From positions 62,001 to 126,000 of IMG/VR virus record IMGVR_UViG_3300017963_000192: a DNA stretch of 64,000 nt; one strand, written 5' to 3'. The notes beneath the pieces are model-generated. The model did not search any database, was not told where the DNA came from, and saw only the letters and a program-made list of their open reading frames with translations. A program made the translations under genes and the position numbers. Shown here one piece after another: positions 1 through 64,000 of the stretch (position 1 is the first letter of the stretch; the number at the start of each line of letters is the position of its first letter).

Positions 1-331
1 AAATAACATCAAATTTTATATAATCAAAATAGATTAACCCTTTCCCTGAACAATCAACTTTATGTAATTCAACATCCTTTGTATTTAAAAGATATTTACA
101 TTTATTTAGCATTTCTTCACAATTATCAACACCATAATAATTATGTCTTTTATCAGTAGATTCTATTAATTGTTTTAGAACAATTCCAGTACCACATCCT
201 ATATCCAAAAAGTTAAGTCTACCCAATGGTTTATTATCTATAATAGAATACAAAAAGAAACTTTCAAATTCTTTGTTTTTTATCCATTCCAACTTTTCAT
301 AATTGGTTGATCTTACTTTCCAGTTAGTCAT
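1..331 (-). CDS. Class I SAM-dependent methyltransferase (3' end runs off the window; not in the ORF track)
   Basis: Manual translation from ATG at 331: MTNWKVRSTNYEKLEW...FLDIGCGTG...YGVDNCEEML (motif I and acidic motif II). Confidence 0.8.
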   Translation of the reverse strand, partial: MTNWKVRSTNYEKLEWIKNKEFESFFLYSIIDNKPLGRLNFLDIGCGTGIVLKQLIESTDKRHNYYGVDNCEEMLNKCKYLLNTKDVELHKVDCSGKGLIYFDYIKFDVI

Positions 332-907
332 TTATCCTCTTGTTTCAGTAGTTGAATTATTAAAATCGTAATAATACAAAACTTTGTCTATTCTAACCTC
401 ATTTTTTATATCTAAACAAGCTCGTTTGACCCAATCAATATCTTCACCATAATTCTTATCTATATATGTATGTTTCTTTGCTATAGAGGATTTCCAAACC
501 ATTGTATGAGCGGGCTTACCTCTCCACTGATTTCCTGTTTGATTATATTCATAATTTATGCTATATTTAGAATAGGTTTGATTATCTTTATCTCCATCAA
601 TTGTAGTTATACAATCAAACACAATACAATCCGCATCTGGATTTTTATTTATACAATCAAGGATACTAATTATATAATCATCTGCTATTCTATCATCATC
701 ATCTACAAATGTTAAAAAATCTCCTTGTGCCAACTTCAATAATTCATTTCTTTTTTCACCAACAGTTCTCTTCTTGTTGTCATAAAATCCTATAATTTCA
801 ACATCATCTCTATCTCTTATTTGTTTATTTATAGAATCAAGCAAATCTGGATAGAAGTTTCGTATCCGAGATGGAACTGTTGCGATAAGTATAGATAATT
901 TAATCAT
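332..907 (-). CDS. Glycosyltransferase family 2
   Basis: N-terminal LSILIAT strand, GEKRNELL, FVDDDD (DxD) motif. Confidence 0.8.
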   Translation of the reverse strand: MIKLSILIATVPSRIRNFYPDLLDSINKQIRDRDDVEIIGFYDNKKRTVGEKRNELLKLAQGDFLTFVDDDDRIADDYIISILDCINKNPDADCIVFDCITTIDGDKDNQTYSKYSINYEYNQTGNQWRGKPAHTMVWKSSIAKKHTYIDKNYGEDIDWVKRACLDIKNEVRIDKVLYYYDFNNSTTETRG

Positions 908-1626
908 TTTTTAAACAACTTCCCTGCTAAAGCATGAGCCTTGGCATCATATTCTTTTCCCATTCTTCCCTGAAAACCATAATCGCCATTGGTGGTTTGT
1001 TCTCCGTGTATTCTGTATGATGTCAAAACTTCTGGAACTTTATAGTATAAATAATACTGTGATATTCTAACAAGCATTTCGTAATCTTCGCAAGCGACAA
1101 ATTCCTCATTAAACATGCCAACTTTGTCAAATACGCTTTTATGAACCACCATATTACTCCACATCCCAAAGTAACTTCCTATAACAAATTGTTGTTGTTC
1201 CTCTAATGTGTTAAATACTGGTTCTACATAATGTGGATCACCTATTACATCATCTTCTCCAATAGTTTGCCAATCAGCATAAATAACCATTGCTTCAGGA
1301 TGTTCTTTAGCAAAAGCAACTTGCTTTTCTAATTTGTAAGATTTCCACATATCATCAGAACTTAATCCAGCCCACCAATCTCCAGTCATATTTCTAATTC
1401 CGGTATTTAGAGCACCGCAAGTTTTCTTGTTTTCCTGATGAATGATGGTTAGTCTTTCGTTCTTTTTAAATTCTTCTAAACAATCCAATGTTTCTTTTCT
1501 TGTAGAACCATCATCAACAACTATTATTTCATACGGCTTGTAGGACTGATTCAAAATACTGTTAATACTTTTTTCCAGAAAATCTGGACGAATATTGTAT
1601 ACTGGTGAAACTACTGATATTTTCAT
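904..1626 (-). CDS. Glycosyltransferase family 2
   Basis: ISVVSPVYN, EIIVVDDGST, SSDD, EDYEM motifs typical of the GT-A fold. Confidence 0.9.
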   Translation of the reverse strand: MKISVVSPVYNIRPDFLEKSINSILNQSYKPYEIIVVDDGSTRKETLDCLEEFKKNERLTIIHQENKKTCGALNTGIRNMTGDWWAGLSSDDMWKSYKLEKQVAFAKEHPEAMVIYADWQTIGEDDVIGDPHYVEPVFNTLEEQQQFVIGSYFGMWSNMVVHKSVFDKVGMFNEEFVACEDYEMLVRISQYYLYYKVPEVLTSYRIHGEQTTNGDYGFQGRMGKEYDAKAHALAGKLFKK

Positions 1627-3707
1627 TATAAAAAATCCTCGTGTTTAATTTTTAATATTAGTTTATCCAATACAAAATTGTAATCATTATAGTAACATTT
1701 CACACACTGATTTCCATTAAAATATTTTTGTTTTTGATATATCTTTTTTAAATCTTGAATAGGCCCCATAGCCATACTATCACCACAACTTAAATCTGGT
1801 TCTTTTCTAGCATATTGCACACCGCAATTATGAAGAAGTATCCCAAATGAACTATAGAACATGTTTGTATTTTCAACTTGAATATCAAATAAGTCATCTG
1901 ACATTATTTTTTCAATTTTTTTAACTGGAACAAACATTAATCCATCTTTTTTATAAAACCCCAAAGCTCGTTTAGGACTTCGCCTAGTAACATCTAAATA
2001 TTTTATTTCAGGAAACATTGTTAATTTTAAAAGATTATAATTACCTGAAATTTTTACTCTATAGAGATCATGACAATTAACCTCTCTTTCTTCTATAACC
2101 ATCTTATCTCTTTTATGTATACTAATTGTAGCTATTATTCCTAATGTTGATAACAATAATACAAGATCACTTGCTAATTGCTTACTAATAGTAGAAAAAA
2201 TAATTCGGTATCCTTTATAACTTTTATTTGGTTTACCTAGATGCCCATCTCCGTCAAAATAACTTTTAAGAAACAATTCTTTTTGATAATTATTACAGTT
2301 AAAGATACTTGGTGGAATTCGTTTATTTAATGCATCACCACCACATTCTTTAAATATATTAAATAAGAGTTTAGAATATATATTTATCTGAAAACCTGTC
2401 CTTCTCTTATACACTTTATATTTATAATTGAATTTATTTAAAACTTTTTCTAATTTTTTTAATTTTTCTGTTGCATGTAATCCATATTTTAATTCTATAC
2501 TATATCCTTTATCACCTCTATCTGAAGAACATCCATCAGCAACATATTGTCCTTTTAACCAAACTAAATCGTCATCTATAAATGAGTCAAATCTACTAGT
2601 TTCAAAATCATTAAATTGATATTTAACTGGGATCAAATCATCAATTTCTATAGTATTTGCAAGTTTTTCTTCTAATGTATAATCATTTAACTCTTTAAAT
2701 CTTTCACTTTTAATATCTAAAGAACTACTTGTTACCATAATATGATCTTTAGATACTTCTATAAATCTATTATTCTTTAAAGTGATTCTTAAAATTTCTT
2801 CTGGAGGTTTTTTCCATACTTTTTTTATTTTACCATGTCCTAATGCCATGTCTCCTTCCTTAACTTCATTTACCCGTTTTGGAACAAGTATACCATTATC
2901 ATCAATTATAACAGTTTCATTAGAATTTAAACAACATGGATAAATATAACCATCTGCATTAATAACTGGTTTGAGTAAACTTATAAGACACTTCTCAATC
3001 CCAGGGTGAAATTCTTTTCTGCCTTGATAGATAACAATTGAATCATCTATATCGTGTGATTGAAGATACTCTTTGATAGTAGCCATTTCACTAACATCAT
3101 TTAGATTTAAAAGATTAGAAACTAATCTGACATATGCAGCACCTTTTTTATTAGAAAATTTTATGATTTTCTGTAACATTTCAAAATTTATATTGTCTGT
3201 CACAACATAACTAAAGCCCCAATCAACTGCACCACAATATTTTAAAATTTCTGCAATTTTAATTTCATAATCCCAAGTCCACTCCCGCAAATCTGAATGA
3301 CTAATTCTTAACCAGGTTATATTTTTTCGTAAATTACCAATTTTTATATTACTTAAAGCGATGCCATTAGTTGTAAGACCTACCTTCATTCCCAGATCAT
3401 TAATAATTTCAATTATTTCATTTATATTAGGATGAAGTAATGGTTCTCCACCTCCAGATATTGTTACAGCTTTACATCCCAATTCTGCGGCATCAGATAA
3501 GACTGAGATTGTATCTTGTAAAGACAATTCATCTTTTTGATTTCTATTAGCACAACTACAAAACTCACATTTGAGATTACATACATTTGTAGGATATAAT
3601 TGAATATGGTATGGTATTATTTTTCCATGTATATCAATCACTTTTTTATTTTGAATGAGTTTGGTTGGAAATGTGTCGGCTGCTGTATAAGATTCTATAA
3701 TTCCCAC
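1626..3707 (-). CDS. Radical SAM/SPASM-type enzyme interrupted by an intein (about 324 aa after splicing)
   Basis: CNLKCEFC (CxxxCxxC), SGGGEPLLHP, LTTNG; splicing would restore DGYIYPC|CGVQY with CVKCYY downstream. Confidence 0.88.
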   Translation of the reverse strand: MGIIESYTAADTFPTKLIQNKKVIDIHGKIIPYHIQLYPTNVCNLKCEFCSCANRNQKDELSLQDTISVLSDAAELGCKAVTISGGGEPLLHPNINEIIEIINDLGMKVGLTTNGIALSNIKIGNLRKNITWLRISHSDLREWTWDYEIKIAEILKYCGAVDWGFSYVVTDNINFEMLQKIIKFSNKKGAAYVRLVSNLLNLNDVSEMATIKEYLQSHDIDDSIVIYQGRKEFHPGIEKCLISLLKPVINADGYIYPCCLNSNETVIIDDNGILVPKRVNEVKEGDMALGHGKIKKVWKKPPEEILRITLKNNRFIEVSKDHIMVTSSSLDIKSERFKELNDYTLEEKLANTIEIDDLIPVKYQFNDFETSRFDSFIDDDLVWLKGQYVADGCSSDRGDKGYSIELKYGLHATEKLKKLEKVLNKFNYKYKVYKRRTGFQINIYSKLLFNIFKECGGDALNKRIPPSIFNCNNYQKELFLKSYFDGDGHLGKPNKSYKGYRIIFSTISKQLASDLVLLLSTLGIIATISIHKRDKMVIEEREVNCHDLYRVKISGNYNLLKLTMFPEIKYLDVTRRSPKRALGFYKKDGLMFVPVKKIEKIMSDDLFDIQVENTNMFYSSFGILLHNCGVQYARKEPDLSCGDSMAMGPIQDLKKIYQKQKYFNGNQCVKCYYNDYNFVLDKLILKIKHEDFL
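1827..2933 (-). mobile_element. Intein (369 aa) with LAGLIDADG homing endonuclease
   Basis: Starts CLNSNET, block B SKDH, LAGLIDADG-like WLKGQYVADG and FLKSYFDGDG, ends LLHN with Cys at +1. Confidence 0.9.
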
Positions 3708-3709
3708 TA

Positions 3710-4486
3710 TTATTCTCCTTTATAAAAATAACTTTCATAATCTTTTAGATTTAAACCAGATTTGATATATAAAGTATTTTTATCTTTTCTATATTTTGCA
3801 AGATTTTGGCCTAAAACTTTTAAACCTTCTCTTCTTTGTGTGCATTTCCAATGAAAATATGTTGCATCATTTTCTAGATCACCACCACCTTGATGATCGC
3901 CTATCTCAAGATTAGCCATATATGCAAATCTTTTGCCAATTCTTTTAACTCTCTGACAATAATCATAATCTTCTTCACTATAAAGACCATAATCTTCACA
4001 CCAATATCCAATCTGTTCTCTAGTCCTTTCAGGAATTAAAACACAAGCCCCACCAATATTACCTTCTCTAACTCGAACATCACAACCATTTATCTGACAA
4101 ACATCAGGGTTCCACCCTTCAAAACTATAACCAATTATTGCAATGTCTGGAGCATTCTCTATTAATTCAACCATTGGAGTTAACCAGCAACCTGAATTAA
4201 ATATAATATCATTATCATATTTCATATAATATTTAAAATTTTCTGTTTGCCAGGCAAGATTAGATGCTTTAGCTATCCCAATATTTTCTCTTAATAAAAT
4301 TAGATTTTTAATTTTTCCATTTTTATATATATCTTTTAAATAGTCCTGGGTTCCATCTTGACTGTTATTATCCACAACTGTTAGTGTATATGGATATTTA
4401 GTATGAGTAAGAATCGATTCTATTGAATTTTTTGTAAAACCTATTCTATTAAATGTAACCATACAAATATTTACTTTATCTTCCAT
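3710..4486 (-). CDS. Glycosyltransferase family 2
   Basis: NICMVTFNR, VVDNNSQDGT, KYDND, EEDYDY motifs. Confidence 0.85.
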   Translation of the reverse strand: MEDKVNICMVTFNRIGFTKNSIESILTHTKYPYTLTVVDNNSQDGTQDYLKDIYKNGKIKNLILLRENIGIAKASNLAWQTENFKYYMKYDNDIIFNSGCWLTPMVELIENAPDIAIIGYSFEGWNPDVCQINGCDVRVREGNIGGACVLIPERTREQIGYWCEDYGLYSEEDYDYCQRVKRIGKRFAYMANLEIGDHQGGGDLENDATYFHWKCTQRREGLKVLGQNLAKYRKDKNTLYIKSGLNLKDYESYFYKGE

Positions 4487-4499
4487 TAAACGCTCCCAA

Positions 4500-5567
4500 T
4501 TAAAATAACTTCTTTCTCCAAGTAATAGGTATTTTAGGACTATCTATCTCAAAGTCTTTAACGTATTCAAACTTCCTCGGTCCCTTTTTCTTAAAATAAT
4601 CCCACATCTCTTCAATAGCATCTTCAATTTTTGTATTATTTTTAAAACCAGTAATACGTTCTGCTTTATCGTGATTACAATACGCTTTAAAAACCTCACC
4701 TGGTCTTTTATCTACATAAATAGGATCTTTATCATAACCAGTAACTTTTCTTACTATATTATACCAATCAGTTATTGATTTATAAACATCTCCACCTATA
4801 TTAATAACTTGACCATATGTTTTTTTATTAAATAAACTTTCACATATAATAGGATTAAAATCGTTTACCCAACTAATTGCTCTTGTTTGATTACCATCTC
4901 CATATATGTAACAATCTTTATTCATTAATATAAGATTAAGCCAAATTGCTAAAAAATTTCTATATACTGAAGTATATTGATTTGGTGCAAAACAATTGTG
5001 AGGACAAAATATCGTATATGTAAAATCATATATTTTATTAAATGCTGTTATTAAGTTTTCTGTTGAAACTTTTGATACAGCATATGGATCTTGAGGAGAT
5101 GGAATATATGACTCTAAAAAAGGTACGGGTTGTTGTAATATCACATTATTATTGCCGTCTTTTACAATACCATCACCATATCTACTCATAGAAGTAAAGA
5201 AAACAAAATGTTTTATGTTATGTTTTAATGCACACGTTAACAAGTTTCTTGAGGCAACATCATTGCTGTTTGAATTTCTTATTGGTGTAAAATAGCTTCT
5301 TATCTCTTCTGCTGAAGCAGCAAGATGAACTATATATTCTATTCCAGACTTATTAAAATTTTTGTAAAAGTATTTTGATAATTTTTTATAATTGCTTAAA
5401 TCTAATTTTGTAAATTTACATTTATTGTTTATATTTTCTTTGTATCCACCACTCAAATCATCAACACCATATATATCAAATTCGCTCCCATAATTATCTA
5501 TTAAATAATTTGTGCAATGACTTCCCATCATTCCAGCAACACCAGTTACTAAAATATTTTTTTTCAT
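4500..5567 (-). CDS. NAD-dependent nucleotide-sugar epimerase/dehydratase (extended SDR)
   Basis: TGVAGMMG Rossmann motif, YAVSK catalytic YxxxK, IYGDGNQTR, RPGEV. Confidence 0.9.
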   Translation of the reverse strand: MKKNILVTGVAGMMGSHCTNYLIDNYGSEFDIYGVDDLSGGYKENINNKCKFTKLDLSNYKKLSKYFYKNFNKSGIEYIVHLAASAEEIRSYFTPIRNSNSNDVASRNLLTCALKHNIKHFVFFTSMSRYGDGIVKDGNNNVILQQPVPFLESYIPSPQDPYAVSKVSTENLITAFNKIYDFTYTIFCPHNCFAPNQYTSVYRNFLAIWLNLILMNKDCYIYGDGNQTRAISWVNDFNPIICESLFNKKTYGQVINIGGDVYKSITDWYNIVRKVTGYDKDPIYVDKRPGEVFKAYCNHDKAERITGFKNNTKIEDAIEEMWDYFKKKGPRKFEYVKDFEIDSPKIPITWRKKLF

Positions 5568-5643
5568 TTTATTTTCTCCTTATTATATTAATTACTTAAT
5601 TTGTTAGTTAACAACAATTAGGGAAAGGTGATTGACCCTCATT

Positions 5644-6885
5644 CTAAAACTTCCTTATGTAATCAACTAGTGGGGATAAAACATTACCCCAATTTAATAT
5701 TTGATGTATTCTTGCTACACTTTCATCCGGTATTTCTAATTTTTCTTTATTTTCTTTAATCTTTAATAAATCATTTACAATACTGTTACTAGAAACAGGA
5801 TGAAGGTAATCTCTTAGAAAATCAAATTCTTCATAAAGTGAATTTCCTTTGTTAATTATTACTGGGAATCCACTAGAAACCATTTCCAGTATCCTACATC
5901 TATGTGAATATTGTTCTTCTAACCAATCTCTTGCTAAAATTATTCCGGCATCATAATTAGAAAATAATTCTAGACTATCATCACAATATTCTTCAATAAC
6001 TCTTATATTTTCAGAATCTTTAATTTCATCAAAGAATTTCTTAAAATAAGAGTCATAAACTTTTTTATACCGTGGATGCTCTACCCCAACAAAATCAATT
6101 TGTATTTCTTTATTATTTTTTAGTTCTTTAAGTAAAGTTTCTGGAGAATACCAAGGATAAACAGGTCCGTACCATAGAAGTTTTAAAATGTCTGGGTTGT
6201 TTTCTTTCTTTTGTACTTTTTCGACTTTATCAACTCCGTAAGGTATTTTATGCATAGGAGAAAATTTAAAAGAACTCCAATCAAGCTTTTGTATCATATA
6301 CATTTGACCCTCGTAATAATAACGCTGTCTACTATTTGCATATAATACACAATTAGCTCTTTTTAATAAATCTTGATATTGTGGCATAAATTTTTTAGTC
6401 CAAAATATTTTTCTGTACATTCTATTATAATTTAATAATACACAGGGAAGTTCCGCTAAAAAAGGAACCCATCCATCAAGTATAAGATTCACGCTTTTTG
6501 GTAGGACTGAAGCGTTTTGAAATCCCGCTCCAGTAGTAGATTGTACTATTACAAAATCACTTTTAATGAGTTTTCTATCTAATTCTTCAGACCATTCCCA
6601 ACAAGCTGATTTAAAATTATAAGATTTTATATCAAAGTTTATGTCAGTATCATCTATATATTCCTTGTCAGGCATATTTAAATTAGGAATTAATAGAGTA
6701 ACTTCGAAATCTTCAAATTGAGATAAATATTTTGCGAACTTCCAACTTCTTTTTCCAGGGGCTGTGGTTCTTATGCATTTATCTTTTGTAAAGAACTCTT
6801 TATTCCCTTCCTTCATCTTTTCTGGAAAACCCTCTTTTAAAGGTAAAGGAACTGTCTCTGGTGAGACTATAGTGATTTTCTTCAT
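5644..6885 (-). CDS. Probable GT-B (GT4-like) glycosyltransferase
   Basis: Two Rossmann-like halves, C-terminal RILEMVSSGFPVI resembling the EAmaxGxPV motif, NW end motif; position in the glycan cluster. Confidence 0.55.
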   Translation of the reverse strand: MKKITIVSPETVPLPLKEGFPEKMKEGNKEFFTKDKCIRTTAPGKRSWKFAKYLSQFEDFEVTLLIPNLNMPDKEYIDDTDINFDIKSYNFKSACWEWSEELDRKLIKSDFVIVQSTTGAGFQNASVLPKSVNLILDGWVPFLAELPCVLLNYNRMYRKIFWTKKFMPQYQDLLKRANCVLYANSRQRYYYEGQMYMIQKLDWSSFKFSPMHKIPYGVDKVEKVQKKENNPDILKLLWYGPVYPWYSPETLLKELKNNKEIQIDFVGVEHPRYKKVYDSYFKKFFDEIKDSENIRVIEEYCDDSLELFSNYDAGIILARDWLEEQYSHRCRILEMVSSGFPVIINKGNSLYEEFDFLRDYLHPVSSNSIVNDLLKIKENKEKLEIPDESVARIHQILNWGNVLSPLVDYIRKF

Positions 6886-6951
6886 ACGGTTTCATTTCTC
6901 CTTAACAGAGTTTTAATTTGTTCTTAATTGAATATATGAGATTAGACTAAT

Positions 6952-8412
6952 TTAATTAGTCCATCTTTCTAAAGTGATTGTCCCAGGTACAGGGTACTCA
7001 TTTTTATCGAGTAATAAATCACCTTGATTTGTTAAAGTACCACCCCCAGTAGGAGTAATACTTACTGTAGTTAAATCTATATTATCAACACTAGAAAATG
7101 CTTTAGCAACACCAACCAAGTCAGCTAATTCAACTGTTCCATCGGTTTTAACATCATCAATAAAAGTTGCTAATTCTAGTTCTACAGAATCGGCAACATC
7201 ATCAAAATCTTGACCGGATAATTCTTTAAATTTCATATATACATCTACTGTAACATCAGTCATTTCTCTAATTAAATAATCTCTGTTTTGAAAGTGATTT
7301 GAGGCTGAATTTAAGTCATCATCTATTGTGTGTAATAGTTTATTATAAATATAGTTTATCTCTACTGAATCACCGTCTTCAAAGAAACCTTCATTAATTA
7401 ATCCTGTTGAAGTTAAAGTTACTTGATCAAAGCCATCAGTTGAACCTTTTAATGTTCCAGTATCCTTTGTTAACTCATAGTAATCTTGTTCTAATACTGT
7501 ACCATTAATAATAACACTAATAATACTATCAACTGGCTGATTTGCTAGTACTATTCCTGTAGAAGTATAATTTACATTAGTTCCAAGAGATAACCCATTT
7601 TCTGTTATTGTAACAACATCTTGAGTACTTTCTAAATCCTCTCCTATTATATAAATATCAACTGCACCGCCTAACCCCTCATCCCTTTCCATAAGAGGAT
7701 CATTTGCACCAACAATATTTATATAAGAAGTATAAGTACTTAAATAACTCTTAATTCCAGCACTTGGTCCTAAATCTCTACCCTGGAATTTTTCATTAAC
7801 TCTTTTTAATCTATTTACTATTGATTCGGAATCTTCTCCACCAGTTATAGAATCCTCATTAGTAACACCTTCAATTCCAGATATTGTTGTTTCTATTTCA
7901 GTAATAGCACCACTTGCTGCTCTATAATCTGGTCCAGATTCAACGGCTTGAACATTACAAGTTATTTCCCATCTTTCAGTTACTGAATTGTAATAAGAAT
8001 TTTTTGTTGCTTCATACAATGTATATGTTCCAATAACTTCAAATATAACTGGTTCAGCACTTACAGTAGTCACTCTCGTTCCAGTTGATATAACAATATC
8101 TGAAGTAGGTTCTGTTGATGTATAAAAGGTTACTTGTCCAGATGAATAAGTAGCTGGAGTTGGAATAACATTGAATGTGGAACAATATCTATCAATATCT
8201 TCTTCATCCAAATCTTCATAATATATTAGGGGAGCATGTAATTTTTGAGTATAAATAAGAGTATTCCAAAGGTTTTGTAGATTTCCAGATATTTGTGCCT
8301 CTACAAACATATCCCTTTCAGGTGTACCTTCTGTTAAATCAAGATTAGGTAGAAGTGTGTTTATTGAAGTTATTAAATCAGTTCTTATTTCAGTTAGAGA
8401 TTTGCTTTGCAT
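6952..8412 (-). CDS. Baseplate J-like wedge protein
   Basis: DLTEGTPERD, VTFY..., VQAVESG, GIEGVTNEDSITGGEDSES segments typical of Baseplate_J; position at the end of the tail module. Confidence 0.75.
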   Translation of the reverse strand: MQSKSLTEIRTDLITSINTLLPNLDLTEGTPERDMFVEAQISGNLQNLWNTLIYTQKLHAPLIYYEDLDEEDIDRYCSTFNVIPTPATYSSGQVTFYTSTEPTSDIVISTGTRVTTVSAEPVIFEVIGTYTLYEATKNSYYNSVTERWEITCNVQAVESGPDYRAASGAITEIETTISGIEGVTNEDSITGGEDSESIVNRLKRVNEKFQGRDLGPSAGIKSYLSTYTSYINIVGANDPLMERDEGLGGAVDIYIIGEDLESTQDVVTITENGLSLGTNVNYTSTGIVLANQPVDSIISVIINGTVLEQDYYELTKDTGTLKGSTDGFDQVTLTSTGLINEGFFEDGDSVEINYIYNKLLHTIDDDLNSASNHFQNRDYLIREMTDVTVDVYMKFKELSGQDFDDVADSVELELATFIDDVKTDGTVELADLVGVAKAFSSVDNIDLTTVSITPTGGGTLTNQGDLLLDKNEYPVPGTITLERWTN

Positions 8413-8413
8413 T

Positions 8414-8860
8414 TTACACTACCTCCTGTTCATATTCCCCTAAATTATACTCAACTCCTTCAGCAGTAGTGAAACGGATTGGTATGAGAAGAACACTAGG
8501 CCTATCTCTATCAAAATAAGTATCAAAATTAATATCTACTATAATTTCTCCAGAACTTAAATTGCTCCTACTCTCTTGTAAAGCCAAATAATTTTTTATA
8601 GTTGTATAGACTAAATCACTAGCAAGTTCTAAAACTTGAGTTCTTTTCATTCCAGAATTTATAGTTAATTGATTAAGTAGGCTTCCATAATTAGGATTAT
8701 ATCGTTTAAATTCTGTTATAACTGTTTTGGTCGCCTCTACATCAGTTATTAGCATTTTTCCAACATCTCGAAGACACTTTTCAGATTCCGTTACCATATC
8801 AATAGTACCACTACCATTAATAACAAAATCTCCACCTACCATTTTTATACCTTCTGCCAT
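8414..8860 (-). CDS. Baseplate wedge subunit (gp25/GPW-like)
   Basis: Size, NPNYGSLL motif and position next to the baseplate J-like gene. Confidence 0.5.
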   Translation of the reverse strand: MAEGIKMVGGDFVINGSGTIDMVTESEKCLRDVGKMLITDVEATKTVITEFKRYNPNYGSLLNQLTINSGMKRTQVLELASDLVYTTIKNYLALQESRSNLSSGEIIVDINFDTYFDRDRPSVLLIPIRFTTAEGVEYNLGEYEQEVV

Positions 8861-8875
8861 ATTTTACCTTTACCA

Positions 8876-8909
8876 ATTAAAATATAAGAAAATACTAATT
8901 AATTTTAAG
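8876..8909 (-). promoter_or_regulatory. Candidate late promoter CTTAAAAT-N14-TTATATTTTAAT (perfect copy)
   Basis: One of 8 fixed-spacing intergenic copies; upstream of the gene starting at 8860. Confidence 0.6.
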
Positions 8910-8937
8910 TAACTTTTTATAATCATATTAATAAATG

Positions 8938-9441
8938 TTATACTACTAATGGTTCGATTGAATTAATATCATTTTCTAATGTATCTAATTCTTCTACTGC
9001 TGAATCATAAAAATCTAATAATGAATTTATAGTATCTAATCTTTTTGATATTTCATCGTGTTCTCTATCATTACTTCTTATATTTCTTAATAAATCTATA
9101 ATTGATATATTTATTTTACCAACCATTTCATTCATTGTATCTGAATAAGTATTTAAATCAATTGCATTTTGTCTAAAAACATTATACTTACCTTCTATTT
9201 GAGATAAATCTACAAATTCATCATAAGTCTCTTTAAAGAAAGAGAGTCTGTTTAATTTTATTGTTAAAAATTCTTTTAATTTTTCATATTTAATTTTTCT
9301 TGCTTTTATAGATGCTCTAGCTATTGTTATCATTTCTATAAAAGTAACTGAACCATCTTTTTGTTTTTCTCCGTCGGTATAATAATAAGATTTTAAGGCT
9401 CTTATATAGTTTTCTACTTTCTCATTTCTAACGTATGCCAT
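8938..9441 (-). CDS. Hypothetical coiled-coil protein
   Basis: 167-aa ORF with an AGGAG RBS, in the operon. Confidence 0.6.
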   Translation of the reverse strand: MAYVRNEKVENYIRALKSYYYTDGEKQKDGSVTFIEMITIARASIKARKIKYEKLKEFLTIKLNRLSFFKETYDEFVDLSQIEGKYNVFRQNAIDLNTYSDTMNEMVGKINISIIDLLRNIRSNDREHDEISKRLDTINSLLDFYDSAVEELDTLENDINSIEPLVV

Positions 9442-9453
9442 AGTACGACTCCT

Positions 9454-10023
9454 TTATGCGATAGTCCCTACTCCAACACCAACCCAAGATACTGGTGGTA
9501 TAGAACCAGTATCTGTCGTATTGACCGTACATGTTTTTATAAAAGTATTTACAGCAGTAGCAATATTCATTGCTGTTTGTTCCCAAGCTTGACCAGATGA
9601 AAATGCGGTAGATAATTGTGTTGTTAATAACCCTAATCCAGTTGGTACAATAGTCCCTACCCCAATACCAGTTAAAGCACCAGCAACAGTAGTAGTTATT
9701 GTTGATGTTGAAACTAAAGTGTTAATACCATTTGCTATAATGTTTCCTGCTGTTGCCCATGATGGGCTTTTAAAAGCACTGACACAAGATGTAATTAGAG
9801 ATGGTAATCCAGTAGTTACTGGATTACCTGTTCCAGTACCTACAGCAACAAATGATGTACCTGGTGGTGGAGGTGTAACTGTGCCAGTAACAGTTGTAGT
9901 TACCATTCCAGTAATAAAAAATGTATTTATAGCTGTAGCGTATAGATTGGCCGCAACAGTCCATTCAGGGGTTTTAAATGCGCCAACTAAATCTGATGAT
10001 AATTTAGAGACTAATAAAGCCAT
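9454..10023 (-). CDS. Thr/Gly-rich virion protein with three internal repeats
   Basis: Three AF..W..A..IA..INT repeats; baseplate context. Confidence 0.55.
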   Translation of the reverse strand: MALLVSKLSSDLVGAFKTPEWTVAANLYATAINTFFITGMVTTTVTGTVTPPPPGTSFVAVGTGTGNPVTTGLPSLITSCVSAFKSPSWATAGNIIANGINTLVSTSTITTTVAGALTGIGVGTIVPTGLGLLTTQLSTAFSSGQAWEQTAMNIATAVNTFIKTCTVNTTDTGSIPPVSWVGVGVGTIA

Positions 10024-10024
10024 A

Positions 10025-10474
10025 TTATATATATATTATCCCTTTAACCCATTTTTTATTTTCATACAGACTAGTAGATTCTCCTTTATCATTTGCTGTA
10101 GGAGTGGTAGGTGTCTCTTTTTTCGTATCTTGTCCTATTGCGTCTTGATTAGCTTGGTATTCTTCTTTAGGCAACGCTGGACAATTAACGAAAAGAGGTG
10201 GAGGAACTTCTATTCTAAAACCAAACACAGGAAAATTAAATAGAGGTGGAAAAGAAAAAGAAGGTATTCCTGGAATAGATAATGTTGGTGTAGTTTTAGT
10301 ATAATCACACGGATCATCAGTTCCGCAATATGTAGAGAAAGGACAAGTGTATGATATGGTAATTGGCGGAGGTAATCCTATTCCTAAAGGAGGAGTTGTT
10401 ATTGTTGGTAATATTGGTATAGCTGGTGCTTCTACTTCTATTACAACAGGCTCGAATATTTGCATTTCAGGCAT
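10025..10474 (-). CDS. Pro-rich hypothetical protein
   Basis: 149-aa ORF, AGGAG RBS, tight packing. Confidence 0.55.
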   Translation of the reverse strand: MPEMQIFEPVVIEVEAPAIPILPTITTPPLGIGLPPPITISYTCPFSTYCGTDDPCDYTKTTPTLSIPGIPSFSFPPLFNFPVFGFRIEVPPPLFVNCPALPKEEYQANQDAIGQDTKKETPTTPTANDKGESTSLYENKKWVKGIIYI

Positions 10475-10476
10475 AA

Positions 10477-10929
10477 CTAACTCCTTTTATTAATTTGTTG
10501 ATTTATAATCTTTCCAGATGCAAAAAGATTATAAATAGAATCCACAAATTCATCTACAATATCATCCCATTCTAATCCTTTAAATTTATTACATATTTTA
10601 ATGAATTTATCTATTTCTTTTTGAGGATATTTTACAAAAACTCTATGAGGATATTCCAACGTACTAAAACCATTCAGGAATTGAAGTGTAACATTATCTA
10701 AATAATCAAATTTCTTTGATATAATCATAGAACCAAGATTTATTTGAAACTCCATTAGTCTTCCCCAATCATATCCTATATGACTAGGACTACCTTTCTT
10801 ATTAGTTATATGAAAAGTTCTAAATAAATCACCAATTAAATGAGGCACTACTTGAGATATTACCTCAAGAGAATAACCCGATGTTCTATATCCTTTAATT
10901 CCTTTTAATAAGAAATCTTTGTCTGTCAT
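10477..10929 (-). CDS. Hypothetical protein
   Basis: ATGA overlap with the upstream spike gene. Confidence 0.55.
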   Translation of the reverse strand: MTDKDFLLKGIKGYRTSGYSLEVISQVVPHLIGDLFRTFHITNKKGSPSHIGYDWGRLMEFQINLGSMIISKKFDYLDNVTLQFLNGFSTLEYPHRVFVKYPQKEIDKFIKICNKFKGLEWDDIVDEFVDSIYNLFASGKIINQQINKRS

Positions 10930-12308
10930 CCTACGTTAACTCCAGTACTTGCTATCTGTCCAGACATAACCATTGTCATCAAAGGTACTGCCGGAGGACC
11001 AGATGGACCTAAATGTATATGTGCATCTAGCATTGCGGCAGTCATCTTTGCTTTAAAAACTGTATCCCCATTAACAGCAGCCAACATTCCACCAAAGGTA
11101 AATTTTTCTGCGTCAAAATTTATTTCTTTAGCATTTAAACTTATATAAGCCTCTGCCATATTCAATGTTAATCCCATACTATTTAACTTGACGTTTCTAC
11201 CACTACCATCACTGAGATTTATTTCTGGAGCACCATCTTTGTCAGTTTTTAAATCCACAAATCCACCTTTATGTGTTAAGCTTATACCAGAATCGGAAAC
11301 ATCTATATAATTTTCTGGAGTAACTCGCAATCCCTTGCTTGAATTTGTTGTATCAGATGTTGACTTTGGAGCGGTAAATTTAGTATGACTCCTACCTAGA
11401 TTATCTAATATATAGAAAGAACTGTTTTCTGTTATAGCCATTCCACCACCATTTGTCATTCTAACAAAAAATTGAACACGCTCACCACCTATTTCCATAG
11501 GTCGTCCTTTCTCATCTATTACTTGAGATGCTAATGACATCCAACCAGTTTGTGGACTTGAATTTGCTATATCTCCTTGTTTAAAATCTAAATCTTCCCC
11601 ATCCTCATCTTGTAAAGTTCCTACTTGGACAGTAAATTCTTTATGATGTTCATAAGGTTCTATAGTCCCGTCTTCTTGTTCTATTAATTCAGATAAAGGT
11701 TTGAAAGGTTCCTCTTCATCTTCGGTTTCTACAAAATAATCTTCTTTTCTTAATGTTCCAGATAAAGATCGTCTTACATTTCCCGCTCTAATACGAACCC
11801 CATCCATTTCATATTTCATATTAGCGAAATAACCTTCGAGAGTACTAGAAAAACTATCAAGTTTAACATAAGAATTATTTGAAGATTTCATAAGAACATT
11901 ACCATCATTTGTTAAAAGAACCTCATTTCCAGAAAGTCCTAATAATTGAACCTCACCTTCTTCTAAATATCTTTGTAAGAGTATTGGTGTTGTTTTCTTT
12001 CCTAATAAATCTGACGTAAGTGAACTCAAACCATCTAATGCGTACCCTATATGAAAATAATTTTCACCGCTTTTTAATAAAAGTACAATAGAATCACGAG
12101 CTACTGGCATAATTCTTACTCCTATACCATGATATGAAATCATATTATTAATAGGTATATCTGGAATCATTTGTTCTATATCTCTTACATATACAGTCAT
12201 CGTTTGCGACTCACTATCTACACCATAAACATTAGCCCAAACTACTGTTTGGACATCTGATTCGTTTTCTATTTTTAATGAAGGAAAATTATAAATGTCT
12301 TCAGCCAT
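10926..12308 (-). CDS. Central baseplate spike (gpV/gp5/VgrG-tip-like)
   Basis: N-terminal OB-fold-like region, beta-rich C-terminus ending LDAHIHLGP (HxH metal-binding apex). Confidence 0.65.
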   Translation of the reverse strand: MAEDIYNFPSLKIENESDVQTVVWANVYGVDSESQTMTVYVRDIEQMIPDIPINNMISYHGIGVRIMPVARDSIVLLLKSGENYFHIGYALDGLSSLTSDLLGKKTTPILLQRYLEEGEVQLLGLSGNEVLLTNDGNVLMKSSNNSYVKLDSFSSTLEGYFANMKYEMDGVRIRAGNVRRSLSGTLRKEDYFVETEDEEEPFKPLSELIEQEDGTIEPYEHHKEFTVQVGTLQDEDGEDLDFKQGDIANSSPQTGWMSLASQVIDEKGRPMEIGGERVQFFVRMTNGGGMAITENSSFYILDNLGRSHTKFTAPKSTSDTTNSSKGLRVTPENYIDVSDSGISLTHKGGFVDLKTDKDGAPEINLSDGSGRNVKLNSMGLTLNMAEAYISLNAKEINFDAEKFTFGGMLAAVNGDTVFKAKMTAAMLDAHIHLGPSGPPAVPLMTMVMSGQIASTGVNVG

Positions 12309-12326
12309 TTTTACCTCTTTTCTATT

Positions 12327-15300
12327 TTATTTTTCTTCCTCACCTTGTTGTACAAAATCTTTAATATAGGCATAGAGTGGTAATTCTAATTCCCAACCAA
12401 TATCTATACTAAATTTATCAACATTTCTATCATCTAATGGTGTTATTCTATCAATAGTAATACCACTAGATACAACAATATCTATTAATTGAACATAAAG
12501 AGATTTATCTCTTCCTATAAGTTTATTTCTTTCGTACAATGAAGCAGCATCTCCAATTTCTGTTTCAGAAGGTGTCCTTTTTCCTAACGGTTTATCTGTT
12601 TTTTTGCCTTCCGTTGCTTTAGGTGCATAAACACCTTGTATTCCATAAACTTTCCAACATGCTAAACGATGTTCTTCTTTTTTCTTTTTAATATCATTAT
12701 CTATATTTTTTAAAGCTATTTTATCTTGTTTTAAATACCTACTGGTTTGTTTTACATGTCTTAATATTTCAGCAGAGTTATATTCTTCCAATAATTTTAA
12801 TGCATCTTCAGAATTTGTAATGTCAATTTGTTTCATCTCTTTTTTCTCTAATAAATCATCTAAACTTATCTCTAATTTTATTATATTATCTAGAGCTATT
12901 TGAATTGTTCTACAAATTGCTATTAAATCAACACCGACACTTGAAACCTGTTGAAGAGTATCTGGATAATCTTTAGCTATAGGATCAGTTGTAGAAGACC
13001 CTTTACTCCTAACAACATTATCTGACACTCCTTTTTTATCATATTCCATATGTCCTATCCAATCGTGAGCACAGTAAAGTCCTCCAGCAAATCCTGCACC
13101 ACTTAATTGAAAAACAGAACTTCCAATTTCTCCGCCAACTCTACCACCTATAGCATTACCTACTGCACCCCCCATAGCACCAAATCCACCACTTACAATT
13201 CCTTTTGAGAATTGATTCATTTCAGATATGGATTTGTAATAACTAATAGCAGCTTTTCCAAAATAACTATTTTTAATATTACCAGAAAGTGTATCTAATT
13301 CGCCTAAAGAATAGTTATATGTCAATGAATTTTTTCTAATATATGTTAAATCTAAAGATGTCTGAAAATCAGAACCGATACTATAACTCAAACTAAATTT
13401 TTCTAACAATCCTATTGAATCTTTTCTTTCACAGTAATAAGGTCTATTTAACATTAATTCTGGTCTTCCTATTATATCCATATGAATAACATGAGACCTC
13501 CCAAATAATCTATTAAAACTTGTTACTGCATACCTCTGTGCTTCAGCACCATTATCTATCATATTATTTCTTATTACTGGACCAGCATTATAACCATATC
13601 TTCTAACCATATCGGTTCTTGGATTATAATAACCAGATTTTTCTAAATCTCTTAATCTACCCAATGTTAACATAGTACCTGTTTTAAATAGTTTTGTATT
13701 GGCTTTTTGTATTCCAAGAGTTGTAAATTCTTCAAATTTTTCTTTTAGTGTTGTTCCTACTGCTAATATATGAACTTCATACATATCTAATAATTCAGTT
13801 GCAACTTTTTGTTTTGTTCCAGCATCTACAAAACTATTTGTTATATTTGTAGAATTAGCTTTTTGATTGCTTGTGGATATAGAAGAATCAGAATTGGCCA
13901 CAAACCAACTTTTTAATTGATCTGTTTTTTTTAATTCGACAGTTTTACTTGCTGTTGTTAGAGTTCCTTTTTTTTGAGACTGTGTTCTTTCTAAAAGATT
14001 TAATGTTTCTGGACATAATCCATTTAATATTCTATATTGTCCTCTAGTAAACCCTTCTAAACCATATCTGTTATTTCTATCTTCTGCTATTTGACCATAA
14101 ATCGTCCCATTTGTATCAGACCTAACATCAGAACATAAAAGAGTTCTCCATAAAAATCGTTCATCATATTTATCAATAGCCAAATCATAAAAATAATTAA
14201 CGGTATCTTGAAAAAAAACTTGAATAGTTGTATTCATTTGATTTTTGAAAAAATCACTTTTTAAAAGCTTAAAATAATCTTCTTTTAATTGTTGTACTCT
14301 TTCTGTAATCCATACAGGAGAGACATTAAAATCGCTTCTTCTTATTTTATACCCAAAACCATCTGCTAAATATACTCCTGGTGTAAAACCTCTTTTCTTT
14401 TTAGGATCATATATTGATTGACCAGAAAGTAATGCTATATTTTGTTCTGAAAAAGGTTTTAATGCACTTTCTTCTATACCCCCTCTTCCACTAACAGAAC
14501 CTATAACAGTTATATGGGTTTTTATATTTTCGGGTTTAAAAGTAAAGGTACATCTTATTCTATCTTTTTCCATAATGAAAAATGGATGATTAGCTTTTGG
14601 ATTAAACATATAAGCTCTGTCTTTTCTTTCTCTTTTAAGTCCAGAATATTCACTAGCATCTATTGATCTAAATCTTATTTCTTTTTCTTTTATGATAATT
14701 GACCTGCTCTCTACTTTACCTATTTTAGTAATATCTTTTGCTAAAACATAGTCGGTAGGATGAGAGTCATACATTTCTGGTTCTATAAAAATGTCCCCCA
14801 TAGGAGATGTGTAAAATTTGAATTCTATAGCAGAACATATTTCTTTTAAAGCTTCATAGCTTGTTGTTGTTGCTTCTTTTTGTAATTGAAGTTGTCCTAT
14901 TGCTGTTGCAATTAATCCTTTATTCTTATCCATAAATTTAGTAGGCATTACAACAAAAGTTCTTGGTCTAAATAAGTTTATGTTGCTACCTTTAGTTTCC
15001 TCGTTTCCTCCTGGTCTATATTCTGTAGGACTTCCAGCTACAAGTTCTCTTATTTTTTCATTAGGGGAAACGTTCAAATTGTCTAGTTTACTGCTTTGTT
15101 CAGGTGTTTCTCTCCAAATAGAGTCTCCTGCAACAGTAAAACACTCTGACCAAACATGCCCTAATACATTGAAATAATTCATAAAGTCATAAGTCAAGGC
15201 TGGATGTATTCCAGCAATACCTATTGAATTTGTACTTTTACCATCAGCCCAACCAGTAAGCTTACTTTCTTTTGCTGGTTTTCCTATTGTGGGTCTTACT

Positions 15301-16589
15301 TCCCAAAATCTAACAGATGCATTATATCTCAATGCTAACTCTTTTCCATCAAATATTGGTAAATCTATTCTATTAAGTTGTGTATATAAAGATAACCATT
15401 CTCCAAAAGGATTGGTATTTAATTTACCTCCTTGTGGACTTATTGTGCCAGAGCTTATAAGATGACCAGCATTTGAAAATGTTGTACCATCGTTTACAAA
15501 AACATTTGTATCTTTTTTACCCCATGTTAACATAAAATCATTTTCAGCACTTGTAAAACTCCAATCTTTTTTACCTATACTAAAGTTTTGTTCTAACATA
15601 TCTCTAACTTTGGCAATATCTTTTAAAGAAGCTTCTGATATTTTTGATTTTAAATTACCTAAATCTCCATAAAGAGGATTGCAGTTTTTAACTTGCATTT
15701 TTCTATATGTACTATTAGTACCAAACAATACCATACTAACCGCTCGATCTAATGTAATTCCTTTTTTACCCCAAGCTTTATCACGAATATTAAATTTCAT
15801 TTTTTGATGTATATTTCTAGTAGCAGTTTCATAATTTCCAGCATTTATTAAAGAACCTTGTTTAACATACTTATCTCTTTTAAGAAAATAAAGAATATCT
15901 TCACAATGAAGATCTAATGTCATATCTTGTCCAAACGTATCAGCATCATCCCAACTAACAAGCACGCCAGTAAAAGCAAAATACCAATAAGGACTAAACC
16001 GTCCTTTCATAAAAACCATAACAGGATCTCTATAATCAAATACTAAATCACCTACTCTTTTATCAATACCACTAAAATATTTAGTTTCAAACGCCATTCG
16101 TGTAACATTAAAAGGATACGGAACATTAGGATTCCCTGCTGAAAACCAACCAGCTACTTGATTATATTGATTTAGATAATCTTTTTTTAGAAACATCTTC
16201 ATCATATCTGGTCTGATTGGTTTAATTCTTTTAAATTGATCATATTCGTAAGTTGCTAAAATATCTTTATCTTCTCTCCAATTTTTAGACAAATCAGCTT
16301 TGCTTATTTCGTATTTTCCTCTTGGGTTGGATAATCTTATTCGGCAAGTATTACCGCTTAAACTATTATCAACAGTAACAGATTCAATATCTTTTGAAAC
16401 ATCAGCACCAAAAATAAAAACTCTACATTCTGGTACTAAATCTATAATAGAAACCCCATCATCACGAACTCTTTCAAATTCTGACGCATCATAAGAAACT
16501 CCGCCACCAGGAAATGTTCCAAAGACACTCCCCCTATCTACATCTCCCTTTGTTTGAAAAATTCTCTCTGTTCCAACTCTAACACCCAT
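12327..16589 (-). CDS. Large baseplate hub / tail-associated protein
   Basis: 1420 aa between tape measure and spike; hub-like segments (FYTSPMGDIFIE, MDIIGRPELMLNRPYY). Confidence 0.5.
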   Translation of the reverse strand: MGVRVGTERIFQTKGDVDRGSVFGTFPGGGVSYDASEFERVRDDGVSIIDLVPECRVFIFGADVSKDIESVTVDNSLSGNTCRIRLSNPRGKYEISKADLSKNWREDKDILATYEYDQFKRIKPIRPDMMKMFLKKDYLNQYNQVAGWFSAGNPNVPYPFNVTRMAFETKYFSGIDKRVGDLVFDYRDPVMVFMKGRFSPYWYFAFTGVLVSWDDADTFGQDMTLDLHCEDILYFLKRDKYVKQGSLINAGNYETATRNIHQKMKFNIRDKAWGKKGITLDRAVSMVLFGTNSTYRKMQVKNCNPLYGDLGNLKSKISEASLKDIAKVRDMLEQNFSIGKKDWSFTSAENDFMLTWGKKDTNVFVNDGTTFSNAGHLISSGTISPQGGKLNTNPFGEWLSLYTQLNRIDLPIFDGKELALRYNASVRFWEVRPTIGKPAKESKLTGWADGKSTNSIGIAGIHPALTYDFMNYFNVLGHVWSECFTVAGDSIWRETPEQSSKLDNLNVSPNEKIRELVAGSPTEYRPGGNEETKGSNINLFRPRTFVVMPTKFMDKNKGLIATAIGQLQLQKEATTTSYEALKEICSAIEFKFYTSPMGDIFIEPEMYDSHPTDYVLAKDITKIGKVESRSIIIKEKEIRFRSIDASEYSGLKRERKDRAYMFNPKANHPFFIMEKDRIRCTFTFKPENIKTHITVIGSVSGRGGIEESALKPFSEQNIALLSGQSIYDPKKKRGFTPGVYLADGFGYKIRRSDFNVSPVWITERVQQLKEDYFKLLKSDFFKNQMNTTIQVFFQDTVNYFYDLAIDKYDERFLWRTLLCSDVRSDTNGTIYGQIAEDRNNRYGLEGFTRGQYRILNGLCPETLNLLERTQSQKKGTLTTASKTVELKKTDQLKSWFVANSDSSISTSNQKANSTNITNSFVDAGTKQKVATELLDMYEVHILAVGTTLKEKFEEFTTLGIQKANTKLFKTGTMLTLGRLRDLEKSGYYNPRTDMVRRYGYNAGPVIRNNMIDNGAEAQRYAVTSFNRLFGRSHVIHMDIIGRPELMLNRPYYCERKDSIGLLEKFSLSYSIGSDFQTSLDLTYIRKNSLTYNYSLGELDTLSGNIKNSYFGKAAISYYKSISEMNQFSKGIVSGGFGAMGGAVGNAIGGRVGGEIGSSVFQLSGAGFAGGLYCAHDWIGHMEYDKKGVSDNVVRSKGSSTTDPIAKDYPDTLQQVSSVGVDLIAICRTIQIALDNIIKLEISLDDLLEKKEMKQIDITNSEDALKLLEEYNSAEILRHVKQTSRYLKQDKIALKNIDNDIKKKKEEHRLACWKVYGIQGVYAPKATEGKKTDKPLGKRTPSETEIGDAASLYERNKLIGRDKSLYVQLIDIVVSSGITIDRITPLDDRNVDKFSIDIGWELELPLYAYIKDFVQQGEEEK

Positions 16590-17341
16590 TAAGAACCGCC
16601 CCTTAAAACACTTCCTACAACAGAACCTTTACCACTACTTCCAAACATACTTAATTTTCTATCAAGTAATGTTACTGGAACTATATTTTCTATGGTGAAT
16701 TCAAAATCATAAGAGATTGTTTGAACATCATCTGAAGTTTCTGGAACATCAAATTTTGTATAATATCCTTCACAAATAACTCCATCTGGATATTGTTTTG
16801 TATATATTTTAATCATTTTCATATTATAATGCTCAACTCCTTGACTATCTATGAAATACATTGGTTCTTCAGCAATATCCCTTAACCTATTTAAGAATAC
16901 TCTTGGGGAATTGTTAGTATTATCACTTTGTAATCCACCTCTGCTTTTAGGACTCCATCTTTCAAAATTTGTTTTACCTCCAACCTCTGTATCATTTGGG
17001 TTATATTTATATCCTGTTAATGCTAAAAATGAATGACCAAAACTATCTCCATCAACTTGAGAAGGTATTCCTACCCAACCACATTGACCAGATACTGACA
17101 TTTTTGGGGTATCTTTTCTATAATGATAAGTAACAATTGAACCTGCGGTGTGTTGAGGCTTTTGTATAAAGTTAGTACTTATAGTAACTTTTTCTGGATT
17201 AATCCACATCTCATACCAACTAAAAGCGGATTGCAAAATATTTCCTGCAATCCCTCCTAGTTTAACACCTCCAAGTATTCCACTTGTTGTTTTTTCTTGT
17301 GTCATTTTTGATGAAAATTGAAACGGTGTTAGTCCTGCCAT
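16589..17341 (-). CDS. Tail tube initiator / distal tail-like protein
   Basis: WINPEKVTIS and ISYDFEFTIE motifs; directly after the tape measure gene. Confidence 0.45.
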   Translation of the reverse strand: MAGLTPFQFSSKMTQEKTTSGILGGVKLGGIAGNILQSAFSWYEMWINPEKVTISTNFIQKPQHTAGSIVTYHYRKDTPKMSVSGQCGWVGIPSQVDGDSFGHSFLALTGYKYNPNDTEVGGKTNFERWSPKSRGGLQSDNTNNSPRVFLNRLRDIAEEPMYFIDSQGVEHYNMKMIKIYTKQYPDGVICEGYYTKFDVPETSDDVQTISYDFEFTIENIVPVTLLDRKLSMFGSSGKGSVVGSVLRGGS

Positions 17342-17352
17342 ATATTAATCTC

Positions 17353-19800
17353 CTATGCGTGTTGACGAACAAGATGTGTTCTTAATTTATTTGCTATTGT
17401 ATCTGGATCTGAATCTGGTATTTGTAAGTAAATATTTGTAATGTTTCCTGCTTTTGTAACTTCTGTTTTTTCTCCTAATCCCCCTCTAGCACCTTCTTTT
17501 GATGTTACATCAACATTTCTTTTACTGTATACATACATTTCATTGTTTAATAGCTCACCGTCTTCTATTATTGCTGGAACACCACCTTTTATTGTACCAC
17601 CTCCGTGTTTTGTATCCACCCCCCACCCAGTTCTTGTCTTGAAACCTTTTTTACCTTGTTTTAATATATAATCACCAACACCAACCTTTTTAGTGAGGTC
17701 TTCCATGCCTTTTTTTATACTTAATGCACTTTGTTTGAGAGTATTTCCAACATCTATATTTTGTTTAAAACTCTTTAAATCCATATCGGCACCTTTTTTT
17801 GCTTTGTCTATGTAATCAGACCATTTTTCCATAACATTCTTTTCGCTAGAGAACCATTTTGATGGGCTAAATACTCTCATCATTGTTCCAGCCAATTTAA
17901 CAATACCTCCCGCAACCCATAATAGAGTAGGTTTTATAAATTTCCATATAACACCTATAATTGTAAAAACACTCATCATTATTCTCATTATAAGTCTTTG
18001 GATTTGCTCACCCCTTTCTTGAATAGATAGAGTTCTTTCCTGAATTTGTTTCGTTGTCATTAATTTTTTTTGAACTCTTGAGTCTTTTGCTAAAGATTTA
18101 AAATTATCTGTTTGCATCATTGTTATTCTTAATTGTTCGTCATCTACTCCAAACAATTCTTTTAACATTTTATTTTGAGTTATGAAAGCCTCTCCTTCAC
18201 TCATACCTTTAGTAGCATCTCTAACATAGCTCATCATAGATTCCATTTTAGTTGCATATACATCTGTTGTTTTTGTTCCTTCAAGTCCTTTTAAAACACC
18301 TTCTTTTGTAAAACCCATTCCCGTTGCTGTTTTATATCCAAATCGTGATGCAACAATTCCTCTACCAACACTCATTTCCTTTCCTGTTTCTTTTCTATAT
18401 TTCTCTCCATACATTCTTATTCCCATAAAGGCGTGCATACTATAATCCCATTTCTTTCCAAGAGTAGACATACCAGTAACTAATTTAGATAAACTGTCCC
18501 TTAAACTGATGCCCCAACCAGCTAAGTCTTTTTGTTTTTTAGCTAACATGTTTGTTACATTAGCAACTGAACGCATATCAACATTCATCATCCTAGCCTG
18601 TACTGATGCATCTGCAATTGCTTTTGAAAATTGTGTGGTTGATATTCCGGTAATCTTAGCCATTTTATCAGCCATTCCAAACATTGTTGACATATTTCTC
18701 ATTGCTTTTGAAGCATCTCCTGCGGATATCAGCATTTGCTCAAAATATTGTCGTGTTTGTGATGATGATAACTGCATTGTTTGACCTATTCTATACATTT
18801 GTGTTGCCATTGCAGTATTAGCTCTAGTACCTGTTTCTATAAATGCTGATGACCATTCTTCAGCTCTTTTTCTAATTCCCCCAGTAGCTTTCATCATACC
18901 ACTAAATAAATCTGCTCCACCACCTGCTCCAGTTCGTGCTTTAGCAAGAATATCAACTTTTTGTTTAGCAATCCAGTCTCCCAATGACATCATATACATC
19001 TTTACTGCCATTGTACCAAATGTTCCTATAAGATCTCCTAACATACCACCAAAAAGTGGTATTTTTTTTGCTAATCCAGAAAAGAAATCTATTGTTCCTT
19101 GATTAAGTCCTTGCAATCCGCCATCCCAAGCTTTGTGCATTAAATCCATAAATGTTGTAATTACTTTTGTTACCATTTTTGGTAAGAAAGTAATTGTACG
19201 AATAATTGCATCAATTACTAATTTCATTACATTTGCTACTGTGGATACTATTCCACCAACTCCTGGAATATTTTCTCCTAATTTTCCTATAACACTAAGA
19301 GGCCCCTTTCCAGGTGGTCCCCCTGGACCACCTGGACCACCTCCTACAAATTTAGAAATCCTTTCGAGTCTTGCTTTTTTCTTTTCTATTTCGTAAGTCT
19401 TTTCCATAATTCTTAATCTATCTTCTTCTTTTTGTAACTGTTCTTTATTTATTCCATCTATAGTTTTTAATTCTGCTTTTTGCTTTTTTAATTTTGCTAT
19501 GGCTTTGTCCATAGTTATGCCTTCTTCTTTCATTATTCTAGAAATTTGAGATTCAACTTTTAACTGTGCTAGATAAAAGCTTTTAGCCTCACGAGCCATA
19601 TCTTTATCATAGCCCATAATTTTGGCAGCTTTTTCTTTATCCGCTCCAGAAATATCTCCTAAATCTGCCATGTCTCTATGAAGACCATACGTCTCTGCTC
19701 TAGTACCTCTTGCAGTTTCAGAGGCGGCCTCCTTTCGAGATTCCTTTATACCTTCTAAATATTTCAATATGGAATCGGTTAATTTATCTAAATCTGCCAT
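17353..19800 (-). CDS. Tape measure protein
   Basis: 815-aa Ala/Gly/Met-rich helical protein following the tube gene and the frameshifted chaperone pair. Confidence 0.72.
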   Translation of the reverse strand: MADLDKLTDSILKYLEGIKESRKEAASETARGTRAETYGLHRDMADLGDISGADKEKAAKIMGYDKDMAREAKSFYLAQLKVESQISRIMKEEGITMDKAIAKLKKQKAELKTIDGINKEQLQKEEDRLRIMEKTYEIEKKKARLERISKFVGGGPGGPGGPPGKGPLSVIGKLGENIPGVGGIVSTVANVMKLVIDAIIRTITFLPKMVTKVITTFMDLMHKAWDGGLQGLNQGTIDFFSGLAKKIPLFGGMLGDLIGTFGTMAVKMYMMSLGDWIAKQKVDILAKARTGAGGGADLFSGMMKATGGIRKRAEEWSSAFIETGTRANTAMATQMYRIGQTMQLSSSQTRQYFEQMLISAGDASKAMRNMSTMFGMADKMAKITGISTTQFSKAIADASVQARMMNVDMRSVANVTNMLAKKQKDLAGWGISLRDSLSKLVTGMSTLGKKWDYSMHAFMGIRMYGEKYRKETGKEMSVGRGIVASRFGYKTATGMGFTKEGVLKGLEGTKTTDVYATKMESMMSYVRDATKGMSEGEAFITQNKMLKELFGVDDEQLRITMMQTDNFKSLAKDSRVQKKLMTTKQIQERTLSIQERGEQIQRLIMRIMMSVFTIIGVIWKFIKPTLLWVAGGIVKLAGTMMRVFSPSKWFSSEKNVMEKWSDYIDKAKKGADMDLKSFKQNIDVGNTLKQSALSIKKGMEDLTKKVGVGDYILKQGKKGFKTRTGWGVDTKHGGGTIKGGVPAIIEDGELLNNEMYVYSKRNVDVTSKEGARGGLGEKTEVTKAGNITNIYLQIPDSDPDTIANKLRTHLVRQHA

Positions 19801-19809
19801 ATAAATCTC

Positions 19810-20235
19810 CTATAAGCTTATTGCTGCTCCTGAAAAATTCTCTAACATTTCTTTATATTTTTCTTTAGGAATAAGAACATTTCCATTAGCATCAATAAGT
19901 CCAAGGTTATCATCATAACGAGTATCTGCAACTGCATGACTAACCCTAGTCTTACCATCTTGATAGCTAACGTCAAGAGGTTCTCCTGCTTTCTTCTTTT
20001 TCTCCATCTGCTCTTTCATACTTCGATACTGCTTATATATTTCGGGCTTAATTAATTGACCTATTAATTCAGCTTGTGGTTCTAAAGCTTCTTTCCAATT
20101 GACGTTATGTTGCATTCTTATCATATAAAACGACAAAAACCAATAATGGATGGGTAATCTTTTAACCTCTTCGGAGTATGGATTCCATTTATTGTAAAGA
20201 CAGACGTAGTATCTTACGAAATTCTCGTCACCCAC
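19810..20235 (-). CDS. Tail assembly chaperone, -1 frame extension (gpT-like part of gpGT)
   Basis: This frame stays open upstream to the slippery site at 20280-20286; listed GTG start lacks an obvious RBS. Confidence 0.75.
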   Translation of the reverse strand: MGDENFVRYYVCLYNKWNPYSEEVKRLPIHYWFLSFYMIRMQHNVNWKEALEPQAELIGQLIKPEIYKQYRSMKEQMEKKKKAGEPLDVSYQDGKTRVSHAVADTRYDDNLGLIDANGNVLIPKEKYKEMLENFSGAAISL

Positions 20236-20286
20236 CAGGTTGATACAATCTTCCCAGTTTTCTGATGGGTGACTTAGGAGTTTTTT
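20227..20286 (-). promoter_or_regulatory. Programmed -1 ribosomal frameshift: A AAA AAC, 6-nt spacer, 12-bp stimulatory hairpin
   Basis: TTA AAA AAC TCC TAA then GTCACCCATCAG...CTGGTGGGTGAC (one G-U pair); the -1 frame reads LLSHPSENWEDCINLVGDENF into the next ORF. Confidence 0.85.
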
Positions 20287-20993
20287 AACTCTTCAATCGC
20301 AGCTCCTCGTCTTTCTTCCATTTCGAGATATTTCTCGTATAGAATATCTATAACATTTGGAGGTAACGCTTCTAAGTATGCTCGCAAAGCTCTTCTTACA
20401 GCCACGTGATATTCCATTCTATTCATATTAAAATCTGAAAGTTTGATGTCTTCAAACCATTCATAAACAGAAACATCATCTATAGCCTCTAAAGAATAAA
20501 TAATAGTACCAAACATTACAGACATCACCCTACCGGATTGAGTGGATAGGGTGTCTTTAACTTCATCTAGAGATAAAAGAGTATCACCCTGATCTAAAGC
20601 TCTTAAAGTCCACTTATGCCCAAAAATATCAAAATCCTCTGTATGTTCTCCTTTTGAGATAAGTTGTTTTAAAACTTCTTTAGGATTTTTTGGAGCACCT
20701 TGAAATTTTGTTTTCTGTGCTTCTGCAACATCCCTTCTAATTCTATCTTCAACAGTATCAATCTTATTCATAGTCTGATCTACTTTCTGATTGATTTGTG
20801 CCCTCCTTTCAGCATTAGGAAGTTGTTCTGTTGTGTGTAAATCAGGAATAGGACTTCCCATATTTTGTTGAGGTATTGTTGTAGCAATAGGTTGTTGTGG
20901 AGGTTGGTTATTCATTTGATCAGAAGTTAATAAATCTCCACTGTGTATACCTTGCCCTTGTACGGGATTTCCCGTATTCTCTTTTGGTTTCAT
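20274..20993 (-). CDS. Tail assembly chaperone (gpG-like)
   Basis: Between tube and tape measure genes; ends at a slippery heptamer. Confidence 0.75.
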   Translation of the reverse strand: MKPKENTGNPVQGQGIHSGDLLTSDQMNNQPPQQPIATTIPQQNMGSPIPDLHTTEQLPNAERRAQINQKVDQTMNKIDTVEDRIRRDVAEAQKTKFQGAPKNPKEVLKQLISKGEHTEDFDIFGHKWTLRALDQGDTLLSLDEVKDTLSTQSGRVMSVMFGTIIYSLEAIDDVSVYEWFEDIKLSDFNMNRMEYHVAVRRALRAYLEALPPNVIDILYEKYLEMEERRGAAIEELKNS

Positions 20994-21032
20994 TTCATTT
21001 GTCTCCTTAATTTATAAATACCCTAATAATTA

Positions 21033-21722
21033 TTAGGGGTTTGCTGCTGGAGTAAGTTCGCCTGCGGTTAGAGAGTAAGGTCTTAATCTAACAGCAGTAA
21101 GTTCTCCATTTTCCAAAATAGGTTCATTTGTTTCTGCTGTTGGAATTTCTTCTCCCATAGTTGTAAACCAACACTCCTCAAATTTTCTTCCAAATACTGG
21201 TGCTCCTGTAACAGGAGAGATGTACATTTGATAAATATCAAAAGGTCTAACCTGCTGTATCAATGATACATATCTATTAACATTTACAACATCATTCACT
21301 TCAGCATTTGTTGCAACAGGATCAGCATCGTAATTGCCTGCACCACTAATCCTTGTTAATGCCGCAAGAAGATTTGAAGTATATAAAGCATATCTTTTGA
21401 GAGTTATTTTAATACCATCTATTTTACCTGGAACGCCTTCAACTGGTTCTCCTGGCCAATAAGATGATTGATGAAAATCAACTCCTCCTAGAGTTGCTTG
21501 ATTATTAAATGTCCCATCTGGATAAGGTTCTATTTGATGTAATGTTTTTACATCTCTGTCTGCCGACCATCCAAACTCTTGGATATATCCAATGGCAAAC
21601 TGCTGATCACCGATTCTTATTGCCATCGTTATTGATTGTATCGCCACTTTAGGAATGGAACCCTCAAGATTCGACTTCGTAGTTGCGTAATTTATAGGAA
21701 GAACTCTATTTGCGTTTGCCAT
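21033..21722 (-). CDS. Tail tube protein
   Basis: Follows the sheath gene; AIGYIQEFGWS, ITLKRYALY, FEECWFT typical tube-fold strands. Confidence 0.75.
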   Translation of the reverse strand: MANANRVLPINYATTKSNLEGSIPKVAIQSITMAIRIGDQQFAIGYIQEFGWSADRDVKTLHQIEPYPDGTFNNQATLGGVDFHQSSYWPGEPVEGVPGKIDGIKITLKRYALYTSNLLAALTRISGAGNYDADPVATNAEVNDVVNVNRYVSLIQQVRPFDIYQMYISPVTGAPVFGRKFEECWFTTMGEEIPTAETNEPILENGELTAVRLRPYSLTAGELTPAANP

Positions 21723-21743
21723 TTACTTAAACCTCCAAAGATA

Positions 21744-23105
21744 TTAAACTGATAATGAGTATGTTCCTTCAGTATATTTATGAACGTATACTGAATAGTA
21801 TGAGTAAAAAATATTTACTGTGTCACGCCTATCAGTTGGCAACGTAACTTTAAGCGTGTCTATTTCTTCTATTATATTATTTGCTAAATATGTTTTAAAA
21901 AGTATTTCCAAATAATTTTGTACAACACCAGTATAATTTGGTCTGTTCTTTATTAAAGAACCTTTAAATGTTCTGTCCATTTGAGCAGCTACATCTTTAG
22001 CAATGTAATCTTTTGCAGTTATTATGTTGGTGTTATTTCTTTCTACTGTAGAATTGTCAGTTGTTAAATCATCAATTACTTTTGTTAATCCACCAGATGG
22101 TGCAAGTAAGTATAGACTACTTGAACCGCAGAGTTGCAATTGATATTCCGAATAGTAGTCATCATAATCTTCATCATATAACTCTATTCCAGGAATTACT
22201 TTATTTAGTAAAGTAGTTGTAGGAGCAATAAATGAATCCCTATAAGCTGCTACTGCGGAAGCTATAAAAGAACCATCAACAACGGCAGTCATTTCTTCAT
22301 TCGTATCTAAATCATTATAGTAATATTTAGCTCTTGTTGCATTTACAAAATTAACCCTTTCATGTTGAAATGATACTGCCTTTCCTCTTAATGATCCTGA
22401 ATCAGCTTCAGTTCCAACTGCTGTTCCAACATCGGCTCCCATATAAGTAACTCTGTACCTAGCATTATCTGGAAGACTCCTTTCTTCAACATGTGCTTTA
22501 AGAAGAGCTTGAACAGCAGAGGACGTTGTTAGGCAACAAACTGTTTGAATATCTCTGTATTTTATTAAATCTAATGCATTACCATAGTCGGTTGTTGTTT
22601 CTGTAGAGGGTACTTGTACAACGGCAATTTTAGGCAGGTTATAGTATCTTAAAGCGAGTTTTGAAATCATAACTAATTGATTGGCAGGAATATCATCTCC
22701 TAAATCTTCTGTTACATCTTCGTAGCTGGTAAATTCTTTATAAACATAATCGCTACTTGGTCTGTCGTATTTATAAGTAACATAATATGTTGCTCCTGGT
22801 GTTACTATACCAGATGAAGTCCATACAATCTGATCTCCAACAAGGTCAAAATGAGTTCCTTCAATATAATCTCCCAATCCTCTTTGTGAACCACATAGTA
22901 TAACAGAATCAATTCCTTCACTAGTATATGCTAAATCATCTGCCAGTCCAACAGCTCCTCTTGTGACTTCTTCGTTAGAAACTTTAACGGTATCACTTGC
23001 AACACCTATAAAACAAGGTGTTCGCTGTGTGGATGTAGGGTTCGCTGAAGCAGGATTAGTTACTTCTTCAATAATTGTTCCAGGTAATCTATATCCTATT
23101 GCCAT
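21744..23105 (-). CDS. Contractile tail sheath protein
   Basis: YRLPGTIIEE start, PCFIG, sheath C-terminal DDLTTD...IITAKDY and final IFYSYYSVY strand. Confidence 0.8.
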   Translation of the reverse strand: MAIGYRLPGTIIEEVTNPASANPTSTQRTPCFIGVASDTVKVSNEEVTRGAVGLADDLAYTSEGIDSVILCGSQRGLGDYIEGTHFDLVGDQIVWTSSGIVTPGATYYVTYKYDRPSSDYVYKEFTSYEDVTEDLGDDIPANQLVMISKLALRYYNLPKIAVVQVPSTETTTDYGNALDLIKYRDIQTVCCLTTSSAVQALLKAHVEERSLPDNARYRVTYMGADVGTAVGTEADSGSLRGKAVSFQHERVNFVNATRAKYYYNDLDTNEEMTAVVDGSFIASAVAAYRDSFIAPTTTLLNKVIPGIELYDEDYDDYYSEYQLQLCGSSSLYLLAPSGGLTKVIDDLTTDNSTVERNNTNIITAKDYIAKDVAAQMDRTFKGSLIKNRPNYTGVVQNYLEILFKTYLANNIIEEIDTLKVTLPTDRRDTVNIFYSYYSVYVHKYTEGTYSLSV

Positions 23106-23146
23106 TTTATCACACCTCTTAAATCAAAAATATTTTTGCCTATCAG

Positions 23147-23180
23147 ATTAAAAATTAAGAAAAACCAGACAAATTTTAAG
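23147..23180 (-). promoter_or_regulatory. Candidate late promoter CTTAAAAT-N14-TTAATTTTTAAT
   Basis: Fixed-spacing copy upstream of the sheath gene. Confidence 0.55.
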
Positions 23181-23211
23181 GTTGCATTTTAATTTTTTTA
23201 GATTCATTTAT

Positions 23212-23925
23212 CTATCTTTCAAGTAATCCACTACCTTCCTCAACTTCTATGTTATTTATCTCAAATAATAAGCCATCCGTAGCAAAATCCCTAAAATGGT
23301 ACTCAATTAGGCTATTTATTCCAACATCTGTAGCATATATTATAGTTGTTGAGGATTCGTCCTTGATTTCTGTTTCAGAACCAGAATCAACTTCGTCTTT
23401 AGCTGGAACAATTGAAAATAATGAACCGTCATCCCCTTTATATATAAATTGACCTCTGTAAAAATGAGTGAAACATAGTTGAATCATTTCCGCAAACATC
23501 GATCTTTCTTCTGGAGAAGTTGTAAGTACAGCCATCATAATTCCAATATCAGCCATTCCAGCAAAAACATCTACTCCAACCAGATTTCCATCTGGATTTT
23601 CGAATACTTCTTGATATAAAAAGTTATCTGAACCAACAAAAACTTTCCTTTCTTTTGCTCTTACTATGGAAACAACTATCATAGGAAATTTTCTCTCCTC
23701 AAAAGGAAATTCCCTCATATTATTAATCTTTTTGTCTTTTTTAGGAACATTTTGAACAGCAAAGACTTCAGGTACTATTGTTCCATATAGTTTGTTTCTA
23801 GATGAGAAAAACTCATTTAAAATATTTACTATTACAGATTTAGTCTGCCTCTGTACCTTTTGAAATCCATACTCATATAAAGGTCCAGAAGAAACTTCTG
23901 AATGAGATGAAGAAAATATTCCCAT
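23212..23925 (-). CDS. Tail completion / terminator-like protein
   Basis: Position before the sheath gene; FPFEERKFPMIVVS motif. Confidence 0.5.
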   Translation of the reverse strand: MGIFSSSHSEVSSGPLYEYGFQKVQRQTKSVIVNILNEFFSSRNKLYGTIVPEVFAVQNVPKKDKKINNMREFPFEERKFPMIVVSIVRAKERKVFVGSDNFLYQEVFENPDGNLVGVDVFAGMADIGIMMAVLTTSPEERSMFAEMIQLCFTHFYRGQFIYKGDDGSLFSIVPAKDEVDSGSETEIKDESSTTIIYATDVGINSLIEYHFRDFATDGLLFEINNIEVEEGSGLLER

Positions 23926-24254
23926 TACATTACCTTACAATCAATATTTTTTGTGTAATCATCTAAGTAAAACGCTGCTCCAACAAAATAAGGACAAGTC
24001 TTACTGTTGTACATACAAGATGCATTTCCATCTTTATCGTAAAGGACATCTTGTTTTCTGCCTTTTCCAGGGCAATTTGTTGGATAAACTGATACACCCG
24101 TATTATCTATTTTTATTTCAGAAAGTAAAATCTCCACTTGAGAATTTTTTAATGTTTCGGATACGAGACGATTATACTCTTTTACCTTGTTCACTATACG
24201 GTTATAATCTTCTAAACCTCTTTTGAGTTTTTCTATTTTCTTCTCTAAAGACAT
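23925..24254 (-). CDS. Hypothetical Cys-containing protein
   Basis: Stop/start overlaps on both sides. Confidence 0.55.
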   Translation of the reverse strand: MSLEKKIEKLKRGLEDYNRIVNKVKEYNRLVSETLKNSQVEILLSEIKIDNTGVSVYPTNCPGKGRKQDVLYDKDGNASCMYNSKTCPYFVGAAFYLDDYTKNIDCKVM

Positions 24255-25000
24255 TACTTACCTTCTTTTATGTTACCTTCTTCTTCAGCTTCTACTGAAT
24301 CAATACGAATAAGATAAGGGACTTCTTGTCCATCATCTGTATATTTCATATCAATTTTCCAGAGTACATTTGCTCTTTTAGTTCTAAAAAGATTTTGACC
24401 AACTCTTTCAACAGCCTCTCTTACAGATGGAGTTAGTTTAATTCTTTTATGATGAGACATCTTGTTTAAGATTTCTGTTGCATAGTCAATTCCAAAATCT
24501 TCTTCTATGTGACCACTAACTACGTCTCTACTTATTTTATGAAGATGTTTAGCTTCAGCAAAAGATACTCTAACACCAATATCATTACCTATTTGCTGTC
24601 GTATAGCATCTGGATTAAGCCTAGCTCTTTTCCAAACTCTTAAAGCCTCCATAAAATCTAGATTTTCACTAGCATATCTCTTATTGAGATTAACAAGAAG
24701 TTCTCTTGAGCCAGAAAAAGACGATGCCATTGTTTGTGTCTGTTGTCCCATACTTTGATCGATTGCTTGTCCTAATGGGTTATTAGGCTCTTGTTGTGCT
24801 AATTGATTCAAGTGTAATGTTGCTTGTTCAACGGCTTTAGGATCTGTAGCTTGACTCATAGACTCCAATACTTTTTGAGCAGCAGCTTGTTGAACTGCTG
24901 GATCAGTAGGATTTGATTTGGAAACTTCGGAAATATATTCCTGAACTTTCTCTGGAGTAAATACAAGTTCTAAAGGGTTTTGTGCTGTTTTGTCTTCCAT
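24254..25000 (-). CDS. Hypothetical (probable virion) protein
   Basis: 248-aa ORF in the structural operon, GAGG RBS. Confidence 0.55.
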   Translation of the reverse strand: MEDKTAQNPLELVFTPEKVQEYISEVSKSNPTDPAVQQAAAQKVLESMSQATDPKAVEQATLHLNQLAQQEPNNPLGQAIDQSMGQQTQTMASSFSGSRELLVNLNKRYASENLDFMEALRVWKRARLNPDAIRQQIGNDIGVRVSFAEAKHLHKISRDVVSGHIEEDFGIDYATEILNKMSHHKRIKLTPSVREAVERVGQNLFRTKRANVLWKIDMKYTDDGQEVPYLIRIDSVEAEEEGNIKEGK

Positions 25001-25011
25001 AGTATATACCT

Positions 25012-26070
25012 CTATATTAATAAATTAAGTATTCTGATAATATCGTAATTATCTCTTAAAAACGCACTCTCAAAATCCCTATGTAAAATTTTAAGTTCTG
25101 GACCGTGAGTGTGTTCTGTTAAGTTTTTTACTTCGTATTTTTGACCTTCAAATTCCCCTTGTAAAAAAACAATAATATCACCTTCGCTAATGTTTGCCTC
25201 TGGTAATGTCCACCATCTCATAGGACGGGTTGTCTTCCATCCATGTTCTGATTGATTTATTTCTATTTTAACTTGATCTCTTGATGCTAAAAATGCTGGT
25301 ATATCAATAGTATGTCTTGGATCAAGTTCTGTTATTTTTACATGATATCTATATCTAAATCTTATAGAATTTAATTGAGGACTTGGACTTGCTGCATATC
25401 TTTTTTGAAATGTAGCTCTAAATTTTATTTGAGTAGTACCTTCTGGAAGACTGAAACCAGTAGCTTTTCTATTACCTAATTCGGTATCGGTATAATCTTC
25501 CATTGTTAACTCTGTCCAATTTCCCCCATCATCTGTAGAATAATAATATTTTATTCTGTTTGTGTCCGCATCTGTCTTATCTTTAGCTAAAAAGAAATCA
25601 ACTTCCTTAAAAGAATCTAAAGTGAAGTTTTCAGTATCCAAATATTCTTCGGTCGAACTCGCAGAACTCATCGAAAATCGATCAGGTTCCCCACTTTGAT
25701 CTTGACCCACTGATATACTATTACTAGAAAAAGAAATATCGCTAGGAGTAGATACAACGATATGATGATAACCATACTTAGTATACCCTTGAAGGTATCC
25801 TGTACCCATGCAAAGAAAGTGATCCCTGTTTGGGCTGCTTTTAATTTCTTTAGTTTCTGCATCTTCTGTTTTACTCCAACAATAACATTTTGTTAAATCA
25901 TCTGGTGCAGTACCATAAAGAGTTATTGCAGAGTTTCTATAGTAAGTACAAGGAGTTCCAGCCGCTCTCATCTTTGCCCTATTTCTGTTTAGGGTTCTTT
26001 CATATAAATGGTATTTATCTATAATGAGTCTAGGATCAACTCTAAATGGTGTAGTCCACCTCATTAACAA
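25012..26070 (-). CDS. Neck / head-closure-like protein with an inserted beta domain
   Basis: KCYCW...CMGTGYLQGY Zn-finger-like start and EGDIIVF...YEV C-terminus; the true start may be ATG 26064. Confidence 0.5.
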   Translation of the reverse strand: MLMRWTTPFRVDPRLIIDKYHLYERTLNRNRAKMRAAGTPCTYYRNSAITLYGTAPDDLTKCYCWSKTEDAETKEIKSSPNRDHFLCMGTGYLQGYTKYGYHHIVVSTPSDISFSSNSISVGQDQSGEPDRFSMSSASSTEEYLDTENFTLDSFKEVDFFLAKDKTDADTNRIKYYYSTDDGGNWTELTMEDYTDTELGNRKATGFSLPEGTTQIKFRATFQKRYAASPSPQLNSIRFRYRYHVKITELDPRHTIDIPAFLASRDQVKIEINQSEHGWKTTRPMRWWTLPEANISEGDIIVFLQGEFEGQKYEVKNLTEHTHGPELKILHRDFESAFLRDNYDIIRILNLLI

Positions 26071-26076
26071 TCTCCT

Positions 26077-26976
26077 CTATTCTCTCGATCTTACTGGTCT
26101 TTTATATTTACCTAATAATACAGAATCTTTTATTCCCTCATAAAGATAATCTATATATCCTTGGGTATAGATATCAATCTCATCTTCAGATAAACTTTCT
26201 TTCATGTATGCATAATCACTTATTTTTTGTCTTAAAACTTCATAGCATTTTTCTTTTACTGCCTCGTCATTAACATCGTATCCTTGCTCATTAATTCCTA
26301 CAAGAAATTCGTACATAGTCTCCCTTGCAATAGTACTCAATTCCTCGTTTTCTGCAATTGTTTCTTTTGAAAAAACTTCTTCTTCTGTTTCTTTTGTAAA
26401 AACTCCTTCTTCTGTTTCTTCTTCATATTCTCCAGAAGAAGAGTAGTATTCGTTTAACATTGGTCTTACTATACTTGTATATAATAATCCAAGTTCACTC
26501 ACATAATCAAAAATCGCAACATTTGATTCGTAATCCACATTAGCTAACTCTTTATCAAGTTCATCCAGATAATAATAAAAAGTATCCATTGCTTCTTCTA
26601 ATTCTGGAAACATTTCACTTTCTTCACTAGGAGGATTGCTGTTAACAACATCTACTAAATGTAAATAACTCTCTAATATGTTTTGAATTGTTTCTGTTTT
26701 AACTAAACCTCTTTCAGGTTGAGAGTATTGTTGCACGTCTCCCTGCTCACTTAAAAGCTCTTGAAACCCTGGTTCTACTTGTATGTTTTCTTGATATGTT
26801 TCATAATCCCCTAAGTTTATTAAACCATTTACTTTGTTTCCAAGCTCATTAACCAATCTTTCTATAATATCACTAGGAAAACCTTCCCAAGAAGATGACA
26901 TTGGGATTTGTGCTGTTTTAATTAATTCCTTTAAATTATTTATTCCAATATAATCCATATTACCAGTTATCCTCAT
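26077..26976 (-). CDS. Acidic hypothetical protein (possible internal head protein)
   Basis: Very acidic; N-terminal LIKTAQ motif. Confidence 0.55.
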   Translation of the reverse strand: MRITGNMDYIGINNLKELIKTAQIPMSSSWEGFPSDIIERLVNELGNKVNGLINLGDYETYQENIQVEPGFQELLSEQGDVQQYSQPERGLVKTETIQNILESYLHLVDVVNSNPPSEESEMFPELEEAMDTFYYYLDELDKELANVDYESNVAIFDYVSELGLLYTSIVRPMLNEYYSSSGEYEEETEEGVFTKETEEEVFSKETIAENEELSTIARETMYEFLVGINEQGYDVNDEAVKEKCYEVLRQKISDYAYMKESLSEDEIDIYTQGYIDYLYEGIKDSVLLGKYKRPVRSRE

Positions 26977-27295
26977 TATTATCAGTTGGTGTCGGATCGC
27001 CAGTTACAAAAACATCAGATAAACTCCAAAGAGATGCTGTTGTGCTGTCTGGAATCCTTATAGTTTTTTTAAACCCAATTAAAGGGATGTTTATAGTAAA
27101 GTTAACGTTTCTAACAAGATCTAATTCAAATTCTCCAGTACTAGTAGTAATTGCCGTTACCACTTCTGGAGATATTACTTGATCTGTTCCCTGAATTAAT
27201 GCTGGAGAATCATAGGGTGTTGCATGAATATATGCATAAGGAACAGCTTCACCACTTCCTAAAACTATAGTACCTGTTAGTTTACAAGTAGCCAT
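26960..27295 (-). CDS. Small beta-sandwich virion protein
   Basis: TTSTGEFELDL prealbumin-like pattern. Confidence 0.5.
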   Translation of the reverse strand: MATCKLTGTIVLGSGEAVPYAYIHATPYDSPALIQGTDQVISPEVVTAITTSTGEFELDLVRNVNFTINIPLIGFKKTIRIPDSTTASLWSLSDVFVTGDPTPTDNNEDNW

Positions 27296-27466
27296 TTACT
27301 TATTTCCCTTAATGTTAAACTTACCGTCTATATAAACAATCATAAGATTACGCAATGCTTCTTGCAACGTCCAGCCTTCTGATCTAATCTTTTTTACAAA
27401 TTGTTCGTATACAAAATAAGGCACTCTTGCACCAACGAACTTTATTTTTTTGTGTTTTTCAACCAT
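27296..27466 (-). CDS. Ribbon-helix-helix-like DNA-binding protein (56 aa; not in the ORF track)
   Basis: Manual translation MVEKHKKIKFVGARVPYFVYEQFVKKIRSEGWTLQEALRNLMIVYIDGKFNIKGNK fills the gap exactly. Confidence 0.6.
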   Translation of the reverse strand: MVEKHKKIKFVGARVPYFVYEQFVKKIRSEGWTLQEALRNLMIVYIDGKFNIKGNK

Positions 27467-27681
27467 CCATTCACCTTTTTTCGTAACAAAGACTCGTCTT
27501 TGTATCCTAAGTTATCTATTTTTATTTTTAAATCTTCTATTTTGATTTTTAAATCTTTCATTAGGGTGAACAAATCTAGTAATAAATCATTGTTATCTGT
27601 GATAATTTTTTCTACACCAGCCAAAAAATTAATTAAAATTTCTTGATTACTGCTGTTTGGATTTTTATCAGATTCATTCAT
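27442..27681 (-). CDS. Hypothetical coiled-coil protein
   Basis: TAATG coupling with the upstream gene. Confidence 0.5.
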   Translation of the reverse strand: MNESDKNPNSSNQEILINFLAGVEKIITDNNDLLLDLFTLMKDLKIKIEDLKIKIDNLGYKDESLLRKKVNGWLKNTKK

Positions 27682-27953
27682 TATCCCTTTTTATCATAAA
27701 CCATACCTAAAAGATTTCTTCTAGTCGATTCGTATTGTAATACTTCTACCCTCGAATCACCATTTCTTAATTTTAAAGACAACTCTTCACAAGATTTAGC
27801 ATCTCTGAACGACCAGGATTTAGAACTTGGTTCATATCCTCCAGCAAGCTTAGTACCTTTCAACGCAAGATACGTAGCTAATACAAGATCTCTGGTTGTA
27901 TATACATCTTCATTATCATAAGTTTCATTTTTGTTAATAGAATCTTGATTCAT
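27681..27953 (-). CDS. Small hypothetical protein (DUF5659-like); start trimmed to ATG 27953
   Basis: YTTRDLVLATYL motif; GGAG RBS before MNQDS. Confidence 0.5.
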   Translation of the reverse strand: MNQDSINKNETYDNEDVYTTRDLVLATYLALKGTKLAGGYEPSSKSWSFRDAKSCEELSLKLRNGDSRVEVLQYESTRRNLLGMVYDKKG

Positions 27954-27954
27954 T

Positions 27955-28869
27955 TTACATCTCCTCTGTGTTTTTCCGTTTAAAATCCTTTTTAGGATAA
28001 TAAATATGATCACGAGGCAACCCAACAGGAGGTGGTTCTATATTAGATATTTCATACCATTTTTGATCATCGGGTCTTCTATGAATGTTATCTCCAATAT
28101 TATTGTATAGATTCATTCTACCTTCATAAGGTTTGTCTATATTCATTTTCCTAAACGATACTGATTCTAACTCTTCTAGAATCTTTTCCCTTGTTATTGG
28201 TATTATTTTTATTCCTCTTTGAATGTATTGAGGATAATGTATGATACCATTTAAAATGGGAACGTCAACTTTAAAATCATATCTGTAGCCGTCATTGGGT
28301 ACAGTAATATTCACAGACACAATTGCGTCAGATACAGTACCATCGTCAAACGTTCTACTTACTTGAGTTGCTATTAAAGAATAATCAGGAATATCATAAA
28401 ATATGTTTATAAGAAGTTCATCAAGTACACGAGTTACTACCTCAAACAATCTTTCTTTATATAATCCTCCAGAATCAAAAGAACCTATTTCAGGAACTTT
28501 TCTATCTTTAAAATTATCCAACTCTGTTTTCAATTCTCTGATAGTATAATTCAATTCATCAACTAATTCATCCCTAAGATTTTTAATTTTTTGCTCAAGT
28601 TCAATATCAGTTAAACTTTGTTGGATTTGTTTAAGATCACTTTCAATAACTTCTTCATCCCCTATTTTATCAGATTCTTCTTTAATAGGTGGAGGAGTTA
28701 TAGTAGGTGTCTCCTCTTTCTTTTCTTCAACATCTGGTATATCAATTGGAGGTGCGGCTTTTTTATTCATACTAGCCAACTTCTTCTTCAAGAGTTTTTT
28801 AACATCAATACCAAGTTGATTAAAGTATTCCTCGGTATGCTTTTGTTCTTGTTCAGTTGTTCCTGCCAT
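27955..28869 (-). CDS. Hypothetical (probable virion) protein
   Basis: 304-aa ORF with RBS in the operon. Confidence 0.55.
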   Translation of the reverse strand: MAGTTEQEQKHTEEYFNQLGIDVKKLLKKKLASMNKKAAPPIDIPDVEEKKEETPTITPPPIKEESDKIGDEEVIESDLKQIQQSLTDIELEQKIKNLRDELVDELNYTIRELKTELDNFKDRKVPEIGSFDSGGLYKERLFEVVTRVLDELLINIFYDIPDYSLIATQVSRTFDDGTVSDAIVSVNITVPNDGYRYDFKVDVPILNGIIHYPQYIQRGIKIIPITREKILEELESVSFRKMNIDKPYEGRMNLYNNIGDNIHRRPDDQKWYEISNIEPPPVGLPRDHIYYPKKDFKRKNTEEM

Positions 28870-28882
28870 AAGCTTTCCTCTT

Positions 28883-29311
28883 TTAAGTTATTTGAGTAGA
28901 AACTAAAAAGTTAACGAGTTCAACTAATTGAGCATGTAATTCATGCATATCTCCATTAATCATATAAACATCCAAAACGTCCTCTTCAACTTTTTTAGTC
29001 ATTTCATACCAATTATCAAAAGTACTTTCGGTTTTGTCTGTTACCGAATTGAATCTTGCTATAAGTTCGTCAGAATATTCTTCATTAAGGACTATTTCAC
29101 CACTATCTAAAGCTTTATAAACATTTTGAAGTTCCCTCAAACAACTTTCTAAAATTTTAAGAGTTAAATTAAAAGTTTTATTGATTTTCTCAATATCAGC
29201 TTTAGGTTCAATAAAATAGGTACCTAATAAAACTAATTCATTTAGGAACTCCTCTTCAGCTATCCCAAACTTATTTTTATTAATGTCTCCAACATTATTT
29301 AACATTAGCAT
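28883..29311 (-). CDS. Hypothetical helical protein
   Basis: 142-aa ORF, tight packing. Confidence 0.5.
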   Translation of the reverse strand: MLMLNNVGDINKNKFGIAEEEFLNELVLLGTYFIEPKADIEKINKTFNLTLKILESCLRELQNVYKALDSGEIVLNEEYSDELIARFNSVTDKTESTFDNWYEMTKKVEEDVLDVYMINGDMHELHAQLVELVNFLVSTQIT

Positions 29312-29319
29312 CTACAATT

Positions 29320-29835
29320 TTATGATGAGTAAGTTTCGGATATATAATAACCGTCTTTTAAATCAGCATCAGCATCATAATCATAATAGATTACATCGTT
29401 TACTGATTTTCCAGTAAAATCACCTTTTACTAGACGATGAGCATCAAAATGAGTTGGGGTATCGCTATATTGATATGCTACTGCTACAACTTCACTAGCT
29501 CCAGGCGTTGCTGCTAGAGTAAAGTAGATTTCCAAAGCACCAGTCTCATAATTTATTGTACTCTCTTCTCCTGTAGAAGTGGATATGTCTGCTCCAGAAA
29601 TTACACCACCAGAATCTGTCGCTGCAACAGGAGTACCATCGACAAGAATTGTGAGTTCTCCTTCTTCTACAATAGTTGTCAATCCTGTTGATGATGTAAA
29701 GTATCTATTAGAAGCATCTCCTACTCCAATACCAGTACTAGTTATAACTTGGTCTTCTATCATAGCTTTTTCGTGGACTAATGCCCAATCAGCATTTTCC
29801 CCAATAAACTTTATTGTACCTTTAAAATCAGCCAT
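29320..29835 (-). CDS. Virion structural protein (beta-rich)
   Basis: STINYETGALEI motif typical of phage tail/baseplate Ig-like domains; AGGAGG RBS. Confidence 0.55.
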   Translation of the reverse strand: MADFKGTIKFIGENADWALVHEKAMIEDQVITSTGIGVGDASNRYFTSSTGLTTIVEEGELTILVDGTPVAATDSGGVISGADISTSTGEESTINYETGALEIYFTLAATPGASEVVAVAYQYSDTPTHFDAHRLVKGDFTGKSVNDVIYYDYDADADLKDGYYISETYSS

Positions 29836-29883
29836 TTCTTCCTCCTAGATATTACTGTGCCCATTGGCAATATTTTTGCTATT

Positions 29884-29917
29884 AAAAAAAGATAATGAAA
29901 TTATTGCATTTTTTAAG
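29884..29917 (-). promoter_or_regulatory. Degenerate candidate late promoter CTTAAAAA-N14-TTATCTTTTTTT
   Basis: Same spacing as the other copies; upstream of 29835. Confidence 0.4.
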
Positions 29918-29956
29918 GAATATTCACATAATATTTATAGAATTGGTTAATTACTT

Positions 29957-30721
29957 TTATATTTTAGACTTTTTAAATTCCTTTAATTTTTTCTTTTCTA
30001 TTAGAGAAATACAAGCATCAACTACGTCAGAATCATACAATTTCCCCTTATTTTTACGAATTTCTTTTATTGCTTTTTTAAATCCTAAAGAAGGTCGATA
30101 AGGTCTGTGAGAAGACATTGCTTCAAGGACATCGGCTACCGCTAAAATACGAGTCTCTATAAGTATTTCATCACCTTTTAAACCTCTAGGATAACCTGAA
30201 CCATCCATTCTTTCATGATGTTGATATACTATTTCAGCAACAGGCCAAGGAAAATCTATTTCTTTTAATATTTTGTATCCTTTTAAAGGGTGTATTTTGA
30301 TTAAATCAAACTCTGTATCAGACAAGTCAGTTGGTTTAGATAAAATATCTGAAGGTAATCCTAATTTACCAATATCATGGACTGCTGCCGCTATTCTTAT
30401 TCCCTCAAGCATTCCATCTCTATTTTTAATTCCCATTTCCTCTCCAATATTTCTTGCAATATCAGCTACTTTTGATTGATGTCCAGCAGTATAAGGGTCA
30501 CGCATTTCGACAGCAGTAGCCATAGCTTGAACAACTCCAGAAAGGGCTTTCCTGAGTTTTTCTGGTATTTTTGTTTCTAATTCTATTTTTATGACTTCTT
30601 GTTTATTTTTTATGACGTGTTCGATTATTCTATAACCATTTTCTCTTAGAATGAATTTTAAATGTTCGTCTACAATAATACTATCTTTATCTATATAAAT
30701 ACCTTTATTGATATGTTTCAT
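29957..30721 (-). CDS. HD-GYP cyclic dinucleotide phosphodiesterase
   Basis: RDPYTAGH, HDIGK, HHERMDGSGYPRGLKGDEI, AVADVLEAMSSHRPYR all intact. Confidence 0.92.
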   Translation of the reverse strand: MKHINKGIYIDKDSIIVDEHLKFILRENGYRIIEHVIKNKQEVIKIELETKIPEKLRKALSGVVQAMATAVEMRDPYTAGHQSKVADIARNIGEEMGIKNRDGMLEGIRIAAAVHDIGKLGLPSDILSKPTDLSDTEFDLIKIHPLKGYKILKEIDFPWPVAEIVYQHHERMDGSGYPRGLKGDEILIETRILAVADVLEAMSSHRPYRPSLGFKKAIKEIRKNKGKLYDSDVVDACISLIEKKKLKEFKKSKI

Positions 30722-30736
30722 ATGTAGTCCTTTTAT

Positions 30737-31117
30737 TTATTCGTCTTTTAGACTTTTTGGAATTAATTTTTCAAGTCTACTAAGTCTAACAGCATTGTCT
30801 ATTGTTGCAAAAAGCATTTCTTTATCAAAAGGTTTTACTAAATACGTCTTTGGATTGTATTTATTAGCCTTTATTATAATTTCGTCATCATTCAATCCTG
30901 TTATGTAAATCAAAGGAGTATCTTCAAAATCCTCAAAACTGTTACTAATTCCACTGTCTACCAAGATAACATCGGGACTACTCTCTTCTATAGTTTTCGA
31001 AACCAGTTCTAAATCATTTGAAATCACTATTATTTCATTTTCAGAACCGCTAGTAACATACATATCAATTATTTCATTTACATCTGCGTTTTCACTCTCA
31101 ATTACAAGTATTCTCAT
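30737..31117 (-). CDS. Stand-alone response regulator receiver (REC) domain
   Basis: RILVIE, PDVILVD (phospho-Asp), IYITG, YLVKPF. Confidence 0.85.
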   Translation of the reverse strand: MRILVIESENADVNEIIDMYVTSGSENEIIVISNDLELVSKTIEESSPDVILVDSGISNSFEDFEDTPLIYITGLNDDEIIIKANKYNPKTYLVKPFDKEMLFATIDNAVRLSRLEKLIPKSLKDE

Positions 31118-31124
31118 AATAAAC

Positions 31125-31436
31125 CTACTTCCACAAAAGTTTTAATAAGGCAAATGACACGATTATTACTGTTTGTACTACAATAAAAATCGTTACTATT
31201 TGCGTTTTAAACTTTTGAAGTTCTTTATTAGATTTTTCCAATTCTTCAACTCGATGTCTTAACCCGTTTTTGCCGTCAACACCCATAAGGACAACCTCAA
31301 TTGTTTTCATACGATCAAGCATTTCTCCAACTAGTTTGGAATTTTCTTTTTGGTTGTCGTTAAGTTCCTGGAGTTCTTTTAACACTAAATCTCTGTAAGC
31401 TTTTTCGACATCTGATTTACTATATTCGTTTGACAT
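31125..31436 (-). CDS. Coiled-coil protein with a C-terminal TM helix
   Basis: GVDGKNGL coiled coil followed by the hydrophobic IVTIFIVVQTVIIVSFALL. Confidence 0.55.
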   Translation of the reverse strand: MSNEYSKSDVEKAYRDLVLKELQELNDNQKENSKLVGEMLDRMKTIEVVLMGVDGKNGLRHRVEELEKSNKELQKFKTQIVTIFIVVQTVIIVSFALLKLLWK

Positions 31437-31439
31437 TTT

Positions 31440-32279
31440 CTATTTCCTTTTCTTCCTTCTGTCTGTTCTTTTTGAATAATTTTTTGCACATGAAACATCT
31501 TTAATAAGAATTATAGCTATAAATTTTTGCTTATCGATTGTACATCCCCTTGTTCTTATCTCTAATAATTTGCAAATATTATCCTTGTTGCAGAACTCGA
31601 CATCAAAAGATCTTCTTTCTCCTTTATCTATTGCGGATATAATGCTTTTACAGCCTTCTTCCGTTACACCAATATCATTAAGATGTACTCCAACCATATC
31701 ATTGATATTCTCACATTCTGCTATATTACAAAAACTGGGATTAACATCTTCTATAATCAAATCTTGAGAACAAATTGCAATGCCTTCAGTAGTTAATTCA
31801 ACCAAACGTTTATACCGATTTTGACTAATTCTTAATTGTTCAACTGTCTCTTTTTTAGAAGTAACATTACGTTGCATACCTCTAAATCCTATTATTCTGT
31901 TGTCATTAGAGTTTTTTAAAACATCAACAGATGTTTCGACCCATATTTTAATTCCATCTTTTCTTATAACTTGCCAATCAGTAATTTCATTTTTTTCTTC
32001 AGTTTCATAAACTTTACTAAATTCTTTATAAATTTTTTCTGCTGTTTTTTCGTCTGTATATTCTTTATAATTCATTCCAAAAAGTTCGTGTCTTGAATAT
32101 CCATACATTTCACAAAGAGCACGATTAAAAAAAGTTAAATTACCTTCTAAATCAACTTCATAGTATCCCTCATCAATACTCTCTAAAATGTTTTCATATT
32201 TATCTTTTGACTCTTCCAACCTTCTTTCTAATTTATTAAGTTGTGTTGTTATTTGTTCTATTTCATTTAAGTATGTCAT
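31440..32279 (-). CDS. PAS-PAS sensor protein without an output domain
   Basis: YENILESIDEGYYEVDLEGNLTFFN...RKDG.KIWVE...RNVT.KK; second PAS from YKRLVELTTEGI. Confidence 0.88.
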   Translation of the reverse strand: MTYLNEIEQITTQLNKLERRLEESKDKYENILESIDEGYYEVDLEGNLTFFNRALCEMYGYSRHELFGMNYKEYTDEKTAEKIYKEFSKVYETEEKNEITDWQVIRKDGIKIWVETSVDVLKNSNDNRIIGFRGMQRNVTSKKETVEQLRISQNRYKRLVELTTEGIAICSQDLIIEDVNPSFCNIAECENINDMVGVHLNDIGVTEEGCKSIISAIDKGERRSFDVEFCNKDNICKLLEIRTRGCTIDKQKFIAIILIKDVSCAKNYSKRTDRRKKRK

Positions 32280-32293
32280 TTTATATATCCTAT

Positions 32294-32587
32294 CTACATT
32301 AATTTAAAAAACTTATCAAATGAACTGATTTTTAATAAATCAAACAAACCTTTATTTATATTTATCAAAGACACTTCTTTATCAAAAGATTTTTGTTTTT
32401 TTACCAATGCTACTAAAACACCTAATCCAGAAGAGTCCATACATTTAACATTTATCATATCCACAATTATATCTCTATCATTAGGAATTTCTGTTAATAA
32501 TTCTTTTTTGATTTTCACAATATTTTCTATACATAACGCATCTTCTACCACTATTATATATTTATCGTTTTCTATTTTTATTTCCAT
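32294..32587 (-). CDS. STAS anti-sigma factor antagonist (start trimmed to ATG 32587)
   Basis: IIVDMINVKCMDSSGLGVLV, SpoIIAA/RsbV-type motif. Confidence 0.88.
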   Translation of the reverse strand: MEIKIENDKYIIVVEDALCIENIVKIKKELLTEIPNDRDIIVDMINVKCMDSSGLGVLVALVKKQKSFDKEVSLININKGLFDLLKISSFDKFFKLM

Positions 32588-32795
32588 TTTTTGATTTCCT
32601 TTTTTCTTCTGTTGAAGAAAGTTCTTCTTGATAAGCAAAAGAATTTATAAGTTGTTCGTTTGTTAGCTTACCTTGTTTTATTAATATAAAACCCAACAAA
32701 CCTCCTTCGTGTCTTTGAATGTTAAGAGCTGTACTAACATCCTCCCTTGATACATATCTAAGTTTTATTAAAATTTCCCCAACTTTTTTATTCAT
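32562..32795 (-). CDS. Stand-alone MshEN-like c-di-GMP-binding protein (start trimmed to ATG 32795)
   Basis: KVGEILIKLRYVSREDVSTALNIQ...LLGFILIKQGKLTNEQL matches the tandem RLGxxL motif; AAGGA RBS. Confidence 0.75.
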   Translation of the reverse strand: MNKKVGEILIKLRYVSREDVSTALNIQRHEGGLLGFILIKQGKLTNEQLINSFAYQEELSSTEEKRKSKNGNKNRKR

Positions 32796-32805
32796 TATTT
32801 TTTCC

Positions 32806-33393
32806 TTACTTACCATTATTATCAAAATCATTCAGATAATTAATCGCATCTTCATATTCATCATACACTTTAAATAGGTTATACACGCTTAATCTTTTTG
32901 CAATTTCATATGATCTCCCTCTAAAACCATAAAAGGCGAGAGATCTATTACATTTTTTAAAATGTTCTGAAAGATGTATAAATACACCTACTCCAGATGA
33001 ATCGAATAAACTTAATTTGGAGCAATCTAGTATTGCATGTAAAGTTGTTTCGTATTTATTACAAATTATTTTATATGTTTCGAGAATGTTTTTTAAAGTA
33101 TTAGGGGTATTGTATATTGTAAGTTCTTTGAAATTTAATTTAATATTTAGAATGTTGTTTATTTTATCAAAAGAAATTGAATTGTCTAAAGAAACATCTC
33201 TTTTTTCTTTTTTATAAGGTTCACTTAATCTTTCAAGCCAATCACATGGTTTGTTAGAATTATTAATGCTATCAATCCCATCATTAGTGAAAGCATTAAA
33301 AAAATTAGGGTGTCTTTCCCAATCATATTTATGTTCGGAAACCAGGTTGTTATTCTCAAATTTATTTTCGAGTAAAGTTTTTTCATACTTCAT
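32806..33393 (-). CDS. STAS domain protein with an N-terminal extension
   Basis: AILDCSKLSLFDSSGVGVFI. Confidence 0.8.
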   Translation of the reverse strand: MKYEKTLLENKFENNNLVSEHKYDWERHPNFFNAFTNDGIDSINNSNKPCDWLERLSEPYKKEKRDVSLDNSISFDKINNILNIKLNFKELTIYNTPNTLKNILETYKIICNKYETTLHAILDCSKLSLFDSSGVGVFIHLSEHFKKCNRSLAFYGFRGRSYEIAKRLSVYNLFKVYDEYEDAINYLNDFDNNGK

Positions 33394-33397
33394 TACT

Positions 33398-33949
33398 TTA
33401 ATCTCCCGAATTTATCTCAATTATATTTAATCTTTCACAATCAAAAAAATTAAAAGGAGCCACTTCTGCTGAAACTATGTCGGGAAACAGATAAACACCT
33501 CCGTCTATATAACTATTAACAACAAGTTCTGTACAAACAACCGCTTTTTTATCGGCATCTCCAACTCTTTTTAATTTAAATAGATATTTTATTAATAATA
33601 ATAACAACTGTTTATATGAATAATGTTCTCCTTCTCTTTTTACAGCAGATTCAAGTATTTTTCTATGTATTTCATCATTCATCCCTTTGTATCGTGCTAT
33701 ATATAAAAGTACATCCTCTTTTTTGTATTCTTGTAGTTGTTTAATCACAACTCCAATGAAAGTTGCTTCTATCGTAATCCCGTTTCCTAAATATATTAAT
33801 GCATGCGAGGCTTTGTATTTTGATTTAATTTTTTTAAAAAAGGTTTCTTGGAAATATACAATAAATCTGCTTATTATGTTTTTCTTTTTGTATATTAATA
33901 ATATATCGCTATCTTTCAATAATTCTTTATATTGTAAATACTCGCTCAT
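33398..33949 (-). CDS. Permuted papain-like NlpC/P60 (YiiX/YebB-like) enzyme
   Basis: ASHALIY (His) before VVCTELV (Cys), with a YSY motif: the permuted order. Confidence 0.75.
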   Translation of the reverse strand: MSEYLQYKELLKDSDILLIYKKKNIISRFIVYFQETFFKKIKSKYKASHALIYLGNGITIEATFIGVVIKQLQEYKKEDVLLYIARYKGMNDEIHRKILESAVKREGEHYSYKQLLLLLIKYLFKLKRVGDADKKAVVCTELVVNSYIDGGVYLFPDIVSAEVAPFNFFDCERLNIIEINSGD

Positions 33950-34030
33950 TATAATTCTCCTGAATGATTTCGTACATCATTTTTAGTACGTCATAAATAC
34001 GCAGTCTTACTTTTAATCCTTTCTTAAACA

Positions 34031-34774
34031 TCATTTAAATGTTCTCACATAAAATTCTAATTCAGCATTTATATCTTTATCATGCAATACTCTTAATCTA
34101 ACTTGATTTGCATATGGATTTTCAGAATAATATTTAACATATTTAGGAGGAGCTTCAATTTCATAATGCTGATTTTGATACCATAATCGTTTGTGTTTTA
34201 CAAATGTCCAATTTCCTCCGTATGCCGGTGGAATGTTTGGAGCCATTATAACATATACTTCTATTGGAAATTCTCCTGCTGATGAACTTATAAGTTGTAT
34301 CCCACCTCCATCTAAGTAATAGCTAAAACTTGGCGTTATAGTAATTTCTGTTACTCCTGTACTTGTTCCCAAGTGTGTTGTTCCTGTTGATGTAGTAATA
34401 GTAACATTCTCTCCCGTATCTTCTCCATAATCAAGACTGTCGGTATCTCCAGTAGTGAAATATATAAAAGTCATTGCGAGAGTGCCTTCAACTGGTCTTG
34501 GTTTTGTTTTAGGAATGCCAGTCTCAGGTTCAATGGGAGCTATTGTTTGATTAGAAGTATCTTTATAGTTTGTTTCAAAATCGATTAAACCAGTAGAGGT
34601 ATCAATACTGTTAAGATGGCATTCATATCTAAGGTTTCCGTCTGTTACAAATATTTCATAGTACTTGTCAGAGTTTTCGGTTTCCTGCCTAAAATTGTAC
34701 TGTACTTTGTTCAGTATTGATTTTGTAGTACAAATAGCAATGAATTCATCATATTCCATTAATTCTTTATACAT
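34031..34774 (-). CDS. Hypothetical virion protein
   Basis: Thr-rich, D(F/Y)ExNY motif shared with neighbours, coupled stops/starts. Confidence 0.55.
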   Translation of the reverse strand: MYKELMEYDEFIAICTTKSILNKVQYNFRQETENSDKYYEIFVTDGNLRYECHLNSIDTSTGLIDFETNYKDTSNQTIAPIEPETGIPKTKPRPVEGTLAMTFIYFTTGDTDSLDYGEDTGENVTITTSTGTTHLGTSTGVTEITITPSFSYYLDGGGIQLISSSAGEFPIEVYVIMAPNIPPAYGGNWTFVKHKRLWYQNQHYEIEAPPKYVKYYSENPYANQVRLRVLHDKDINAELEFYVRTFK

Positions 34775-35424
34775 TATTTCTTCTCCACATAACTAAGAAC
34801 ATACCCTTTAGCAGTTAAATCACCAGTACCATTTCTTCTCTGTTGAAGAATTCTAATTCTACTACCTTTTTGATAATTTAAATCTAGATAAAGTGTTGAT
34901 ATGTTGTTGACATAGCTAAAATCTATATCTTTCATTGTGATACCGTCATCATCTACAATAACTTTCTTTAGGGAATTTAAAGGAGCTTGAAGAGCAACTT
35001 CATCATCAATTTTTACTCTTATTTTCTCAAGATTATCACATTTATACACAAACTCAGAGAACCATTTTTTCTCCGACCCAAAATCTATGTCATAAAATTC
35101 TGTCCAACCATCATCAGTACATTCGTGTGTAACATCTCCACTAGTAGAATCATATTCCCTTCTAAATCTATCTGATCTAAAAACATTATCTTTTATTTGG
35201 TTGTTGGCATTGGATGTATAATTAGCTTCATAGTCAATTACACTTGAAGCATGGCGCACTTCGTCTATGTAACATATATATAATAGATGTTCTCCATCTG
35301 GAGCAAACAAGGTATAATATTTAGCTCCTCCAGTAGATGTTATTATATGCTGATATTGAAGATTCTTTGTTTCAGAATCTAATACATGAGACTTATATTC
35401 AGTATATGTTAATTTAAGTTCCAT
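34774..35424 (-). CDS. Hypothetical virion protein
   Basis: N-terminus paralogous to 34031-34774 (DYEANY). Confidence 0.55.
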   Translation of the reverse strand: MELKLTYTEYKSHVLDSETKNLQYQHIITSTGGAKYYTLFAPDGEHLLYICYIDEVRHASSVIDYEANYTSNANNQIKDNVFRSDRFRREYDSTSGDVTHECTDDGWTEFYDIDFGSEKKWFSEFVYKCDNLEKIRVKIDDEVALQAPLNSLKKVIVDDDGITMKDIDFSYVNNISTLYLDLNYQKGSRIRILQQRRNGTGDLTAKGYVLSYVEKK

Positions 35425-37988
35425 CAGTAAACTTCCCTAAATGATAATGATGCGTGCATCGTTGATGATGTTCCTAACGACTTTCCTACTAAAACCAGGA
35501 TATCTCTATCTCCAGAATAATTAGACACAAGTTTTAAAAGCATTTCTGGTACTTCGCTTGCTAACTGATTTCTATCAGCACCTTGACTAGATACAAACAT
35601 ATCTTCTATTTCTTCTCCACCGCTATACGCAGATGCTGTTATATCATATTCAGCAATTGAATTTGTACCAGCAGATACCCAGGATGCTCCAGTAAGTGTC
35701 GCTCCATGAATAAGTTTAACATGAACCAATGTATTTGATTCATTGTATGTTTTAAAGGTTAATGGTAATATTTGTGCTCGTTTATACGTTTCTTTCAATC
35801 GTAAAGCGATAATAGGTACATACGTTGCTCCAACAACACGGTCAGCGGCACCTGTCGTAACACTCCTTGTAACACCTTTGGGGTTATACCCTCCCTCACT
35901 CTCAATTTCAACACATACGTTATCCATATATGTATTACTTGCTGTAGAAGATGTATTTTCTATTTCATATCGTAGTGGTAGATTAGCTGTCTGCATATAA
36001 ACTTTATCTATAATATTAGCATGTAGAAATTGGTGGATATAGTAGAATTCTCCATCTATACTAAATCCCATACGAACACGTCCCATACCTAACCACTGAA
36101 TGTCCAATATAAATATTTGACCTTTAGATACATCTACTGTAATAGCACTTTTACCAGTACCATCTAAAGTATCTATATTCCAGTCATCTTGTTGTACTTT
36201 ATTTTCTACAACAGAGCCAGTAGTATAGCTCCTTTCTACTACATACAAACCGCCAGTAGATGTTTGTTCAAAAAATACACCATTATAATCATCAAAGTAT
36301 CCAATTCTTTTTACAACACCAGCTTTTTCAGACCCCATTATTCCTGTCATGGCAATTCTGAGAGAATTATGTTCATAAAATGATGTTAAATACGTATTAC
36401 CATCAGGTACACCTATAGCAACAGTCCATTGATATCCAATAATTTCTATAGACTCAACGATATCCCATCTTAAACTATCTTGTATATTTTTAAATAAATA
36501 TTTGAATTTAGTACTTTCTTTTCTATTTTTAATTTTATTATAGACTTTTTCTACATCTTCTTCTTTTCCGTAAATTCCAATCTCTTTATAGAATAATTCT
36601 ATATCTTTTTTTGAATGTAATGATAGTATATAAGCTCTGCTACATTCTTTACCATTACATTTAGGAATTTTTGAATGTATGTTTCCATGTATTCCAAACT
36701 TTAGTAAAAGTTCCTTTATATCTTTCACGAGTTGTTCTGAAATAGAACAATACCCAATCTCATCTTTAAACGCCCATCCATCAGTAGAATACAATCGAGA
36801 AAGAAACGTAGTTATAATTTCTTTTGGAGATTCAAATATATCATTTGGAATAAATTTATATGCGGAAGATTTCCCCAATAATTCAACTTTTCGTAAAAGT
36901 TTAGTAATTCCATTTTTTCCCTTTCTACTTCCATTTTTATAAACTACATGATAAGAATTACTATCGCCTTTCTTCTTTTTCAACACACAATCATATTGTC
37001 CTACTAAAGACTCAAATTCGTCTAATTGGCTTCCTTTGTTTTGACTAAATGTTACATGATGTGCAGATATTCCACCATCTCCTATAAGATAAGCTAAAAT
37101 TTTAGCATCTGATTCTGTTAAATTATTATTAGTTCCAAAAATTGGTAATGTATCAGCTATAGCAACAAAATCTCCTATTTTAATATTTTCAAGATTAGTC
37201 CATTCCTTAATATTGAAGTGTGGTTTATTTCCTTTTTTCCAAAAAGTTTTATAATATTTTTTTCCTACCCACAGTGGATGTTGAGCATTACCACATAATT
37301 CATTTCCAGATTTAGTTTTTATTTTATATATAGGTTCATAAGCATTCCATTCTGCTATAGCATCTACTTCTATTCTTTTTCCATCTCTAACAGTTAAAAG
37401 TTTAAACTCTGTATCAACTAAATCTTTAGCTTGTATTCTTCTACCATCAGCCAATGGTATATAATCAGAAGCTAATCTGCATTTACCTGGCTGATAATTA
37501 AAATACTCTTTAGTTTGTCGGATTACTTTATCACCATTTGCAGTTGTACATTCCAATCTTGTAGAAGCCTCGTTACTTCGATAAGTAGCTGTTCCTCCAC
37601 CAGTAAGTACGTTATTCCAAAATAATGGTTGGTCATTAAAAATTTGTGTTGAATCAAATAATGAATGAGGATTGCCAGTTCTTAATCGTGAGAAAGCATC
37701 AAGGTTAAAACTATCTGAAAACGTGGTTGTAACAGATATAGCACTATCCACACCCCTAGATGCTCCATCAGCATAATTATTTATATAGTCATCATAATCA
37801 GCAGTGCCATATTTTATTATTGTATAATAAGTAAATTCGTTAGATTGCCTTACACGAACAGTAAGATCGCTAACATCACTTTTAAGAGCGTGGTCGTATC
37901 CAAATTTAGGATTTGCATCTATTATAGCTTTTAAATCTAACCATTTTGGTATTTCTATCGATTGTACTATACTTCCTGACGCTGCCAT
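35424..37988 (-). CDS. Probable virion protein (lectin-like beta fold) interrupted by an intein (about 482 aa after splicing)
   Basis: Splicing gives FNYQPGK|SLRIAMTG; DAFSRLR, QWLGMGRVRMG, NLPLRYEI motifs seen in phage virion proteins. Confidence 0.65.
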   Translation of the reverse strand: MAASGSIVQSIEIPKWLDLKAIIDANPKFGYDHALKSDVSDLTVRVRQSNEFTYYTIIKYGTADYDDYINNYADGASRGVDSAISVTTTFSDSFNLDAFSRLRTGNPHSLFDSTQIFNDQPLFWNNVLTGGGTATYRSNEASTRLECTTANGDKVIRQTKEYFNYQPGKCRLASDYIPLADGRRIQAKDLVDTEFKLLTVRDGKRIEVDAIAEWNAYEPIYKIKTKSGNELCGNAQHPLWVGKKYYKTFWKKGNKPHFNIKEWTNLENIKIGDFVAIADTLPIFGTNNNLTESDAKILAYLIGDGGISAHHVTFSQNKGSQLDEFESLVGQYDCVLKKKKGDSNSYHVVYKNGSRKGKNGITKLLRKVELLGKSSAYKFIPNDIFESPKEIITTFLSRLYSTDGWAFKDEIGYCSISEQLVKDIKELLLKFGIHGNIHSKIPKCNGKECSRAYILSLHSKKDIELFYKEIGIYGKEEDVEKVYNKIKNRKESTKFKYLFKNIQDSLRWDIVESIEIIGYQWTVAIGVPDGNTYLTSFYEHNSLRIAMTGIMGSEKAGVVKRIGYFDDYNGVFFEQTSTGGLYVVERSYTTGSVVENKVQQDDWNIDTLDGTGKSAITVDVSKGQIFILDIQWLGMGRVRMGFSIDGEFYYIHQFLHANIIDKVYMQTANLPLRYEIENTSSTASNTYMDNVCVEIESEGGYNPKGVTRSVTTGAADRVVGATYVPIIALRLKETYKRAQILPLTFKTYNESNTLVHVKLIHGATLTGASWVSAGTNSIAEYDITASAYSGGEEIEDMFVSSQGADRNQLASEVPEMLLKLVSNYSGDRDILVLVGKSLGTSSTMHASLSFREVY
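36366..37481 (-). mobile_element. Intein (372 aa) with LAGLIDADG homing endonuclease
   Basis: Starts CRLASDYIPLADG, block B NAQHPL, ILAYLIGDGG and FLSRLYSTDG, ends YEHN with Ser at +1. Confidence 0.9.
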
Positions 37989-37989
37989 A

Positions 37990-38601
37990 TTATCCCTCTG
38001 ACCTTACAACCATACCTCTTTCAAGAGTTAGGTTTGTTTGATTGGCTTGTGCTTCTATTTTAAAATAATCTGTAAATTCCATACCACCTGGAAATGTTAG
38101 AACAAGTACCTTGCCCTGACTTTCTGTATGAATAAAATCAAGGTCAGCTACTCCTGGAATACTTGTATCAAGTTCATAGTCTCTGTAAAGTTCATCTAAA
38201 TAAAAACCATCCATTATTAAATTATCATCAACAGTTACTTTTATGTTTATATTATTATTATCAAAAACACATCTTGCCCAGATGATTTTTTGTGGTCTAG
38301 TAGATGTTGATATATTATAAATAGTATCATAAGAACCATTAGTGAGATTTTGATCTTTCGTCATCTCCTCGTATCTGAGATTCTCACCTGTGAGTTTAAC
38401 TTGAACAATACCGCTTTTAATATTACAATCTAATGAGCGAACACCTTCTCCATATTCTTCTGATTCATCTTTTGTGGTTACACCAAGTCCCTCAGAACCG
38501 ACTATACGAATAGCAAGTGATCCAGAAGATGTATCTACAAGAAGAACATCTCCTGTTGATGAGTTTATTAGTATGGCTTCTACTTCTACTACTGGTGTCA
38601 T
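37990..38601 (-). CDS. Hypothetical virion protein
   Basis: 203-aa beta-rich ORF in the operon. Confidence 0.55.
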   Translation of the reverse strand: MTPVVEVEAILINSSTGDVLLVDTSSGSLAIRIVGSEGLGVTTKDESEEYGEGVRSLDCNIKSGIVQVKLTGENLRYEEMTKDQNLTNGSYDTIYNISTSTRPQKIIWARCVFDNNNINIKVTVDDNLIMDGFYLDELYRDYELDTSIPGVADLDFIHTESQGKVLVLTFPGGMEFTDYFKIEAQANQTNLTLERGMVVRSEG

Positions 38602-38605
38602 AAAT

Positions 38606-39256
38606 TTAAATTAGTATGATTGAATACACTATCAAAAATTGTCCGATAGCATATGTACTCCATACCACAACTCCCTCATATTTAATTGTTTTTATATATT
38701 TATCTATTATTATAATTAAGTCAGAAATCCAAAATAATAATGCACCTATTCCAATAAATAATCCTGTTGCTTTCATAGAACCATAATATATATCTATAGC
38801 TAAAGATGTCATAATACTAATAGTAACCATATATACTGCTATGCCTATTTTCTCTTGTAGAGTTAATAACTTTGGATATATTTTTTGATATATTAATACT
38901 AAAATTCCAAGTAAAATAATAAGTACAAATATGACTTTAAAATTCCATTGTAAAAGAAGTATGAAAGCTATTACGTAGCATATATGTGTTATTATAAAGA
39001 AAACTCCACCCTCCAATAGAGACTTAGATAGTAAGAACATATCTCCTATTAAAGAAAAAAGAAGTCCCAACATTATGCAAAACATAAAAACAGTTGGATG
39101 TGTTATCATATGTAATATAGCAATAACAAGAAGTACTCCTACAACAAAAGGAGTAATCATATTCTCAAGTATTGGAACTGGTTTTATCTTAGTAAATATT
39201 TTAATGCCAAAAGAACTAAAAAATAAAATCAATAATATTATTAATGTTGCAGTCAT
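38606..39256 (-). CDS. YhhN/TMEM86 family (lysoplasmalogenase-like) membrane protein
   Basis: Multi-TM; GLLFSLIGDMFLL, FFIITHICY, GALLFWISD, TYAIGQ family motifs. Confidence 0.82.
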   Translation of the reverse strand: MTATLIILLILFFSSFGIKIFTKIKPVPILENMITPFVVGVLLVIAILHMITHPTVFMFCIMLGLLFSLIGDMFLLSKSLLEGGVFFIITHICYVIAFILLLQWNFKVIFVLIILLGILVLIYQKIYPKLLTLQEKIGIAVYMVTISIMTSLAIDIYYGSMKATGLFIGIGALLFWISDLIIIIDKYIKTIKYEGVVVWSTYAIGQFLIVYSIILI

Positions 39257-39270
39257 TCACATTCCTTATT

Positions 39271-39567
39271 CTATAAAGCTTTTTGCCAATATTTCCATCG
39301 TTTGTCTTTAACAATTCTATCTGTATCGCATTCCCAAACTCTTTTTACAACTTTACAGTCATATCGTCTCATAGCTTCTCGTCTCTTAAAATAAGAATCT
39401 TCGCCTTTGTATTTTACAAAAGTTCCATCTTCACAAACATAACAAGCTGTATAACCTTTGTTACGTCCATTAACCTCGTCAGAAAAAACCAAAGTGTATA
39501 CAAGCATAAACAAAATACCTAGAACAAATATAAGTATCATTGTCCTAAATATATTACTTTCAAACAT
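39271..39567 (-). CDS. Hypothetical protein with an N-terminal TM/signal
   Basis: Hydrophobic N-terminus, Cys-containing tail. Confidence 0.5.
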   Translation of the reverse strand: MFESNIFRTMILIFVLGILFMLVYTLVFSDEVNGRNKGYTACYVCEDGTFVKYKGEDSYFKRREAMRRYDCKVVKRVWECDTDRIVKDKRWKYWQKAL

Positions 39568-39935
39568 TATCTATTACTCCTTTTTATTCTATAAAGAGAT
39601 CTTTGTAGTTCCTTAATATCTTGTCTAAATTCTTGTTCTCTCTTTTCTGAATTTCTAAATTTCTCTTTAAATAAAATTTCAATTTTTTCAATCTCTTTAT
39701 AAAGAGAAGTTTTAATTTTAAAAATTTCATCATTGATATGTTTTTGCATATCTTTAACAGTACCCAGAGATTTTATTGAAACAATATCTTTTTTAAGTTG
39801 TTCAACATCCTTAAAGGACTGCTCCATCTTATAAGTCATCCTCACACCATAAGCAAAACCACCAGCAACAACAATAATAAGTGATATTATACTAAATATA
39901 TTAGCTTTCCACCAAGGTTCTTTTTTTGTTGTCAT
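39567..39935 (-). CDS. Membrane-anchored coiled-coil protein (possible lysis accessory)
   Basis: N-terminal TM followed by a coiled coil. Confidence 0.5.
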   Translation of the reverse strand: MTTKKEPWWKANIFSIISLIIVVAGGFAYGVRMTYKMEQSFKDVEQLKKDIVSIKSLGTVKDMQKHINDEIFKIKTSLYKEIEKIEILFKEKFRNSEKREQEFRQDIKELQRSLYRIKRSNR

Positions 39936-40148
39936 TTATCTTCCTCGTTTACTGTTATTTCGACCTATTCCCAATCCTGGACCTTTTCCTTGTCCTCTAC
40001 CATCGAATGGTCTATTAGGTATTTTTGGTCCTTTATCAAAATAGCCCATATCCTTAAATGTTTTCATATCTTCTTTGGAACAACCACCAAGTCCTCCACC
40101 AGTCATTGGTCCTTTTCCTCTCGGTCCTGTTTTATCTCTATTTGGCAT
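39936..40148 (-). CDS. DUF5320-like Gly-rich small protein
   Basis: MPNRDKTGPRGKGPMTGGGLGGC signature; GGAGG RBS. Confidence 0.7.
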   Translation of the reverse strand: MPNRDKTGPRGKGPMTGGGLGGCSKEDMKTFKDMGYFDKGPKIPNRPFDGRGQGKGPGLGIGRNNSKRGR

Positions 40149-40171
40149 TTTAATACCTCCTATATTATTAT

Positions 40172-40723
40172 TTAAGTTCTAACCCATTCTATTGAAGAAG
40201 TTCTCCCACTTGTCCTTGTTATTGTACCAGTAAGAGTTTCTCCAATTATTACATTACCATCATCATCATATTGTTTATAAACTATTTGACTTATTCTTCC
40301 ACTTGTTCTAGTGTACTCAACACTTCTAATTTTAGTGCTTTTACCAGAATCGGTGTAATATATAACAGAAGAAATTCTTCCTCCAATCCTTTCTATTTCA
40401 CAGTAGCTGTCTTCTGCTATATTATGTACTAATTGGTCAAGTGACCTATGCTGACTGGCTGTTATACCACCAGTACTCGAATTAAAATTTATTGTTACTG
40501 CCCCAGTACCTTCTGTACCACCCGTCCATTCTATTGATATATCATCTCCAGCTATTATATTTGTAACTAATGCCTCTCCTGTAGAAGAAGTTATATTTAT
40601 ATCTGAACGACCTATTGTACCATCTTTTATATCTTCAGTTTCTAAAGAATCATCTTGGACTTGAGTACCAGTAACGGTCTCGTCCATAATTTGACGGTCT
40701 CCCCTGATTTTACTTCTAGACAA
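40172..40723 (-). CDS. Virion protein, N-terminus paralogous to 43191-45233 (start trimmed to TTG 40723)
   Basis: MSRSKIRGDRQIMD versus MASTKIRGNTQIMD; GGAG 9 nt upstream. Confidence 0.6.
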   Translation of the reverse strand: MSRSKIRGDRQIMDETVTGTQVQDDSLETEDIKDGTIGRSDINITSSTGEALVTNIIAGDDISIEWTGGTEGTGAVTINFNSSTGGITASQHRSLDQLVHNIAEDSYCEIERIGGRISSVIYYTDSGKSTKIRSVEYTRTSGRISQIVYKQYDDDGNVIIGETLTGTITRTSGRTSSIEWVRT

Positions 40724-41870
40724 TTCTTTTATCTCCCAAAAGAAATTCCATACATTCAAATATAGATTTTTCCTTATTAGTTAAATAATGTTTTTTTGTA
40801 ATTCTATATATCTTTACCCCTTGTAAGGAATCTTTTATTTCAACTTCTCTTATATAATCTTTAGTTTGTTGAGATTCTTTAATGTGATACTCTTCGTCAA
40901 ATTCAATTATTTTGTTAAGTTCTTCTACATAAAAGTCTAAATATCTAAATCCATGTTTACTATTAACAGGAACAATATATTCATTATTTTCTTCATTTAC
41001 TCCATTTGTTGAATAATAAACAGTATAATCATTTAAGTACTCTTCTAAACTATTAAAAAGTTCTTGTGATTCAATTGAAAATCTTGGTGCATAATGCATC
41101 CATTTACCATATTTCATTTTTGTAGTTTGTATTACTTTTCGCCTAATTTCTTTTGAAGACATTGGAGTGTCTCCACCATATCTTCTATTATTTGTAGCTT
41201 TAACTTTCTCTTTTATCTCTTCACATTTTAATGGGTTATCTACACCATAATTATTTATATAAGATTCTCTTTTCTTTAATTTTATATTTTCGTTTTGAGA
41301 TGGATTCTCCACTCCATATTTATCTATCATAGTTGTTTTTATTTTATCTTTAATTTCTTTTGATTGAAAGACATTAGTTACCCCGTATCTGTCTTTGCAA
41401 GTTTTAGCGTGTTTGTCTTTAATTACTTTCGATTGCATTGGGTGGGTAACGCCATAGTTTTTAATTAGTGATTTTCTTATAGTAGTTTTAACTTCTTCAG
41501 ATTGGAATACATTATCAACACCATATTTACTCTTAACACTATTTATAGCATTATCTGTAAAAAATCCAGTTGTAACACCATGATTCCTTAAACACGTCTC
41601 TCGTTTTTTATCTTTTATTTCCTCTAATTGAGATATATTTTCAACTCCATACTTTTCTAATGTTGTTCTCTTTCTCTTCTCCTTATTATTATAACTTAAA
41701 CTCCCATATTTTTCTATTTTAGACTTCCTTGCCTTTTCCTGTACTAATTTATTGTGCATTGGAAAACAAGAAACACAAATGGAATAAACTCTACCATTTT
41801 TGTCTTCCTTTAGATTATCTGAAGTATTACAATATTTACACTTTTTATTCATGTTACTAATATGACTCAT
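40716..41870 (-). CDS. Putative free-standing endonuclease with YGVxN repeats and a PD-(D/E)XK/Vsr-like C-terminus
   Basis: Many KYGVENxSQ-type repeats; RYLDFYVEELNKIIEFDEEYH. Confidence 0.7.
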   Translation of the reverse strand: MSHISNMNKKCKYCNTSDNLKEDKNGRVYSICVSCFPMHNKLVQEKARKSKIEKYGSLSYNNKEKRKRTTLEKYGVENISQLEEIKDKKRETCLRNHGVTTGFFTDNAINSVKSKYGVDNVFQSEEVKTTIRKSLIKNYGVTHPMQSKVIKDKHAKTCKDRYGVTNVFQSKEIKDKIKTTMIDKYGVENPSQNENIKLKKRESYINNYGVDNPLKCEEIKEKVKATNNRRYGGDTPMSSKEIRRKVIQTTKMKYGKWMHYAPRFSIESQELFNSLEEYLNDYTVYYSTNGVNEENNEYIVPVNSKHGFRYLDFYVEELNKIIEFDEEYHIKESQQTKDYIREVEIKDSLQGVKIYRITKKHYLTNKEKSIFECMEFLLGDKRIV

Positions 41871-42230
41871 TTATTCCTCTAACAACAAAAGTTTACCTTG
41901 TTGCGTTTTATTATTATCCTTAGTATCAACCTGTATGTGTAAAAACAAATCATGTACTTCTCTAAACTTCTCATCATACCAGACTACACGAAACACAGTA
42001 TTACTGTCAATACTCTGATAAACTCTTATTCTACCACTCAACTCAGCATCACGAATCATAATCATTAGGTTTGCCATTTGAAGTGTGTATACTAAATTTT
42101 TAAGTGGTAGGGTACGAACACATTTCTCCCCTCTGAATATTCGTATAGTCTCCGAGTCATACTTCTTTTTCTTAACAGACGAACAAGAGAGTATAAGAAT
42201 AGAAATTAAAAATGTTATAATCTTTTTCAT
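41871..42230 (-). CDS. Lipoprotein
   Basis: MKKIITFLISILILSC lipobox. Confidence 0.6.
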   Translation of the reverse strand: MKKIITFLISILILSCSSVKKKKYDSETIRIFRGEKCVRTLPLKNLVYTLQMANLMIMIRDAELSGRIRVYQSIDSNTVFRVVWYDEKFREVHDLFLHIQVDTKDNNKTQQGKLLLLEE

Positions 42231-42260
42231 CTAAAACCCTTTAAAAAAAGGGCTTGGCTT

Positions 42261-43064
42261 TTACAATATTTTCCAACCATTTGGAAATTCGCCCTTTTCT
42301 TCATATCTTCTAAATCTACCATATAAAGTAGCAGGCTTTATACCTATATCTATAGCTGCGTCTTTTATACAATCATATACAATATTATTAATCATAACTT
42401 TTTTTGCTGTAGGATTTTTACCGCCACAGAAATCTCTGTTTTCAAAATCACCCCTTCTCCATCTATTATACATATTATCAGAACTTTTTTTCAATCTATC
42501 TTCTGTCCAAGCTTCCTTACGTTTTTTGAGCATAGTATTTCTATAAGTTTTATTACTCCATATTCTTTTTTGAGCATTACTCATATTAAGTTTAGATTCT
42601 TTTGAAAATTTTCTATCTTTATTGGGTCCCTCATTACTAGTATAATAATTATATAATCCTAAACTTATTTTATTCCTTGTTTCTTTTGATGGAATTCTAC
42701 CTTTAGATTTTTTACCGCTTTTCTTTAACTTCTCTATAACCTCTTCAGATGGTTCTTGTAACCCTTCTCCACCTTTAGTAGAATTATATCCATATATTTT
42801 ATTATTACTATTATAAAATTTTATACCCTCTATCTCACATTTAATTAGTTCTTCTTTAGAGTAAGTATAACCTAGTATCTCCCATTTGAAATTTCTCCAC
42901 CCATACTTTCTAATAGCATTATAAAAATATGTGTTTCTTTTGGATTTAAGAGCATTTCTTTTATGTTTAGATTTTCGCTCATATAACTTTTGTCTAGTTT
43001 GACCTATATAAATTTTATTATTCAATAAATTAGTAGCCTTATATATTAAACCATAGATTTCCAT
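42261..43064 (-). CDS. GIY-YIG homing endonuclease with NUMOD3-like repeats
   Basis: GLIYKATNLLNNKIYIGQT, GYN, SKETRNKIS repeats, HTH-like tail. Confidence 0.9.
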   Translation of the reverse strand: MEIYGLIYKATNLLNNKIYIGQTRQKLYERKSKHKRNALKSKRNTYFYNAIRKYGWRNFKWEILGYTYSKEELIKCEIEGIKFYNSNNKIYGYNSTKGGEGLQEPSEEVIEKLKKSGKKSKGRIPSKETRNKISLGLYNYYTSNEGPNKDRKFSKESKLNMSNAQKRIWSNKTYRNTMLKKRKEAWTEDRLKKSSDNMYNRWRRGDFENRDFCGGKNPTAKKVMINNIVYDCIKDAAIDIGIKPATLYGRFRRYEEKGEFPNGWKIL

Positions 43065-43190
43065 AATAAATTAATTATAAAAATATTTTCGGGGTTAGAT
43101 TTTATCTAAATAAAATCAATGATACTAATCACTGTCCCCCGTTAATATTAAAACTAAATTACATAATCTACGCCTATAATTATTATTTTA

Positions 43191-45233
43191 TTAATAACGA
43201 TAGTCGCAGATGACCTCATCTTCCTGACCAGGTGTGTTGAGAAGAGGACTACTAAAGGTAATAGTTGTTCCACTGATTGTATAATCAGCACCAGCACCTT
43301 CAACTTGTCTTAATCCATTTAAGTATACTCTAACTTCGCTGTTACTTGTTGGCGTATTAGCTAAAGTAACATTTGCATTGTTATGAGTAACTGCTGGGTT
43401 TTCTCCCCAAACTTCTGTATAACCAATTCCAGGAGTAGAAGCAGCAAGTTCTTGTAATGCACCCTCAACACCAGTAGATGTAAAGTATCCACCAACATCT
43501 ATTATAGGCACATCATCAGCATTAACTTGATTTGCACCAAGACCCCAATCAATATGGGTATCATTAATACCATCAGCACCGATATCGAAAGTAATTGTGT
43601 CTGGGTCAGAACCTGTGATAGTAATAGGACCACCACTTGCTAATACTAGAGTATCAGAAATTGAATCAGCTACTGGATCTGTTCCAGTAGGAACATCAAT
43701 TGTGGTGAATGCTGTAGTTGCGTAAGTTCCACTGTGGTCGTGATCATCAATTGTTTCTAATGCTGTTTGTATGTCAGAATCACCAGCACTTAAAATACCA
43801 TCAAAATTGGTAGTATCTGTTGGCACATCACCAGCACTAACTTGATCAGCACCAGTACCCCAATCGATATGATAATCTTTGATTCCATCAGTAGCAATAT
43901 CGAAATCTACACTATCTGCTGTCGCATCACCAGTAATTACTATTACACCACTACTGCTTTGTAGAGTGAGGGTATCAGTATTACTATCTGCTTCAGGATT
44001 TGTTCCAAAATCAGTTGCTATTGTTCGGAATGTGTATGTTCCTGCAAGACCAATACCAAGTTCTTGTAATGCTCCTTCTACTTCTGTTGCGGTATAATAA
44101 CCACCAGAATCCACTATAGGAACATCAACAGCACTTACTTGTCCAGCACCAGTACCCCAATCGATGTGAGTATCTTTAATTCCGTCAACAGATACGTCAA
44201 AATCAATTGTATCACCAGCAAGACCAGTAATTGTTAATGCTCCACTTGAAGTTTGAAGTGTTAGTGTGTCTCCTTGTTGATCTGAAACAGCATTAGAACC
44301 ATTAGGTACAGCAACTGTTCCAAAGTCATTTGGATAATTCACAACAGGAATACTTGCTTCAATTTCTTCTAATGCATCCTGAACATTTGTTGCAGAACCG
44401 CCGTATGTTCCACCAGTATCTAATGGTACGCTTGTAGCATCTACTTGATTTGCTCCTGAACCCCAATCGATATGAGTTTCATCTATCCCATCAGCCTTAA
44501 CTTGTAGGGTATCACTAGATATTTCAATAGTATCGTTATCAACATTAACTGATATTGTCATACCAGTTATATCAATACCATCACCGCCAATGTATGTTCC
44601 AACACCAGAAAATTGTGCCCAAGGAATATCGTGGGTATTAAGAGTAAGTTCTCCGTCTCCACTATATCCAGAAGGCTTGGTTACTACCCAATGCGTACTT
44701 TCGTGATCATATCCATTCTCAACAAAAGTAGCATTACCTATAGAAACTTCAGAAGAAGGTTGACCGTCTTGGTCATCAGCTCTTACCATTCCTCCAGCAG
44801 CACCAGTACTGGTTACTATGTATATACCATTCTGTTTCTCATCAGCCTGGTCTTTAACAAGTACTCTATCGTCAACAGCAACTGTATGTCCTCCTAAATC
44901 AAAAACAGAAGCTCCAGTAAAGTCAACATCCGTGAATGACCCAGTACTGTTACCACCTCCAGAGGCGTTGTATGTACCTACACCTCCAGTAGAAGTAGTA
45001 AACTGTACAGATTCTTTCCACTCAATTCCCCAAGCTGCTTGCTGATCGACATACCATTTTGACGCTACATCTGAATCATTAGAGGGCTGTAATTTTATAC
45101 CAGTTATGAGTGCGTCTTGATTTCCATTTGTAATATCCCAATCTGAACCATTGAGAAAATCTTGTTCGAGACGACCTACATCTACAGTATAATCCATTAT
45201 CTGGGTGTTACCCCTGATTTTCGTACTCGCCAT
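43191..45233 (-). CDS. Fibre-like virion protein with four approximately 100-aa repeats
   Basis: Four GIxDxHIDWGxGAxQV repeats; C-terminal VYLNGL..DYTISG domain. Confidence 0.65.
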   Translation of the reverse strand: MASTKIRGNTQIMDYTVDVGRLEQDFLNGSDWDITNGNQDALITGIKLQPSNDSDVASKWYVDQQAAWGIEWKESVQFTTSTGGVGTYNASGGGNSTGSFTDVDFTGASVFDLGGHTVAVDDRVLVKDQADEKQNGIYIVTSTGAAGGMVRADDQDGQPSSEVSIGNATFVENGYDHESTHWVVTKPSGYSGDGELTLNTHDIPWAQFSGVGTYIGGDGIDITGMTISVNVDNDTIEISSDTLQVKADGIDETHIDWGSGANQVDATSVPLDTGGTYGGSATNVQDALEEIEASIPVVNYPNDFGTVAVPNGSNAVSDQQGDTLTLQTSSGALTITGLAGDTIDFDVSVDGIKDTHIDWGTGAGQVSAVDVPIVDSGGYYTATEVEGALQELGIGLAGTYTFRTIATDFGTNPEADSNTDTLTLQSSSGVIVITGDATADSVDFDIATDGIKDYHIDWGTGADQVSAGDVPTDTTNFDGILSAGDSDIQTALETIDDHDHSGTYATTAFTTIDVPTGTDPVADSISDTLVLASGGPITITGSDPDTITFDIGADGINDTHIDWGLGANQVNADDVPIIDVGGYFTSTGVEGALQELAASTPGIGYTEVWGENPAVTHNNANVTLANTPTSNSEVRVYLNGLRQVEGAGADYTISGTTITFSSPLLNTPGQEDEVICDYRY

Positions 45234-45367
45234 AATTTTATCTCCTATAAAAAATTTATCTAAATTTTTTAGTTCATATAGGTCATCTCATCTTATATTA
45301 ATTTAATTTGTCTGTATTAATGTATGAATTGGTTTCATATATTAACACAAATTTTTTCTTATTCAAT

Positions 45368-45401
45368 CTTAAATAATAAAAAGATTTTACTGGATTTTAA
45401 G
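45368..45401 (-). promoter_or_regulatory. Candidate late promoter CTTAAAAT-N14-TTATTATTTAAG
   Basis: Fixed-spacing copy upstream of 45233. Confidence 0.55.
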
Positions 45402-45416
45402 GCAAGTGCAGTAATA

Positions 45417-46250
45417 CTAGACTGTTTTTTCGTACTTAACTACTAAATAATCGCCTACCGTTAACTCTAAATCATTACCAAAAGTTATCAATGTTCCACT
45501 AATAGTGTAATCCCAAGAAACATCATTAACTAAATCTAATCCATTCAATTTAACAGTTTCTGAATTGTTTATTGGAGTATAGGTTAAATCAACCTGACCC
45601 GTTGAGGTTATTGCTTGTGTTACCGGAAATTTTTCAACATACCATTCAGCATCACCTGTAGAAGAGACTATTCCAGTAGCACCAATATATCTATAACCAT
45701 ATATCCACAAACCATTTATATCATAAAAAGTTGTTTTAAAATGATTTGCCTCATCTCCAGAAATGAACAATATTCCAGAAGTGTAACTATATGCCCAACA
45801 CGGAGCACCTCCAGTTCCAGCATGATAAATTGTTGATATTTCTGTTCCACCAGAATCTGGATCACCATGAAATAATTTTGCCACATAACCATTAGATGGA
45901 TCACCACCATCTCTTATTAAAGCTGGTTGAATCCAGTTTTCGTATATCGGACTAGAATTATCATTATATGTTGTTCTAGCAACATAAGCACCATAATTAC
46001 TTGTAACATCAGCAGTAAGCCTTATTTTTCTTTTTTCTAATATGGTGGGATTATTAGTTACATTTGTGTCAGCTTCAGAAGGATTTGTAGCTGGAGGTAT
46101 ATCATTAAAGCTCTGCCAAATTTTATTAAGCGGAGTAATAGGTGCCCATCCAAATAATTCGTTGAACCAGTATTTGCTGTCTGTGGTACTTTCTATTTGT
46201 TGAGTTAATTTACTAACAATTGATAGTTTTTCTGAATCAGAAAAAGCCAT
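45417..46250 (-). CDS. Virion protein sharing its C-terminal domain with 43191-45233
   Basis: VKLNGLDL..DYTISGTLITF. Confidence 0.6.
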   Translation of the reverse strand: MAFSDSEKLSIVSKLTQQIESTTDSKYWFNELFGWAPITPLNKIWQSFNDIPPATNPSEADTNVTNNPTILEKRKIRLTADVTSNYGAYVARTTYNDNSSPIYENWIQPALIRDGGDPSNGYVAKLFHGDPDSGGTEISTIYHAGTGGAPCWAYSYTSGILFISGDEANHFKTTFYDINGLWIYGYRYIGATGIVSSTGDAEWYVEKFPVTQAITSTGQVDLTYTPINNSETVKLNGLDLVNDVSWDYTISGTLITFGNDLELTVGDYLVVKYEKTV

Positions 46251-46253
46251 TGA

Positions 46254-46412
46254 TTATTTTTCCTCTAAAACTTCCTCTAGATCAATATATAGTTGTTCCA
46301 AACTCTTTTTAGAAAGAGTCTTTACTATTAGTGTTGAATCTGAAGTAGCTATACTTATAGTGAATTCGTTATCTGATTTTTTATTAACTTTTATAGGTTC
46401 ATCAAATATCAT
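46254..46412 (-). CDS. Small hypothetical protein (52 aa; not in the ORF track)
   Basis: MIFDEPIKVNKKSDNEF...EEK with an AGGA RBS; fills the gap. Confidence 0.5.
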   Translation of the reverse strand: MIFDEPIKVNKKSDNEFTISIATSDSTLIVKTLSKKSLEQLYIDLEEVLEEK

Positions 46413-46423
46413 ATTATTGTCCT

Positions 46424-46888
46424 TTATAAAGATTCTATTTCATAAGAGAAAGCCAGCCAACTGTTTTTAAGAAGTTCCTGATTACGGCTTTCTTCCCAAT
46501 ATCTAACAATGAGTGCTGGTTTACTAAATAAATAATCTCGTACAGTAAAGAAATGATCTAAATTTGCTACTAATCTTTCCATAGCTACAATGTCCTCTTC
46601 CTCTAATTCACGAGCATCTATTCCGACATAAGGTTGACCCATTTCATCCTTTGGTTTATCTAAATGATCTTCATTTAAGCCAGAACAAGAGACTAATGTA
46701 GGATAACCTTTTTCATTTAATTTATATATAATATCTAATATACCATTATCTATTTCAGCATCTAAATTTTTATTCACAACATTTTGTAGACTTTCTGGAA
46801 ATTCTTCTACATCAACATCTATAACATCTTTTCCAGTATCTGCTATCTTAATAAGATTTTTAATGTTTTTTATGTTTCTAAAATTCAT
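46424..46888 (-). CDS. Hypothetical phage protein
   Basis: LNEKGYPTLVSCSGL motif; AGGAG RBS. Confidence 0.55.
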   Translation of the reverse strand: MNFRNIKNIKNLIKIADTGKDVIDVDVEEFPESLQNVVNKNLDAEIDNGILDIIYKLNEKGYPTLVSCSGLNEDHLDKPKDEMGQPYVGIDARELEEEDIVAMERLVANLDHFFTVRDYLFSKPALIVRYWEESRNQELLKNSWLAFSYEIESL

Positions 46889-46897
46889 AAAAATCTC

Positions 46898-48556
46898 CTA
46901 ATTAAAAGTAATACTAAAACTTGTTATTCTCTCACTTCCAGTAAATCCAACTCTAATGTATACTGTATCAGAACAGTTTACAATATTGTTTGTCCCAAAA
47001 GTGCAATCAATATACCCAGAACCAGATCCCACTCTACACCCACCAGAGACAGGGTTTCCGTTATTCCAATCACTTGCGTTATAATCATCTAAACAATCTA
47101 TCCAAACAGTTCCTCCACCGCTAGTTCCATCCCAAGCTTTTGCAAGTTTCATCTCAAGTGAGTTATAACTTCCAACTATATTTATTCTAAAATTAGCACT
47201 TGCTGTACCATCGTGTTCAAACTGTCTCCATAAGAATACTTCAGTATTCATATAAGAACCAGAGTAATCTGGTTGACTTGTTAGGTTTGGGGAATATATC
47301 GTAAAATCTGTAGTATTTCTCTCACATCCACCACATCTAAAAACGGCATCCATTATCCCCACATCAACAGTAGAATCCCAGGATTTCGCACCGCCCGAAT
47401 CAAAGTTTGCTGTAGAAGGACATCTCCAATCTTCATAATCAAATCTTTCTATTAATCTGGTACTAGAATTTGTTCTTGTATTTACAAGTATGTTTGCATT
47501 GCTAGATGGAACCCATGAACCATTTGTCCAATCTATAGGTCTTGCATTTATATTTGCAGTTGTTGTTACAGAACAAAAATTGGATGCATTAATAGCCCAA
47601 TTCGTCTTATTATAAGAATCGTTTGCATCATCATATGCATAAGTCCATCCAGTTAAATCCGAGCCAGATAAATCTAATGTTGGTAATCCATATTCACTAC
47701 CTTCAATATCTACTTGATTAAGAGGATATGTATGATAATTTAAATTATCAATATCAGTAATATCAACCGTAAATTGACTTCCAGTTGTATAATACTCAAC
47801 GCCAGACAAAAATCTTGTTACAACACTTCCAGCAGTTTCTACTATAGTAACACCGGACAATGTTGCAATAGTTGGATTAGGATCATAAAAAGTAGCTGTT
47901 TGTGTTTTGGTATAATCAATGTCATTATGATGAATCATTTCTACCGTAATTCTTCCACCACTTGATATTATTAAACTTATAGATATTGTTATAGTAACAA
48001 TACCTTTATACTTGATATAATCCGTATCCCAGGAAGTTACTTGTATTCTAATGTTATCTGAAGTATCATCATAATTTCCTGTTATTGCCGGAGTTGTTTT
48101 AGTAGCTACTTTTGTAATCTCATCAGCATCATAAACATTCACCTCTAAGGTGGAAGTTAAACTATCAAAAAGACATTGATTTGTTGTTGTATAACTCCAA
48201 GTCGTTGATTGCGTTGCAGGATGAAGTGTTCCAGCCACCCAATCTCCTTTACTAAAAGGAGTTCCTTCAGATGCTGGATTTGATATATACCTATTTGTAG
48301 TTGATATACTACCCACAGAGCAATTGTTATTACCATCACTTGTATTAAAATGAGAAACGAAGTCTACTTCTGGAGCAAATATTGTAACCTCATTAGGACC
48401 TGTTTTCATTGCATTATGACCTGTCCCAACAATGTTGACGGTTGTAATGCCCGTACCTATTACAACTCCTTCATCTTCAAAAGTAATACCTGTACTAGTA
48501 GGGGTTTGTTGTCCTCTTTTTCGTTCAAGAAGAATTTTAGGTTCTCTAAATCCCAT
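46898..48556 (-). CDS. Beta-rich virion / fibre-associated protein
   Basis: 552 aa, Thr/Ser/Gly/Asn-rich; EDEG..I...TTVNIVG motif. Confidence 0.55.
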   Translation of the reverse strand: MGFREPKILLERKRGQQTPTSTGITFEDEGVVIGTGITTVNIVGTGHNAMKTGPNEVTIFAPEVDFVSHFNTSDGNNNCSVGSISTTNRYISNPASEGTPFSKGDWVAGTLHPATQSTTWSYTTTNQCLFDSLTSTLEVNVYDADEITKVATKTTPAITGNYDDTSDNIRIQVTSWDTDYIKYKGIVTITISISLIISSGGRITVEMIHHNDIDYTKTQTATFYDPNPTIATLSGVTIVETAGSVVTRFLSGVEYYTTGSQFTVDITDIDNLNYHTYPLNQVDIEGSEYGLPTLDLSGSDLTGWTYAYDDANDSYNKTNWAINASNFCSVTTTANINARPIDWTNGSWVPSSNANILVNTRTNSSTRLIERFDYEDWRCPSTANFDSGGAKSWDSTVDVGIMDAVFRCGGCERNTTDFTIYSPNLTSQPDYSGSYMNTEVFLWRQFEHDGTASANFRINIVGSYNSLEMKLAKAWDGTSGGGTVWIDCLDDYNASDWNNGNPVSGGCRVGSGSGYIDCTFGTNNIVNCSDTVYIRVGFTGSERITSFSITFN

Positions 48557-48563
48557 TATTTTC

Positions 48564-48935
48564 CTATTTTGACATTAATGCTAATTCAACAATAGAGTCT
48601 TCAATAAAGTATATGCCAATCTGTCTAACCGAATCTTGAATATATAAAACATCTCCTGCTTTGAGGGTTTTAGCTCCATCTATAGAACTTGATAAATCCA
48701 TACCCTTTTTGTTAAATGCTATTCTTACTGAACCATCTCCAATATTATCAACTAATAAATACTCAAATGATTGTGTTATTGTAGTCTCAAAATAGGTGAG
48801 ACTACCATCCATAAAATCATATTCGTAAGAAGTTGCTGTAGTGCCACTTCTTACCAAGAATATTGTTTTCTGTACTTGATGTTCACTACTTGGAGAGGGT
48901 ATACCATCTCCTATGACTATCTTTTTTCTAGGCAT
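48564..48935 (-). CDS. Hypothetical virion protein
   Basis: 123-aa ORF heading the operon. Confidence 0.5.
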   Translation of the reverse strand: MPRKKIVIGDGIPSPSSEHQVQKTIFLVRSGTTATSYEYDFMDGSLTYFETTITQSFEYLLVDNIGDGSVRIAFNKKGMDLSSSIDGAKTLKAGDVLYIQDSVRQIGIYFIEDSIVELALMSK

Positions 48936-48960
48936 AATTTATCTCTATTGAATAATTTAT

Positions 48961-48994
48961 ATTAAAATATAAATGTATTTTGAGTAATTTTAAG
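48961..48994 (-). promoter_or_regulatory. Candidate late promoter CTTAAAAT-N14-TTATATTTTAAT (perfect copy)
   Basis: Upstream of 48935. Confidence 0.6.
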
Positions 48995-49044
48995 GAAAGT
49001 TTTCTAATTAAAAGGGGAGTAATCAATACTTCTTTGTATATTAA

Positions 49045-49344
49045 TCATAAACCTTTATCGCATTTTTTACGACAAAGTTTGATACAAAGATTTTTTGTAT
49101 TGATTTCTTTTGTTTCTAGCATATTTGCATCATCAACAGATTTGACTTTATGAAGAATTTCCCAACTGAAGTTATCTTCACCATACTTAGCTATAGCTTT
49201 GTGTATGTAACTGTGATTTCTAGATGTCTTTTTTCTAGCTAAATGGTTATGTTGCACTCTCCTTTTGTTTAATGATAGTGATGTTTTGCCTATGTAACAT
49301 TTTCCATTAATTATATTTGTTGCCTTATATACTAAATAACTCAT
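49045..49344 (-). pseudogene. Truncated GIY-YIG endonuclease (catalytic domain only)
   Basis: MSYLVYKATNIINGKCYIGKT...AIAKYG...WEIL, then an early stop with no DNA-binding tail. Confidence 0.6.
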
Positions 49345-49360
49345 TAAGTTTTCCATGTAT

Positions 49361-49849
49361 CTAGAAATAATTGCTTCTACCATAATCATCTTTAAGTCTA
49401 ACTATATCGTTTTCATCATTCTCATCTCCATCTTCTACTCCTAATGCAACGTCCAATATCATTCCATATTTTTTATTCCCATTATAAATTGCTCTGTGTA
49501 CAACATGTTTTTTAAATCCAAAAATGTCTCCTTTTTTTGCTTTTATTGTAATTAAATTATTATTTAAAAATTCCTCAAGTAATTTAAATTTAGGTTCTAC
49601 ATCTGGCATATTAAGTATTTTTTTAGAAACAGGCTTTTTGCTATACTTTATTATAAAATCATTATCTAATATTAAATATAACTGATATCTTTTAAAATGA
49701 AATTGGAGAGATAATGATTGCTTCGGTTTTACATATAATACTTTTGTTGTACTTTTAACATTATCAGCATATAATCCATAGTGCCCCCACGGTCTTTCTA
49801 CTTCTAATGTTGAAAATGGTTTAATGAATTTATTTCTCTTTAATTTCAT
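49361..49849 (-). CDS. Mannose-6-phosphate isomerase type II-like cupin
   Basis: VERPWG, VKPKQSLSLQFH, DIVRLKDDYGR, as in the C-terminal domain of ManC/AlgA. Confidence 0.8.
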   Translation of the reverse strand: MKLKRNKFIKPFSTLEVERPWGHYGLYADNVKSTTKVLYVKPKQSLSLQFHFKRYQLYLILDNDFIIKYSKKPVSKKILNMPDVEPKFKLLEEFLNNNLITIKAKKGDIFGFKKHVVHRAIYNGNKKYGMILDVALGVEDGDENDENDIVRLKDDYGRSNYF

Positions 49850-49864
49850 CTTTTTCTCACCTCC

Positions 49865-50221
49865 CTAGCACATGTTATTCCATCTTCTGACTGCATCAAT
49901 TTCTTCTTCTGTCTTTGGACCACTTGCCTTACAAGTTTCGCATTTAACTTGTTTATATTTAGTATCATGATATACATATATAAGAACATGTGTTGATTTA
50001 CAATATGGACAAGGTTTTAAATTCAAGTCTATATCCCAAAACATAATATCTTCAGTATAGGGGATAAAACAGGATGTACTACCATGTCTCCCTACATATC
50101 TGTATATCCATCCACTAGGAACTCTTATAAACGTTCCTTCATAATTATTCTTTTTTTGGATGTTTACTGACTCTCCAATTTTCATTTTAAATAATCTTTT
50201 TGCTAATTTATTTTCTTTCAT
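49865..50221 (-). CDS. Protein with a C-terminal Lar-like (restriction alleviation) Zn finger
   Basis: LKPCPYC...CETCKASGP...AVRRWN. Confidence 0.65.
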   Translation of the reverse strand: MKENKLAKRLFKMKIGESVNIQKKNNYEGTFIRVPSGWIYRYVGRHGSTSCFIPYTEDIMFWDIDLNLKPCPYCKSTHVLIYVYHDTKYKQVKCETCKASGPKTEEEIDAVRRWNNMC

Positions 50222-50571
50222 ATCTCTTTTTTAAGACTTTCTAAAGCCTCCTCCAAATTATCGTGTATGTCTATTAATTTATCAAAATTAGTAATAGCCA
50301 ACACTTGTTTACATAGTTCGTTTGGGTTGAACACTTTAAAGGCTAATCCCTCCTTATCTAGTTTTCTTTTATTTATAATAAACACTTTTAATGCAGAACT
50401 ACCTATGAATTCCACATCTTCAAGATCAACCAAAATATTGGCTTTTTTATGTTTTTTCATAATTTCTTCAAGAACATTCTCAAAACTGTCCGATAAATCT
50501 AAATCCATTTTTCCAGACAATTCTACAACAATGATGTTTTCCTCTACTTCTTGATATTCTACACTACCCAT
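50218..50571 (-). CDS. STAS anti-sigma factor antagonist
   Basis: LSGKMD, ILVDLEDVEFIGSSAL. Confidence 0.88.
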   Translation of the reverse strand: MGSVEYQEVEENIIVVELSGKMDLDLSDSFENVLEEIMKKHKKANILVDLEDVEFIGSSALKVFIINKRKLDKEGLAFKVFNPNELCKQVLAITNFDKLIDIHDNLEEALESLKKEI

Positions 50572-50609
50572 TCTAACCCTCCATTATTAAATTTGGTAAG
50601 GTTTCATAT

Positions 50610-50936
50610 TTATAATTCATATAATTTTTTTAATTTCCATTGCAAATGGAACCATGACCATAAAGGGTTACGTTCTCCTGGAATGAAGTTATCTTCTCTC
50701 CAACTCATCCACATATTTCTGTACTGAAAAAATTTAAACTTAACTTCTTTAATGGTTTCCCACAACATTATCCACTCAATTCTAGGGTAACTTATAAACC
50801 ATGCTACTCCTGTATACTTTTTCAACTCCCACGTCCAAAACAAGAATCTTCCCATAGCATCTGGTAATCCACACATTATTATTTCTGCGTTCTCTGTTTT
50901 AATAAATAAACAAGCCATCCTTTCTCCTACACACAC
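50610..50936 (-). CDS. Trp-rich hypothetical protein
   Basis: 108-aa ORF in the operon. Confidence 0.45.
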   Translation of the reverse strand: MCVGERMACLFIKTENAEIIMCGLPDAMGRFLFWTWELKKYTGVAWFISYPRIEWIMLWETIKEVKFKFFQYRNMWMSWREDNFIPGERNPLWSWFHLQWKLKKLYEL

Positions 50937-50943
50937 CTATAAA

Positions 50944-51303
50944 TTAATCTAATAAATCTTTAAAATCAAGCCAATCTTTTTCTATACACAATAAAAACAA
51001 ATAACCTATCATATCAGAAGTATCATTTTTTCTCAATTCATTTGCATTTTGAATTCTTTTAAGCTTATCATCTAATCTTATACAAATAGAACTTCCAGCA
51101 TCGTGTTTTGAAAAAACATTCAAAGGATTTAATGCACTATCACCGTATCTTTTATTCTTCTCAAGAAGGAAATCTCTAAAATTGTCACAAGCTTTTATAA
51201 TTTTCCCTTGAGTCTCAGTATATAATTTAGGTTCATCATTTTTATTTTTGTAACTAACAATTAAATCCTCTTTTTTAATATCCATTCCTATAGGATTTGC
51301 CAT
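50944..51303 (-). CDS. DUF1599 / nucleotide-modification-associated-like small protein
   Basis: LLEKNKRYGDS, IRLDDKLKRI, DMIGY motifs. Confidence 0.55.
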   Translation of the reverse strand: MANPIGMDIKKEDLIVSYKNKNDEPKLYTETQGKIIKACDNFRDFLLEKNKRYGDSALNPLNVFSKHDAGSSICIRLDDKLKRIQNANELRKNDTSDMIGYLFLLCIEKDWLDFKDLLD

Positions 51304-51657
51304 TTATTTCTCCTTTGATTTAATAAATTCTACCGCCTCTTCTTCATTATTACAAACTTTTATAACCTCATCAATACCTGTAATGTTAAACACTTTTTTA
51401 CAAGTAGCATTTGCATCAAATAATACAAGTTTCAGCTTATTGCAAATCAATTCTTTATATGCAATTATAAAAACTTTTATAGCATAACTATTTAAATATC
51501 CTACATCGAATAAATCCATTAGTATGTGACAATTAGGATTATCTTCTATAGCCTCATTTACCATATCTTCAAAGTCTTTATCTAATGTTATATCAATATT
51601 TCCAGATGGTGTCAATATAATTATATCGTCTCCTATCTTTTTATATGCTGATTTCAT
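51304..51657 (-). CDS. STAS anti-sigma factor antagonist
   Basis: PSGNID, ILMDLFDVGYLNSYAI. Confidence 0.85.
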   Translation of the reverse strand: MKSAYKKIGDDIIILTPSGNIDITLDKDFEDMVNEAIEDNPNCHILMDLFDVGYLNSYAIKVFIIAYKELICNKLKLVLFDANATCKKVFNITGIDEVIKVCNNEEEAVEFIKSKEK

Positions 51658-52385
51658 TAAGTACCGCCTTCAAATTTTCCTTTTAACCTTTTATATTCTT
51701 TATATTCAGGGTCATCTTGGAATTTCTTTTTAAGAGCTTGATATTCCGCTCTTAATATTTTATTGGCTTCATATTCATATTTAGATGACGGATTTATTTC
51801 ATATAATTCTATTTTTTCTATTTGCCATTCTCTATAATGTTCAAAATCTTCTGGACTATCAAACTCCCTAAAATCTGTTTCTGAAAAATCATCTAATATT
51901 TTATCTATTGCCTGCTTTGGAGATTCCCCACCTACAATTTCAAAATTAATATTACATCCCATCGTATAATCACAACCCTCTCCAATACCATATATCAATG
52001 CAATATATTTTTTAAAAGGTTCACTTCCTGTCCTTCCTTGAATAATATTCTCTGGACAAGTATATACAACGTCTCCAATTTCATTAAATAATATAAATCC
52101 TAATTTTTCATCCTTATAGAATTCTTTAACTTTATTCCACACAATCATTGCTTTTTCTTCTGATTTGAATGCTATTAAACCATATCCATCATTTTCTACA
52201 CTTTCCATCATTTTTGTTTCAACAAACTCTCTATCAAAACATTTAGATAAAAGGTCAATATAATTTGTTAATTCCACATTAACATGTGGAATTACTACTA
52301 TACAATAACTTTTAATGTCCTCTTTAATCCTATCCTGAAGAATGGTAAATAAATTAATCTTTTTCATATCATTTCTCCTATACAA
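51657..52385 (-). CDS. Hypothetical protein
   Basis: 242-aa ORF, TAATG coupling. Confidence 0.5.
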   Translation of the reverse strand: MYRRNDMKKINLFTILQDRIKEDIKSYCIVVIPHVNVELTNYIDLLSKCFDREFVETKMMESVENDGYGLIAFKSEEKAMIVWNKVKEFYKDEKLGFILFNEIGDVVYTCPENIIQGRTGSEPFKKYIALIYGIGEGCDYTMGCNINFEIVGGESPKQAIDKILDDFSETDFREFDSPEDFEHYREWQIEKIELYEINPSSKYEYEANKILRAEYQALKKKFQDDPEYKEYKRLKGKFEGGT

Positions 52386-52495
52386 ACGTTCTAAAATTAG
52401 AGCAATCTTGACATTGCCAAGATTTATCTTCTTGTCTTTTATGCATTGTCACTCTTTTGCAATTATTACAATATAAATAATCCATATTATACATA

Positions 52496-52687
52496 TTACA
52501 CCAACTTATTAGCTTTGTAATAAACCATAATTCCTCCCTCAACATCTTGAACGGATATTACATCATCTATATCTATATTATTTTTAGATAAAGTATCATT
52601 TAAAAGATCCATATCGTATCGATGTGTCCCAAAACCTTTAGGAATATGCATAGACTCTATTATTCTTTTAAAACTTTTCATAATCAT
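52496..52687 (-). CDS. Small hypothetical protein
   Basis: 63-aa ORF. Confidence 0.4.
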   Translation of the reverse strand: MIMKSFKRIIESMHIPKGFGTHRYDMDLLNDTLSKNNIDIDDVISVQDVEGGIMVYYKANKLV

Positions 52688-52725
52688 TTTTTATTGGTGG
52701 GGGTTTCCCCCCACCAAAGTATTAA

Positions 52726-53898
52726 TTAAACTCTAAAAAGAGTAAGATGTATAATCTTGTTATTAAATTCAACAGCTTCACCGATTAATTTGGTAGAACT
52801 CTTGTCTTTTTCATCTTTCTCTTCCCTAAATTCAATTATCTTGTAAGGCTGCCCTTGAGCCTCACCATAGATAACCTTCTCCTTAAACTTCTTCAAAAGT
52901 TCCTTTCCCAGAAGCCCTTTAACTTTTTTAGGATTAAACTCAAACAAGTTGTTTTCTTCTTTTTTCATAAAAGAACTGCCCTCTTTCTCAACAACATCGT
53001 CCTTAACAGACTGCCAAGAATCTGGAAGATTATAAATATCCATACCCTTAACTTTGTTTTCTGTGATAAAGATAGCTCCAACTTGGTTTTCGATAGGTGG
53101 GATTTTCTTCATAGCTTCTCTAATGCTTGAAGACAAATCATCTAATGTTGCTGCTAAATCATCAGATGCCGGAACGTCTCTTGTAGGCTCATCTGGTTCT
53201 GATGAAAGTGAATCCATACTTGCAAACATCATATCTACTCCATTATCAATACTGTCATTAAGATTGACAGATGAAGATGTAGTAAATGTACTAGATGCTT
53301 CTGATGTAACACCACTAGTTTCATCAGACACATTAGATGCATATACATTTTGACTTTCTACACCACGACTTTTTAAACCACTTTTCTTGGTTAATCGCCT
53401 ATTGCTCAGTTTAACTTGAGCATTTTGTGGTTCTCCATACACAGAACAGCTATAAAGATTAACACTATTCCAGGTACTGCCTTGATTAGAAAGATCAATA
53501 TCATATGGGGTTCTACCACCATATTTCATATCTGCTCCTTTTTGTATCCCTTTGCTTTGGTGAATACATCTAACAGCAACTCGCTGCCCTTTTCCAGCCA
53601 ATACAATGTGACCGTGAATAGCAGCCCTTTCTTGAGTTTTACCTCTGAAGATTTCACCTCTACTGATAAGTAGAGGTACATCCTCATTGTTTTTGACATA
53701 AACGTAGTCGATCATACCTGTGTCTTCTACTTTTACATCCTGTGCTTCTGCAAACGTGATATAATCACGTTTCTCGTCAACTTCCCTTTTAACAGGTACG
53801 ATGACGTTTAGAGATTCTTCACTCATTCTCCAAGGCTCGTCTAGAACGAATCCATCCTTTTCCTCTATGACAGCCCCAATAAATTTTTGAATCTTCAT
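52726..53898 (-). CDS. ARPP-1 / DUF6569-like protein
   Basis: VKNNEDVPLLISRGEIFRGKTQERA...VAVRCIH; AAGGAGG RBS. Confidence 0.6.
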   Translation of the reverse strand: MKIQKFIGAVIEEKDGFVLDEPWRMSEESLNVIVPVKREVDEKRDYITFAEAQDVKVEDTGMIDYVYVKNNEDVPLLISRGEIFRGKTQERAAIHGHIVLAGKGQRVAVRCIHQSKGIQKGADMKYGGRTPYDIDLSNQGSTWNSVNLYSCSVYGEPQNAQVKLSNRRLTKKSGLKSRGVESQNVYASNVSDETSGVTSEASSTFTTSSSVNLNDSIDNGVDMMFASMDSLSSEPDEPTRDVPASDDLAATLDDLSSSIREAMKKIPPIENQVGAIFITENKVKGMDIYNLPDSWQSVKDDVVEKEGSSFMKKEENNLFEFNPKKVKGLLGKELLKKFKEKVIYGEAQGQPYKIIEFREEKDEKDKSSTKLIGEAVEFNNKIIHLTLFRV

Positions 53899-53946
53899 GG
53901 AACTTCCTCCTTAAAATATATTTAGTAACCCTTATGGGAATACTAT

Positions 53947-54222
53947 CTATAATACTGCAAGGATTTGTCCACCCTGAATAATAAAAAGCTCCTCGCCCTC
54001 TACTGTTATTGGCACTTTTGGTGTGTTATTATATAAAACTTTATCTCCAACTTCCACATCTAAAGGAATTATTTTACTTCCAGATATAACTCCTCTACCT
54101 TTACTTACTACTATACCCGTATCAAAATGTTGGTCAGCAGTTCCAGGCACGAAAATAGAACCTATCTTCTTCTGTCCTTCTTCTATTTCTCTTACAATTA
54201 CAGCATCACCTAATGCTCTCAT
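53947..54222 (-). CDS. groES: Co-chaperonin GroES (Cpn10)
   Basis: RALGDAVIV, GSIFVP, GIVVSKG, VEVGDKVLY. Confidence 0.88.
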   Translation of the reverse strand: MRALGDAVIVREIEEGQKKIGSIFVPGTADQHFDTGIVVSKGRGVISGSKIIPLDVEVGDKVLYNNTPKVPITVEGEELFIIQGGQILAVL

Positions 54223-54241
54223 ATTTCATCTCCTCCATTTT

Positions 54242-54475
54242 TTAAAAATTTAAATCTCTTTCTTTTATTATTCTTGTTTTAATATCTAAGAAAGGTAAAT
54301 TTTCCTCTTTTTTTATAAATTTTATTATCTCAAGTATTCCAAGATTATCTGAAAGAGTCTCAAATATCTTTATAGGATAATTTTTAACTTTTTTATAGGA
54401 AACTATTTTCTTATTCTCAAATTCTACATCTTTTATTAATTCATAGCTTTTTGTTCTTTGAATAACATAGTGCAT
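54242..54475 (-). CDS. Small hypothetical protein
   Basis: AAGGAG RBS. Confidence 0.45.
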   Translation of the reverse strand: MHYVIQRTKSYELIKDVEFENKKIVSYKKVKNYPIKIFETLSDNLGILEIIKFIKKEENLPFLDIKTRIIKERDLNF

Positions 54476-54501
54476 ATCTTATACTCCTTTAACTAAAAAA
54501 A

Positions 54502-54855
54502 TTAAGGTTTAACAATTTTATATTTATCATCTTTACTCATAAGAGGATATATTAATATATACTTATTTCCTTTTTCATTTATGATTATTTTAGAAAAAAA
54601 GGATTGAATAGGACTTAAATTGCCCATTACATCCTTAATTTCATCTATTGTCATTTCCTTTATTTCCCAATCATTTGGTAATTCTCTCATTAAAAGAGAG
54701 ACAACTATTTGTGCTTGAGATTGGTTTTGGTATTGATATTGTTCATTATGGTATGTATTATTAATCTTTATTCCACCACCGATTATGAAGAAAAGATTAC
54801 CAGCAACAGACAAACTAAGCAGTACTATTAATAATATAATAAGTTTTTTCACCAT
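54502..54855 (-). CDS. Membrane-anchored hypothetical protein
   Basis: N-terminal TM; ATGG/TGA overlap with the upstream ORF. Confidence 0.5.
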   Translation of the reverse strand: MVKKLIILLIVLLSLSVAGNLFFIIGGGIKINNTYHNEQYQYQNQSQAQIVVSLLMRELPNDWEIKEMTIDEIKDVMGNLSPIQSFFSKIIINEKGNKYILIYPLMSKDDKYKIVKP

Positions 54856-55091
54856 TTACCGCTCTTTTTTAGAAATTTTTTAATCCCTGGTTCTTCCTCT
54901 CCAGATATCTCCTTTAAAAGGAGGTCAATTTTAGGAATATCTTCTTTTTTTAAGTAGTCAGCACTTTTTATGAATTGTAAAAATAAAATAGCAACTTGTC
55001 TTAATCTTAATAATTCTTTTTCTAAATCTTCTACGGTATCATATTCATTACTAAAATTATGCCTATTGATATATCTTTCTCTAGTATTCAA
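54849..55091 (-). CDS. Small hypothetical protein
   Basis: 80-aa ORF. Confidence 0.4.
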   Translation of the reverse strand: MNTRERYINRHNFSNEYDTVEDLEKELLRLRQVAILFLQFIKSADYLKKEDIPKIDLLLKEISGEEEPGIKKFLKKSGKW

Positions 55092-55201
55092 AACAGAAAC
55101 CTTTCTTTCATTTTATCTTAATATCTGCGGGATTTCCCAATTAATGAAGTCCATTTATATATGTTATTAATTTTATTTCAATAAAAAAACGACAAAAACA
55201 T

Positions 55202-55232
55202 AAAAAAGCGGAAGACAGATAAAGCCTCCCGC
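55202..55232 (-). terminator. Rho-independent terminator
   Basis: GCGGGAGGC...GTCTTCCGC followed by T6. Confidence 0.65.
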
Positions 55233-55272
55233 AAATTTCAAATTAGAATACGATTTTTTAATAAAAGAACTA

Positions 55273-55485
55273 TTACTTTTTAAATTTATTGTAATCTTCT
55301 GCTAACTTAAATATTACGTCAACCCTATTGTCGTGCTTTTGTAACTCATAACTAACAATATTTCCGTATTGATTTATGTCATCAGCAATTTTATCCACTT
55401 CTGTAAGAGTTCCTTCGAATTTTGAATGCAATTGAACAACTGCTGTTTTTGAATTAGGAAAGAAATGTTTCATAATATTCTCCAT
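55273..55485 (-). CDS. Small hypothetical protein
   Basis: 70-aa ORF between a candidate promoter and a terminator; the true start may be ATG 55473. Confidence 0.5.
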   Translation of the reverse strand: MENIMKHFFPNSKTAVVQLHSKFEGTLTEVDKIADDINQYGNIVSYELQKHDNRVDVIFKLAEDYNKFKK

Positions 55486-55497
55486 TTAATTGGTATT

Positions 55498-55531
55498 TTA
55501 AAATAATAAAAGGTTTTTGCTAAATGTTAAG
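55498..55531 (-). promoter_or_regulatory. Degenerate candidate late promoter CTTAACAT-N14-TTATTATTTTAA
   Basis: Same spacing as the other copies. Confidence 0.45.
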
Positions 55532-55670
55532 GCTCAATACCTGCTTTTTTATTTTTAATTTTATTATTCATTTTGCACTTTAGTGTAATGTCTTACAAGA
55601 CATAATACAGCAATATGAGACATAAGTTATTAATTTTTTGTAAAAAATTAATAATTATTAACTTTTGTTA

Positions 55671-55699
55671 TTGAATTTTTACTATGATTGTGTTATATT
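55671..55699 (+). promoter_or_regulatory. Sigma70-type promoter TTGAAT-N17-TATATT with TG extension
   Basis: Upstream of the single plus-strand gene, which has an AAGGAGG RBS. Confidence 0.55.
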
Positions 55700-55782
55700 G
55701 TTTGTATCTCTAACTAAAAAAGTATTTGGCAACATTTTTATTTCCGTGAAGAATTTAAACAAACATAAGGAGGAACATTTCT

Positions 55783-56520
55783 ATGAACACTGTAAGTGGT
55801 TCAAAAGAAGGGTTGAGGTTAAAACAGTATTTCAAGTACAATAACCTTCTGTCAGAAATCACAAAGGTAAAAGAGGATTTACCCGATTTGGAAACTAAAA
55901 GAATTAAGCTTTTAGGAGATTTATACACCCTTCACGAAAAGAGTGGTTGGTTAATAGGAGAACTATTAATTCAACAAAGAAAAATTTTAAAGGATCGTTA
56001 CCAAGATTGGCAACAATATCAAAGAGAAAACGGTGGTAATGGTGAGTCCTACACCCAAATCAAATCAATTTATGATTGGGCAGAAGCCAATAAAGATGAA
56101 TTGGGATTTGGCGAAAGAACTGCAAGAAGATACATAAGATTGCGAGAGGAAACTACACCAGAAATAGGAAATCAATTAGGGATAAAAAAAGCAGAGATTA
56201 TAAAAAAAGCTCCAAAGCCTATTCAACAAGAATTGAGGAAAATGGCTGTAAAAGAAAACTGGAGTACTCCTAAAGTAGAACAGGTTGTCAACATCGTCAA
56301 GAACAAAAAATCTAAAAACGTATCTATTAAGGATATAGATTTTGATAATGTAATAAAAGCCAACCTTCCAAAGATAAGTGTTAAACTTCATCCAAGGAAC
56401 AAGAGTCAAATAATTATTGAAGTTGCTCCAAAATACAGAGATTCCCTCAATAATTTACTCCAAGAAAGATATATCCCTAAATTGAAACATTCTTTACACC
56501 TCTCCATGCATTCCCATTAA
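55783..56520 (+). CDS. Putative DNA-binding protein (DUF3102/HTH-like)
   Basis: Strong RBS; IGELLI...LGFGERTARRYIRL motif; own promoter and terminator. Confidence 0.6.
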   Translation: MNTVSGSKEGLRLKQYFKYNNLLSEITKVKEDLPDLETKRIKLLGDLYTLHEKSGWLIGELLIQQRKILKDRYQDWQQYQRENGGNGESYTQIKSIYDWAEANKDELGFGERTARRYIRLREETTPEIGNQLGIKKAEIIKKAPKPIQQELRKMAVKENWSTPKVEQVVNIVKNKKSKNVSIKDIDFDNVIKANLPKISVKLHPRNKSQIIIEVAPKYRDSLNNLLQERYIPKLKHSLHLSMHSH

Positions 56521-56525
56521 TTAAA

Positions 56526-56567
56526 AAAATCGGACACCAGTGTCCTCATTTGCTGGTGTCCGATTTT
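56526..56567. terminator. Bidirectional terminator between convergent genes
   Basis: 15-bp inverted repeat AAAATCGGACACCAG / CTGGTGTCCGATTTT. Confidence 0.8.
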
Positions 56568-56609
56568 CTATTATTAAGATATTAATAAGAAATTTTTATG
56601 TGTGTATAT

Positions 56610-57539
56610 TTATAATGGCACGTTGCCACGTAATCCGAATCCTAGCATACTTGATAATGGTGTAATACCAGATTGAGTAACCTGGTTGAGGGCTGCTCCA
56701 ACCCATCCCATTGACGCAAATGGGTAAGATCCTACACCAACACCAAAACTATTTATGCTGTTCATTTTAACGAGATACATTTGCTCTTTGTAAGAATTTA
56801 AAAGATTTTGCATCCAACTCGCAATGTTTCCAACACGCTCGTAAGTAATACTTAATCCAGAATCTGTTGTTGAGAAGTTTATATCTATTTCTAAAATTCC
56901 CCACGCATATAAGCATCTTATAACAGCTCCTTGAACAATTAAGTCAACCATTTCATAGGGTATTCCACCCATTAATCTATGATAAGGATTAGTTAATTTG
57001 TCTTTGCTTTCTTCAACATATTGCCACCAATATTCAGTAGTTGGAGGACTTATGTTTATTTCTATTAAAGCACCTTGAACCATTTGTTCAAGTTCATATA
57101 AACTAAATTTCTTGTCCCATCCTCCAGCGAATGATACAACGCCCCCTTCTCCTACACCATCTACATCAGAAATAGTTGTTCCTGGATTAGGAAACCTTCT
57201 TCTCACTAAATCTATTCTTGTTAATAACATCTCTATAATATAATGCTCTGCCCATGTCATAACCTTAAATAAGGCAGGGTCAAAAACAGTATAATCTGTT
57301 ATACTTCCAGATGTTTTTGGATAGACATTTGTGTTATCTATTTGAATATCAAAAATATCCTCATCCCCTGTTGATGTTGTTAATGCTCTCCAAGAATAAT
57401 AATCTTTCAAGTCAGTTATGCCAGTACTAGTATCATACATAACATAAGCAACTCTATCTGGATTTTCTATTTCTTCAGTAGCTATTGTAACGTGAGTTAA
57501 ATCTTGCTCCGTTATATCAATTAATCTTAACATAGTCAC
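56610..57539 (-). CDS. Head-tail adaptor / head completion-like protein
   Basis: Helical adaptor-like ALIEINISPP..., GAVIRCL segments. Confidence 0.5.
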   Translation of the reverse strand: MTMLRLIDITEQDLTHVTIATEEIENPDRVAYVMYDTSTGITDLKDYYSWRALTTSTGDEDIFDIQIDNTNVYPKTSGSITDYTVFDPALFKVMTWAEHYIIEMLLTRIDLVRRRFPNPGTTISDVDGVGEGGVVSFAGGWDKKFSLYELEQMVQGALIEINISPPTTEYWWQYVEESKDKLTNPYHRLMGGIPYEMVDLIVQGAVIRCLYAWGILEIDINFSTTDSGLSITYERVGNIASWMQNLLNSYKEQMYLVKMNSINSFGVGVGSYPFASMGWVGAALNQVTQSGITPLSSMLGFGLRGNVPL

Positions 57540-57548
57540 CTACTTCCA

Positions 57549-58037
57549 TTATTCTGGAATAGTTTCTTCAAATAAATCTTCTTCTCCTATTTCCTCAATA
57601 GGTCCTTCTGACATTAAGCTTTCTTCCGTTTCAGTCGTTTTTTCTGGCTTACTTTCCAATATTTCTTTTATCTTTTCGATGATTTTCATTTCAGCAGAAC
57701 CATCTTTTAAATAAAATTCAGATGCTCTTATAAAATCTTCAATAGACATCTTTCCTGCCCAAGCATCTAATGTTGGTTGTAACCAGTTTCTTAATTGTTT
57801 TTTATCTAAAGAATCAATATCTTCTAAATCTATTGATCTTAATATATTAAAACAAACTTCTGCACCACCAGTTGATTCAGCAATCACGAATCTTATTAAC
57901 CCTTCGTCTTTAGATAACTTAATATCAACACCCATTACATCTTTAATTTCATTTTCAGAAGCAATCTTTTTAATAATATTTTCAAGTTCTTTATAAGACT
58001 CTCCTTCCAAAGTAAAAGTATTACTATTAAGTTTCAT
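57549..58037 (-). CDS. Paralog 1 of a family with a shared N-terminal module
   Basis: MKLNSNTF...IIKKIASENEIKDVMGVDIKLS. Confidence 0.6.
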   Translation of the reverse strand: MKLNSNTFTLEGESYKELENIIKKIASENEIKDVMGVDIKLSKDEGLIRFVIAESTGGAEVCFNILRSIDLEDIDSLDKKQLRNWLQPTLDAWAGKMSIEDFIRASEFYLKDGSAEMKIIEKIKEILESKPEKTTETEESLMSEGPIEEIGEEDLFEETIPE

Positions 58038-58048
58038 TTTTTACTCCT

Positions 58049-58468
58049 TTATTTATATTTTAAACTTTCAACATATCTCATAATTTCTTCTTCCCTAAAA
58101 TAGTAATTATGATCTTCTACATATTCTAATAGAATTTTTGCTATATCTTCAGAAGACCACTTAATTATTGGTCCTCCTATATATCCCTTTTCTTCTAAAA
58201 AGCTCTCTACTTCCGAATCATGATTTAATTGAGTCTTAGAAAAATTAATTAATATATCTTTTAAATCATCAATTTCATAAACCCAACCTTCATCACTTTG
58301 CTGTGCCTTTTTTATAGAAAAGTTTATTGTTCCTTCTTTTTGAGAAAGTTTGATATTAACTCCAGAAACATTTTTAATTTCATTTTCAGAAGCAATCTTT
58401 TTAATAATATTTTCTAATTTTTTGTATTCTTCTTTTTCAAAAGAAAAAGTATTACTATTAATCTTCAT
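58049..58468 (-). CDS. Paralog 2 of a family with a shared N-terminal module
   Basis: MKINSNTF...IIKKIASENEIKNVSGVNIKLS. Confidence 0.6.
   Translation of the reverse strand: MKINSNTFSFEKEEYKKLENIIKKIASENEIKNVSGVNIKLSQKEGTINFSIKKAQQSDEGWVYEIDDLKDILINFSKTQLNHDSEVESFLEEKGYIGGPIIKWSSEDIAKILLEYVEDHNYYFREEEIMRYVESLKYK
58344..58396. repeat. 53-bp exact direct repeat, second copy at 59101-59153
   Basis: gaaagtttgatattaactccagaaacatttttaatttcattttcagaagcaat occurs at both positions. Confidence 0.85.
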
Positions 58469-58505
58469 TTTTTACTCCTTATTTTTATACTAAAAATATA
58501 TCACA

Positions 58506-59210
58506 TTAAAAAATTCTACTAATAAAGATATTAACATCAAATATCATAGAAAATTCTCCGTATTTTATATATCTTTCTCCTTCATTAGTAGGGTTTTCAA
58601 ACTCTAAATCTATAAAACTTGAATCTATTTCTTCAAAAGGATGTTTATTACCAGAGTACATAGCCTGAAATCCTTTTACAAATTCTGGTAATTTCATTTT
58701 AATAATTTCTTTTACAGCTTCATTAAATCCCTGTTCATCCATAGAAATATTATTTATTAAATAATTGTACATGTCTTCTTTAGCAAATTCAATTATTTTT
58801 CCTTCATTTACTATTGGCTCTCTATCTTCATTAAAAAATTCTTCCCTTTCCTCATAAGGTATTGGACTTACATCTATACTTATAGAAATTTTTCCTATTT
58901 CATATGGATCTGGGTTCATAGTACCTTCACTTGAATAATAATCAAAATATTCTTCAACTTCTTGTTCCCAATTTTTATCAAAATTAACATCAAAAATCTC
59001 TATGTATTCATCCAAAGATCTACTTCTACCAAATTTGTTATAAATTGGAAATCTTGTTTTATTTTTGTCTATTGCAAACTTAATAAGTCCTTTTTCTTTT
59101 GAAAGTTTGATATTAACTCCAGAAACATTTTTAATTTCATTTTCAGAAGCAATTTTCTTAACTACCTCTTCTATACTTTTGTAATCCTCAATTTTCAGAT
59201 CGAGTTTCAT
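58506..59210 (-). CDS. Paralog 3 of a family with a shared N-terminal module
   Basis: VVKKIASENEIKNVSGVNIKLS. Confidence 0.6.
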   Translation of the reverse strand: MKLDLKIEDYKSIEEVVKKIASENEIKNVSGVNIKLSKEKGLIKFAIDKNKTRFPIYNKFGRSRSLDEYIEIFDVNFDKNWEQEVEEYFDYYSSEGTMNPDPYEIGKISISIDVSPIPYEEREEFFNEDREPIVNEGKIIEFAKEDMYNYLINNISMDEQGFNEAVKEIIKMKLPEFVKGFQAMYSGNKHPFEEIDSSFIDLEFENPTNEGERYIKYGEFSMIFDVNIFISRIF

Positions 59211-59252
59211 TTTTAAATCTCCTGAATTATAGTATAGTAGGTTTCATTTCAT

Positions 59253-59603
59253 TTACACATAATCCATACAATAAATATCTAAATCGGCAGTAGCGACTCC
59301 GGCCTCCACTTTTGCAATAAGTATATAATCAATCTCTCTGTCTGGATCAAATTCTATCAAATCTTTACTAGAAAAAGAATCTCCATCATCAATTCCTATA
59401 CCTACAAAATTAGTAGGGTCATTAGTAAACTCCATCATTTCTTCTTGAGAGATAAAGTTGATTTCAACCTTTTTACCGCAACCATTTTTTACATAGATAT
59501 TTTTAGGAGTCGAATTTCCTATCTTACATGTTTCCACATATTGATAACCCGTACTCGTTGTATTCAACTCTGCTATAGTAACGGTGACTTTTTTGTTCTT
59601 CAC
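59253..59603 (-). CDS. Small virion (head decoration-like) protein
   Basis: GTG start with AGGAGG RBS; beta-rich. Confidence 0.5.
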   Translation of the reverse strand: MKNKKVTVTIAELNTTSTGYQYVETCKIGNSTPKNIYVKNGCGKKVEINFISQEEMMEFTNDPTNFVGIGIDDGDSFSSKDLIEFDPDREIDYILIAKVEAGVATADLDIYCMDYV

Positions 59604-59614
59604 TGAATTTCCTC

Positions 59615-60529
59615 CTACATTTTACTTCTTTTATCGTATAGTGCAGTCCTTATTTCACTATTTTGAACAACGTTAGGATGAGTTATAATAAAATCAAGTT
59701 CCTCAACATTCAAGTCTTCTGTTAAAGCCCATTGAGTAAACTCAATAGAGGTCATCCCAAGATGAGCACTTTCTGGAACACTTGAAAGTCTGAGCTTTTC
59801 CAATTTACTTAAAACAGTAGGTCTAATCCTTGGTGTTGTAGGCTGTAAAGGAGGAGGATTATGTGGAAGATTAACCTGTTGTTGGTTTTGGGCTTGCTGT
59901 GCTTGTTGCGATACTTGTGCTTGACTGATTTTCATTTGCTCAATTCTTCTCTTATTATCAAGCTCTATCTTTTTAGCTTCAAGATATTCTTCTGGAGTAA
60001 GTCTTTGCAACATTGATTTTCCTAAATCACCAGCCAACATGTTCCTTAAATCCCTAGACTTTTTAAGATCATCAAGAGTAGCATATCTTAATAAGTCCTC
60101 ACTCTTTCCCCTCAACACGTTCATGTCTAAATCAGATATTACAACGTGTCCGTTTGAATTGTTTTTAACATAAAATGTTTCGTTACCGTACTCATCCATA
60201 AAAACTTTGGCTTTAGCTGTTACTTCAGTAACACTTTTAGAGGATTCTCCGAGTTCTCTCTCTATCTCCTCTATTTTAGACTTGGTATCACTTTGAGAAG
60301 TATCTACAGCAACTGGTTGTTGTGGAACTTCTCCGCTAACATTCCCCTGAACTTGTTGTGTTGTTTGAAATTCAGGAGTAATTGTTTGACTTGTTTGAGT
60401 CGCTTGTAGATTTTGGGCATCAGTTGGAACAACGTAACCGTTAACTCCATCTTGAGTGATGTCCCTACCAACTAACTCACTTTGTTTTTGAGCCTTTCTC
60501 ATTAGCTCTTCTTGTAAATTTGGATTCAT
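59615..60529 (-). CDS. Gln-rich hypothetical protein
   Basis: 304-aa ORF with an AAGGAG RBS downstream of a candidate late promoter. Confidence 0.55.
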   Translation of the reverse strand: MNPNLQEELMRKAQKQSELVGRDITQDGVNGYVVPTDAQNLQATQTSQTITPEFQTTQQVQGNVSGEVPQQPVAVDTSQSDTKSKIEEIERELGESSKSVTEVTAKAKVFMDEYGNETFYVKNNSNGHVVISDLDMNVLRGKSEDLLRYATLDDLKKSRDLRNMLAGDLGKSMLQRLTPEEYLEAKKIELDNKRRIEQMKISQAQVSQQAQQAQNQQQVNLPHNPPPLQPTTPRIRPTVLSKLEKLRLSSVPESAHLGMTSIEFTQWALTEDLNVEELDFIITHPNVVQNSEIRTALYDKRSKM

Positions 60530-60558
60530 TTCATATCTCCTTAATATTATATTAATAC

Positions 60559-60592
60559 ATTAAAATATAACTATAATCAGTAAAATTTTAAG
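60559..60592 (-). promoter_or_regulatory. Candidate late promoter CTTAAAAT-N14-TTATATTTTAAT (perfect copy)
   Basis: Upstream of 60529. Confidence 0.6.
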
Positions 60593-61304
60593 TATTCTTT
60601 GACTTATTTATTTCTAATAAATCAGGATTGCTTTCAAGAAAATGTACAACTTCTTCTATAGAAAAAGGCTTTTTTTTATACAATTCACCATATATCATTT
60701 TAGCAAGTACATAATCCTCCTCATAATCAACTGTCAATCGAGGATATCCTAAAGGGCTTTGTAATCCAGCATTATAAAATTCAACATTGAATTTATCTCT
60801 ATTATTTTTAATGTAAGTTGTTACATGTTCTCTATCAGATTTTTTCGTTACTTCATTGTATGTTCTTTGAATGGCTTCACTTTTGAATATTTCTATGCCT
60901 GTTCCTATAGGAAGTCCAACCATAGCAAGTAAATCAAATTTTTTTTCAATTTCTCTTTTAATGGCAAAAGAACCGTAATTAACGTCAATAAAAGGGTTAT
61001 CCCCCGTTATTCTTGCTATGTATTTACTAGGATATTCCTCTGAAATTATGTAAAATCTCTCTAAAACATCCTCTATAGCACCTACAAAAACATTACATCT
61101 CATTTCAAATGCTAAATCTATTATAGGTTTATTAGAACCACAGTAACTTGTAGCTACAAACACCTCATCTACGTTCTCAAAAGCTTGAACTCTTTCAATT
61201 ACGTGTGCTAACAAAGGTTTTCCAGCCAAATCAAGCATAGCTTTATCTGGTAGCCTATTAGATTTCATTCTTGCCTGTATAACAGCTATTACGTTTTTTC
61301 TCAT
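60588..61304 (-). CDS. SpsF-like acylneuraminate/sugar cytidylyltransferase
   Basis: IQARMKSNRLPDKAM, RITGDNP, DREHVT, RLTVDYEED. Confidence 0.88.
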   Translation of the reverse strand: MRKNVIAVIQARMKSNRLPDKAMLDLAGKPLLAHVIERVQAFENVDEVFVATSYCGSNKPIIDLAFEMRCNVFVGAIEDVLERFYIISEEYPSKYIARITGDNPFIDVNYGSFAIKREIEKKFDLLAMVGLPIGTGIEIFKSEAIQRTYNEVTKKSDREHVTTYIKNNRDKFNVEFYNAGLQSPLGYPRLTVDYEEDYVLAKMIYGELYKKKPFSIEEVVHFLESNPDLLEINKSKNT

Positions 61305-61339
61305 ACGGTAGGAATATTCTTCATCTCATTTTTAATATT

Positions 61340-61373
61340 ATAAAATGATAATGAATTTAGCAAAAATTTTAAG
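61340..61373 (-). promoter_or_regulatory. Candidate late promoter CTTAAAAT-N14-TTATCATTTTAT
   Basis: Upstream of 61304. Confidence 0.5.
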
Positions 61374-61400
61374 GATATTTTTTTATTGGTTTATAAAATT

Positions 61401-61472
61401 CGTCCCTGACAGGAATCGAACCTGCTATACATAGTTTTAGAGACTATTGCCTAGCCATTTGGCTTCAGGGAC
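61401..61472 (-). tRNA. tRNA with anticodon CUA (amber suppressor-type), no encoded CCA
   Basis: GTCCCTG AA GCC AAATGGCTA GGC A ATAGT CTCTAAA ACTAT GTATA GCAGG TTCGATT CCTGT CAGGGAC G: full cloverleaf. Confidence 0.92.
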
Positions 61473-61480
61473 GAGTAACT

Positions 61481-61915
61481 TTACGCTACTTTTTCTTCAA
61501 TCCAATGTCTTTTAACACTAACAATTGTCATATTATCAACTTCAAACTCCAATTCGTACTTTTCACAGAGTTTTATGACTCTTGCATTGACCATATATAC
61601 TGTTGAGGTATCATTTACTCTGTTAGGTTCGATTTGGTCAAGGGTTTTCCCCCTACACATACTTAAAAATATGTGATTTGACCGAAATTCAAGGTAAGGG
61701 TAGTCCAAATTGCCTTTTTCACGTTCAATTTGCATCTCTTTTTGGATTTCTTGATAAGAAGAGTCTTTATCTTTCATAAATTCGGGCAAATTGCTCTTAT
61801 TTAGACATTTTGCAAGCCTACTTTCAAATTTTCGGCTTAAATGTTTCGAAATTCTTAATTTTTTTGCTAAATTCTTGTTATGTTCTCGTAATTCGATGTA
61901 TTCTTCTCTAATCAT
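61481..61915 (-). CDS. Hypothetical protein
   Basis: AAGGAG RBS; ends 8 nt before the tRNA. Confidence 0.6.
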   Translation of the reverse strand: MIREEYIELREHNKNLAKKLRISKHLSRKFESRLAKCLNKSNLPEFMKDKDSSYQEIQKEMQIEREKGNLDYPYLEFRSNHIFLSMCRGKTLDQIEPNRVNDTSTVYMVNARVIKLCEKYELEFEVDNMTIVSVKRHWIEEKVA

Positions 61916-61937
61916 TGTAAATCTCCTTATAATTAAT

Positions 61938-62033
61938 TTATAAATTGTGGTTGGTAGGTAAATTAATCATAGGAGGTGAGCGAGAACCTCTATTGGCGGG
62001 AAATTTTCTTAATATTTTGATAATCTAGGTCAT
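61938..62033 (-). other. Leader mini-ORF with an amber stop at codon 3 (MT*IIKILRK...; 31 codons if read through)
   Basis: AAGGAGG-CAAAAA-ATG ACC TAG ATT ATC ... TTA TAA. Confidence 0.4.
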
Positions 62034-62060
62034 TTTTTGCCTCCTTAACTTATAAGGTTC

Positions 62061-62089
62061 AATTTATTATAAAAGTTACAGTTTGTCAA
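62061..62089 (-). promoter_or_regulatory. Sigma70-type promoter TTGACA-N17-TAAATT
   Basis: Perfect -35 box; precedes the leader ORF, the 61481-61915 gene and the tRNA. Confidence 0.5.
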
Positions 62090-62129
62090 TAAAAAAACCC
62101 TTCTAAAAATAAGGAGGGTTTTTTTATTG
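62087..62129. terminator. Intrinsic terminator closing the pentamer array
   Basis: 15-bp inverted repeat CAATAAAAAAACCCT / AGGGTTTTTTTATTG. Confidence 0.8.
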
Positions 62130-62130
62130 G

Positions 62131-62686
62131 TTTTCTGTTCAATTCTGCTCAATTCTTATCTCTTCTGTTCAGTTCTCGTCATATCTTTTCAGCTCTTGCC
62201 ACCTCACTTCTTTTAACTAATTTGACCAGCTAAGTAATGAACTTAGAAAACTTCTTTAAAAGTTCTGGTCTTTTCTACTCTTAACTTCTCAGATCTAAAC
62301 TATTCAAATCTCGTCTACTCTTAACTTGCCTGATCTAGTCTGTTCCTATCTTATAACTAATTTGGGCAGTTAGGTAACGAACCTAATTAATTTCTTTAAA
62401 AATTCTGCCCTCCTCTGTTCTGGACAATTCTTTTCTTTCCTATTCTTTACTCATCAAAACTATCCTACTCTACTCATGTCTGCTCTTTTCTTCTCTCCTC
62501 TTTCCATTTAACTAATTAGGGCAGCCAAGTAATGAACTTGAACAATTCCTTTAAGAATTCTGCCCTCTTTGCTATTCTTGTCTTCTCAGATCTAAACTAT
62601 TCAATTCTCGTCTATTCTTAACTTGCCTGATCTAACCTGATCTTATCTTATAACTAATTTGGGCAGTGGAGGATTAGAACCTCCAC
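62131..62686 (-). ncRNA. Putative guide-RNA array: 4 phased pentamer tracts (15, 19, 16, 16 units of consensus AGA-NN) separated by structured 57-nt repeats
   Basis: Repeats at 62214-62270, 62354-62410, 62509-62565 and a half repeat at 62651-62686; all 66 pentamers have an invariant G. Confidence 0.85.
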
Positions 62687-62704
62687 TAACAAACCAAAGT
62701 TATA

Positions 62705-63448
62705 TTAACCAACCTTTGCCCAATTCTTATCTTTGATAACTGGATTAAATGGTTCAATGGTGTCTGATGCAACAATGCCTTTAATTGAATATGTTCCATA
62801 TGTTCCAGAATTTTCCGGTCTCCAGGCACCGTATCCAGATAATGCTCCAGCTTTTACTATTATCTCAGTCATTTGTTCTGGACTAATAACGTTTTCATCA
62901 AAAGCAACTCTTAAATTTAAAGTCCAATCAGAAAACATTGCTCTGTAAAAAGGCACCAAACTCCCTTTCTTACCACCGAGATTTCCAAGTTCAATGCTTT
63001 TATCGTACTTTTTATATTTAATTGGAATTAAACCTCTCCTTGCTGTAGGAACTACAAAAATAGCCGCCTCTAATGCTTTTTTCATTTTTCTTCCTAGGAG
63101 ATTTTGACCAACATTTACAAACGATTTTTTAAATCCTATTGCAGGTACTCCTACTAAACCTTTTTTTTCATCGAGCCAATGAGCCTTTCCTTTACATTCC
63201 TCATCAGGGTCAACTGCTTTGGTTCTTTTAAGGATTTTATTTTTTTCTTTTTCAAAATCTTCTCTTCGCTCTTTTAAAAGATTTTTTGATTTTGCGTTTT
63301 GAAGAAGCTCTGTTTGCCCTTCAATAACAAACTCAATCCACGAAATAAATCGAGATGGCTCTATAATATTTAGATTATCTTTTACAGAGCCTCCCTTTTT
63401 TTCTGCTTTTTTGCCTAATTCTTGTACACTATCCTTTTTCTTTGGCAT
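62705..63448 (-). CDS. RAMP/Cas7-like RRM-fold protein, candidate effector of the pentamer array
   Basis: FVIEGQTELL first strand, VGVPAIGFKKSF (like the RAMP IPgssiKG motif), YRAMFSDWTL, Gly-rich C-terminal loop AGALSGYGAWRPENSGTYGTY. Confidence 0.7.
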   Translation of the reverse strand: MPKKKDSVQELGKKAEKKGGSVKDNLNIIEPSRFISWIEFVIEGQTELLQNAKSKNLLKERREDFEKEKNKILKRTKAVDPDEECKGKAHWLDEKKGLVGVPAIGFKKSFVNVGQNLLGRKMKKALEAAIFVVPTARRGLIPIKYKKYDKSIELGNLGGKKGSLVPFYRAMFSDWTLNLRVAFDENVISPEQMTEIIVKAGALSGYGAWRPENSGTYGTYSIKGIVASDTIEPFNPVIKDKNWAKVG

Positions 63449-63474
63449 AATTAATTCCTCCTGCTAATTTAATA

Positions 63475-64000
63475 TTAAATCAAAGGCTCATATTCATTCA
63501 CAATTTCTTGTAAAATACTAATCACCTTTTTTAATCTTTTTTCTATTGCTATAAAATGTAAATTTGCTTCACAATCATTTATAAGTGCTTTAGCTAATTT
63601 AACATATTGTAATGCTTGTTTCTTATCATCTATAATTATATCCGATAAATATTGAATCCTTTTATATTTTTTGTTAGATGTTGTTTTTACTCCATGAGAG
63701 CTATATTGAACAGGTATCTCTTTAAGAGAGTGTTTTATTATTTTATTGGCTGGTGCTTTTATTCTTGGTATAGGAACAAATGTAATAGACCTTTCTAATT
63801 GAGATATTTCTCTTGAAACATAAAGCAAATGCCCTTTCTTTTTATCCATAGTTAGAAGCTTGTGTATTTCTCTAAAATTATTAGAATCATATTGCTTTAT
63901 TAACATCTTTGCTATTTCTTTTGTAGTTTCTGCTCCAGTTTCATTTAAAAATTTGTAATAATCTTCTATACAAAGATTTTCATCAATATTTTTGCTTATC
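63475..64000 (-). CDS. Hypothetical protein; 5' end lies beyond the window
   Basis: The frame of the listed ORF (ATG 63906) stays open to the window edge (ISKNIDENL...EIAKMLIK). Confidence 0.55.
   Translation of the reverse strand, partial: ISKNIDENLCIEDYYKFLNETGAETTKEIAKMLIKQYDSNNFREIHKLLTMDKKKGHLLYVSREISQLERSITFVPIPRIKAPANKIIKHSLKEIPVQYSSHGVKTTSNKKYKRIQYLSDIIIDDKKQALQYVKLAKALINDCEANLHFIAIEKRLKKVISILQEIVNEYEPLI

What the first reader, a model, noticed from the sequence alone, without database searches (positions are those of the whole stretch)
32294..51657. Four STAS anti-anti-sigma proteins in two clusters, all keeping the phospho-acceptor Ser
Seen: 32294-32587 (MDSSG), 32806-33393 (FDSSG), 50218-50571 (IGSSA) and 51304-51657 (LNSYA). 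Each retains the Ser equivalent to SpoIIAA Ser58. No anti-sigma kinase or sigma factor is in the window. Inference: decoys that titrate host anti-sigma kinases to release an alternative sigma factor, possibly the one that reads the CTTAAAAT-N14 motif.
Basis: partly seen in the sequence, partly recalled or inferred. Interest (0 to 1): 0.6.

Follow-up and report, generated by a model that had tools for sequence, protein, structure and literature searches.

The report
Spirochaete jumbo phage carrying five STAS proteins
A roughly 235-kb phage of uncultured spirochaetes encodes five small STAS "anti-anti-sigma" proteins but no matching kinase or phosphatase, and two of them sit in an operon with cyclic-di-GMP signalling genes, so the phage probably interferes with its host's switch-protein and second-messenger signalling.

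Summary
All four ORFs are single-domain SpoIIAA-type STAS proteins above Pfam's cut-off. Each keeps the Ser that aligns with SpoIIAA Ser58.

- A fifth STAS lies outside the window. It is 64-73% identical to a 107-aa STAS that is strongly conserved in Spirochaetota and lies next to a HAMP-PP2C phosphatase there. This names the likely host phylum and shows capture from the host.
- STAS1 and STAS2 are not lone genes. They sit in a tight same-strand cassette: STAS2, an MshEN-type c-di-GMP-binding protein, STAS1, PAS-PAS, a coiled-coil/TM protein, a REC-like protein and an HD-GYP phosphodiesterase.
- The phage encodes its own sigma-70-family factor outside the window.

No HATPase-type kinase or PP2C was found in the 217.7-kb record or in about 15 kb beyond its ends. 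Candidate host-lineage genomes carry 10-18 STAS paralogues and several RsbW-type kinases.

Best reading: the phage STAS proteins feed into the host partner-switching network as mimics or pseudo-substrates, and cluster 1 couples this to c-di-GMP breakdown. Binding is not shown; the one co-fold test gave no verdict. The link to the CTTAAAAT motif and to a host alternative sigma has no support. I found no paper describing phage-borne STAS sets.

The parts
32806..33393 (-). STAS2: 195 aa with a roughly 75-aa N-terminal extension and a STAS domain (FDSSG). It is the most diverged copy.
   Evidence: PF01740 E 1.2e-8, 35.1 bits. TIGR00377 aligns residues 79-176 but scores below its cut-off. The N-terminal 100 aa match no Pfam family. 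No match at E<=1e-6 in 11 Spirochaetota genomes.
32562..32831 (-). 89-aa MshEN-type c-di-GMP-binding protein. It overlaps STAS2 and STAS1 by 26 nt each.
   Evidence: NCBIfam NF053729 'cyclic di-GMP-binding domain, MshE-related': E 6e-13, 48.4 bits against a cut-off of 38, model positions 2-53 of 53. The Atlas model resembles MshEN/GspE_N clusters, TM 0.63-0.79. Two 24-residue motifs with a 5-residue spacer can be read directly in the sequence. Pfam PF05157 itself did not hit.
32294..32587 (-). STAS1: 97 aa, canonical MDSSG.
   Evidence: PF01740 E 1.1e-11. Best solved relative is TM1442, E 3.2e-9. 37-40% identical to the conserved 107-aa Spirochaetota STAS. The word search found only itself.
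31440..32279 (-). PAS-PAS protein, 279 aa, with no output domain. It starts 14 nt after STAS1.
   Evidence: PAS_9 E 2.9e-18 for residues 37-140. Second PAS in residues 155-265, E 1.3e-5. TIGR00229 E 1.8e-27.
31125..31436 (-). 103-aa coiled-coil protein with a C-terminal hydrophobic helix.
   Evidence: Translation. Only weak coiled-coil-type Pfam noise.
30737..31117 (-). REC-like receiver protein, 126 aa.
   Evidence: PF00072 E 7.6e-6, 26.5 bits, below the cut-off of 30.2. D53, T73 and K95-P are present in the translation.
29957..30721 (-). HD-GYP phosphodiesterase, 254 aa. It is the last gene of the cassette, followed by a 121-nt gap.
   Evidence: PF13487 HD_5 E 1.4e-40 and PF01966 E 1.1e-20. 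Motifs AVHDIGK and HHERMDGSGYP in the translation. 53-60% identical to HD-GYP domains of Spirochaetota proteins.
51304..51657 (-). STAS4: 117 aa, LNSYA. Its start shares base 51657 with the last base of the upstream 242-aa ORF.
   Evidence: PF01740 E 9.4e-16. TIGR00377 61.9 bits, above the cut-off of 53.45. 36% identical to STAS3.
50218..50571 (-). STAS3: 117 aa, IGSSA. Its end overlaps the start of the Lar-like gene by 4 nt.
   Evidence: PF01740 E 3.8e-16. TIGR00377 72.9 bits. Best solved relative is TM1081, E 5e-10. In 1.84 billion cluster representatives, only STAS3 itself scores E<=1e-30; the next best are 34-41% identical.
51657..52385 (-). 242-aa protein of unknown function just upstream of STAS4; a possible unrecognised partner.
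   Evidence: No Pfam family. Only a weak PHROG hit. No PADLOC hit. Atlas model of low confidence with no useful match.
50610..51303 (-). Two unrelated genes between STAS4 and STAS3: a 119-aa phrog_1485 protein and a 108-aa Trp-rich protein.
   Evidence: Neither matches a profile built from the five phage STAS proteins.

Best explanation
The window belongs to a roughly 235-kb myovirus from sediment and seawater metagenomes. Its host is most likely an uncultured member of the Spirochaetota.

The phage carries five single-domain SpoIIAA/RsbV-type STAS proteins from at least three lineages:
- STAS5, and more distantly STAS1, resemble the conserved 107-aa host STAS.
- STAS3 and STAS4 are a phage-lineage duplicate pair nearest to a second host STAS type.
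- STAS2 has no close relative.

The phage has no Ser kinase and no PP2C. Any phosphorylation or partner switching must therefore use host enzymes.

Proposed mechanism (inferred): the phage STAS proteins, made during infection, occupy host RsbW-type GHKL kinases and/or compete for host PP2C phosphatases, as mimics or pseudo-substrates. This would lock one or more of the host's many partner-switch modules in the 'antagonist present' state.

STAS1 and STAS2 are co-transcribed with a c-di-GMP receptor (MshEN), a PAS-PAS sensor, a REC-like protein and an intact HD-GYP phosphodiesterase. Cluster 1 therefore probably couples this interference to lowering or sensing host c-di-GMP, that is, to control of motility, biofilm or stress state.

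Shown: domain identities, the conserved Ser, the gene order, the absence of phage kinase and phosphatase at Pfam level, host derivation of STAS5 and of the HD-GYP domain, and expanded STAS and kinase sets in candidate host genomes.

Inferred: binding to host kinases or phosphatases, the direction of the effect, and the output. The output need not be a sigma factor.
For: - STAS identity and the Ser58-equivalent residue.
- Fifth copy.
- STAS5 has more than 270 relatives at 64-73% identity. All those with a name are Spirochaetota. All 80 best genome loci are Spirochaetota.
- In those genomes the orthologue lies convergent to a (sCache-)HAMP-SpoIIE phosphatase.
- STAS5 keeps 54 of 62 host-invariant columns.
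- No HATPase_c_2, HATPase_c, SpoIIE or PP2C_2 in the record. None is recorded in about 15 kb beyond its ends.
- Candidate host genomes: 10-18 STAS matches each and 4-15 in 31 genomes. One complete chromosome has 11 HATPase_c_2 matches, six clearly above the cut-off. It also has a STAS-STAS-kinase operon whose first STAS reads YLNSSG.
- GSSA and NSYA lie within the natural variation of the subfamily.
- Cassette. Gene junctions of -26, -26, 14, 3, 7 and 15 nt follow.
- HD-GYP 53-60% identical to Spirochaetota HD-GYP domains.
- The locus is held in full by runs from two studies (sediment 2018, seawater 2021). Both are flagged as possible sources of this assembly, so this is weak support. Other assemblies also carry it.
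Against: - No interaction is shown. The single co-fold job (STAS1 with a Spirochaetota RsbW-like kinase) gave no verdict.
- STAS1-4 are at most 40% identical to any host STAS found, and STAS2 matches none at E<=1e-6. Their partners cannot be read from homology.
- The conserved Ser is a family-wide feature.
- The host is inferred from two captured genes only. No CRISPR spacer or prophage evidence was available.
- No RNA data exist.
- Several neighbours are unknowns that could be unrecognised partners: 242 aa, 108 aa, and the 174-aa gene after STAS5.
- About 2 kb of the full genome was not seen.
Confidence: 0.45

Rival explanations
1. One reading: the STAS proteins are decoys that titrate host anti-sigma kinases, releasing a host alternative sigma factor that then reads the CTTAAAAT-N14 promoters of the phage.
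For: - Same basis as the best explanation for the kinase-titration step.
- CTTAAAAT-N14-TTAnnnTTTAA is a real intergenic bipartite motif. 15 of 38 occurrences lie in the 12% non-coding DNA, and ten share the downstream box.
Against: - The phage encodes its own sigma-70-family protein. This is the simpler candidate reader of a phage-specific promoter.
- No motif copy lies directly upstream of a STAS gene.
- No SigB/F-type sigma was tied to these modules. The phage sigma scores only E 0.0054 to TIGR02980.
- Many partner-switch systems have non-sigma outputs (established knowledge: BtrUWV, SypA/SypE, HsbA; CapK/CapS in PMC13373217).
Confidence: 0.1
2. A closed phage circuit. STAS1 and STAS2 are adaptor subunits of the phage's own c-di-GMP module. 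They would bind the MshEN receptor, the PAS-PAS sensor, the REC-like protein or HD-GYP and tune phosphodiesterase activity, without touching host kinases. STAS3 and STAS4 would similarly serve unknown phage partners.
For: - Overlapping or near-abutting genes on one strand.
- STAS2 and STAS1 bracket the MshEN gene with 26-nt overlaps.
- STAS4 is translationally coupled to an unknown 242-aa protein.
- STAS1-4 are far from any host STAS, as expected after long co-evolution with phage partners.
Against: - I found no precedent for STAS regulating HD-GYP or MshEN proteins.
- STAS5 is a near-copy of a host protein that is paired with a PP2C phosphatase.
- Host homologues of the small MshEN protein are not next to STAS genes.
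- Cluster 2 has no signalling neighbours.
Confidence: 0.2
3. Anti-defence. The free STAS proteins act as pseudo-substrates or antitoxin mimics against host defence modules controlled by anti-sigma-like kinases (CapK/CapS-type regulators, VapK/VapS/VapC-type toxin-antitoxin). The HD-GYP enzyme would destroy cyclic-nucleotide defence signals.
For: - CapK phosphorylates a STAS-wHTH repressor to switch on immune operons. VapS is a STAS-domain antitoxin released by phosphorylation of its conserved Ser (PMC13373217).
- HD-GYP enzymes of jumbo phages have been predicted to counter cyclic-nucleotide defences (PMC7824862).
- A Lar-like restriction-alleviation gene overlaps the end of STAS3.
Against: - No PADLOC family matches any STAS or neighbour.
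- None of the phage STAS proteins has a wHTH.
- No CapK/VapK system was sought or shown in the candidate hosts.
- The MshEN motif points to c-di-GMP rather than to defence nucleotides.
- STAS5's host orthologue is a conserved chromosomal gene next to a sensor PP2C, not a defence-island gene.
Confidence: 0.12
4. Passenger genes. The STAS genes are captured host fragments (morons) with no role in infection.
For: Jumbo phages accumulate host-derived genes. There are no expression data.
Against: - All five are intact ORFs with phage-like GC of 22-31%.
- They sit in tight operon-like arrays.
- One pair arose by duplication and stayed intact at 36% identity.
- The invariant Ser and core residues are kept.
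- The locus is identical in several assemblies.
Confidence: 0.05

Closest known systems
SpoIIAA / RsbV anti-sigma-factor antagonists (TIGR00377; solved examples TM1442, TM1081, SpoIIAA 1auz/1th8, RsbV 6m36)
   Same: Single STAS domain of about 100-117 aa. The conserved Ser at the start of helix 2 aligns with Ser58. Best sequence matches among solved structures are TM1442, E 3e-19 with the five-protein profile, and TM1081.
   Different: These are encoded by a phage with no cognate GHKL kinase, PP2C or adjacent sigma gene. There are five copies in one viral genome. STAS1 and STAS2 score below the TIGR00377 cut-off. STAS2 has an N-terminal extension.
The conserved 107-aa STAS of Spirochaetota, paired with a (sCache-)HAMP-SpoIIE membrane phosphatase
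   Same: STAS5 (outside the window) is 64-73% identical over its full length and keeps 54 of 62 host-invariant columns. STAS1 is 37-40% identical.
   Different: The phage copy differs at eight host-invariant positions (G9M, L32M, S34T, S42Y, N51T, Q65N, H81Q, F96Y). It lies next to a stand-alone REC gene rather than a PP2C gene.
Partner-switch systems with non-sigma outputs tied to c-di-GMP or motility: Pseudomonas HptB-HsbR-HsbA with HsbD/FlgM; Vibrio SypA/SypE (from established knowledge, not tested here)
   Same: STAS proteins are genetically linked to REC domains and to c-di-GMP metabolism.
   Different: Those systems have their own kinase/phosphatase protein (HsbR, SypE) and a diguanylate cyclase. 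The phage cassette has an HD-GYP phosphodiesterase and an MshEN receptor, no GGDEF and no kinase.
CapK/CapS and VapK/VapS/VapC (PMC13373217)
   Same: A STAS protein whose conserved Ser is the target of an anti-sigma-like kinase, used outside sigma regulation. VapS has an N-terminal STAS domain followed by a C-terminal inhibitory tail.
   Different: CapS carries a wHTH and the phage proteins do not. No kinase or VapC-like partner is in the phage. No sequence comparison with CapS or VapS could be made here.
HD-GYP enzymes of jumbo phages (PMC7824862) and RpfG-type REC-HD-GYP proteins
   Same: Intact HD and HHExxDGxGYP motifs. A REC-like gene lies immediately upstream.
   Different: REC and HD-GYP are separate genes. 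They are co-arranged with two STAS genes, an MshEN receptor and a PAS-PAS protein, a context not mentioned in that survey.

Membership tests
SpoIIAA/RsbV-type anti-sigma-factor antagonist | STAS domain above Pfam PF01740 gathering score | tested here: met
   All four in-window proteins score 35.1-59.2 bits against a cut-off of 22.6. The fifth scores 78.7 bits.
SpoIIAA/RsbV-type anti-sigma-factor antagonist | TIGR00377 'anti-sigma factor antagonist' above its cut-off of 53.45 bits | tested here: inconclusive
   Met for STAS3 (72.9), STAS4 (61.9) and STAS5 (79.0). Not met for STAS1 (45.4) or STAS2 (22.4).
SpoIIAA/RsbV-type anti-sigma-factor antagonist | Phospho-acceptor Ser equivalent to SpoIIAA Ser58 | tested here: met
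   The column is invariant across the five phage proteins. It aligns to the first S of DSSG in 1auz and 1th8. Neighbouring residues lie within subfamily variation.
SpoIIAA/RsbV-type anti-sigma-factor antagonist | Cognate GHKL Ser kinase / anti-sigma (HATPase_c_2) encoded with it | tested here: not met
   PF13581 and PF02518 give no match at E<=1 in the 217.7-kb record. None is recorded in about 15 kb beyond its ends. About 2 kb was not seen.
SpoIIAA/RsbV-type anti-sigma-factor antagonist | Cognate PP2C (SpoIIE/RsbU-type) phosphatase encoded with it | tested here: not met
   PF07228 and PF13672 give no match at E<=1. The host orthologue of STAS5 does have one next to it.
SpoIIAA/RsbV-type anti-sigma-factor antagonist | Linked SigB/SigF-type sigma factor | tested here: not met
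   The genome has one sigma-70-family gene, about 80 kb or more from every STAS gene. It scores E 2.9e-10 to TIGR02937 (below cut-off) and E 0.0054 to SigBFG.
SpoIIAA/RsbV-type anti-sigma-factor antagonist | Binds an anti-sigma kinase | tested here: inconclusive
   One co-fold job gave no verdict.
SpoIIAA/RsbV-type anti-sigma-factor antagonist | Is reversibly phosphorylated on the conserved Ser | not testable with these tools
   Needs kinase assays or phosphoproteomics.
MshEN-type c-di-GMP receptor (89-aa neighbour) | Tandem 24-residue c-di-GMP-binding motifs | tested here: met
   NF053729: 48.4 bits against a cut-off of 38, full model length. Structural look-alikes are MshEN/GspE_N. Pfam PF05157 did not hit. 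Ligand binding was not tested.
HD-GYP c-di-GMP phosphodiesterase (254-aa neighbour) | HD_5 domain with HD and HHExxDGxGYP motifs | tested here: met
   PF13487 E 1.4e-40. Both motifs are read in the translation. Substrate not tested.
CapS-type STAS-wHTH repressor | C-terminal winged-helix DNA-binding domain | tested here: not met
   No HTH family hit in any of the five proteins. At 97-117 aa, four of them leave no room for one. The extension of STAS2 is N-terminal and matches nothing.
Stressosome RsbR/RsbS | RsbT-type kinase and an RsbR N-terminal sensor domain | tested here: not met
   No HATPase kinase in the genome. No sensor domain is fused to any phage STAS.

The most novel reading that the evidence does not exclude
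This would be the first described viral takeover of bacterial partner-switching. A jumbo phage floods the cell with a panel of kinase-less, phosphatase-less STAS mimics, each tuned to a different host GHKL kinase or PP2C module. One pair is wired into a phage operon that senses and destroys c-di-GMP. The virus would thus reprogramme motility, biofilm, stress or defence decisions at the protein-switch level rather than by transcription factors. A sharper variant is that some copies are pseudo-substrates for defence-controlling kinases of the CapK/VapK kind.
Probability: 0.3. Interest if true: 0.8.

Novelty: new variant of a known kind. Interest (0 to 1): 0.6.

Why it matters
Partner switching (STAS, GHKL kinase, PP2C) is one of the commonest bacterial decision circuits. 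It is hugely expanded in spirochaetes, where most outputs are unknown.

A phage that carries only the antagonist half, in five diverged copies, would be a natural set of probes for those circuits. It would also be a new class of host-takeover factor.

The co-arranged MshEN, PAS, REC and HD-GYP genes suggest that phages can combine protein-switch mimicry with second-messenger depletion.

I found no paper describing phage-encoded STAS proteins. PHROGs has no good family for them. Among 50,697 GenBank phage records, only a few unannotated records, most of them short, show weak similarity.

The finding also assigns a probable host phylum to an uncultured, roughly 235-kb phage.

Tried and rejected
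- **Co-fold test.** STAS1 with a 140-aa RsbW-like kinase from a Spirochaetota chromosome (L102) scored 0.31 against a mark of 0.34. This is no verdict, not evidence either way.
- **Searches for relatives.**
  - Word-index searches with STAS3 and STAS1 found only the proteins themselves.
  - Megablast of 24 kb against GenBank phages found nothing.
  - tblastn of STAS3 against phages found nothing.
  - IMG/VR pattern scans with STAS3, STAS1 and the STAS5 alignment found only the same phage.
  - A 40-sequence STAS alignment was too variable for a pattern scan, so I could not survey STAS across IMG/VR.
  - The first genome scan with STAS5 alone found nothing; the alignment worked.
  - Context look-ups of the two best remote relatives of STAS3 returned contigs of 0.6 and 2.2 kb, which were not informative.
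- **Reaching the missing genome ends.**
  - Three look-ups failed, probably because of start-codon choices. One call had a coordinate slip, which I corrected.
  - A 17.2-kb sister contig (L111) is not held as a record.
  - The ends were finally reached through L112 and L115.
- **Neighbour and context checks that gave nothing.**
  - The Atlas search for the 242-aa neighbour gave nothing usable.
  - PADLOC gave no defence family.
  - The sigma-70 promoter scan did not exceed shuffled sequence in this AT-rich DNA.
  - Neighbours of the best host relatives of STAS3, and of the host's small MshEN proteins, showed no signalling context.
- **Genetic code.** I considered TAG recoding because of the tRNA(CUA) and rejected it. 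TAG ends 44 of 241 long ORFs, and reading it through gains less than reading TGA through.
- **Tools left unused.** I did not run structure prediction, because domain identities were already above curated cut-offs and the unknown neighbours lack alignments.

Full report
**Setting.** The window is G000:C1:62001-126000 of a 217,703-bp virus record (IMG/VR 'linear', CheckV 88%).
- The DNA is about 31% GC, and most genes are on the minus strand.
- Tail sheath, baseplate wedge and virion proteins mark it as a myovirus.
- The same phage occurs in other assemblies, the longest 234,748 bp.
- Runs from two studies, a sediment metagenome and a seawater metagenome, hold the locus in full. Both are flagged as possible sources of this DNA.
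- No GenBank phage is close.

**Observation.** The four ORFs exist as described.
- All pass Pfam's STAS cut-off: E 1.1e-11, 1.2e-8, 3.8e-16 and 9.4e-16.
- The quoted motifs are there.
- In a joint alignment one Ser is invariant. A profile of that alignment places it on the first S of DSSG in SpoIIAA (1auz, 1th8), which is Ser58.
- Best solved relatives are the Thermotoga antagonists TM1442 and TM1081.
- STAS3 and STAS4 pass the NCBIfam anti-sigma-factor-antagonist model; STAS1 and STAS2 fall below it.
- Among the 112 nearest single-domain relatives of STAS3 the Ser is kept in 110. The residue before it is S, D, N, A or G. The residue two after it is G (82) or A (12).
- GSSA and NSYA are therefore ordinary variants, and keeping the Ser says little by itself.

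**A fifth copy and the host.** A whole-genome scan found a fifth STAS at C1:10900-11223.
- Unlike the other four, it has hundreds of close relatives: 64-73% identity, all about 107 aa, and every named one from Spirochaetota.
- The 80 best loci among species genomes are all Spirochaetota, several labelled Leptospirales.
- The host orthologues are 82% identical to each other on average. The phage copy averages 68% to them and keeps 54 of 62 host-invariant columns.
- In host contigs the gene lies convergent to a (sCache-)HAMP-SpoIIE membrane phosphatase. It is therefore a working partner-switch component there.
- The phage HD-GYP domain is also 53-60% identical to Spirochaetota HD-GYP domains.
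- I take Spirochaetota as the probable host phylum. No spacer or prophage evidence was available.

**How the five copies relate.**
- STAS3 and STAS4 are 36% identical paralogues. Both are 27-30% identical to a second host STAS type (YMSSSGLR).
- STAS1 is 38% identical to the 107-aa host type and 32% to STAS5.
- STAS2 is at most 23% identical to anything and has no match at E<=1e-6 in 11 host-lineage genomes.
- Word searches with STAS3 and STAS1 return only the proteins themselves.
- An exhaustive HMMER search of 1.84 billion cluster representatives with STAS3 finds only itself at E<=1e-30. The next best hits are 34-41% identical.
- All five genes have phage-like GC of 22-31%.

**No phage kinase or phosphatase.** HATPase_c_2, HATPase_c, SpoIIE and PP2C_2 give no match at E<=1 in the record, while the control genomes ring.
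- The record is incomplete, so I looked beyond both ends.
- The left side holds an IS21-like rve/IstB pair, a methylase and unknowns (L112).
- The right side holds COOH-NH2 ligases and small ORFs (L115).
- Neither side has a recorded kinase or PP2C family.
- About 2 kb remains unseen.
- The unknown neighbours are 242 aa, 108 aa, 119 aa (phrog_1485) and the 174-aa gene after STAS5. None shows a kinase signature.

**The host side.**
- Five genomes with the 107-aa orthologue each give 10-18 STAS matches.
- 31 relatives give 4-15 each.
- One complete 3.2-Mb chromosome has 11 HATPase_c_2 matches, six clearly above the cut-off.
- That chromosome also carries an operon of STAS (YLNSSG), STAS (IASAG) and a 140-aa kinase.

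**Cluster 1 is a signalling cassette.** Reading the minus strand from 33393 to 29957, the genes are:
1. STAS2.
2. An 89-aa protein that passes the NCBIfam model for the MshE-related c-di-GMP-binding motif (E 6e-13, 48.4 bits against a cut-off of 38). Its Atlas model resembles MshEN/GspE_N.
3. STAS1.
4. A PAS-PAS protein.
5. A 103-aa coiled-coil protein with a C-terminal hydrophobic helix.
6. A REC-like protein, slightly below Pfam's cut-off but with Asp, Thr and Lys-Pro in place.
7. An HD-GYP phosphodiesterase (PF13487, E 1.4e-40) with HD and HHERMDGSGYP motifs.

The junctions are overlaps of 26 and 26 nt and gaps of 14, 3, 7 and 15 nt, followed by a 121-nt gap. The genome has no GGDEF gene. 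Host homologues of the small MshEN protein are stand-alone genes in non-signalling contexts, so the arrangement is the phage's own.

**Cluster 2 is looser.** After a GC-rich hairpin come small ORFs, the 242-aa unknown, STAS4, a phrog_1485 protein, a Trp-rich protein, STAS3, a Lar-like zinc ribbon, a cupin and a GIY-YIG nuclease. STAS5 lies two genes downstream of a stand-alone REC whose best NCBIfam match is the receiver part of the PhyR family.

**Interpretation.** The phage has five antagonist-type proteins and none of the enzymes that act on them. One copy is a near-replica of a conserved host component. The likely hosts have very large partner-switch repertoires.
- The most economical reading is that the phage proteins engage host kinases and/or phosphatases as mimics or pseudo-substrates.
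- For STAS1 and STAS2 the operon context adds a c-di-GMP dimension: a receptor, a sensor and a degrading enzyme.
- Which host module is hit, and whether the output is a sigma factor, is open.
- My one complex prediction gave no verdict.

**The CTTAAAAT idea.** The octamer alone is not over-represented in the window: 16 found against 12.3 expected.
- Genome-wide, however, 15 of 38 copies lie in the 12% non-coding DNA.
- Ten of these, upstream of minus-strand genes, share a second box, giving CTTAAAAT-N14-TTAnnnTTTAA.
- It is a plausible phage promoter, but none lies directly before a STAS gene.
- The phage has its own sigma-70-family gene at C1:195043-195825.
- Nothing ties the STAS proteins to this motif.

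**Literature.**
- I found no paper on phage-encoded STAS proteins.
- The huge-phage and jumbo-phage surveys mention AsiA-type anti-sigma factors and HD-GYP enzymes, but not STAS.
- CapK/CapS and VapK/VapS/VapC show that STAS-kinase pairs also control anti-phage systems. This makes an anti-defence role a live alternative, though PADLOC gives no hit.

**Verdict.** The proteins belong to a known family in a new setting, so I rate this a new variant of a known kind, with interest 0.6.

Noticed in passing
window 61400-61473 (-): A tRNA with a CUA anticodon (an amber suppressor; ARAGORN labels it Pyl). Standard-code ORFs are well packed. TAG ends 44 of 241 long ORFs, and reading TAG through gains less than reading TGA through, so I see no sign of recoding.
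   Followed up: partly
window 8902-8909, 23173-23180, 45394-45401, 48987-48994, 61366-61373 (-), plus five sites beyond the window: A bipartite promoter-like motif, CTTAAAAT-N14-TTAnnnTTTAA, upstream of minus-strand genes. 15 of 38 genome-wide CTTAAAAT copies lie in the 12% non-coding DNA. The likely reader is the phage's own sigma-70-family protein at G000:C1:195043-195825, outside the window.
   Followed up: partly
G000:C1:10900-11223 and 11558-11965 (outside the window; L001): The fifth STAS, with a stand-alone response-regulator receiver two genes upstream (PF00072 E 5.7e-18). The receiver's best NCBIfam match is the receiver part of PhyR-family anti-anti-sigma regulators (E 1e-29).
   Followed up: yes
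window 52726-53898 (-) and 52694-52717: A 390-aa protein with an ARPP-1 domain (PF20208, E 2e-24), followed by a 10-bp GC-rich hairpin that probably ends its transcript just before the STAS4 unit.
   Followed up: no
window 49865-50221, 49361-49849, 49045-49389 (-): A Lar-like restriction-alleviation zinc ribbon (overlapping the end of STAS3 by 4 nt), a cupin (MannoseP_isomer C-terminal match) and a GIY-YIG/SegE-like nuclease.
   Followed up: no
window 53947-54222 (-): A phage-encoded Cpn10/GroES co-chaperonin.
   Followed up: no
window 1626-3707 (-): A 693-aa protein with radical-SAM and anaerobic ribonucleotide-reductase-like PHROG matches, consistent with an anaerobic host.
   Followed up: no
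window 33398-33949 (-): A 183-aa protein 4 nt upstream of STAS2 (phrog_1128 E 2.7e-13; weak NlpC/P60 match). It may be the first gene of the cassette.
   Followed up: no
L112 (the end of the 234,748-bp contig beyond the record's left end): An IS21-like rve + IstB pair, a HindVP-type restriction enzyme, four methyltransferase genes and a Vsr nuclease. The insertion sequence probably explains why the record breaks there.
   Followed up: partly
L102 (Spirochaetota chromosome G005:C1:414355-417705): A host-lineage operon of STAS (YLNSSG), STAS (IASAG) and a 140-aa HATPase_c_2 kinase. It shows that a non-Asp residue before the Ser is normal in these bacteria.
   Followed up: partly

What the first reader, a model, noticed from the sequence alone, without database searches (positions are those of the whole stretch)
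61401..61472. Amber-reading tRNA(CUA) in a genome that still uses TAG as a stop
Seen: a complete cloverleaf with anticodon loop CU-CUA-AA. The D arm (GCC..GGC with A13:A22) and G73 resemble tRNA-Gln, while the loop is one base from tRNA-Trp (CU-CCA-AA). Position 8 is A rather than the usual U. I counted 19 genes ending in TAG, and ORFs up to 1420 aa contain no internal TAG, so the code is not reassigned. Established: suppressor tRNAs occur in large phages, including relatives of TAG-recoded lineages, and Trp-derived amber suppressors can be charged with Gln. Inference: regulated read-through, or an intermediate stage towards recoding.
Basis: partly seen in the sequence, partly recalled or inferred. 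Interest (0 to 1): 0.7.

Follow-up and report, generated by a model that had tools for sequence, protein, structure and literature searches.

The report
Amber suppressor tRNA in standard-code phage
A large phage from marine sediment carries an intact tRNA gene that should read the UAG stop codon, but the phage still ends about one gene in five with UAG and shows no sign of a changed genetic code, so this is one more case of a known and still unexplained phage accessory gene.

Summary
Window 61401-61472 (- strand) encodes a complete cloverleaf tRNA with anticodon CUA (Rfam 57.7 bits; ARAGORN). Three independent assemblies reproduce it base for base.

The window belongs to a 217.7 kb jumbo myovirus from a sediment/seawater metagenome. 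The phage uses the standard code:
- TAG ends 55 of 287 called genes (19 of 80 in the window).
- Reading TAG as sense adds no more coding density than reading TGA as sense.
- No homologue alignment runs through a TAG.
- The record holds no RF1/RF2, no class Ib, Ic or IIb aminoacyl-tRNA synthetase and no PylS.

The tRNA is specific to this lineage. It sits with an orphan 144-aa ORF in a 741-bp module bounded by a 15-nt direct repeat found nowhere else in the genome. That module lies in a variable spacer downstream of the major capsid gene. Relatives, including two complete genomes, have no tRNA there, and the five whose full records were searched have no CUA tRNA at all.

TAG usage, backup stops and stop changes between orthologues do not differ from the suppressor-less relative. 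This does not support regulated read-through or a step toward recoding.

Similar CUA tRNAs occur in at least 119 IMG/VR contigs and in cultured phage GAP32. The two nearest that were tested genome-wide are also standard code. The inserted amino acid is unresolved.

The parts
61401..61472 (-). tRNA gene with anticodon CUA (amber-suppressor type). G1-C72, A8, A13:A22, U33, A37, 5-nt variable loop, T-loop UUCGAUU, discriminator G73. No encoded CCA.
   Evidence: ARAGORN; Rfam RF00005 57.7 bits; MFE cloverleaf, z = -3.96; identical in independent assemblies
61481..61915 (-). Orphan 144-aa ORF that ends 8 nt before the tRNA 5' end. Probably co-transcribed with it. Function unknown.
   Evidence: ORF list. 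Only self-hits among 5.8 billion proteins. No Pfam or PHROG family. No informative Atlas neighbour.
61378..61392 (.). Proximal copy of the 15-nt direct repeat TTTTTTTATTGGTTT, 9 nt beyond the tRNA 3' end.
   Evidence: the repeat finder D3. With one mismatch or fewer, the 15-mer occurs only at these two places in the 217.7 kb genome.
62119..62133 (.). Distal copy of the same 15-nt direct repeat; it overlaps one arm of the hairpin. The two copies bound a 741-bp module (hairpin, promoter-like site, ORF144, tRNA).
62087..62129 (.). Strong 18-bp hairpin followed by a T-run on both strands (bidirectional terminator-like). It separates the upstream 247-aa gene and repeat region from the ORF144-tRNA unit.
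   Evidence: the repeat finder I2; terminator scan
62061..62089 (-). Sigma-70-like promoter match (TTGACA, 17 nt, TAAATT), 146 nt upstream of the ORF144 start. A weak hint only: the number of sites in the region is not above shuffles.
61353..61376 (.). One arm of a 24-nt inverted repeat, 88% complementary. The other arm is at 61851-61874, inside the 5' part of ORF144. The two arms bracket the tRNA and most of ORF144. Meaning unknown.
   Evidence: the repeat finder I1
60588..61304 (-). Cytidylyltransferase-family gene (238 aa) immediately downstream of the tRNA. It lies in the same variable spacer and is absent from relative G002.
   Evidence: Pfam PF02348, 101.5 bits. No G002 hit. No IMG/VR relative.
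59615..60529 (-). Conserved 304-aa head-module gene marking the lower edge of the variable spacer. The upper edge is the major capsid gene just beyond the window end (genome 126278-127444).
   Evidence: Synteny in 7 relatives, with the capsid-to-304-aa spacer ranging from 0.5 to 4.2 kb

Best explanation
This is a genuine, structurally intact tRNA gene with anticodon CUA. It is carried as a lineage-specific accessory module in a jumbo myovirus that uses the standard code.

Shown:
- The tRNA is real and reproducible.
- The genome and its clade use TAG as a normal, frequent stop.
- The tRNA sits with an orphan ORF in a 741-bp unit bounded by a unique 15-nt direct repeat.
- That unit lies in a hypervariable spacer of the head-gene operon, where no relative has a tRNA.
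- The genome bears no footprint of suppression.

Inferred:
- The module was acquired recently by recombination.
- If transcribed, the tRNA would be processed and given its CCA end by host enzymes, because no CCA is encoded and no phage CCA-adding enzyme was found.
- A host synthetase that reads U35 would charge it. Gln or Lys are the most likely residues, by analogy with E. coli amber suppressors. The U31-A39 pair and G73 lean toward Gln where a GlnRS exists.
- It would compete with RF1 to give low-level, untargeted UAG read-through of host genes and of the 55 TAG-ending phage genes. Their in-frame extensions to the next stop have a median of 8 codons.

Its benefit, if any, is accessory: buffering of nonsense mutations, or perturbation of host or competitor translation. 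It is not a code change.
For: - tRNA identity. Same sequence in other assemblies.
- Standard code: stops TAA 186, TAG 55, TGA 46. ORF coverage 0.786 under code 11, 0.818 with TAG as sense, 0.814 with TGA as sense.
- TAG stops often overlap the next gene's Shine-Dalgarno site, as in TAGGAG.
- Of the 16 TAG-ending genes whose G002 alignment reaches the C-terminus, only one has an HSP that passes the TAG, and that extension contains further stops.
- No code-change genes: RF-1 and PCRF domains, tRNA-synt_1c, 1b and 2, and PylS are all absent. The 16 kb beyond the record's ends in longer assemblies has none either, and no tRNA.
- Lineage specificity: 19 loci from relatives found by the capsid gene have no tRNA in the syntenic spacer. 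G002 (252.9 kb, complete), G007 (236 kb, complete) and G006 (161 kb) have no CUA tRNA. The JGI metagenome scan returned only the source contig.
- Module boundaries.
- No footprint of suppression.
- Known kind: at least 119 IMG/VR contigs carry CUA tRNAs with the same loop and T-loop. The nearest two, in 96-100% complete genomes G011 and G012, are standard code. Cultured Cronobacter phage GAP32 has an annotated Sup-tRNA with the same loop. Sinorhizobium jumbo phage AP-J-162 has a CUA tRNA (PMC11242549).
- Charging: LysRS/GlnRS see-saw at the 31-39 pair (PMC1483225).
Against: - Nothing here shows expression, processing, charging or suppression. No RNA run could be listed.
- A8, A13:A22 and a non-consensus D loop might impair folding or recognition, although A8 is common among phage CUA tRNAs.
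- With a single lineage there is no test of purifying selection on the tRNA.
- An active suppressor in a genome with 19% TAG stops and no adaptation is somewhat surprising. This may mean the tRNA is weak, very recent, or inactive.
- The host is unknown, so the presence of RF1 and GlnRS is assumed.
- The isotype classifier points to an Arg-like body (p = 0.42) rather than Gln or Lys. ArgRS normally needs C35, which is U here (my own knowledge).
Confidence: 0.55

Rival explanations
1. Neutral or decaying passenger. The tRNA gene arrived with a mobile module but is not expressed, not charged, or too poor a substrate to suppress. This would explain why the genome shows no adaptation.
For: No footprint of suppression in TAG share, backup stops, +4 context or orthologue stops. 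Unusual A8 and A13:A22. Present in one lineage only. The neighbouring ORF is an orphan.
Against: All stems are fully paired and the conserved tertiary positions (G18G19, U33, A37, T-loop) are intact. Its CM score of 57.7 bits lies inside the 30-68 bit range of the phage's other tRNAs. A8 is enriched among phage CUA tRNAs, which argues that it is tolerated.
Confidence: 0.2
2. First step toward TAG recoding. The suppressor was acquired before any TAG depletion, and in-frame TAGs will accumulate later.
For: Low GC (31%) and a phage-borne suppressor are two ingredients of the published route to recoding (bioRxiv 10.1101/2021.08.26.457843). The tRNA sits in the late head operon.
Against: That model expects depletion of the stop codon first. 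Here TAG is 19% of stops, above TGA, and equal to relatives. There are no in-frame TAGs. There is no RF2 or synthetase. No recoded or CUA-bearing member of the clade was found.
Confidence: 0.08
3. Programmed read-through. The suppressor exists to make C-terminally extended or fused isoforms of particular phage proteins, for example the 141-aa ORF (window 19810-20235) read into the 815-aa tail-module ORF (17353-19800), or 299 aa read into 352 aa (26976 to 25012).
For: Nine TAG-ending genes are followed in frame, with no other stop, by the next gene. Five of these are in the window and two are in the tail module.
Against: The rate equals that after TAA (21% against 18%). Every downstream ORF has its own start codon and most have a Shine-Dalgarno site, often overlapping the TAG. 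The three in-frame pairs for which both partners have G002 homologues are in different frames there. No Pfam or PHROG profile spans a junction.
Confidence: 0.06
4. Host- or competitor-directed tool. Amber read-through is meant to damage or reprogramme host proteins, defence systems or co-infecting phages that end critical genes in TAG, rather than to act on the phage's own genes.
For: Proposed in the literature for suppressor tRNAs of standard-code phages (PMC8386662). A possible host-type promoter of its own lies upstream. The phage's head genes around the tRNA (genome 120-160 kb) almost all end in TAA: 38 TAA, 4 TGA, 2 TAG.
Against: No host is known and no target is identified. Amber suppressor strains of E. 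coli are viable (my own knowledge), so global suppression is a weak weapon. The phage's own tail genes end in TAG at the normal rate.
Confidence: 0.1
5. It is a pyrrolysine tRNA, as ARAGORN labels it.
For: CUA anticodon; ARAGORN label 'tRNA-Pyl'. Pyl-using bacteria and archaea live in marine sediment (my own knowledge).
Against: ARAGORN gives that label to any CUA anticodon. This tRNA has canonical G18G19, T-loop UUCGAUU, a 5-nt variable loop and two bases between the acceptor and D stems. tRNA-Pyl lacks these features (my own knowledge). No PylS was found in the record.
Confidence: 0.01

Closest known systems
Suppressor tRNA(CUA) genes of TAG-recoded (code 15) gut phages: crAss-like, Lak, and the Garnet, Amethyst and other 'gemstone' clades (bioRxiv 10.1101/2021.08.26.457843; PMC9523058)
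   Same: Phage-encoded tRNA with a CUA anticodon in a low-GC, large genome, placed near late structural genes. No phage synthetase in most cases, so host charging is assumed.
   Different: Those genomes have in-frame TAG in structural and lysis genes, a gain in coding density under code 15, rare TAG stops, and sometimes RF2. None of this is seen here. The source here is a sediment/seawater metagenome, not gut.
Sup-tRNA of the cultured jumbo myovirus Cronobacter phage vB_CsaM_GAP32 (JN882285.1, 293273-293347), and the CUA tRNA of Sinorhizobium jumbo phage AP-J-162 (PMC11242549)
   Same: CUA-anticodon tRNA in a jumbo phage. GAP32's tRNA has the same loop CUCUAAA, a near-identical T arm and a similar acceptor stem. 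Function unknown in each.
   Different: The GAP32 tRNA lies next to another tRNA, has U8 and A73, and matches only 83% over 42 nt. Ours stands alone, 100 kb from the phage's tRNA array. That GAP32 and AP-J-162 use the standard code is my own knowledge, not tested here.
Uncultured IMG/VR phage CUA tRNAs (for example in L096, L146, L121, L093; genomes G011 and G012)
   Same: Shared A8-A9, loop CUCUAAA, variable loop G-N-ATA and T arm GCAGGTTCGATTCCTGTC. G011 and G012 are standard code over the whole genome.
   Different: Their acceptor stems start GCG, mostly have A73 and encode CCA. They lie inside arrays of about 30 tRNAs. TAG ends only 6.5-8% of their genes, against 19% here.
E. coli amber suppressors supE (tRNA-Gln CUA) and Su7 (tRNA-Trp CUA charged with Gln); laboratory T4 psu amber suppressors (my own knowledge; McClain 1970 is cited in PMC8386662)
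   Same: A single-anticodon route to UAG reading. G73, U35, A37 and G10 are GlnRS determinants that are present here.
   Different: Those arise by point mutation of a resident sense tRNA. Here no sense-anticodon orthologue exists in any relative or collection searched. U1-A72, G2-C71, G3-C70 and U38 of tRNA-Gln are absent.

Membership tests
Canonical elongator tRNA (Rfam RF00005) | Covariance-model score above the gathering threshold, with a full-length cloverleaf | tested here: met
   57.7 bits against 29, model positions 1-71 of 71
Canonical elongator tRNA (Rfam RF00005) | Conserved tertiary positions: U8, A14, G18G19, U33, purine 37, T-loop TPsiC-R-A | tested here: inconclusive
   All are present except U8, which is A, and the D loop is non-consensus. 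A8 occurs in 8% of other phage tRNAs and 22% of phage CUA tRNAs.
Amber suppressor tRNA | Anticodon CUA in a 7-nt loop with U33 | tested here: met
   Loop C-U-CUA-A-A
Amber suppressor tRNA | Is expressed, aminoacylated and inserts a residue at UAG | not testable with these tools
   No RNA run was listed. No reporter or mass-spectrometry data.
Stop-codon-recoded (code 15) phage | In-frame TAG inside conserved genes; coding density gain when TAG is read as sense | tested here: not met
   The gain with TAG as sense (+0.03) equals the TGA control (+0.03). No valid homologue alignment runs through a TAG.
Stop-codon-recoded (code 15) phage | TAG rare or absent as a terminator | tested here: not met
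   55 of 287 genes end in TAG
Stop-codon-recoded (code 15) phage | Code-change accessories (RF2, a matching synthetase) | tested here: not met
   PF00472, PF03462, PF00749, PF00579 and PF00152 are absent. None in the flanks taken from longer assemblies. The record is 88% complete.
tRNA-Pyl | Compact D loop without G18G19, 3-nt variable loop, 6-bp anticodon stem, non-canonical T-loop, with PylS present | tested here: not met
   G18G19 and T-loop UUCGAUU are present and the variable loop is 5 nt. TIGR02367 (PylS) is absent.
tRNA-Gln-derived suppressor (supE-like) | U1-A72, G2-C71, G3-C70, G10, U35, A37, U38, G73 (E. coli GlnRS identity set; my own knowledge) | tested here: inconclusive
   G10, U35, A37 and G73 are present. 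1-72 is G-C, 2-71 is U-A, 3-70 is C-G and position 38 is A. The classifier does not place Gln in its top eight, but its Gln recall is only 0.36.
tRNA-Trp-derived suppressor (Su7-like) | Trp-type body with G73 and loop CU-CNA-AA | tested here: inconclusive
   The nearest GenBank phage matches over the anticodon and T arms are tRNA-Trp(CCA) of OlisA3 and ChrisDB and a Trp-like pseudo-tRNA of Mater, at 78-85% over 37-50 nt. The whole-body classifier does not favour Trp.
tRNA-Arg-type body (as reported for the phiKp24 Sup-TTA tRNA, PMC8386662) | Overall similarity to tRNA-Arg, with A20 and C35 needed for ArgRS (my own knowledge) | tested here: inconclusive
   Logistic model: Arg p = 0.42, class precision 0.57. 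The acceptor stem and G73 are identical to tRNA-Arg(CCU) of L088 and L119. Position 35 is U and position 20 is not A.

The most novel reading that the evidence does not exclude
The 741-bp unit (orphan ORF144 plus tRNA-CUA, bounded by a unique 15-nt direct repeat) is a mobile 'suppressor cassette' caught immediately after it landed in a TAG-rich, standard-code phage. If so, suppressor acquisition can precede TAG depletion. This reverses the published depletion-first route to phage recoding. ORF144 could then be a new factor that helps the tRNA work, or helps the cassette move.
Probability: 0.1. Interest if true: 0.65.

Novelty: new member of a known kind. Interest (0 to 1): 0.35.

Why it matters
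Why phages that keep the standard code carry suppressor tRNAs is an open question. This case is unusually clean.
- The genome is nearly complete.
- Complete sister genomes lack the tRNA.
- TAG is an abundant stop, so 55 phage genes would be affected.
- The insertion is precisely delimited.

The case shows that a suppressor can sit in a genome without any detectable adaptation. That constrains models in which acquiring a suppressor follows stop-codon depletion or quickly drives recoding. It also offers a compact module (ORF144 plus tRNA) that can be tested directly in a reporter assay. Beyond that, it adds one more example to a class already documented in both cultured and uncultured phages.

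Tried and rejected
- **TAG recoding of the whole genome or parts of it.** Rejected.
- **An apparent run of six in-frame TAGs after the 1005-aa gene (genome 199771-200016).** It is the antisense strand of a lytic-transglycosylase gene.
- **First read-through test with all six frames.** It was flawed, because off-frame and antisense translations of homologous DNA also align. I replaced it with a test anchored on called genes.
- **Pfam and PHROG profiles spanning TAG junctions.** None found.
- **Relatives through the cytidylyltransferase next to the tRNA.** None in IMG/VR.
- **Ancestry through the D arm.**
  - The IMG/VR D-arm pattern hit tRNA-Lys, Glu and Cys genes of viral contigs.
  - The GTDB D-arm pattern hit one tRNA-Lys(UUU) on a phage-like contig binned as a Bacteroidota MAG.
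  - The D arm is therefore not diagnostic.
- **JGI metagenome scan with the anticodon arm left free.** It returned only the source contig.
- **Isotype by nearest neighbour (leave-one-out accuracy 64%) and by logistic regression (cross-validated 71%).** Weakly Arg-like and not decisive.
- **ORF144 function.** No homologues, no families and no structural neighbours.
- **Expression.** No RNA run was listed.
- **Two look-ups of terminal genes.** They failed because my start codons differed from the recorded gene calls. They were repeated successfully with other genes.
- **Local TAG recoding around 59 other IMG/VR CUA tRNAs.** Mostly absent, but loci of 6-15 kb cannot exclude recoding elsewhere in those genomes. 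Only G011 and G012 were checked over the whole genome.
- **Phage CCA-adding enzyme.** Absent.
Full report
**1. The observation**

ARAGORN reports a single tRNA in the window, at 61400-61473 on the minus strand, with anticodon cta. Rfam's tRNA model matches 61401-61472 (-) over its full length at 57.7 bits, E 7.8e-10, against a gathering score of 29.

The aligned structure has these features:
- a 7-bp acceptor stem, GUCCCUG pairing with CAGGGAC;
- A8 and A9;
- a D arm GCCA / AAUGGCU / AGGC, with A13 opposite A22 and G18G19 present;
- a 5-bp anticodon stem;
- the loop C-U-C-U-A-A-A;
- a 5-nt variable loop;
- T arm GCAGG / UUCGAUU / CCUGU;
- discriminator G.

No CCA is encoded. ARAGORN draws an eighth acceptor pair because the base before G1 is C and can pair with G73. 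I treat that as an alternative drawing, not a finding. The minimum-energy fold is a four-arm cloverleaf at -26.2 kcal/mol, z = -3.96.

**2. Is the anticodon an artefact?**

Logan contigs of two public runs cover 60400-62400 in one piece with zero differences, at about 13x word depth. An ENA MEGAHIT contig from another sample accession is identical over the tRNA and its flanks.

The phage has been assembled from at least two JGI metagenomes, two ENA analyses and one SRA run. Contigs hide rare variants, so read-level polymorphism remains untested.

**3. What the genome is**

The window is bases 62001-126000 of a 217,703-bp IMG/VR virus record, estimated 88% complete, with GC of 31%. The source is a sediment/seawater metagenome.

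It is a myovirus. It has a tail sheath (window 21744-23105) and a baseplate wedge (6952-8412), plus homing endonucleases and inteins.

It carries 14 tRNAs. Thirteen form an array at 17.8-24.3 kb. The CUA tRNA stands alone at 123.4 kb, about 100 kb away.

**4. The genetic code**

A simple greedy gene call gives 287 genes covering 93.6% of the genome. Their stops are TAA 186, TAG 55 and TGA 46.

Coverage by open frames of at least 150 codons is 0.786 under code 11, 0.818 with TAG read through, and 0.814 with TGA read through. TAG therefore gives no specific gain, in any 10-kb bin.

TAG stops are frequently part of the next gene's Shine-Dalgarno site (TAGGAG, TAGAGGA), which is ordinary translational coupling.

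A suspicious open stretch containing six TAGs after the 1005-aa gene turned out to be the antisense strand of a lytic-transglycosylase gene.

**5. Is there programmed read-through?**

- After a TAG stop, the next gene lies in the same frame with no intervening stop in 9 of 43 cases. After TAA the figure is 28 of 152. There is no enrichment.
- All nine downstream ORFs have their own start codons, and most have a ribosome-binding site just upstream.
- For the three of these nine pairs in which both genes have homologues in the relative G002, the two genes are in different frames there.
- Among the 16 TAG-ending genes whose G002 alignment reaches the C-terminus, only one HSP continues past the TAG. 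That continuation contains further stops in the query.
- No Pfam or PHROG profile bridges a junction.
- In-frame extensions to the next stop have a median of 8 codons after TAG and 7 after TAA.

**6. Code-change accessories**

The record has no match to the RF-1 or PCRF domains, to class Ic (Gln/Glu), class Ib (Trp/Tyr) or class IIb (Lys/Asp/Asn) synthetase cores, to PylS, or to the CCA-adding enzyme family. All positive controls gave matches.

Longer assemblies of the same phage extend about 6 kb and 10 kb beyond the two ends of the record. One is 234,748 bp. Those flanks hold a Mu-like transposase with an IstB-like ATPase, methyltransferases and COOH-NH2 ligases. They contain no release factor, synthetase or tRNA.

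**7. Relatives**

The tail sheath and the major capsid protein (genome 126278-127444) recover a clade of uncultured phages at 61-86% protein identity. The clade includes two complete genomes with terminal repeats, G002 (252,876 bp) and G007 (236,368 bp), and a 161-kb fragment, G006.

Their tRNAs were listed by Rfam and typed with ARAGORN:

| Record | tRNAs found | CUA tRNA |
|---|---|---|
| G002 | 28 | none |
| G007 | 4 | none |
| G006 | 19 | none |

All the relatives examined use the standard code. TAG ends 23% of called genes in the complete relative G002; the shorter relative loci have too few genes to estimate a share.

The head module is collinear in seven relatives. It runs from a 294-aa gene through 593-, 168-, 677- and 232-aa genes to the capsid gene. 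A variable spacer of 0.5 to 4.2 kb follows, and then conserved 304-aa and 309-aa genes.

In this phage the spacer is 3.75 kb. It holds two genes whose G002 homologues lie elsewhere in that genome, a 570-nt ORF-free repeat region, a strong hairpin, ORF144, the tRNA and a cytidylyltransferase gene. None of the 19 loci from relatives has a tRNA in the spacer.

**8. The module**

The 15-mer TTTTTTTATTGGTTT occurs at 61378-61392, 9 nt past the tRNA 3' end, and at 62119-62133, inside one arm of the hairpin. With up to one mismatch allowed, it occurs nowhere else in the 217.7 kb genome.

The 741 bp from one copy to the next contain the rest of the hairpin, a TTGACA-17-TAAATT promoter-like site, ORF144 and the tRNA. 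A 24-nt inverted repeat, 88% complementary, pairs the sequence just after the tRNA with codons 14-21 of ORF144.

ORF144 has no homologue among 5.8 billion proteins other than itself. It matches no family and has no useful Atlas neighbour.

I infer, but have not shown, that the unit was inserted by recombination at the repeat.

**9. Footprint of suppression**

If the suppressor had been active for long, TAG stops should be fewer, better backed up, or placed in less leaky contexts than in the suppressor-less sister genome. They are not.

| Measure | This phage (G000) | Relative G002 | Test |
|---|---|---|---|
| Genes ending in TAG | 55 of 287 | 93 of 411 | Fisher p = 0.30 |
| Median codons from TAG to the next TAA/TGA | 11 | 13 | Mann-Whitney p = 0.75 |

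Among 54 orthologue pairs with aligned C-termini, 7 have TAG only in this phage and 7 have TAG only in G002. The base after TAG is a purine in 42 of 55 cases. In E. coli that is the context more prone to suppression (my own knowledge).

The head-gene region at genome 120-160 kb is poor in TAG (2 of 44 genes) but equally poor in TGA (4 of 44). This matches the general TAA preference of highly expressed genes.

**10. How common is this elsewhere?**

The fetched loci yielded 88 distinct CUA tRNAs.

The nearest to ours are in L096, L146, L121 and L093. They share A8-A9, the variable loop and the T arm. They have different acceptor stems, mostly A73, and an encoded CCA.

Around 59 of these tRNAs the local coding-density gain from reading TAG was generally no larger than that from reading TGA.

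Two nearly complete genomes carrying the closest tRNAs were tested end to end:

| Genome | Size | TAG-specific density gain | Genes ending in TAG |
|---|---|---|---|
| G011 | 166.5 kb | none | 21 of 270 |
| G012 | 205.6 kb | none | 20 of 310 |

In GenBank phages the best matches over the anticodon and T arms are the annotated Sup-tRNA of Cronobacter phage GAP32 and phage tRNA-Trp(CCA) genes.

The literature also records:
- a CUA tRNA in Sinorhizobium jumbo phage AP-J-162 (PMC11242549);
- a UUA suppressor with an Arg-type body in Klebsiella phage phiKp24 (PMC8386662);
- suppressor acquisition by standard-code relatives of recoded gut phages (bioRxiv 10.1101/2021.08.26.457843).

The kind of feature is therefore known. 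Its function in standard-code phages is not.

**11. Which amino acid?**

This remains unresolved.

- *Body similarity.* The 'Gln-like' D arm also occurs in a tRNA-Lys(UUU) of a tRNA array on a contig binned as a Bacteroidota MAG. The acceptor stem plus G73 is identical to tRNA-Arg(CCU) of L088 and L119. A logistic classifier trained on 330 labelled phage tRNAs with the anticodon masked reached 71% cross-validated accuracy. It gives Arg 0.42 and Cys 0.14, with Gln and Trp outside the top eight, but its recall for Gln and Trp is poor.
- *Identity elements (my own knowledge).* ArgRS needs C35, which is U here. GlnRS and LysRS both read U35, and most engineered E. coli amber suppressors end up carrying Gln or Lys. 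G73, G10 and A37 favour GlnRS.
- *The 31-39 pair.* U31-A39 moderately lowers lysine acceptance and raises glutamine acceptance in E. coli (PMC1483225).

My estimate is Gln about 0.35, Lys about 0.3, and the rest divided among Arg, Trp and others. It depends on a host that is not known.

**12. Verdict**

Nothing points to regulated read-through or to a path toward recoding.

The best reading is a recently acquired accessory module whose tRNA, if active, causes untargeted, low-level UAG read-through. A neutral passenger is the main rival.

It is a new member of a known kind. Its interest is moderate because the case is cleanly delimited and directly testable.

Noticed in passing
window 62129-62667: Three copies of a repeat of about 102 nt (61-90% identical; spacing 140 and 297 nt) lie in a 570-nt stretch with no ORF of 40 aa or more. 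The stretch is purine-rich on the minus strand, and each copy follows a GGGCAG...CTGCCC hairpin. A weak tRNA-like T-arm match sits at 62660-62714 (-) (RF00005, 19.4 bits). This could be a non-coding RNA or a regulatory array.
   Followed up: partly
window 1626-3707 and 35424-37988: Inteins with LAGLIDADG domains interrupt a radical-SAM / anaerobic-RNR-like gene and a virion structural protein (phrog_1645).
   Followed up: no
window 57549-59210: Three tandem paralogous genes (162, 139 and 234 aa) share a near-identical N-terminal segment of about 35 residues. They lie inside the head module.
   Followed up: no
window 31440-32279: A 279-aa protein with a clear PAS domain (PF13426, 66.5 bits) is encoded among the tail-module genes of a phage.
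   Followed up: no
window 40716-43064 and 49865-50221: Two homing-endonuclease genes and a Lar-like restriction-alleviation gene.
   Followed up: no
L048:1501-1573 (-) (relative G002, 173028-173100): The sister phage has an isolated tRNA with the unusual anticodon AUU (loop CU-AUU-AA). It lies next to what looks like an intron-split tRNA and a cold-shock protein gene.
   Followed up: partly
L077 (JANPHP010000516.1, binned as a Bacteroidota MAG): This 13.7-kb contig carries an array of 11 tRNAs, including a UCA (opal-suppressor-type) tRNA and a tRNA with anticodon AUA. It looks like a phage fragment binned into a bacterial MAG.
   Followed up: no
genome-wide; for example window 19800-19812, 26070-26080, 48556-48566: TAG stop codons frequently double as the first bases of the next gene's Shine-Dalgarno site (TAGGAG, TAGAGGA). 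This may help explain why TAG is as common as 19-23% of stops in this clade.
   Followed up: partly
L248:10749-13044 (beyond the left end of the IMG/VR record, in the 234,748-bp ENA contig): A Mu-like transposase (rve / Mu-transpos_C_2) and an IstB-like ATPase follow a cluster of DNA methylases, a HindVP-type restriction enzyme and a Vsr nuclease. IMG/VR labels a near-identical 111-kb fragment (G001) a provirus.
   Followed up: no
genome 120001-160000 (window 58001 onward): The head-gene region has only 2 TAG and 4 TGA stops among 44 genes; the rest are TAA. This fits the TAA preference of highly expressed genes rather than avoidance of TAG specifically.
   Followed up: partly

What the first reader, a model, noticed from the sequence alone, without database searches (positions are those of the whole stretch)
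62131..63448. RAMP/Cas7-like gene with a phased AGA-NN pentamer array: candidate phage RNA-guided system with a non-contiguous guide code
Seen: 19 nt after the stop of a 247-aa gene, the same strand carries a half repeat, tract 1 (62650-62566), a repeat, tract 2 (62508-62411), a repeat, tract 3 (62353-62271), a repeat, tract 4 (62213-62131), then a terminator. The tracts hold 15, 19, 16 and 16 five-nt units. Position 1 is G in 66/66, position 2 is A in 51/66 (never C), position 5 is A in 51/66, and positions 3-4 vary freely, so a fixed AGA scaffold alternates with a variable NN. The phase breaks only at one 7-nt unit at the 3' end of tract 1. NN strings, 5'-3': T1 TA TC TT TC CA TA AT CG AT AT TT TC GA CA AT; T2 AA GG GA AA GC CA GT GT AT TT TG AA AT AA AA AT CC AC GG; T3 TA AC CT TC CA TA GT CG TT AT TT TC GA TA GT AA; T4 AG GG CA GC AA TA CG AC AC AG TA AT GC AT AC AA. 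Established: RAMP/Cas7 subunits polymerise along guide RNA with a fixed nucleotide period, and the protein has RAMP-like hallmarks (first beta strand, VPAIGFKK, Gly-rich C-terminal loop). Inference: one protomer binds each pentamer scaffold and presents NN to a gapped target. From memory, unverified, viral RAMP systems with GGY/NN RNAs (VIPR) have been reported; this would be an AGA-scaffold variant with structured separators.
Basis: partly seen in the sequence, partly recalled or inferred. Interest (0 to 1): 0.97.

Follow-up and report, generated by a model that had tools for sequence, protein, structure and literature searches.

The report
Jumbo-phage VIPR locus, AGA-scaffold guides
A giant phage carries a divergent copy of the recently described VIPR system, in which a small Cas7-like protein sits next to four guide RNAs built from five-base units, here with an A-G-A scaffold instead of the usual G-G-pyrimidine, so it is a real and interesting locus but a member of a known kind.

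Summary
On the minus strand, a 247-aa gene (62705-63448) is followed by four tracts of 16-21 in-phase pentamers. These are the only such tracts in about 73 kb of this phage. The unit reads [A] N N [A/T] G: G in 72/72 units, about 1 bit at each flanking position, about 0.1 bit at the two N positions.

The protein is a Vipr homologue. It hits the solved SUSP1 Vipr directly (E 1e-6) and its family profile hits it at E 4e-19 over the full length. A confident AlphaFold model matches Cas7-type RAMPs.

Its particular features:
- **Scaffold:** AGA replaces GGY, which fits the published 'NNNNG' alternative. The Asp that reads the first G in SUSP1 is Ala here, while the residues that hold the invariant G are kept.
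- **Separators:** the tracts are separated by a 57-nt Y-shaped RNA element with strong covariation and no ribozyme match. It has a fixed junction to the downstream tract.
- **Transcription:** the array probably shares a transcript with vipr and ends at a terminator.

A sister jumbo phage has the same design. No natural target was found, so function (gapped NNx DNA recognition and silencing of a competitor) is inferred by homology only.

The parts
63475..64000 (-). 3' part of a 208-aa gene just upstream of vipr (full gene in L001 9348-9974). Candidate accessory (vap) gene, by position only.
   Evidence: It ends 26 nt before the vipr start codon, on the same strand. A 42%-identical gene sits in the same place in the sister phage. 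No Pfam, NCBIfam or PADLOC family matched. The AlphaFold model is too poor to use (pLDDT 47.5).
62705..63448 (-). vipr gene: 247-aa minimal RAMP (Vipr homologue).
   Evidence: phmmer against PDB hits 36pp_D 'SUSP1 Vipr protein' at E 9.7e-7. A profile of 83 homologues hits it at E 3.8e-19 over residues 2-192 of 202. 1443 representative clusters match at E<=1e-3. The AF2 model has pLDDT 86.9. The top 50 Foldseek hits listed are type III/VII CRISPR effector-complex chains, probability 1.0, and those I recognise are Cas7-family subunits (Csm3, Cmr4, type VII Cas7). phrog_4652 matches at E 3e-15.
62651..62721 (-). Separator S0: a diverged Y-shaped element that overlaps the vipr stop codon, followed by the AAATTAGTTA linker.
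   Evidence: It folds to a closing stem plus two hairpins (-24.9 kcal/mol, z -3.1). Covariance model R1, built without it, finds it at 21.5 bits, E 0.11.
62567..62651 (-). Tract 1: 17 pentamer units (candidate vrRNA guide 1). Paralogue of tract 3.
62509..62565 (-). Separator S1: 57 nt, made of P1 (6 bp), hairpin P2, hairpin P3 and a 10-nt single-stranded linker.
62411..62509 (-). Tract 2: 20 units. The phase runs on into the first strand of S2.
62354..62410 (-). Separator S2.
62271..62354 (-). Tract 3: 17 units. It differs from tract 1 at 6 NN positions, each time in the first N.
62214..62270 (-). Separator S3. Its closing stem carries compensatory changes (GACCAG/CTGGTC).
62135..62214 (-). 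Tract 4: 16 units. It ends in AACAG-AA, like the start of a separator, but no Y element follows.
62087..62129 (-). Intrinsic terminator: a long hairpin flanked by an A-run and a T-run, so usable in both directions.
   Evidence: One search finds the site. One search gives -19 kcal/mol, z -6.1, followed by a U tract on the minus strand.

Best explanation
This is a VIPR (Viral Interference Programmable Repeat) locus of an uncultured jumbo phage.

**Shown here**
- The 247-aa protein is a sequence and fold homologue of SUSP1 Vipr.
- Next to it, on the same strand, lie four unstructured tracts of 16-21 pentamers. Three scaffold positions are constrained and two are free.
- The tracts are separated by a conserved Y-shaped RNA element and closed by a terminator.
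- The nearest relative, in another jumbo phage, has the same design with other NN strings.

**Inferred by homology with the SUSP1 system**
- The operon (208-aa gene, vipr, array) is transcribed as one RNA and cut at or beside the separators.
- One Vipr protomer binds each pentamer, so that a helical filament forms along each tract.
- The invariant G is held by the thumb Arg (R169) and the G-loop Trp (W209).
- The two flanking scaffold bases, mostly A, are flipped out.
- The NN pairs are presented to double-stranded DNA that reads NNx NNx..., forming a gapped R-loop.
- Transcription of a competing phage, satellite or prophage is silenced without cutting.

**Register and specific features**
- In the SUSP1 register G1-G2-Y3-N-N, this scaffold is A-G-A-N-N.
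- The Asp that hydrogen-bonds G1 in SUSP1 (D177) is Ala here (A208), which fits the loss of G at that position.
- The junction between separator and downstream tract is fixed: P1, then 9 nt, then the first unit. The junction between a tract and the separator that follows it varies in phase.
- I therefore favour, weakly, a 5' handle or a defined 5' processing site over the 3' tail of type II VIPR.
For: **Protein**
- Direct PDB hit to SUSP1 Vipr.
- Full-length profile hit, E 3.8e-19.
- RAMP fold.
- In the A1 family alignment (83 sequences) R169, the equivalent of SUSP1 R138, is nearly invariant (>=90%). The G-loop Trp, W209, is the consensus residue but not universal: P0008 has Asn and P0009 has Tyr there.
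- The residue roles come from the structure paper.

**Array**
- It is unique in the 73 kb available and far beyond chance.
- Information per position is 0.91 / 0.08 / 0.10 / 1.16 / 2.0 bit.
- The tracts are unstructured.

**Control and relatives**
- A Felixounavirus of the SUSP1 clade, run through the same scan, shows YNNGG arrays on both sides of vipr.
- The sister jumbo phage (protein 50-57% identical) has two ANNAG tracts with the same separators.

**Separators**
- 98.6% of cells are paired.
- 9 of 12 pairs show compensatory change.
- 0 of 500 shuffles reach the observed values.

**Protein-RNA co-variation**
- Ala at the D177 site goes with no G at G1: this locus, the sister, and P0007 with CNNNG.
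- Asp or Glu together with Trp goes with GG: the SUSP1 clade, P0010, Gordonia phage Ecliptus and P0005.

**Codon-like pattern in the guides**
- Tracts 1 and 3 differ at six NN units, all in the first N.
- Read as codons NNx, the changes are S/T, F or L/L, I/V, I/F or L, H or Q/Y, and I/V.
- That is what two homologous coding targets with the skipped base at the wobble position would give.
- Six of six in the first N has a binomial probability of 1/64.

**No self-target.** None was found in the available sequence, as the published work also reports.
Against: - No natural target was found under any skip rule from 0 to 3. I searched the window, the extra flank and the sister locus, and ran exact 10-unit NNx scans of IMG/VR, JGI metagenomes and GTDB genomes. 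The only hits were chance matches of 18-25 of 34 bases.
- There are no expression data.
- In SUSP1, the substitutions GGY>AGY and GGY>GGA were among the GGY perturbations reported to abolish silencing. An AGA scaffold therefore needs a re-tuned protein. One matching substitution was found, but the pocket for the third scaffold base could not be explained.
- The last tract has no Y element after it, and the sister array ends in an orphan element, so the handle or tail assignment is unsettled.
- One relative (P0008: Asp, but Trp replaced by Asn) does not fit the simple co-variation rule.
- The accessory gene is assigned by position only.
Confidence: 0.85

Rival explanations
1. It is a VIPR-family locus, but its recognition rule or substrate differs from SUSP1. 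Examples would be RNA rather than double-stranded DNA, a different number of skipped bases, or the weakly conserved scaffold A positions also taking part in pairing.
For: - The scaffold differs at two of three positions, and the G1-reading Asp is lost.
- Scans under the published 1-nt skip rule found nothing, locally or in three large collections.
- The protein has N- and C-terminal extensions of about 30 and 25 residues compared with the 202-aa SUSP1 protein.
Against: - The thumb Arg and the G-loop Trp/Arg, which set the 5-nt guide geometry, are kept.
- The differences between tracts 1 and 3 behave like first-codon-position changes, which fits NNx with a wobble skip.
- The exact-match scans were insensitive: they needed 10 perfect units in a row. 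Failure therefore says little.
Confidence: 0.12
2. The period-5 purine tracts are binding sites for some other periodic RNA-binding protein, such as a TRAP-like ring that reads NAG triplets spaced by two bases, or they act as a protein sponge. On this reading they sit next to a RAMP gene by coincidence.
For: - From general knowledge, TRAP binds 9-11 (G/U)AG triplets separated by 2-3 nt, which also gives a period of about 5.
- The units here read N-A-G plus two bases.
Against: - The neighbouring gene is a Vipr homologue.
- The same gene-array pairing recurs in the sister phage and, with other scaffolds, across the family.
- The base before AG is free here, whereas TRAP prefers G or U.
- The tracts hold 16-21 units, not 11.
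Confidence: 0.02
3. The array is a decaying or decoy copy. It would be non-functional tracts left by duplication, or 'solo-like' vrRNAs that only soak up a competitor's Vipr.
For: - Tracts 1 and 3 are duplicates.
- In the sister phage the vipr gene has an in-frame TAA.
- Decoy solo vrRNAs are described for SUSP1 satellites.
Against: - Here the vipr ORF is intact and the phase is kept over 72 units with a single break.
- The separators keep their pairing through compensatory changes.
- Three independent assemblies carry the identical locus.
Confidence: 0.05

Closest known systems
Type II VIPR of Escherichia phage SUSP1 (Vipr + vrRNA; bioRxiv 10.64898/2026.04.26.720920 and .720927; PDB 36pp)
   Same: - Homologous small RAMP protein with thumb Arg, G-loop Trp-Arg and the PAxGFKK helix-1 motif.
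- Guide RNAs made of 5-nt units, with three scaffold bases and two free bases.
- Phage-encoded minimal locus with no cas genes.
- No self-target found.
   Different: - The scaffold is A-G-A, not G-G-Y.
- The G1-reading Asp is Ala.
- There are 16-21 units per tract against 9-16.
- The four tracts form one tandem array directly after vipr, apparently on one transcript. They are separated by a Y-shaped three-helix element instead of each carrying its own upstream region and a 3' pseudoknot tail.
- The fixed junction is on the 5' side of the tract.
- The candidate accessory gene lies upstream and has no detectable similarity to anything.
- The host genome is an AT-rich jumbo phage of about 220-235 kb.
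Alternative VIPR vrRNAs with NNNGG, YNNNG and NNNNG repeats, and hammerhead-interspersed arrays (types I and V), as listed in the founding paper
   Same: - Only the last G of the pentamer is invariant, which is the NNNNG description.
- Several guides sit in one array with structured RNA between them.
   Different: - The two flanking positions here are not free but mostly A (about 1 bit each).
- The separators have no hammerhead core and match no Rfam family.
- I could not see the paper's figures or data tables, so I cannot say which of the seven types this belongs to, or whether this architecture is among them.
Class 1 CRISPR-Cas backbone subunits (Cas7 family: Csm3, Cmr4, type VII Cas7)
   Same: - Same fold (Foldseek E 4e-7 to 1e-4).
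- Polymerises on guide RNA with a fixed period.
- The thumb flips out bases at regular intervals.
- The array has a repeat-guide-repeat layout.
   Different: - The period is 5 nt with three bases sequestered, not 6 nt with one.
- The guide is non-contiguous.
- There are no other cas genes, no adaptation genes, and no CRISPR repeats or spacers.

Membership tests
VIPR | Protein homologous to Vipr | tested here: met
   phmmer hits SUSP1 Vipr (36pp_D) at E 9.7e-7. The family profile hits it at E 3.8e-19 over residues 2-192 of 202.
VIPR | Minimal RAMP fold: one RRM core, a glycine-rich loop and a thumb | tested here: met
   The AF2 model has pLDDT 86.9. The Foldseek top hits come from type III and VII CRISPR effector complexes, with Cas7-family subunits among them. 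The G-loop (residues 200-218) and the thumb hairpin carrying R169 were identified from the alignments. I did not superpose the model on the solved structure.
VIPR | Tandem pentamer repeats next to vipr, with a conserved scaffold alternating with a hypervariable NN | tested here: met
   72 in-phase units in four tracts. Scaffold positions carry 0.9, 1.2 and 2.0 bit, NN positions 0.08 and 0.10 bit. There are no other such tracts in 73 kb.
VIPR | Canonical scaffold GGY (YNNGG) | tested here: not met
   The scaffold is A-G-A (ANNAG). The paper accepts NNNGG, YNNNG and NNNNG as alternative vrRNAs, so this does not exclude membership.
VIPR | Residues that hold the scaffold bases (SUSP1 R138 and W178 for G2; D177 and H17 for G1) | tested here: met
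   R169, W209 and R210 are kept. D177 is A208 and H17 is N51, in step with G1 becoming A.
VIPR | Invariable structured 3' tail on each vrRNA | tested here: inconclusive
   A conserved, covarying Y-shaped element lies between tracts. Tract 4 has only a terminator after it, and the fixed junction is on the 5' side of each tract.
VIPR | vrRNAs are expressed as RNAs of about 100 nt and co-purify with Vipr | not testable with these tools
   This needs RNA sequencing and a pull-down.
VIPR | Natural targets that match under the 1-nt skip rule (NNx), typically in competing mobile elements | tested here: inconclusive
   Nothing scored above shuffled guides locally. Exact 10-unit scans of three collections gave only chance hits. 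The scans could not tolerate mismatches.
VIPR | No self-targeting | tested here: met
   The best self matches equal the shuffled-guide background in the 73 kb available. The rest of the phage genome of about 220 kb was not seen.
VIPR | Small viral locus with an accessory vap gene and no cas genes or CRISPR array | tested here: inconclusive
   The context is a jumbo phage with no cas genes nearby. A syntenic 208-aa gene is conserved in the sister phage, but its function could not be assigned.
Hammerhead-interspersed VIPR arrays (types I and V) | Hammerhead ribozyme between adjacent vrRNAs | tested here: not met
   A permissive Rfam scan (E up to 10) of 61900-64000 found no ribozyme family in the separators. 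The junction has almost no unpaired core bases.
CRISPR-Cas class 1 | CRISPR repeat-spacer array with contiguous spacers, plus further cas genes | tested here: not met
   The intervening tracts are phased pentamers, not free spacers. The neighbouring genes have no Cas domains on record.

The most novel reading that the evidence does not exclude
This jumbo-phage clade may be a distinct VIPR subtype that has not been described. Its features would be:
- an A-G-A scaffold read by a re-tuned G-loop (Asp to Ala);
- a single transcript that carries vipr followed by a repeat-guide-repeat array;
- structured, non-ribozyme repeats that act as 5' handles or nuclease sites.

That layout is closer to a CRISPR array than any VIPR architecture named in the text I could read. 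It could inform how RAMP-plus-repeat arrays arose.
Probability: 0.25. Interest if true: 0.7.

Novelty: new member of a known kind. Interest (0 to 1): 0.45.

Why it matters
VIPR was described only in 2026, and all experiments so far use GGY-scaffold systems from one or two clades.

**A natural specificity swap.** This locus pairs a changed scaffold (AGA) with a changed reader residue (Asp to Ala). In SUSP1, changing GGY to AGY or to GGA abolishes silencing. A system that lives with AGA shows which protein changes re-tune scaffold reading. That would be useful for building orthogonal VIPR tools that do not cross-load each other's guides.

**Processing.** A tandem array with covarying Y-shaped separators, apparently transcribed together with vipr, raises the question of how such arrays are cut without a ribozyme.

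**Ecology.** VIPR now extends to AT-rich jumbo phages, where competition between phages is little studied.

Tried and rejected
**1. Target hunting**
- I scored all four guides, and the sister's two, under skip rules 0-3 against the window, 9.4 kb of extra flank and the sister locus. Nothing scored above shuffled guides.
- Exact 10-unit NNx patterns gave:
  - IMG/VR: 0 hits in four scans and 1 chance hit in a fifth.
  - JGI metagenomes: 1 hit, in a bacterial locus, wrong frame, 24-25 of 34 bases.
  - GTDB genomes: 2 hits in high-GC MAGs, 18-22 of 34.
- All were rejected as chance.

**2. Scaffold pattern scan of IMG/VR.** A scan for WGANN x 8 returned more than 118 loci. They were pentanucleotide microsatellites or 15-nt coding repeats with low NN diversity, and none had a Vipr ORF. 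The scan was uninformative.

**4. Separators as a known RNA.**
- Rfam shows no hammerhead, twister or other family.
- A weak tRNA-model hit on S0 only (19.4 bits, E 0.86) and a T-loop-like UUCAUUA loop suggested a tRNA-like punctuation signal for RNase P or Z. The loop lacks the conserved A58 equivalent, so I leave this as a speculation.

**5. Function of the upstream 208-aa gene.** No family matched, no homologues were found by word search, and the AF2 model has pLDDT 47.5.

**6. Closest longer relative.** P0003 (42% identical) sits on 2-kb contigs. They show only a degenerate purine-rich xNNAG-like tract on the opposite strand. I did not count it.

**7. Assignment to one of the seven published types.** This was not possible, because no figures or supplementary tables are held.
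Full report
**What is in the sequence**

On the minus strand a 247-aa ORF (62705-63448, RBS AGGAGG, stop TAA) follows a same-strand gene after a gap of 26 nt. After the ORF come, in order:
- a structured element that overlaps the stop codon (S0, 62651-62721);
- tract 1;
- a 57-nt separator (S1);
- tract 2;
- S2;
- tract 3;
- S3;
- tract 4;
- a strong hairpin with a U tract (-19 kcal/mol, z -6.1).

I scanned the whole window and 9.4 kb of extra flank for at least 9 of 10 G at period 5. Only these four tracts came up, against 0.05 regions expected in shuffles.

In the published VIPR register the unit is [A] N N [A/T] G:
- G is present in 72 of 72 units.
- The base before G is A 56, T 15, G 1, C 0.
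- The base after G is A 55, G 8, T 8, C 1.
- The two middle bases carry 0.08 and 0.10 bit.

The tracts have no stable fold of their own, and no ORF crosses them.

**The protein**

- Curated libraries give nothing: Pfam, NCBIfam and PADLOC have no match. PHROGs gives an 'unknown function' family (phrog_4652, E 3e-15).
- A plain phmmer search of PDB sequences hits one chain, 36pp_D 'SUSP1 Vipr protein', at E 9.7e-7 over the thumb and G-loop.
- An exhaustive HMMER search of 1.84 billion representatives finds 1443 clusters at E<=1e-3. Most are about 200 aa. Beyond the protein itself, one fragment is 57% identical, one protein is 42% identical, and the rest are about 30-35%.
- A profile of 83 of these hits SUSP1 Vipr at E 3.8e-19 over residues 2-192 of 202.
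- AlphaFold with that alignment gives pLDDT 86.9.
- Foldseek against the PDB returns type III and type VII CRISPR effector complexes as the top 50 hits. Cas7-family backbone subunits (Cmr4, Csm3, type VII Cas7) are among them, with probability 1.0 and E from 4e-7.
- tblastn against GenBank phages finds the Felixounavirus (SUSP1) clade and a Gordonia phage.

**What VIPR is (from the papers)**

- Vipr is a minimal RAMP encoded mainly by phages.
- Its vrRNAs hold 9-16 YNNGG units followed by an invariable structured 3' tail.
- One protomer binds each unit.
- The GGY bases are flipped out and held by the protein, and the NN bases pair with DNA that reads NNx.
- The complex silences transcription of competing satellites and prophages.
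- Seven types are described. Alternative repeats are NNNGG, YNNNG and NNNNG. Array architectures include staggered and hammerhead-interspersed arrays.
- In the SUSP1 structure, G1 is read by H17 and D177. G2 is held by R138 and W178. Y3 sits in a pocket that includes R179.

**Mapping onto this locus**

From the alignments, the SUSP1 residues correspond as follows:

| SUSP1 | This protein |
|---|---|
| R138 | R169 |
| W178 | W209 |
| R179 | R210 |
| D177 | A208 |
| H17 | N51 |

- The two residues that cradle G2 are kept, and G2 is the invariant G here.
- The Asp that reads G1 is lost, and G1 is A or T here.

I tested this link on other family members, using the same period-5 scan:

| Residue at the D177 site | Family member | Scaffold found |
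|---|---|---|
| Ala | This locus | ANNAG |
| Ala | Sister phage | ANNAG |
| Ala | P0007 | CNNNG |
| Asp or Glu, with Trp | SUSP1-clade phage | GG |
| Asp or Glu, with Trp | P0010 | GG |
| Asp or Glu, with Trp | Gordonia phage Ecliptus | GG |
| Asp or Glu, with Trp | P0005 | GG |
| Asp, but Trp replaced by Asn | P0008 | unclear WTNNG-like |

The sample is small, but it supports the register and the idea that protein and scaffold changed together. I could not explain why the third scaffold base is a purine here.

**Separators**

- S1-S3 and the three separators of the sister phage all fold into one shape: a 6-bp closing stem, a first hairpin, a second hairpin with a 5-nt loop (UCAUU or a near variant), then 10 single-stranded bases (AAAUUAGUUA or a near variant).
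- On the six-sequence alignment, 98.6% of cells pair and 9 of 12 pairs in the closing stem and second hairpin show changes on both sides.
- None of 500 shuffles reaches the observed paired percentage or covariation score, and sliding the 3' partner by 1-3 columns collapses the signal.
- The first hairpin also shows U-A to C-G swaps at two pairs.
- S0 is a diverged copy. A covariance model built without it finds it at E 0.11.
- The model finds no other copy in the window or in loci of other VIPR clades.
- A sequence-pattern scan of IMG/VR recovers only this phage and its sister.
- Rfam finds no ribozyme.

*Which side of the tract the separator belongs to.* The distance from the closing stem to the first pentamer is fixed at 9 nt in all six tracts. 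The phase between the last pentamer and the next separator varies (0, +1, +2, +3). In the SUSP1-clade control the fixed junction is between the last unit and the 3' tail. I therefore lean towards the separator working with the tract that follows it, as a 5' handle or as a processing site that sets the 5' end. I hold this loosely for three reasons:
- the sister array ends in an orphan separator;
- cleavage in the AU-rich linker would leave the Y element as a 3' tail, as in type II;
- on that alternative, the terminator would stand in for the tail on tract 4.

**Context**

- Three other assemblies carry the identical locus, on contigs of 16.6, 92 and 218 kb. The longest contig on record is 235 kb.
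- The sister locus lies on a 253-kb contig.
- Both are AT-rich jumbo phages known only from metagenomes, and no GenBank phage is similar at the DNA level.
- The upstream 208-aa gene is 42% identical to the gene in the same position in the sister phage. That makes it a candidate accessory gene, but I could not assign it a function.
- No sigma-70-like promoter lies between vipr and the array, which fits co-transcription. Phage-specific promoters would not be detected by that scan.

**Targets**

- None was found. The large-collection scans needed ten perfect units in a row, so this is weak negative evidence.
- There is one internal clue. Tracts 1 and 3 are paralogues of 17 units that differ at six NN units, every time in the first N.
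- Read as codons NNx, the six changes are S/T, F or L/L, I/V, I/F or L, H or Q/Y, and I/V.
- That pattern is expected if the two guides follow two homologous protein-coding targets with the skipped base at the wobble position, as the founding paper reports for natural targets.
- The probability that all six changes fall on the first N by chance is 1/64. This is suggestive, not proof.

**Verdict**

It is a divergent member of a family published in 2026, not a new kind of system.

Its AGA scaffold falls within the 'NNNNG' alternative that the authors mention. I could not check whether its separator architecture is among their seven types. Function is inferred by homology.

The parts worth following up are:
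- the matched change of scaffold and reader residue;
- the non-ribozyme covarying separators;
- the unknown target.

Noticed in passing
window 61400-61473 (-): A tRNA gene with anticodon CUA, which reads the amber codon UAG, lies 0.7 kb downstream of the array (ARAGORN 'tRNA-Pyl'; Rfam tRNA 57.7 bits). TAG still ends 14 of 54 long ORFs, and treating TAG as sense adds only about 3 kb of ORF length. Several ORFs would extend if TAG were read through (for example 48574-46424, 27003-24856 and 20292-17329). Partial or late-gene recoding is possible.
   Followed up: partly
L009 4205-4207 (sister phage, IMGVR_UViG_3300033143_006101): The sister phage's vipr gene has one in-frame TAA inside an A-run, so gene callers split it into 81-aa and 127-aa pieces. 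The same split is seen in a second sample (L007). It could be a true pseudogene, read-through or slippage at the A-run, or a shared assembly error.
   Followed up: partly
window 57549-59210 (-): Three tandem genes (162, 139 and 234 aa) share a nearly identical N-terminal segment of about 45 residues and then diverge. This is a small paralogous family of unknown function.
   Followed up: no
window 60588-61304 (-); also about 53947-54222 and 52726-53898 (-): The phage encodes a cytidylyltransferase-like protein (Pfam CTP_transf_3) close to the VIPR locus. Further on it encodes a Cpn10/GroES-like protein and an ARPP-1 family protein.
   Followed up: no
window 62567-62651 and 62271-62354 (-): Tracts 1 and 3 are duplicated guides. 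They differ at six NN units, always in the first base, giving conservative changes if read as codons. They may track two variants of one protein-coding target.
   Followed up: partly
L004 1770-1900 (relative P0003, 42% identical): Downstream of vipr and a 170-aa gene lies a purine-rich tract, on the opposite strand, with a degenerate xNNAG pattern and phase slips, ending at a bidirectional terminator. It may be a decayed or antisense-oriented array.
   Followed up: partly
L138 4274-4618 (relative P0008): This Vipr relative has Asn in place of the G-loop Trp that stacks on G2. Its nearby repeats look like WTNNG rather than YNNGG, so it does not fit the simple residue-to-scaffold rule.
   Followed up: no
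window 62651-62721 (-): The first separator overlaps the last codons and the stop codon of vipr. Its second hairpin has a 7-nt UUCUAAU loop, which gives a weak tRNA-model hit (19.4 bits, E 0.86). This hints at a tRNA-like processing signal but was not confirmed.
   Followed up: partly
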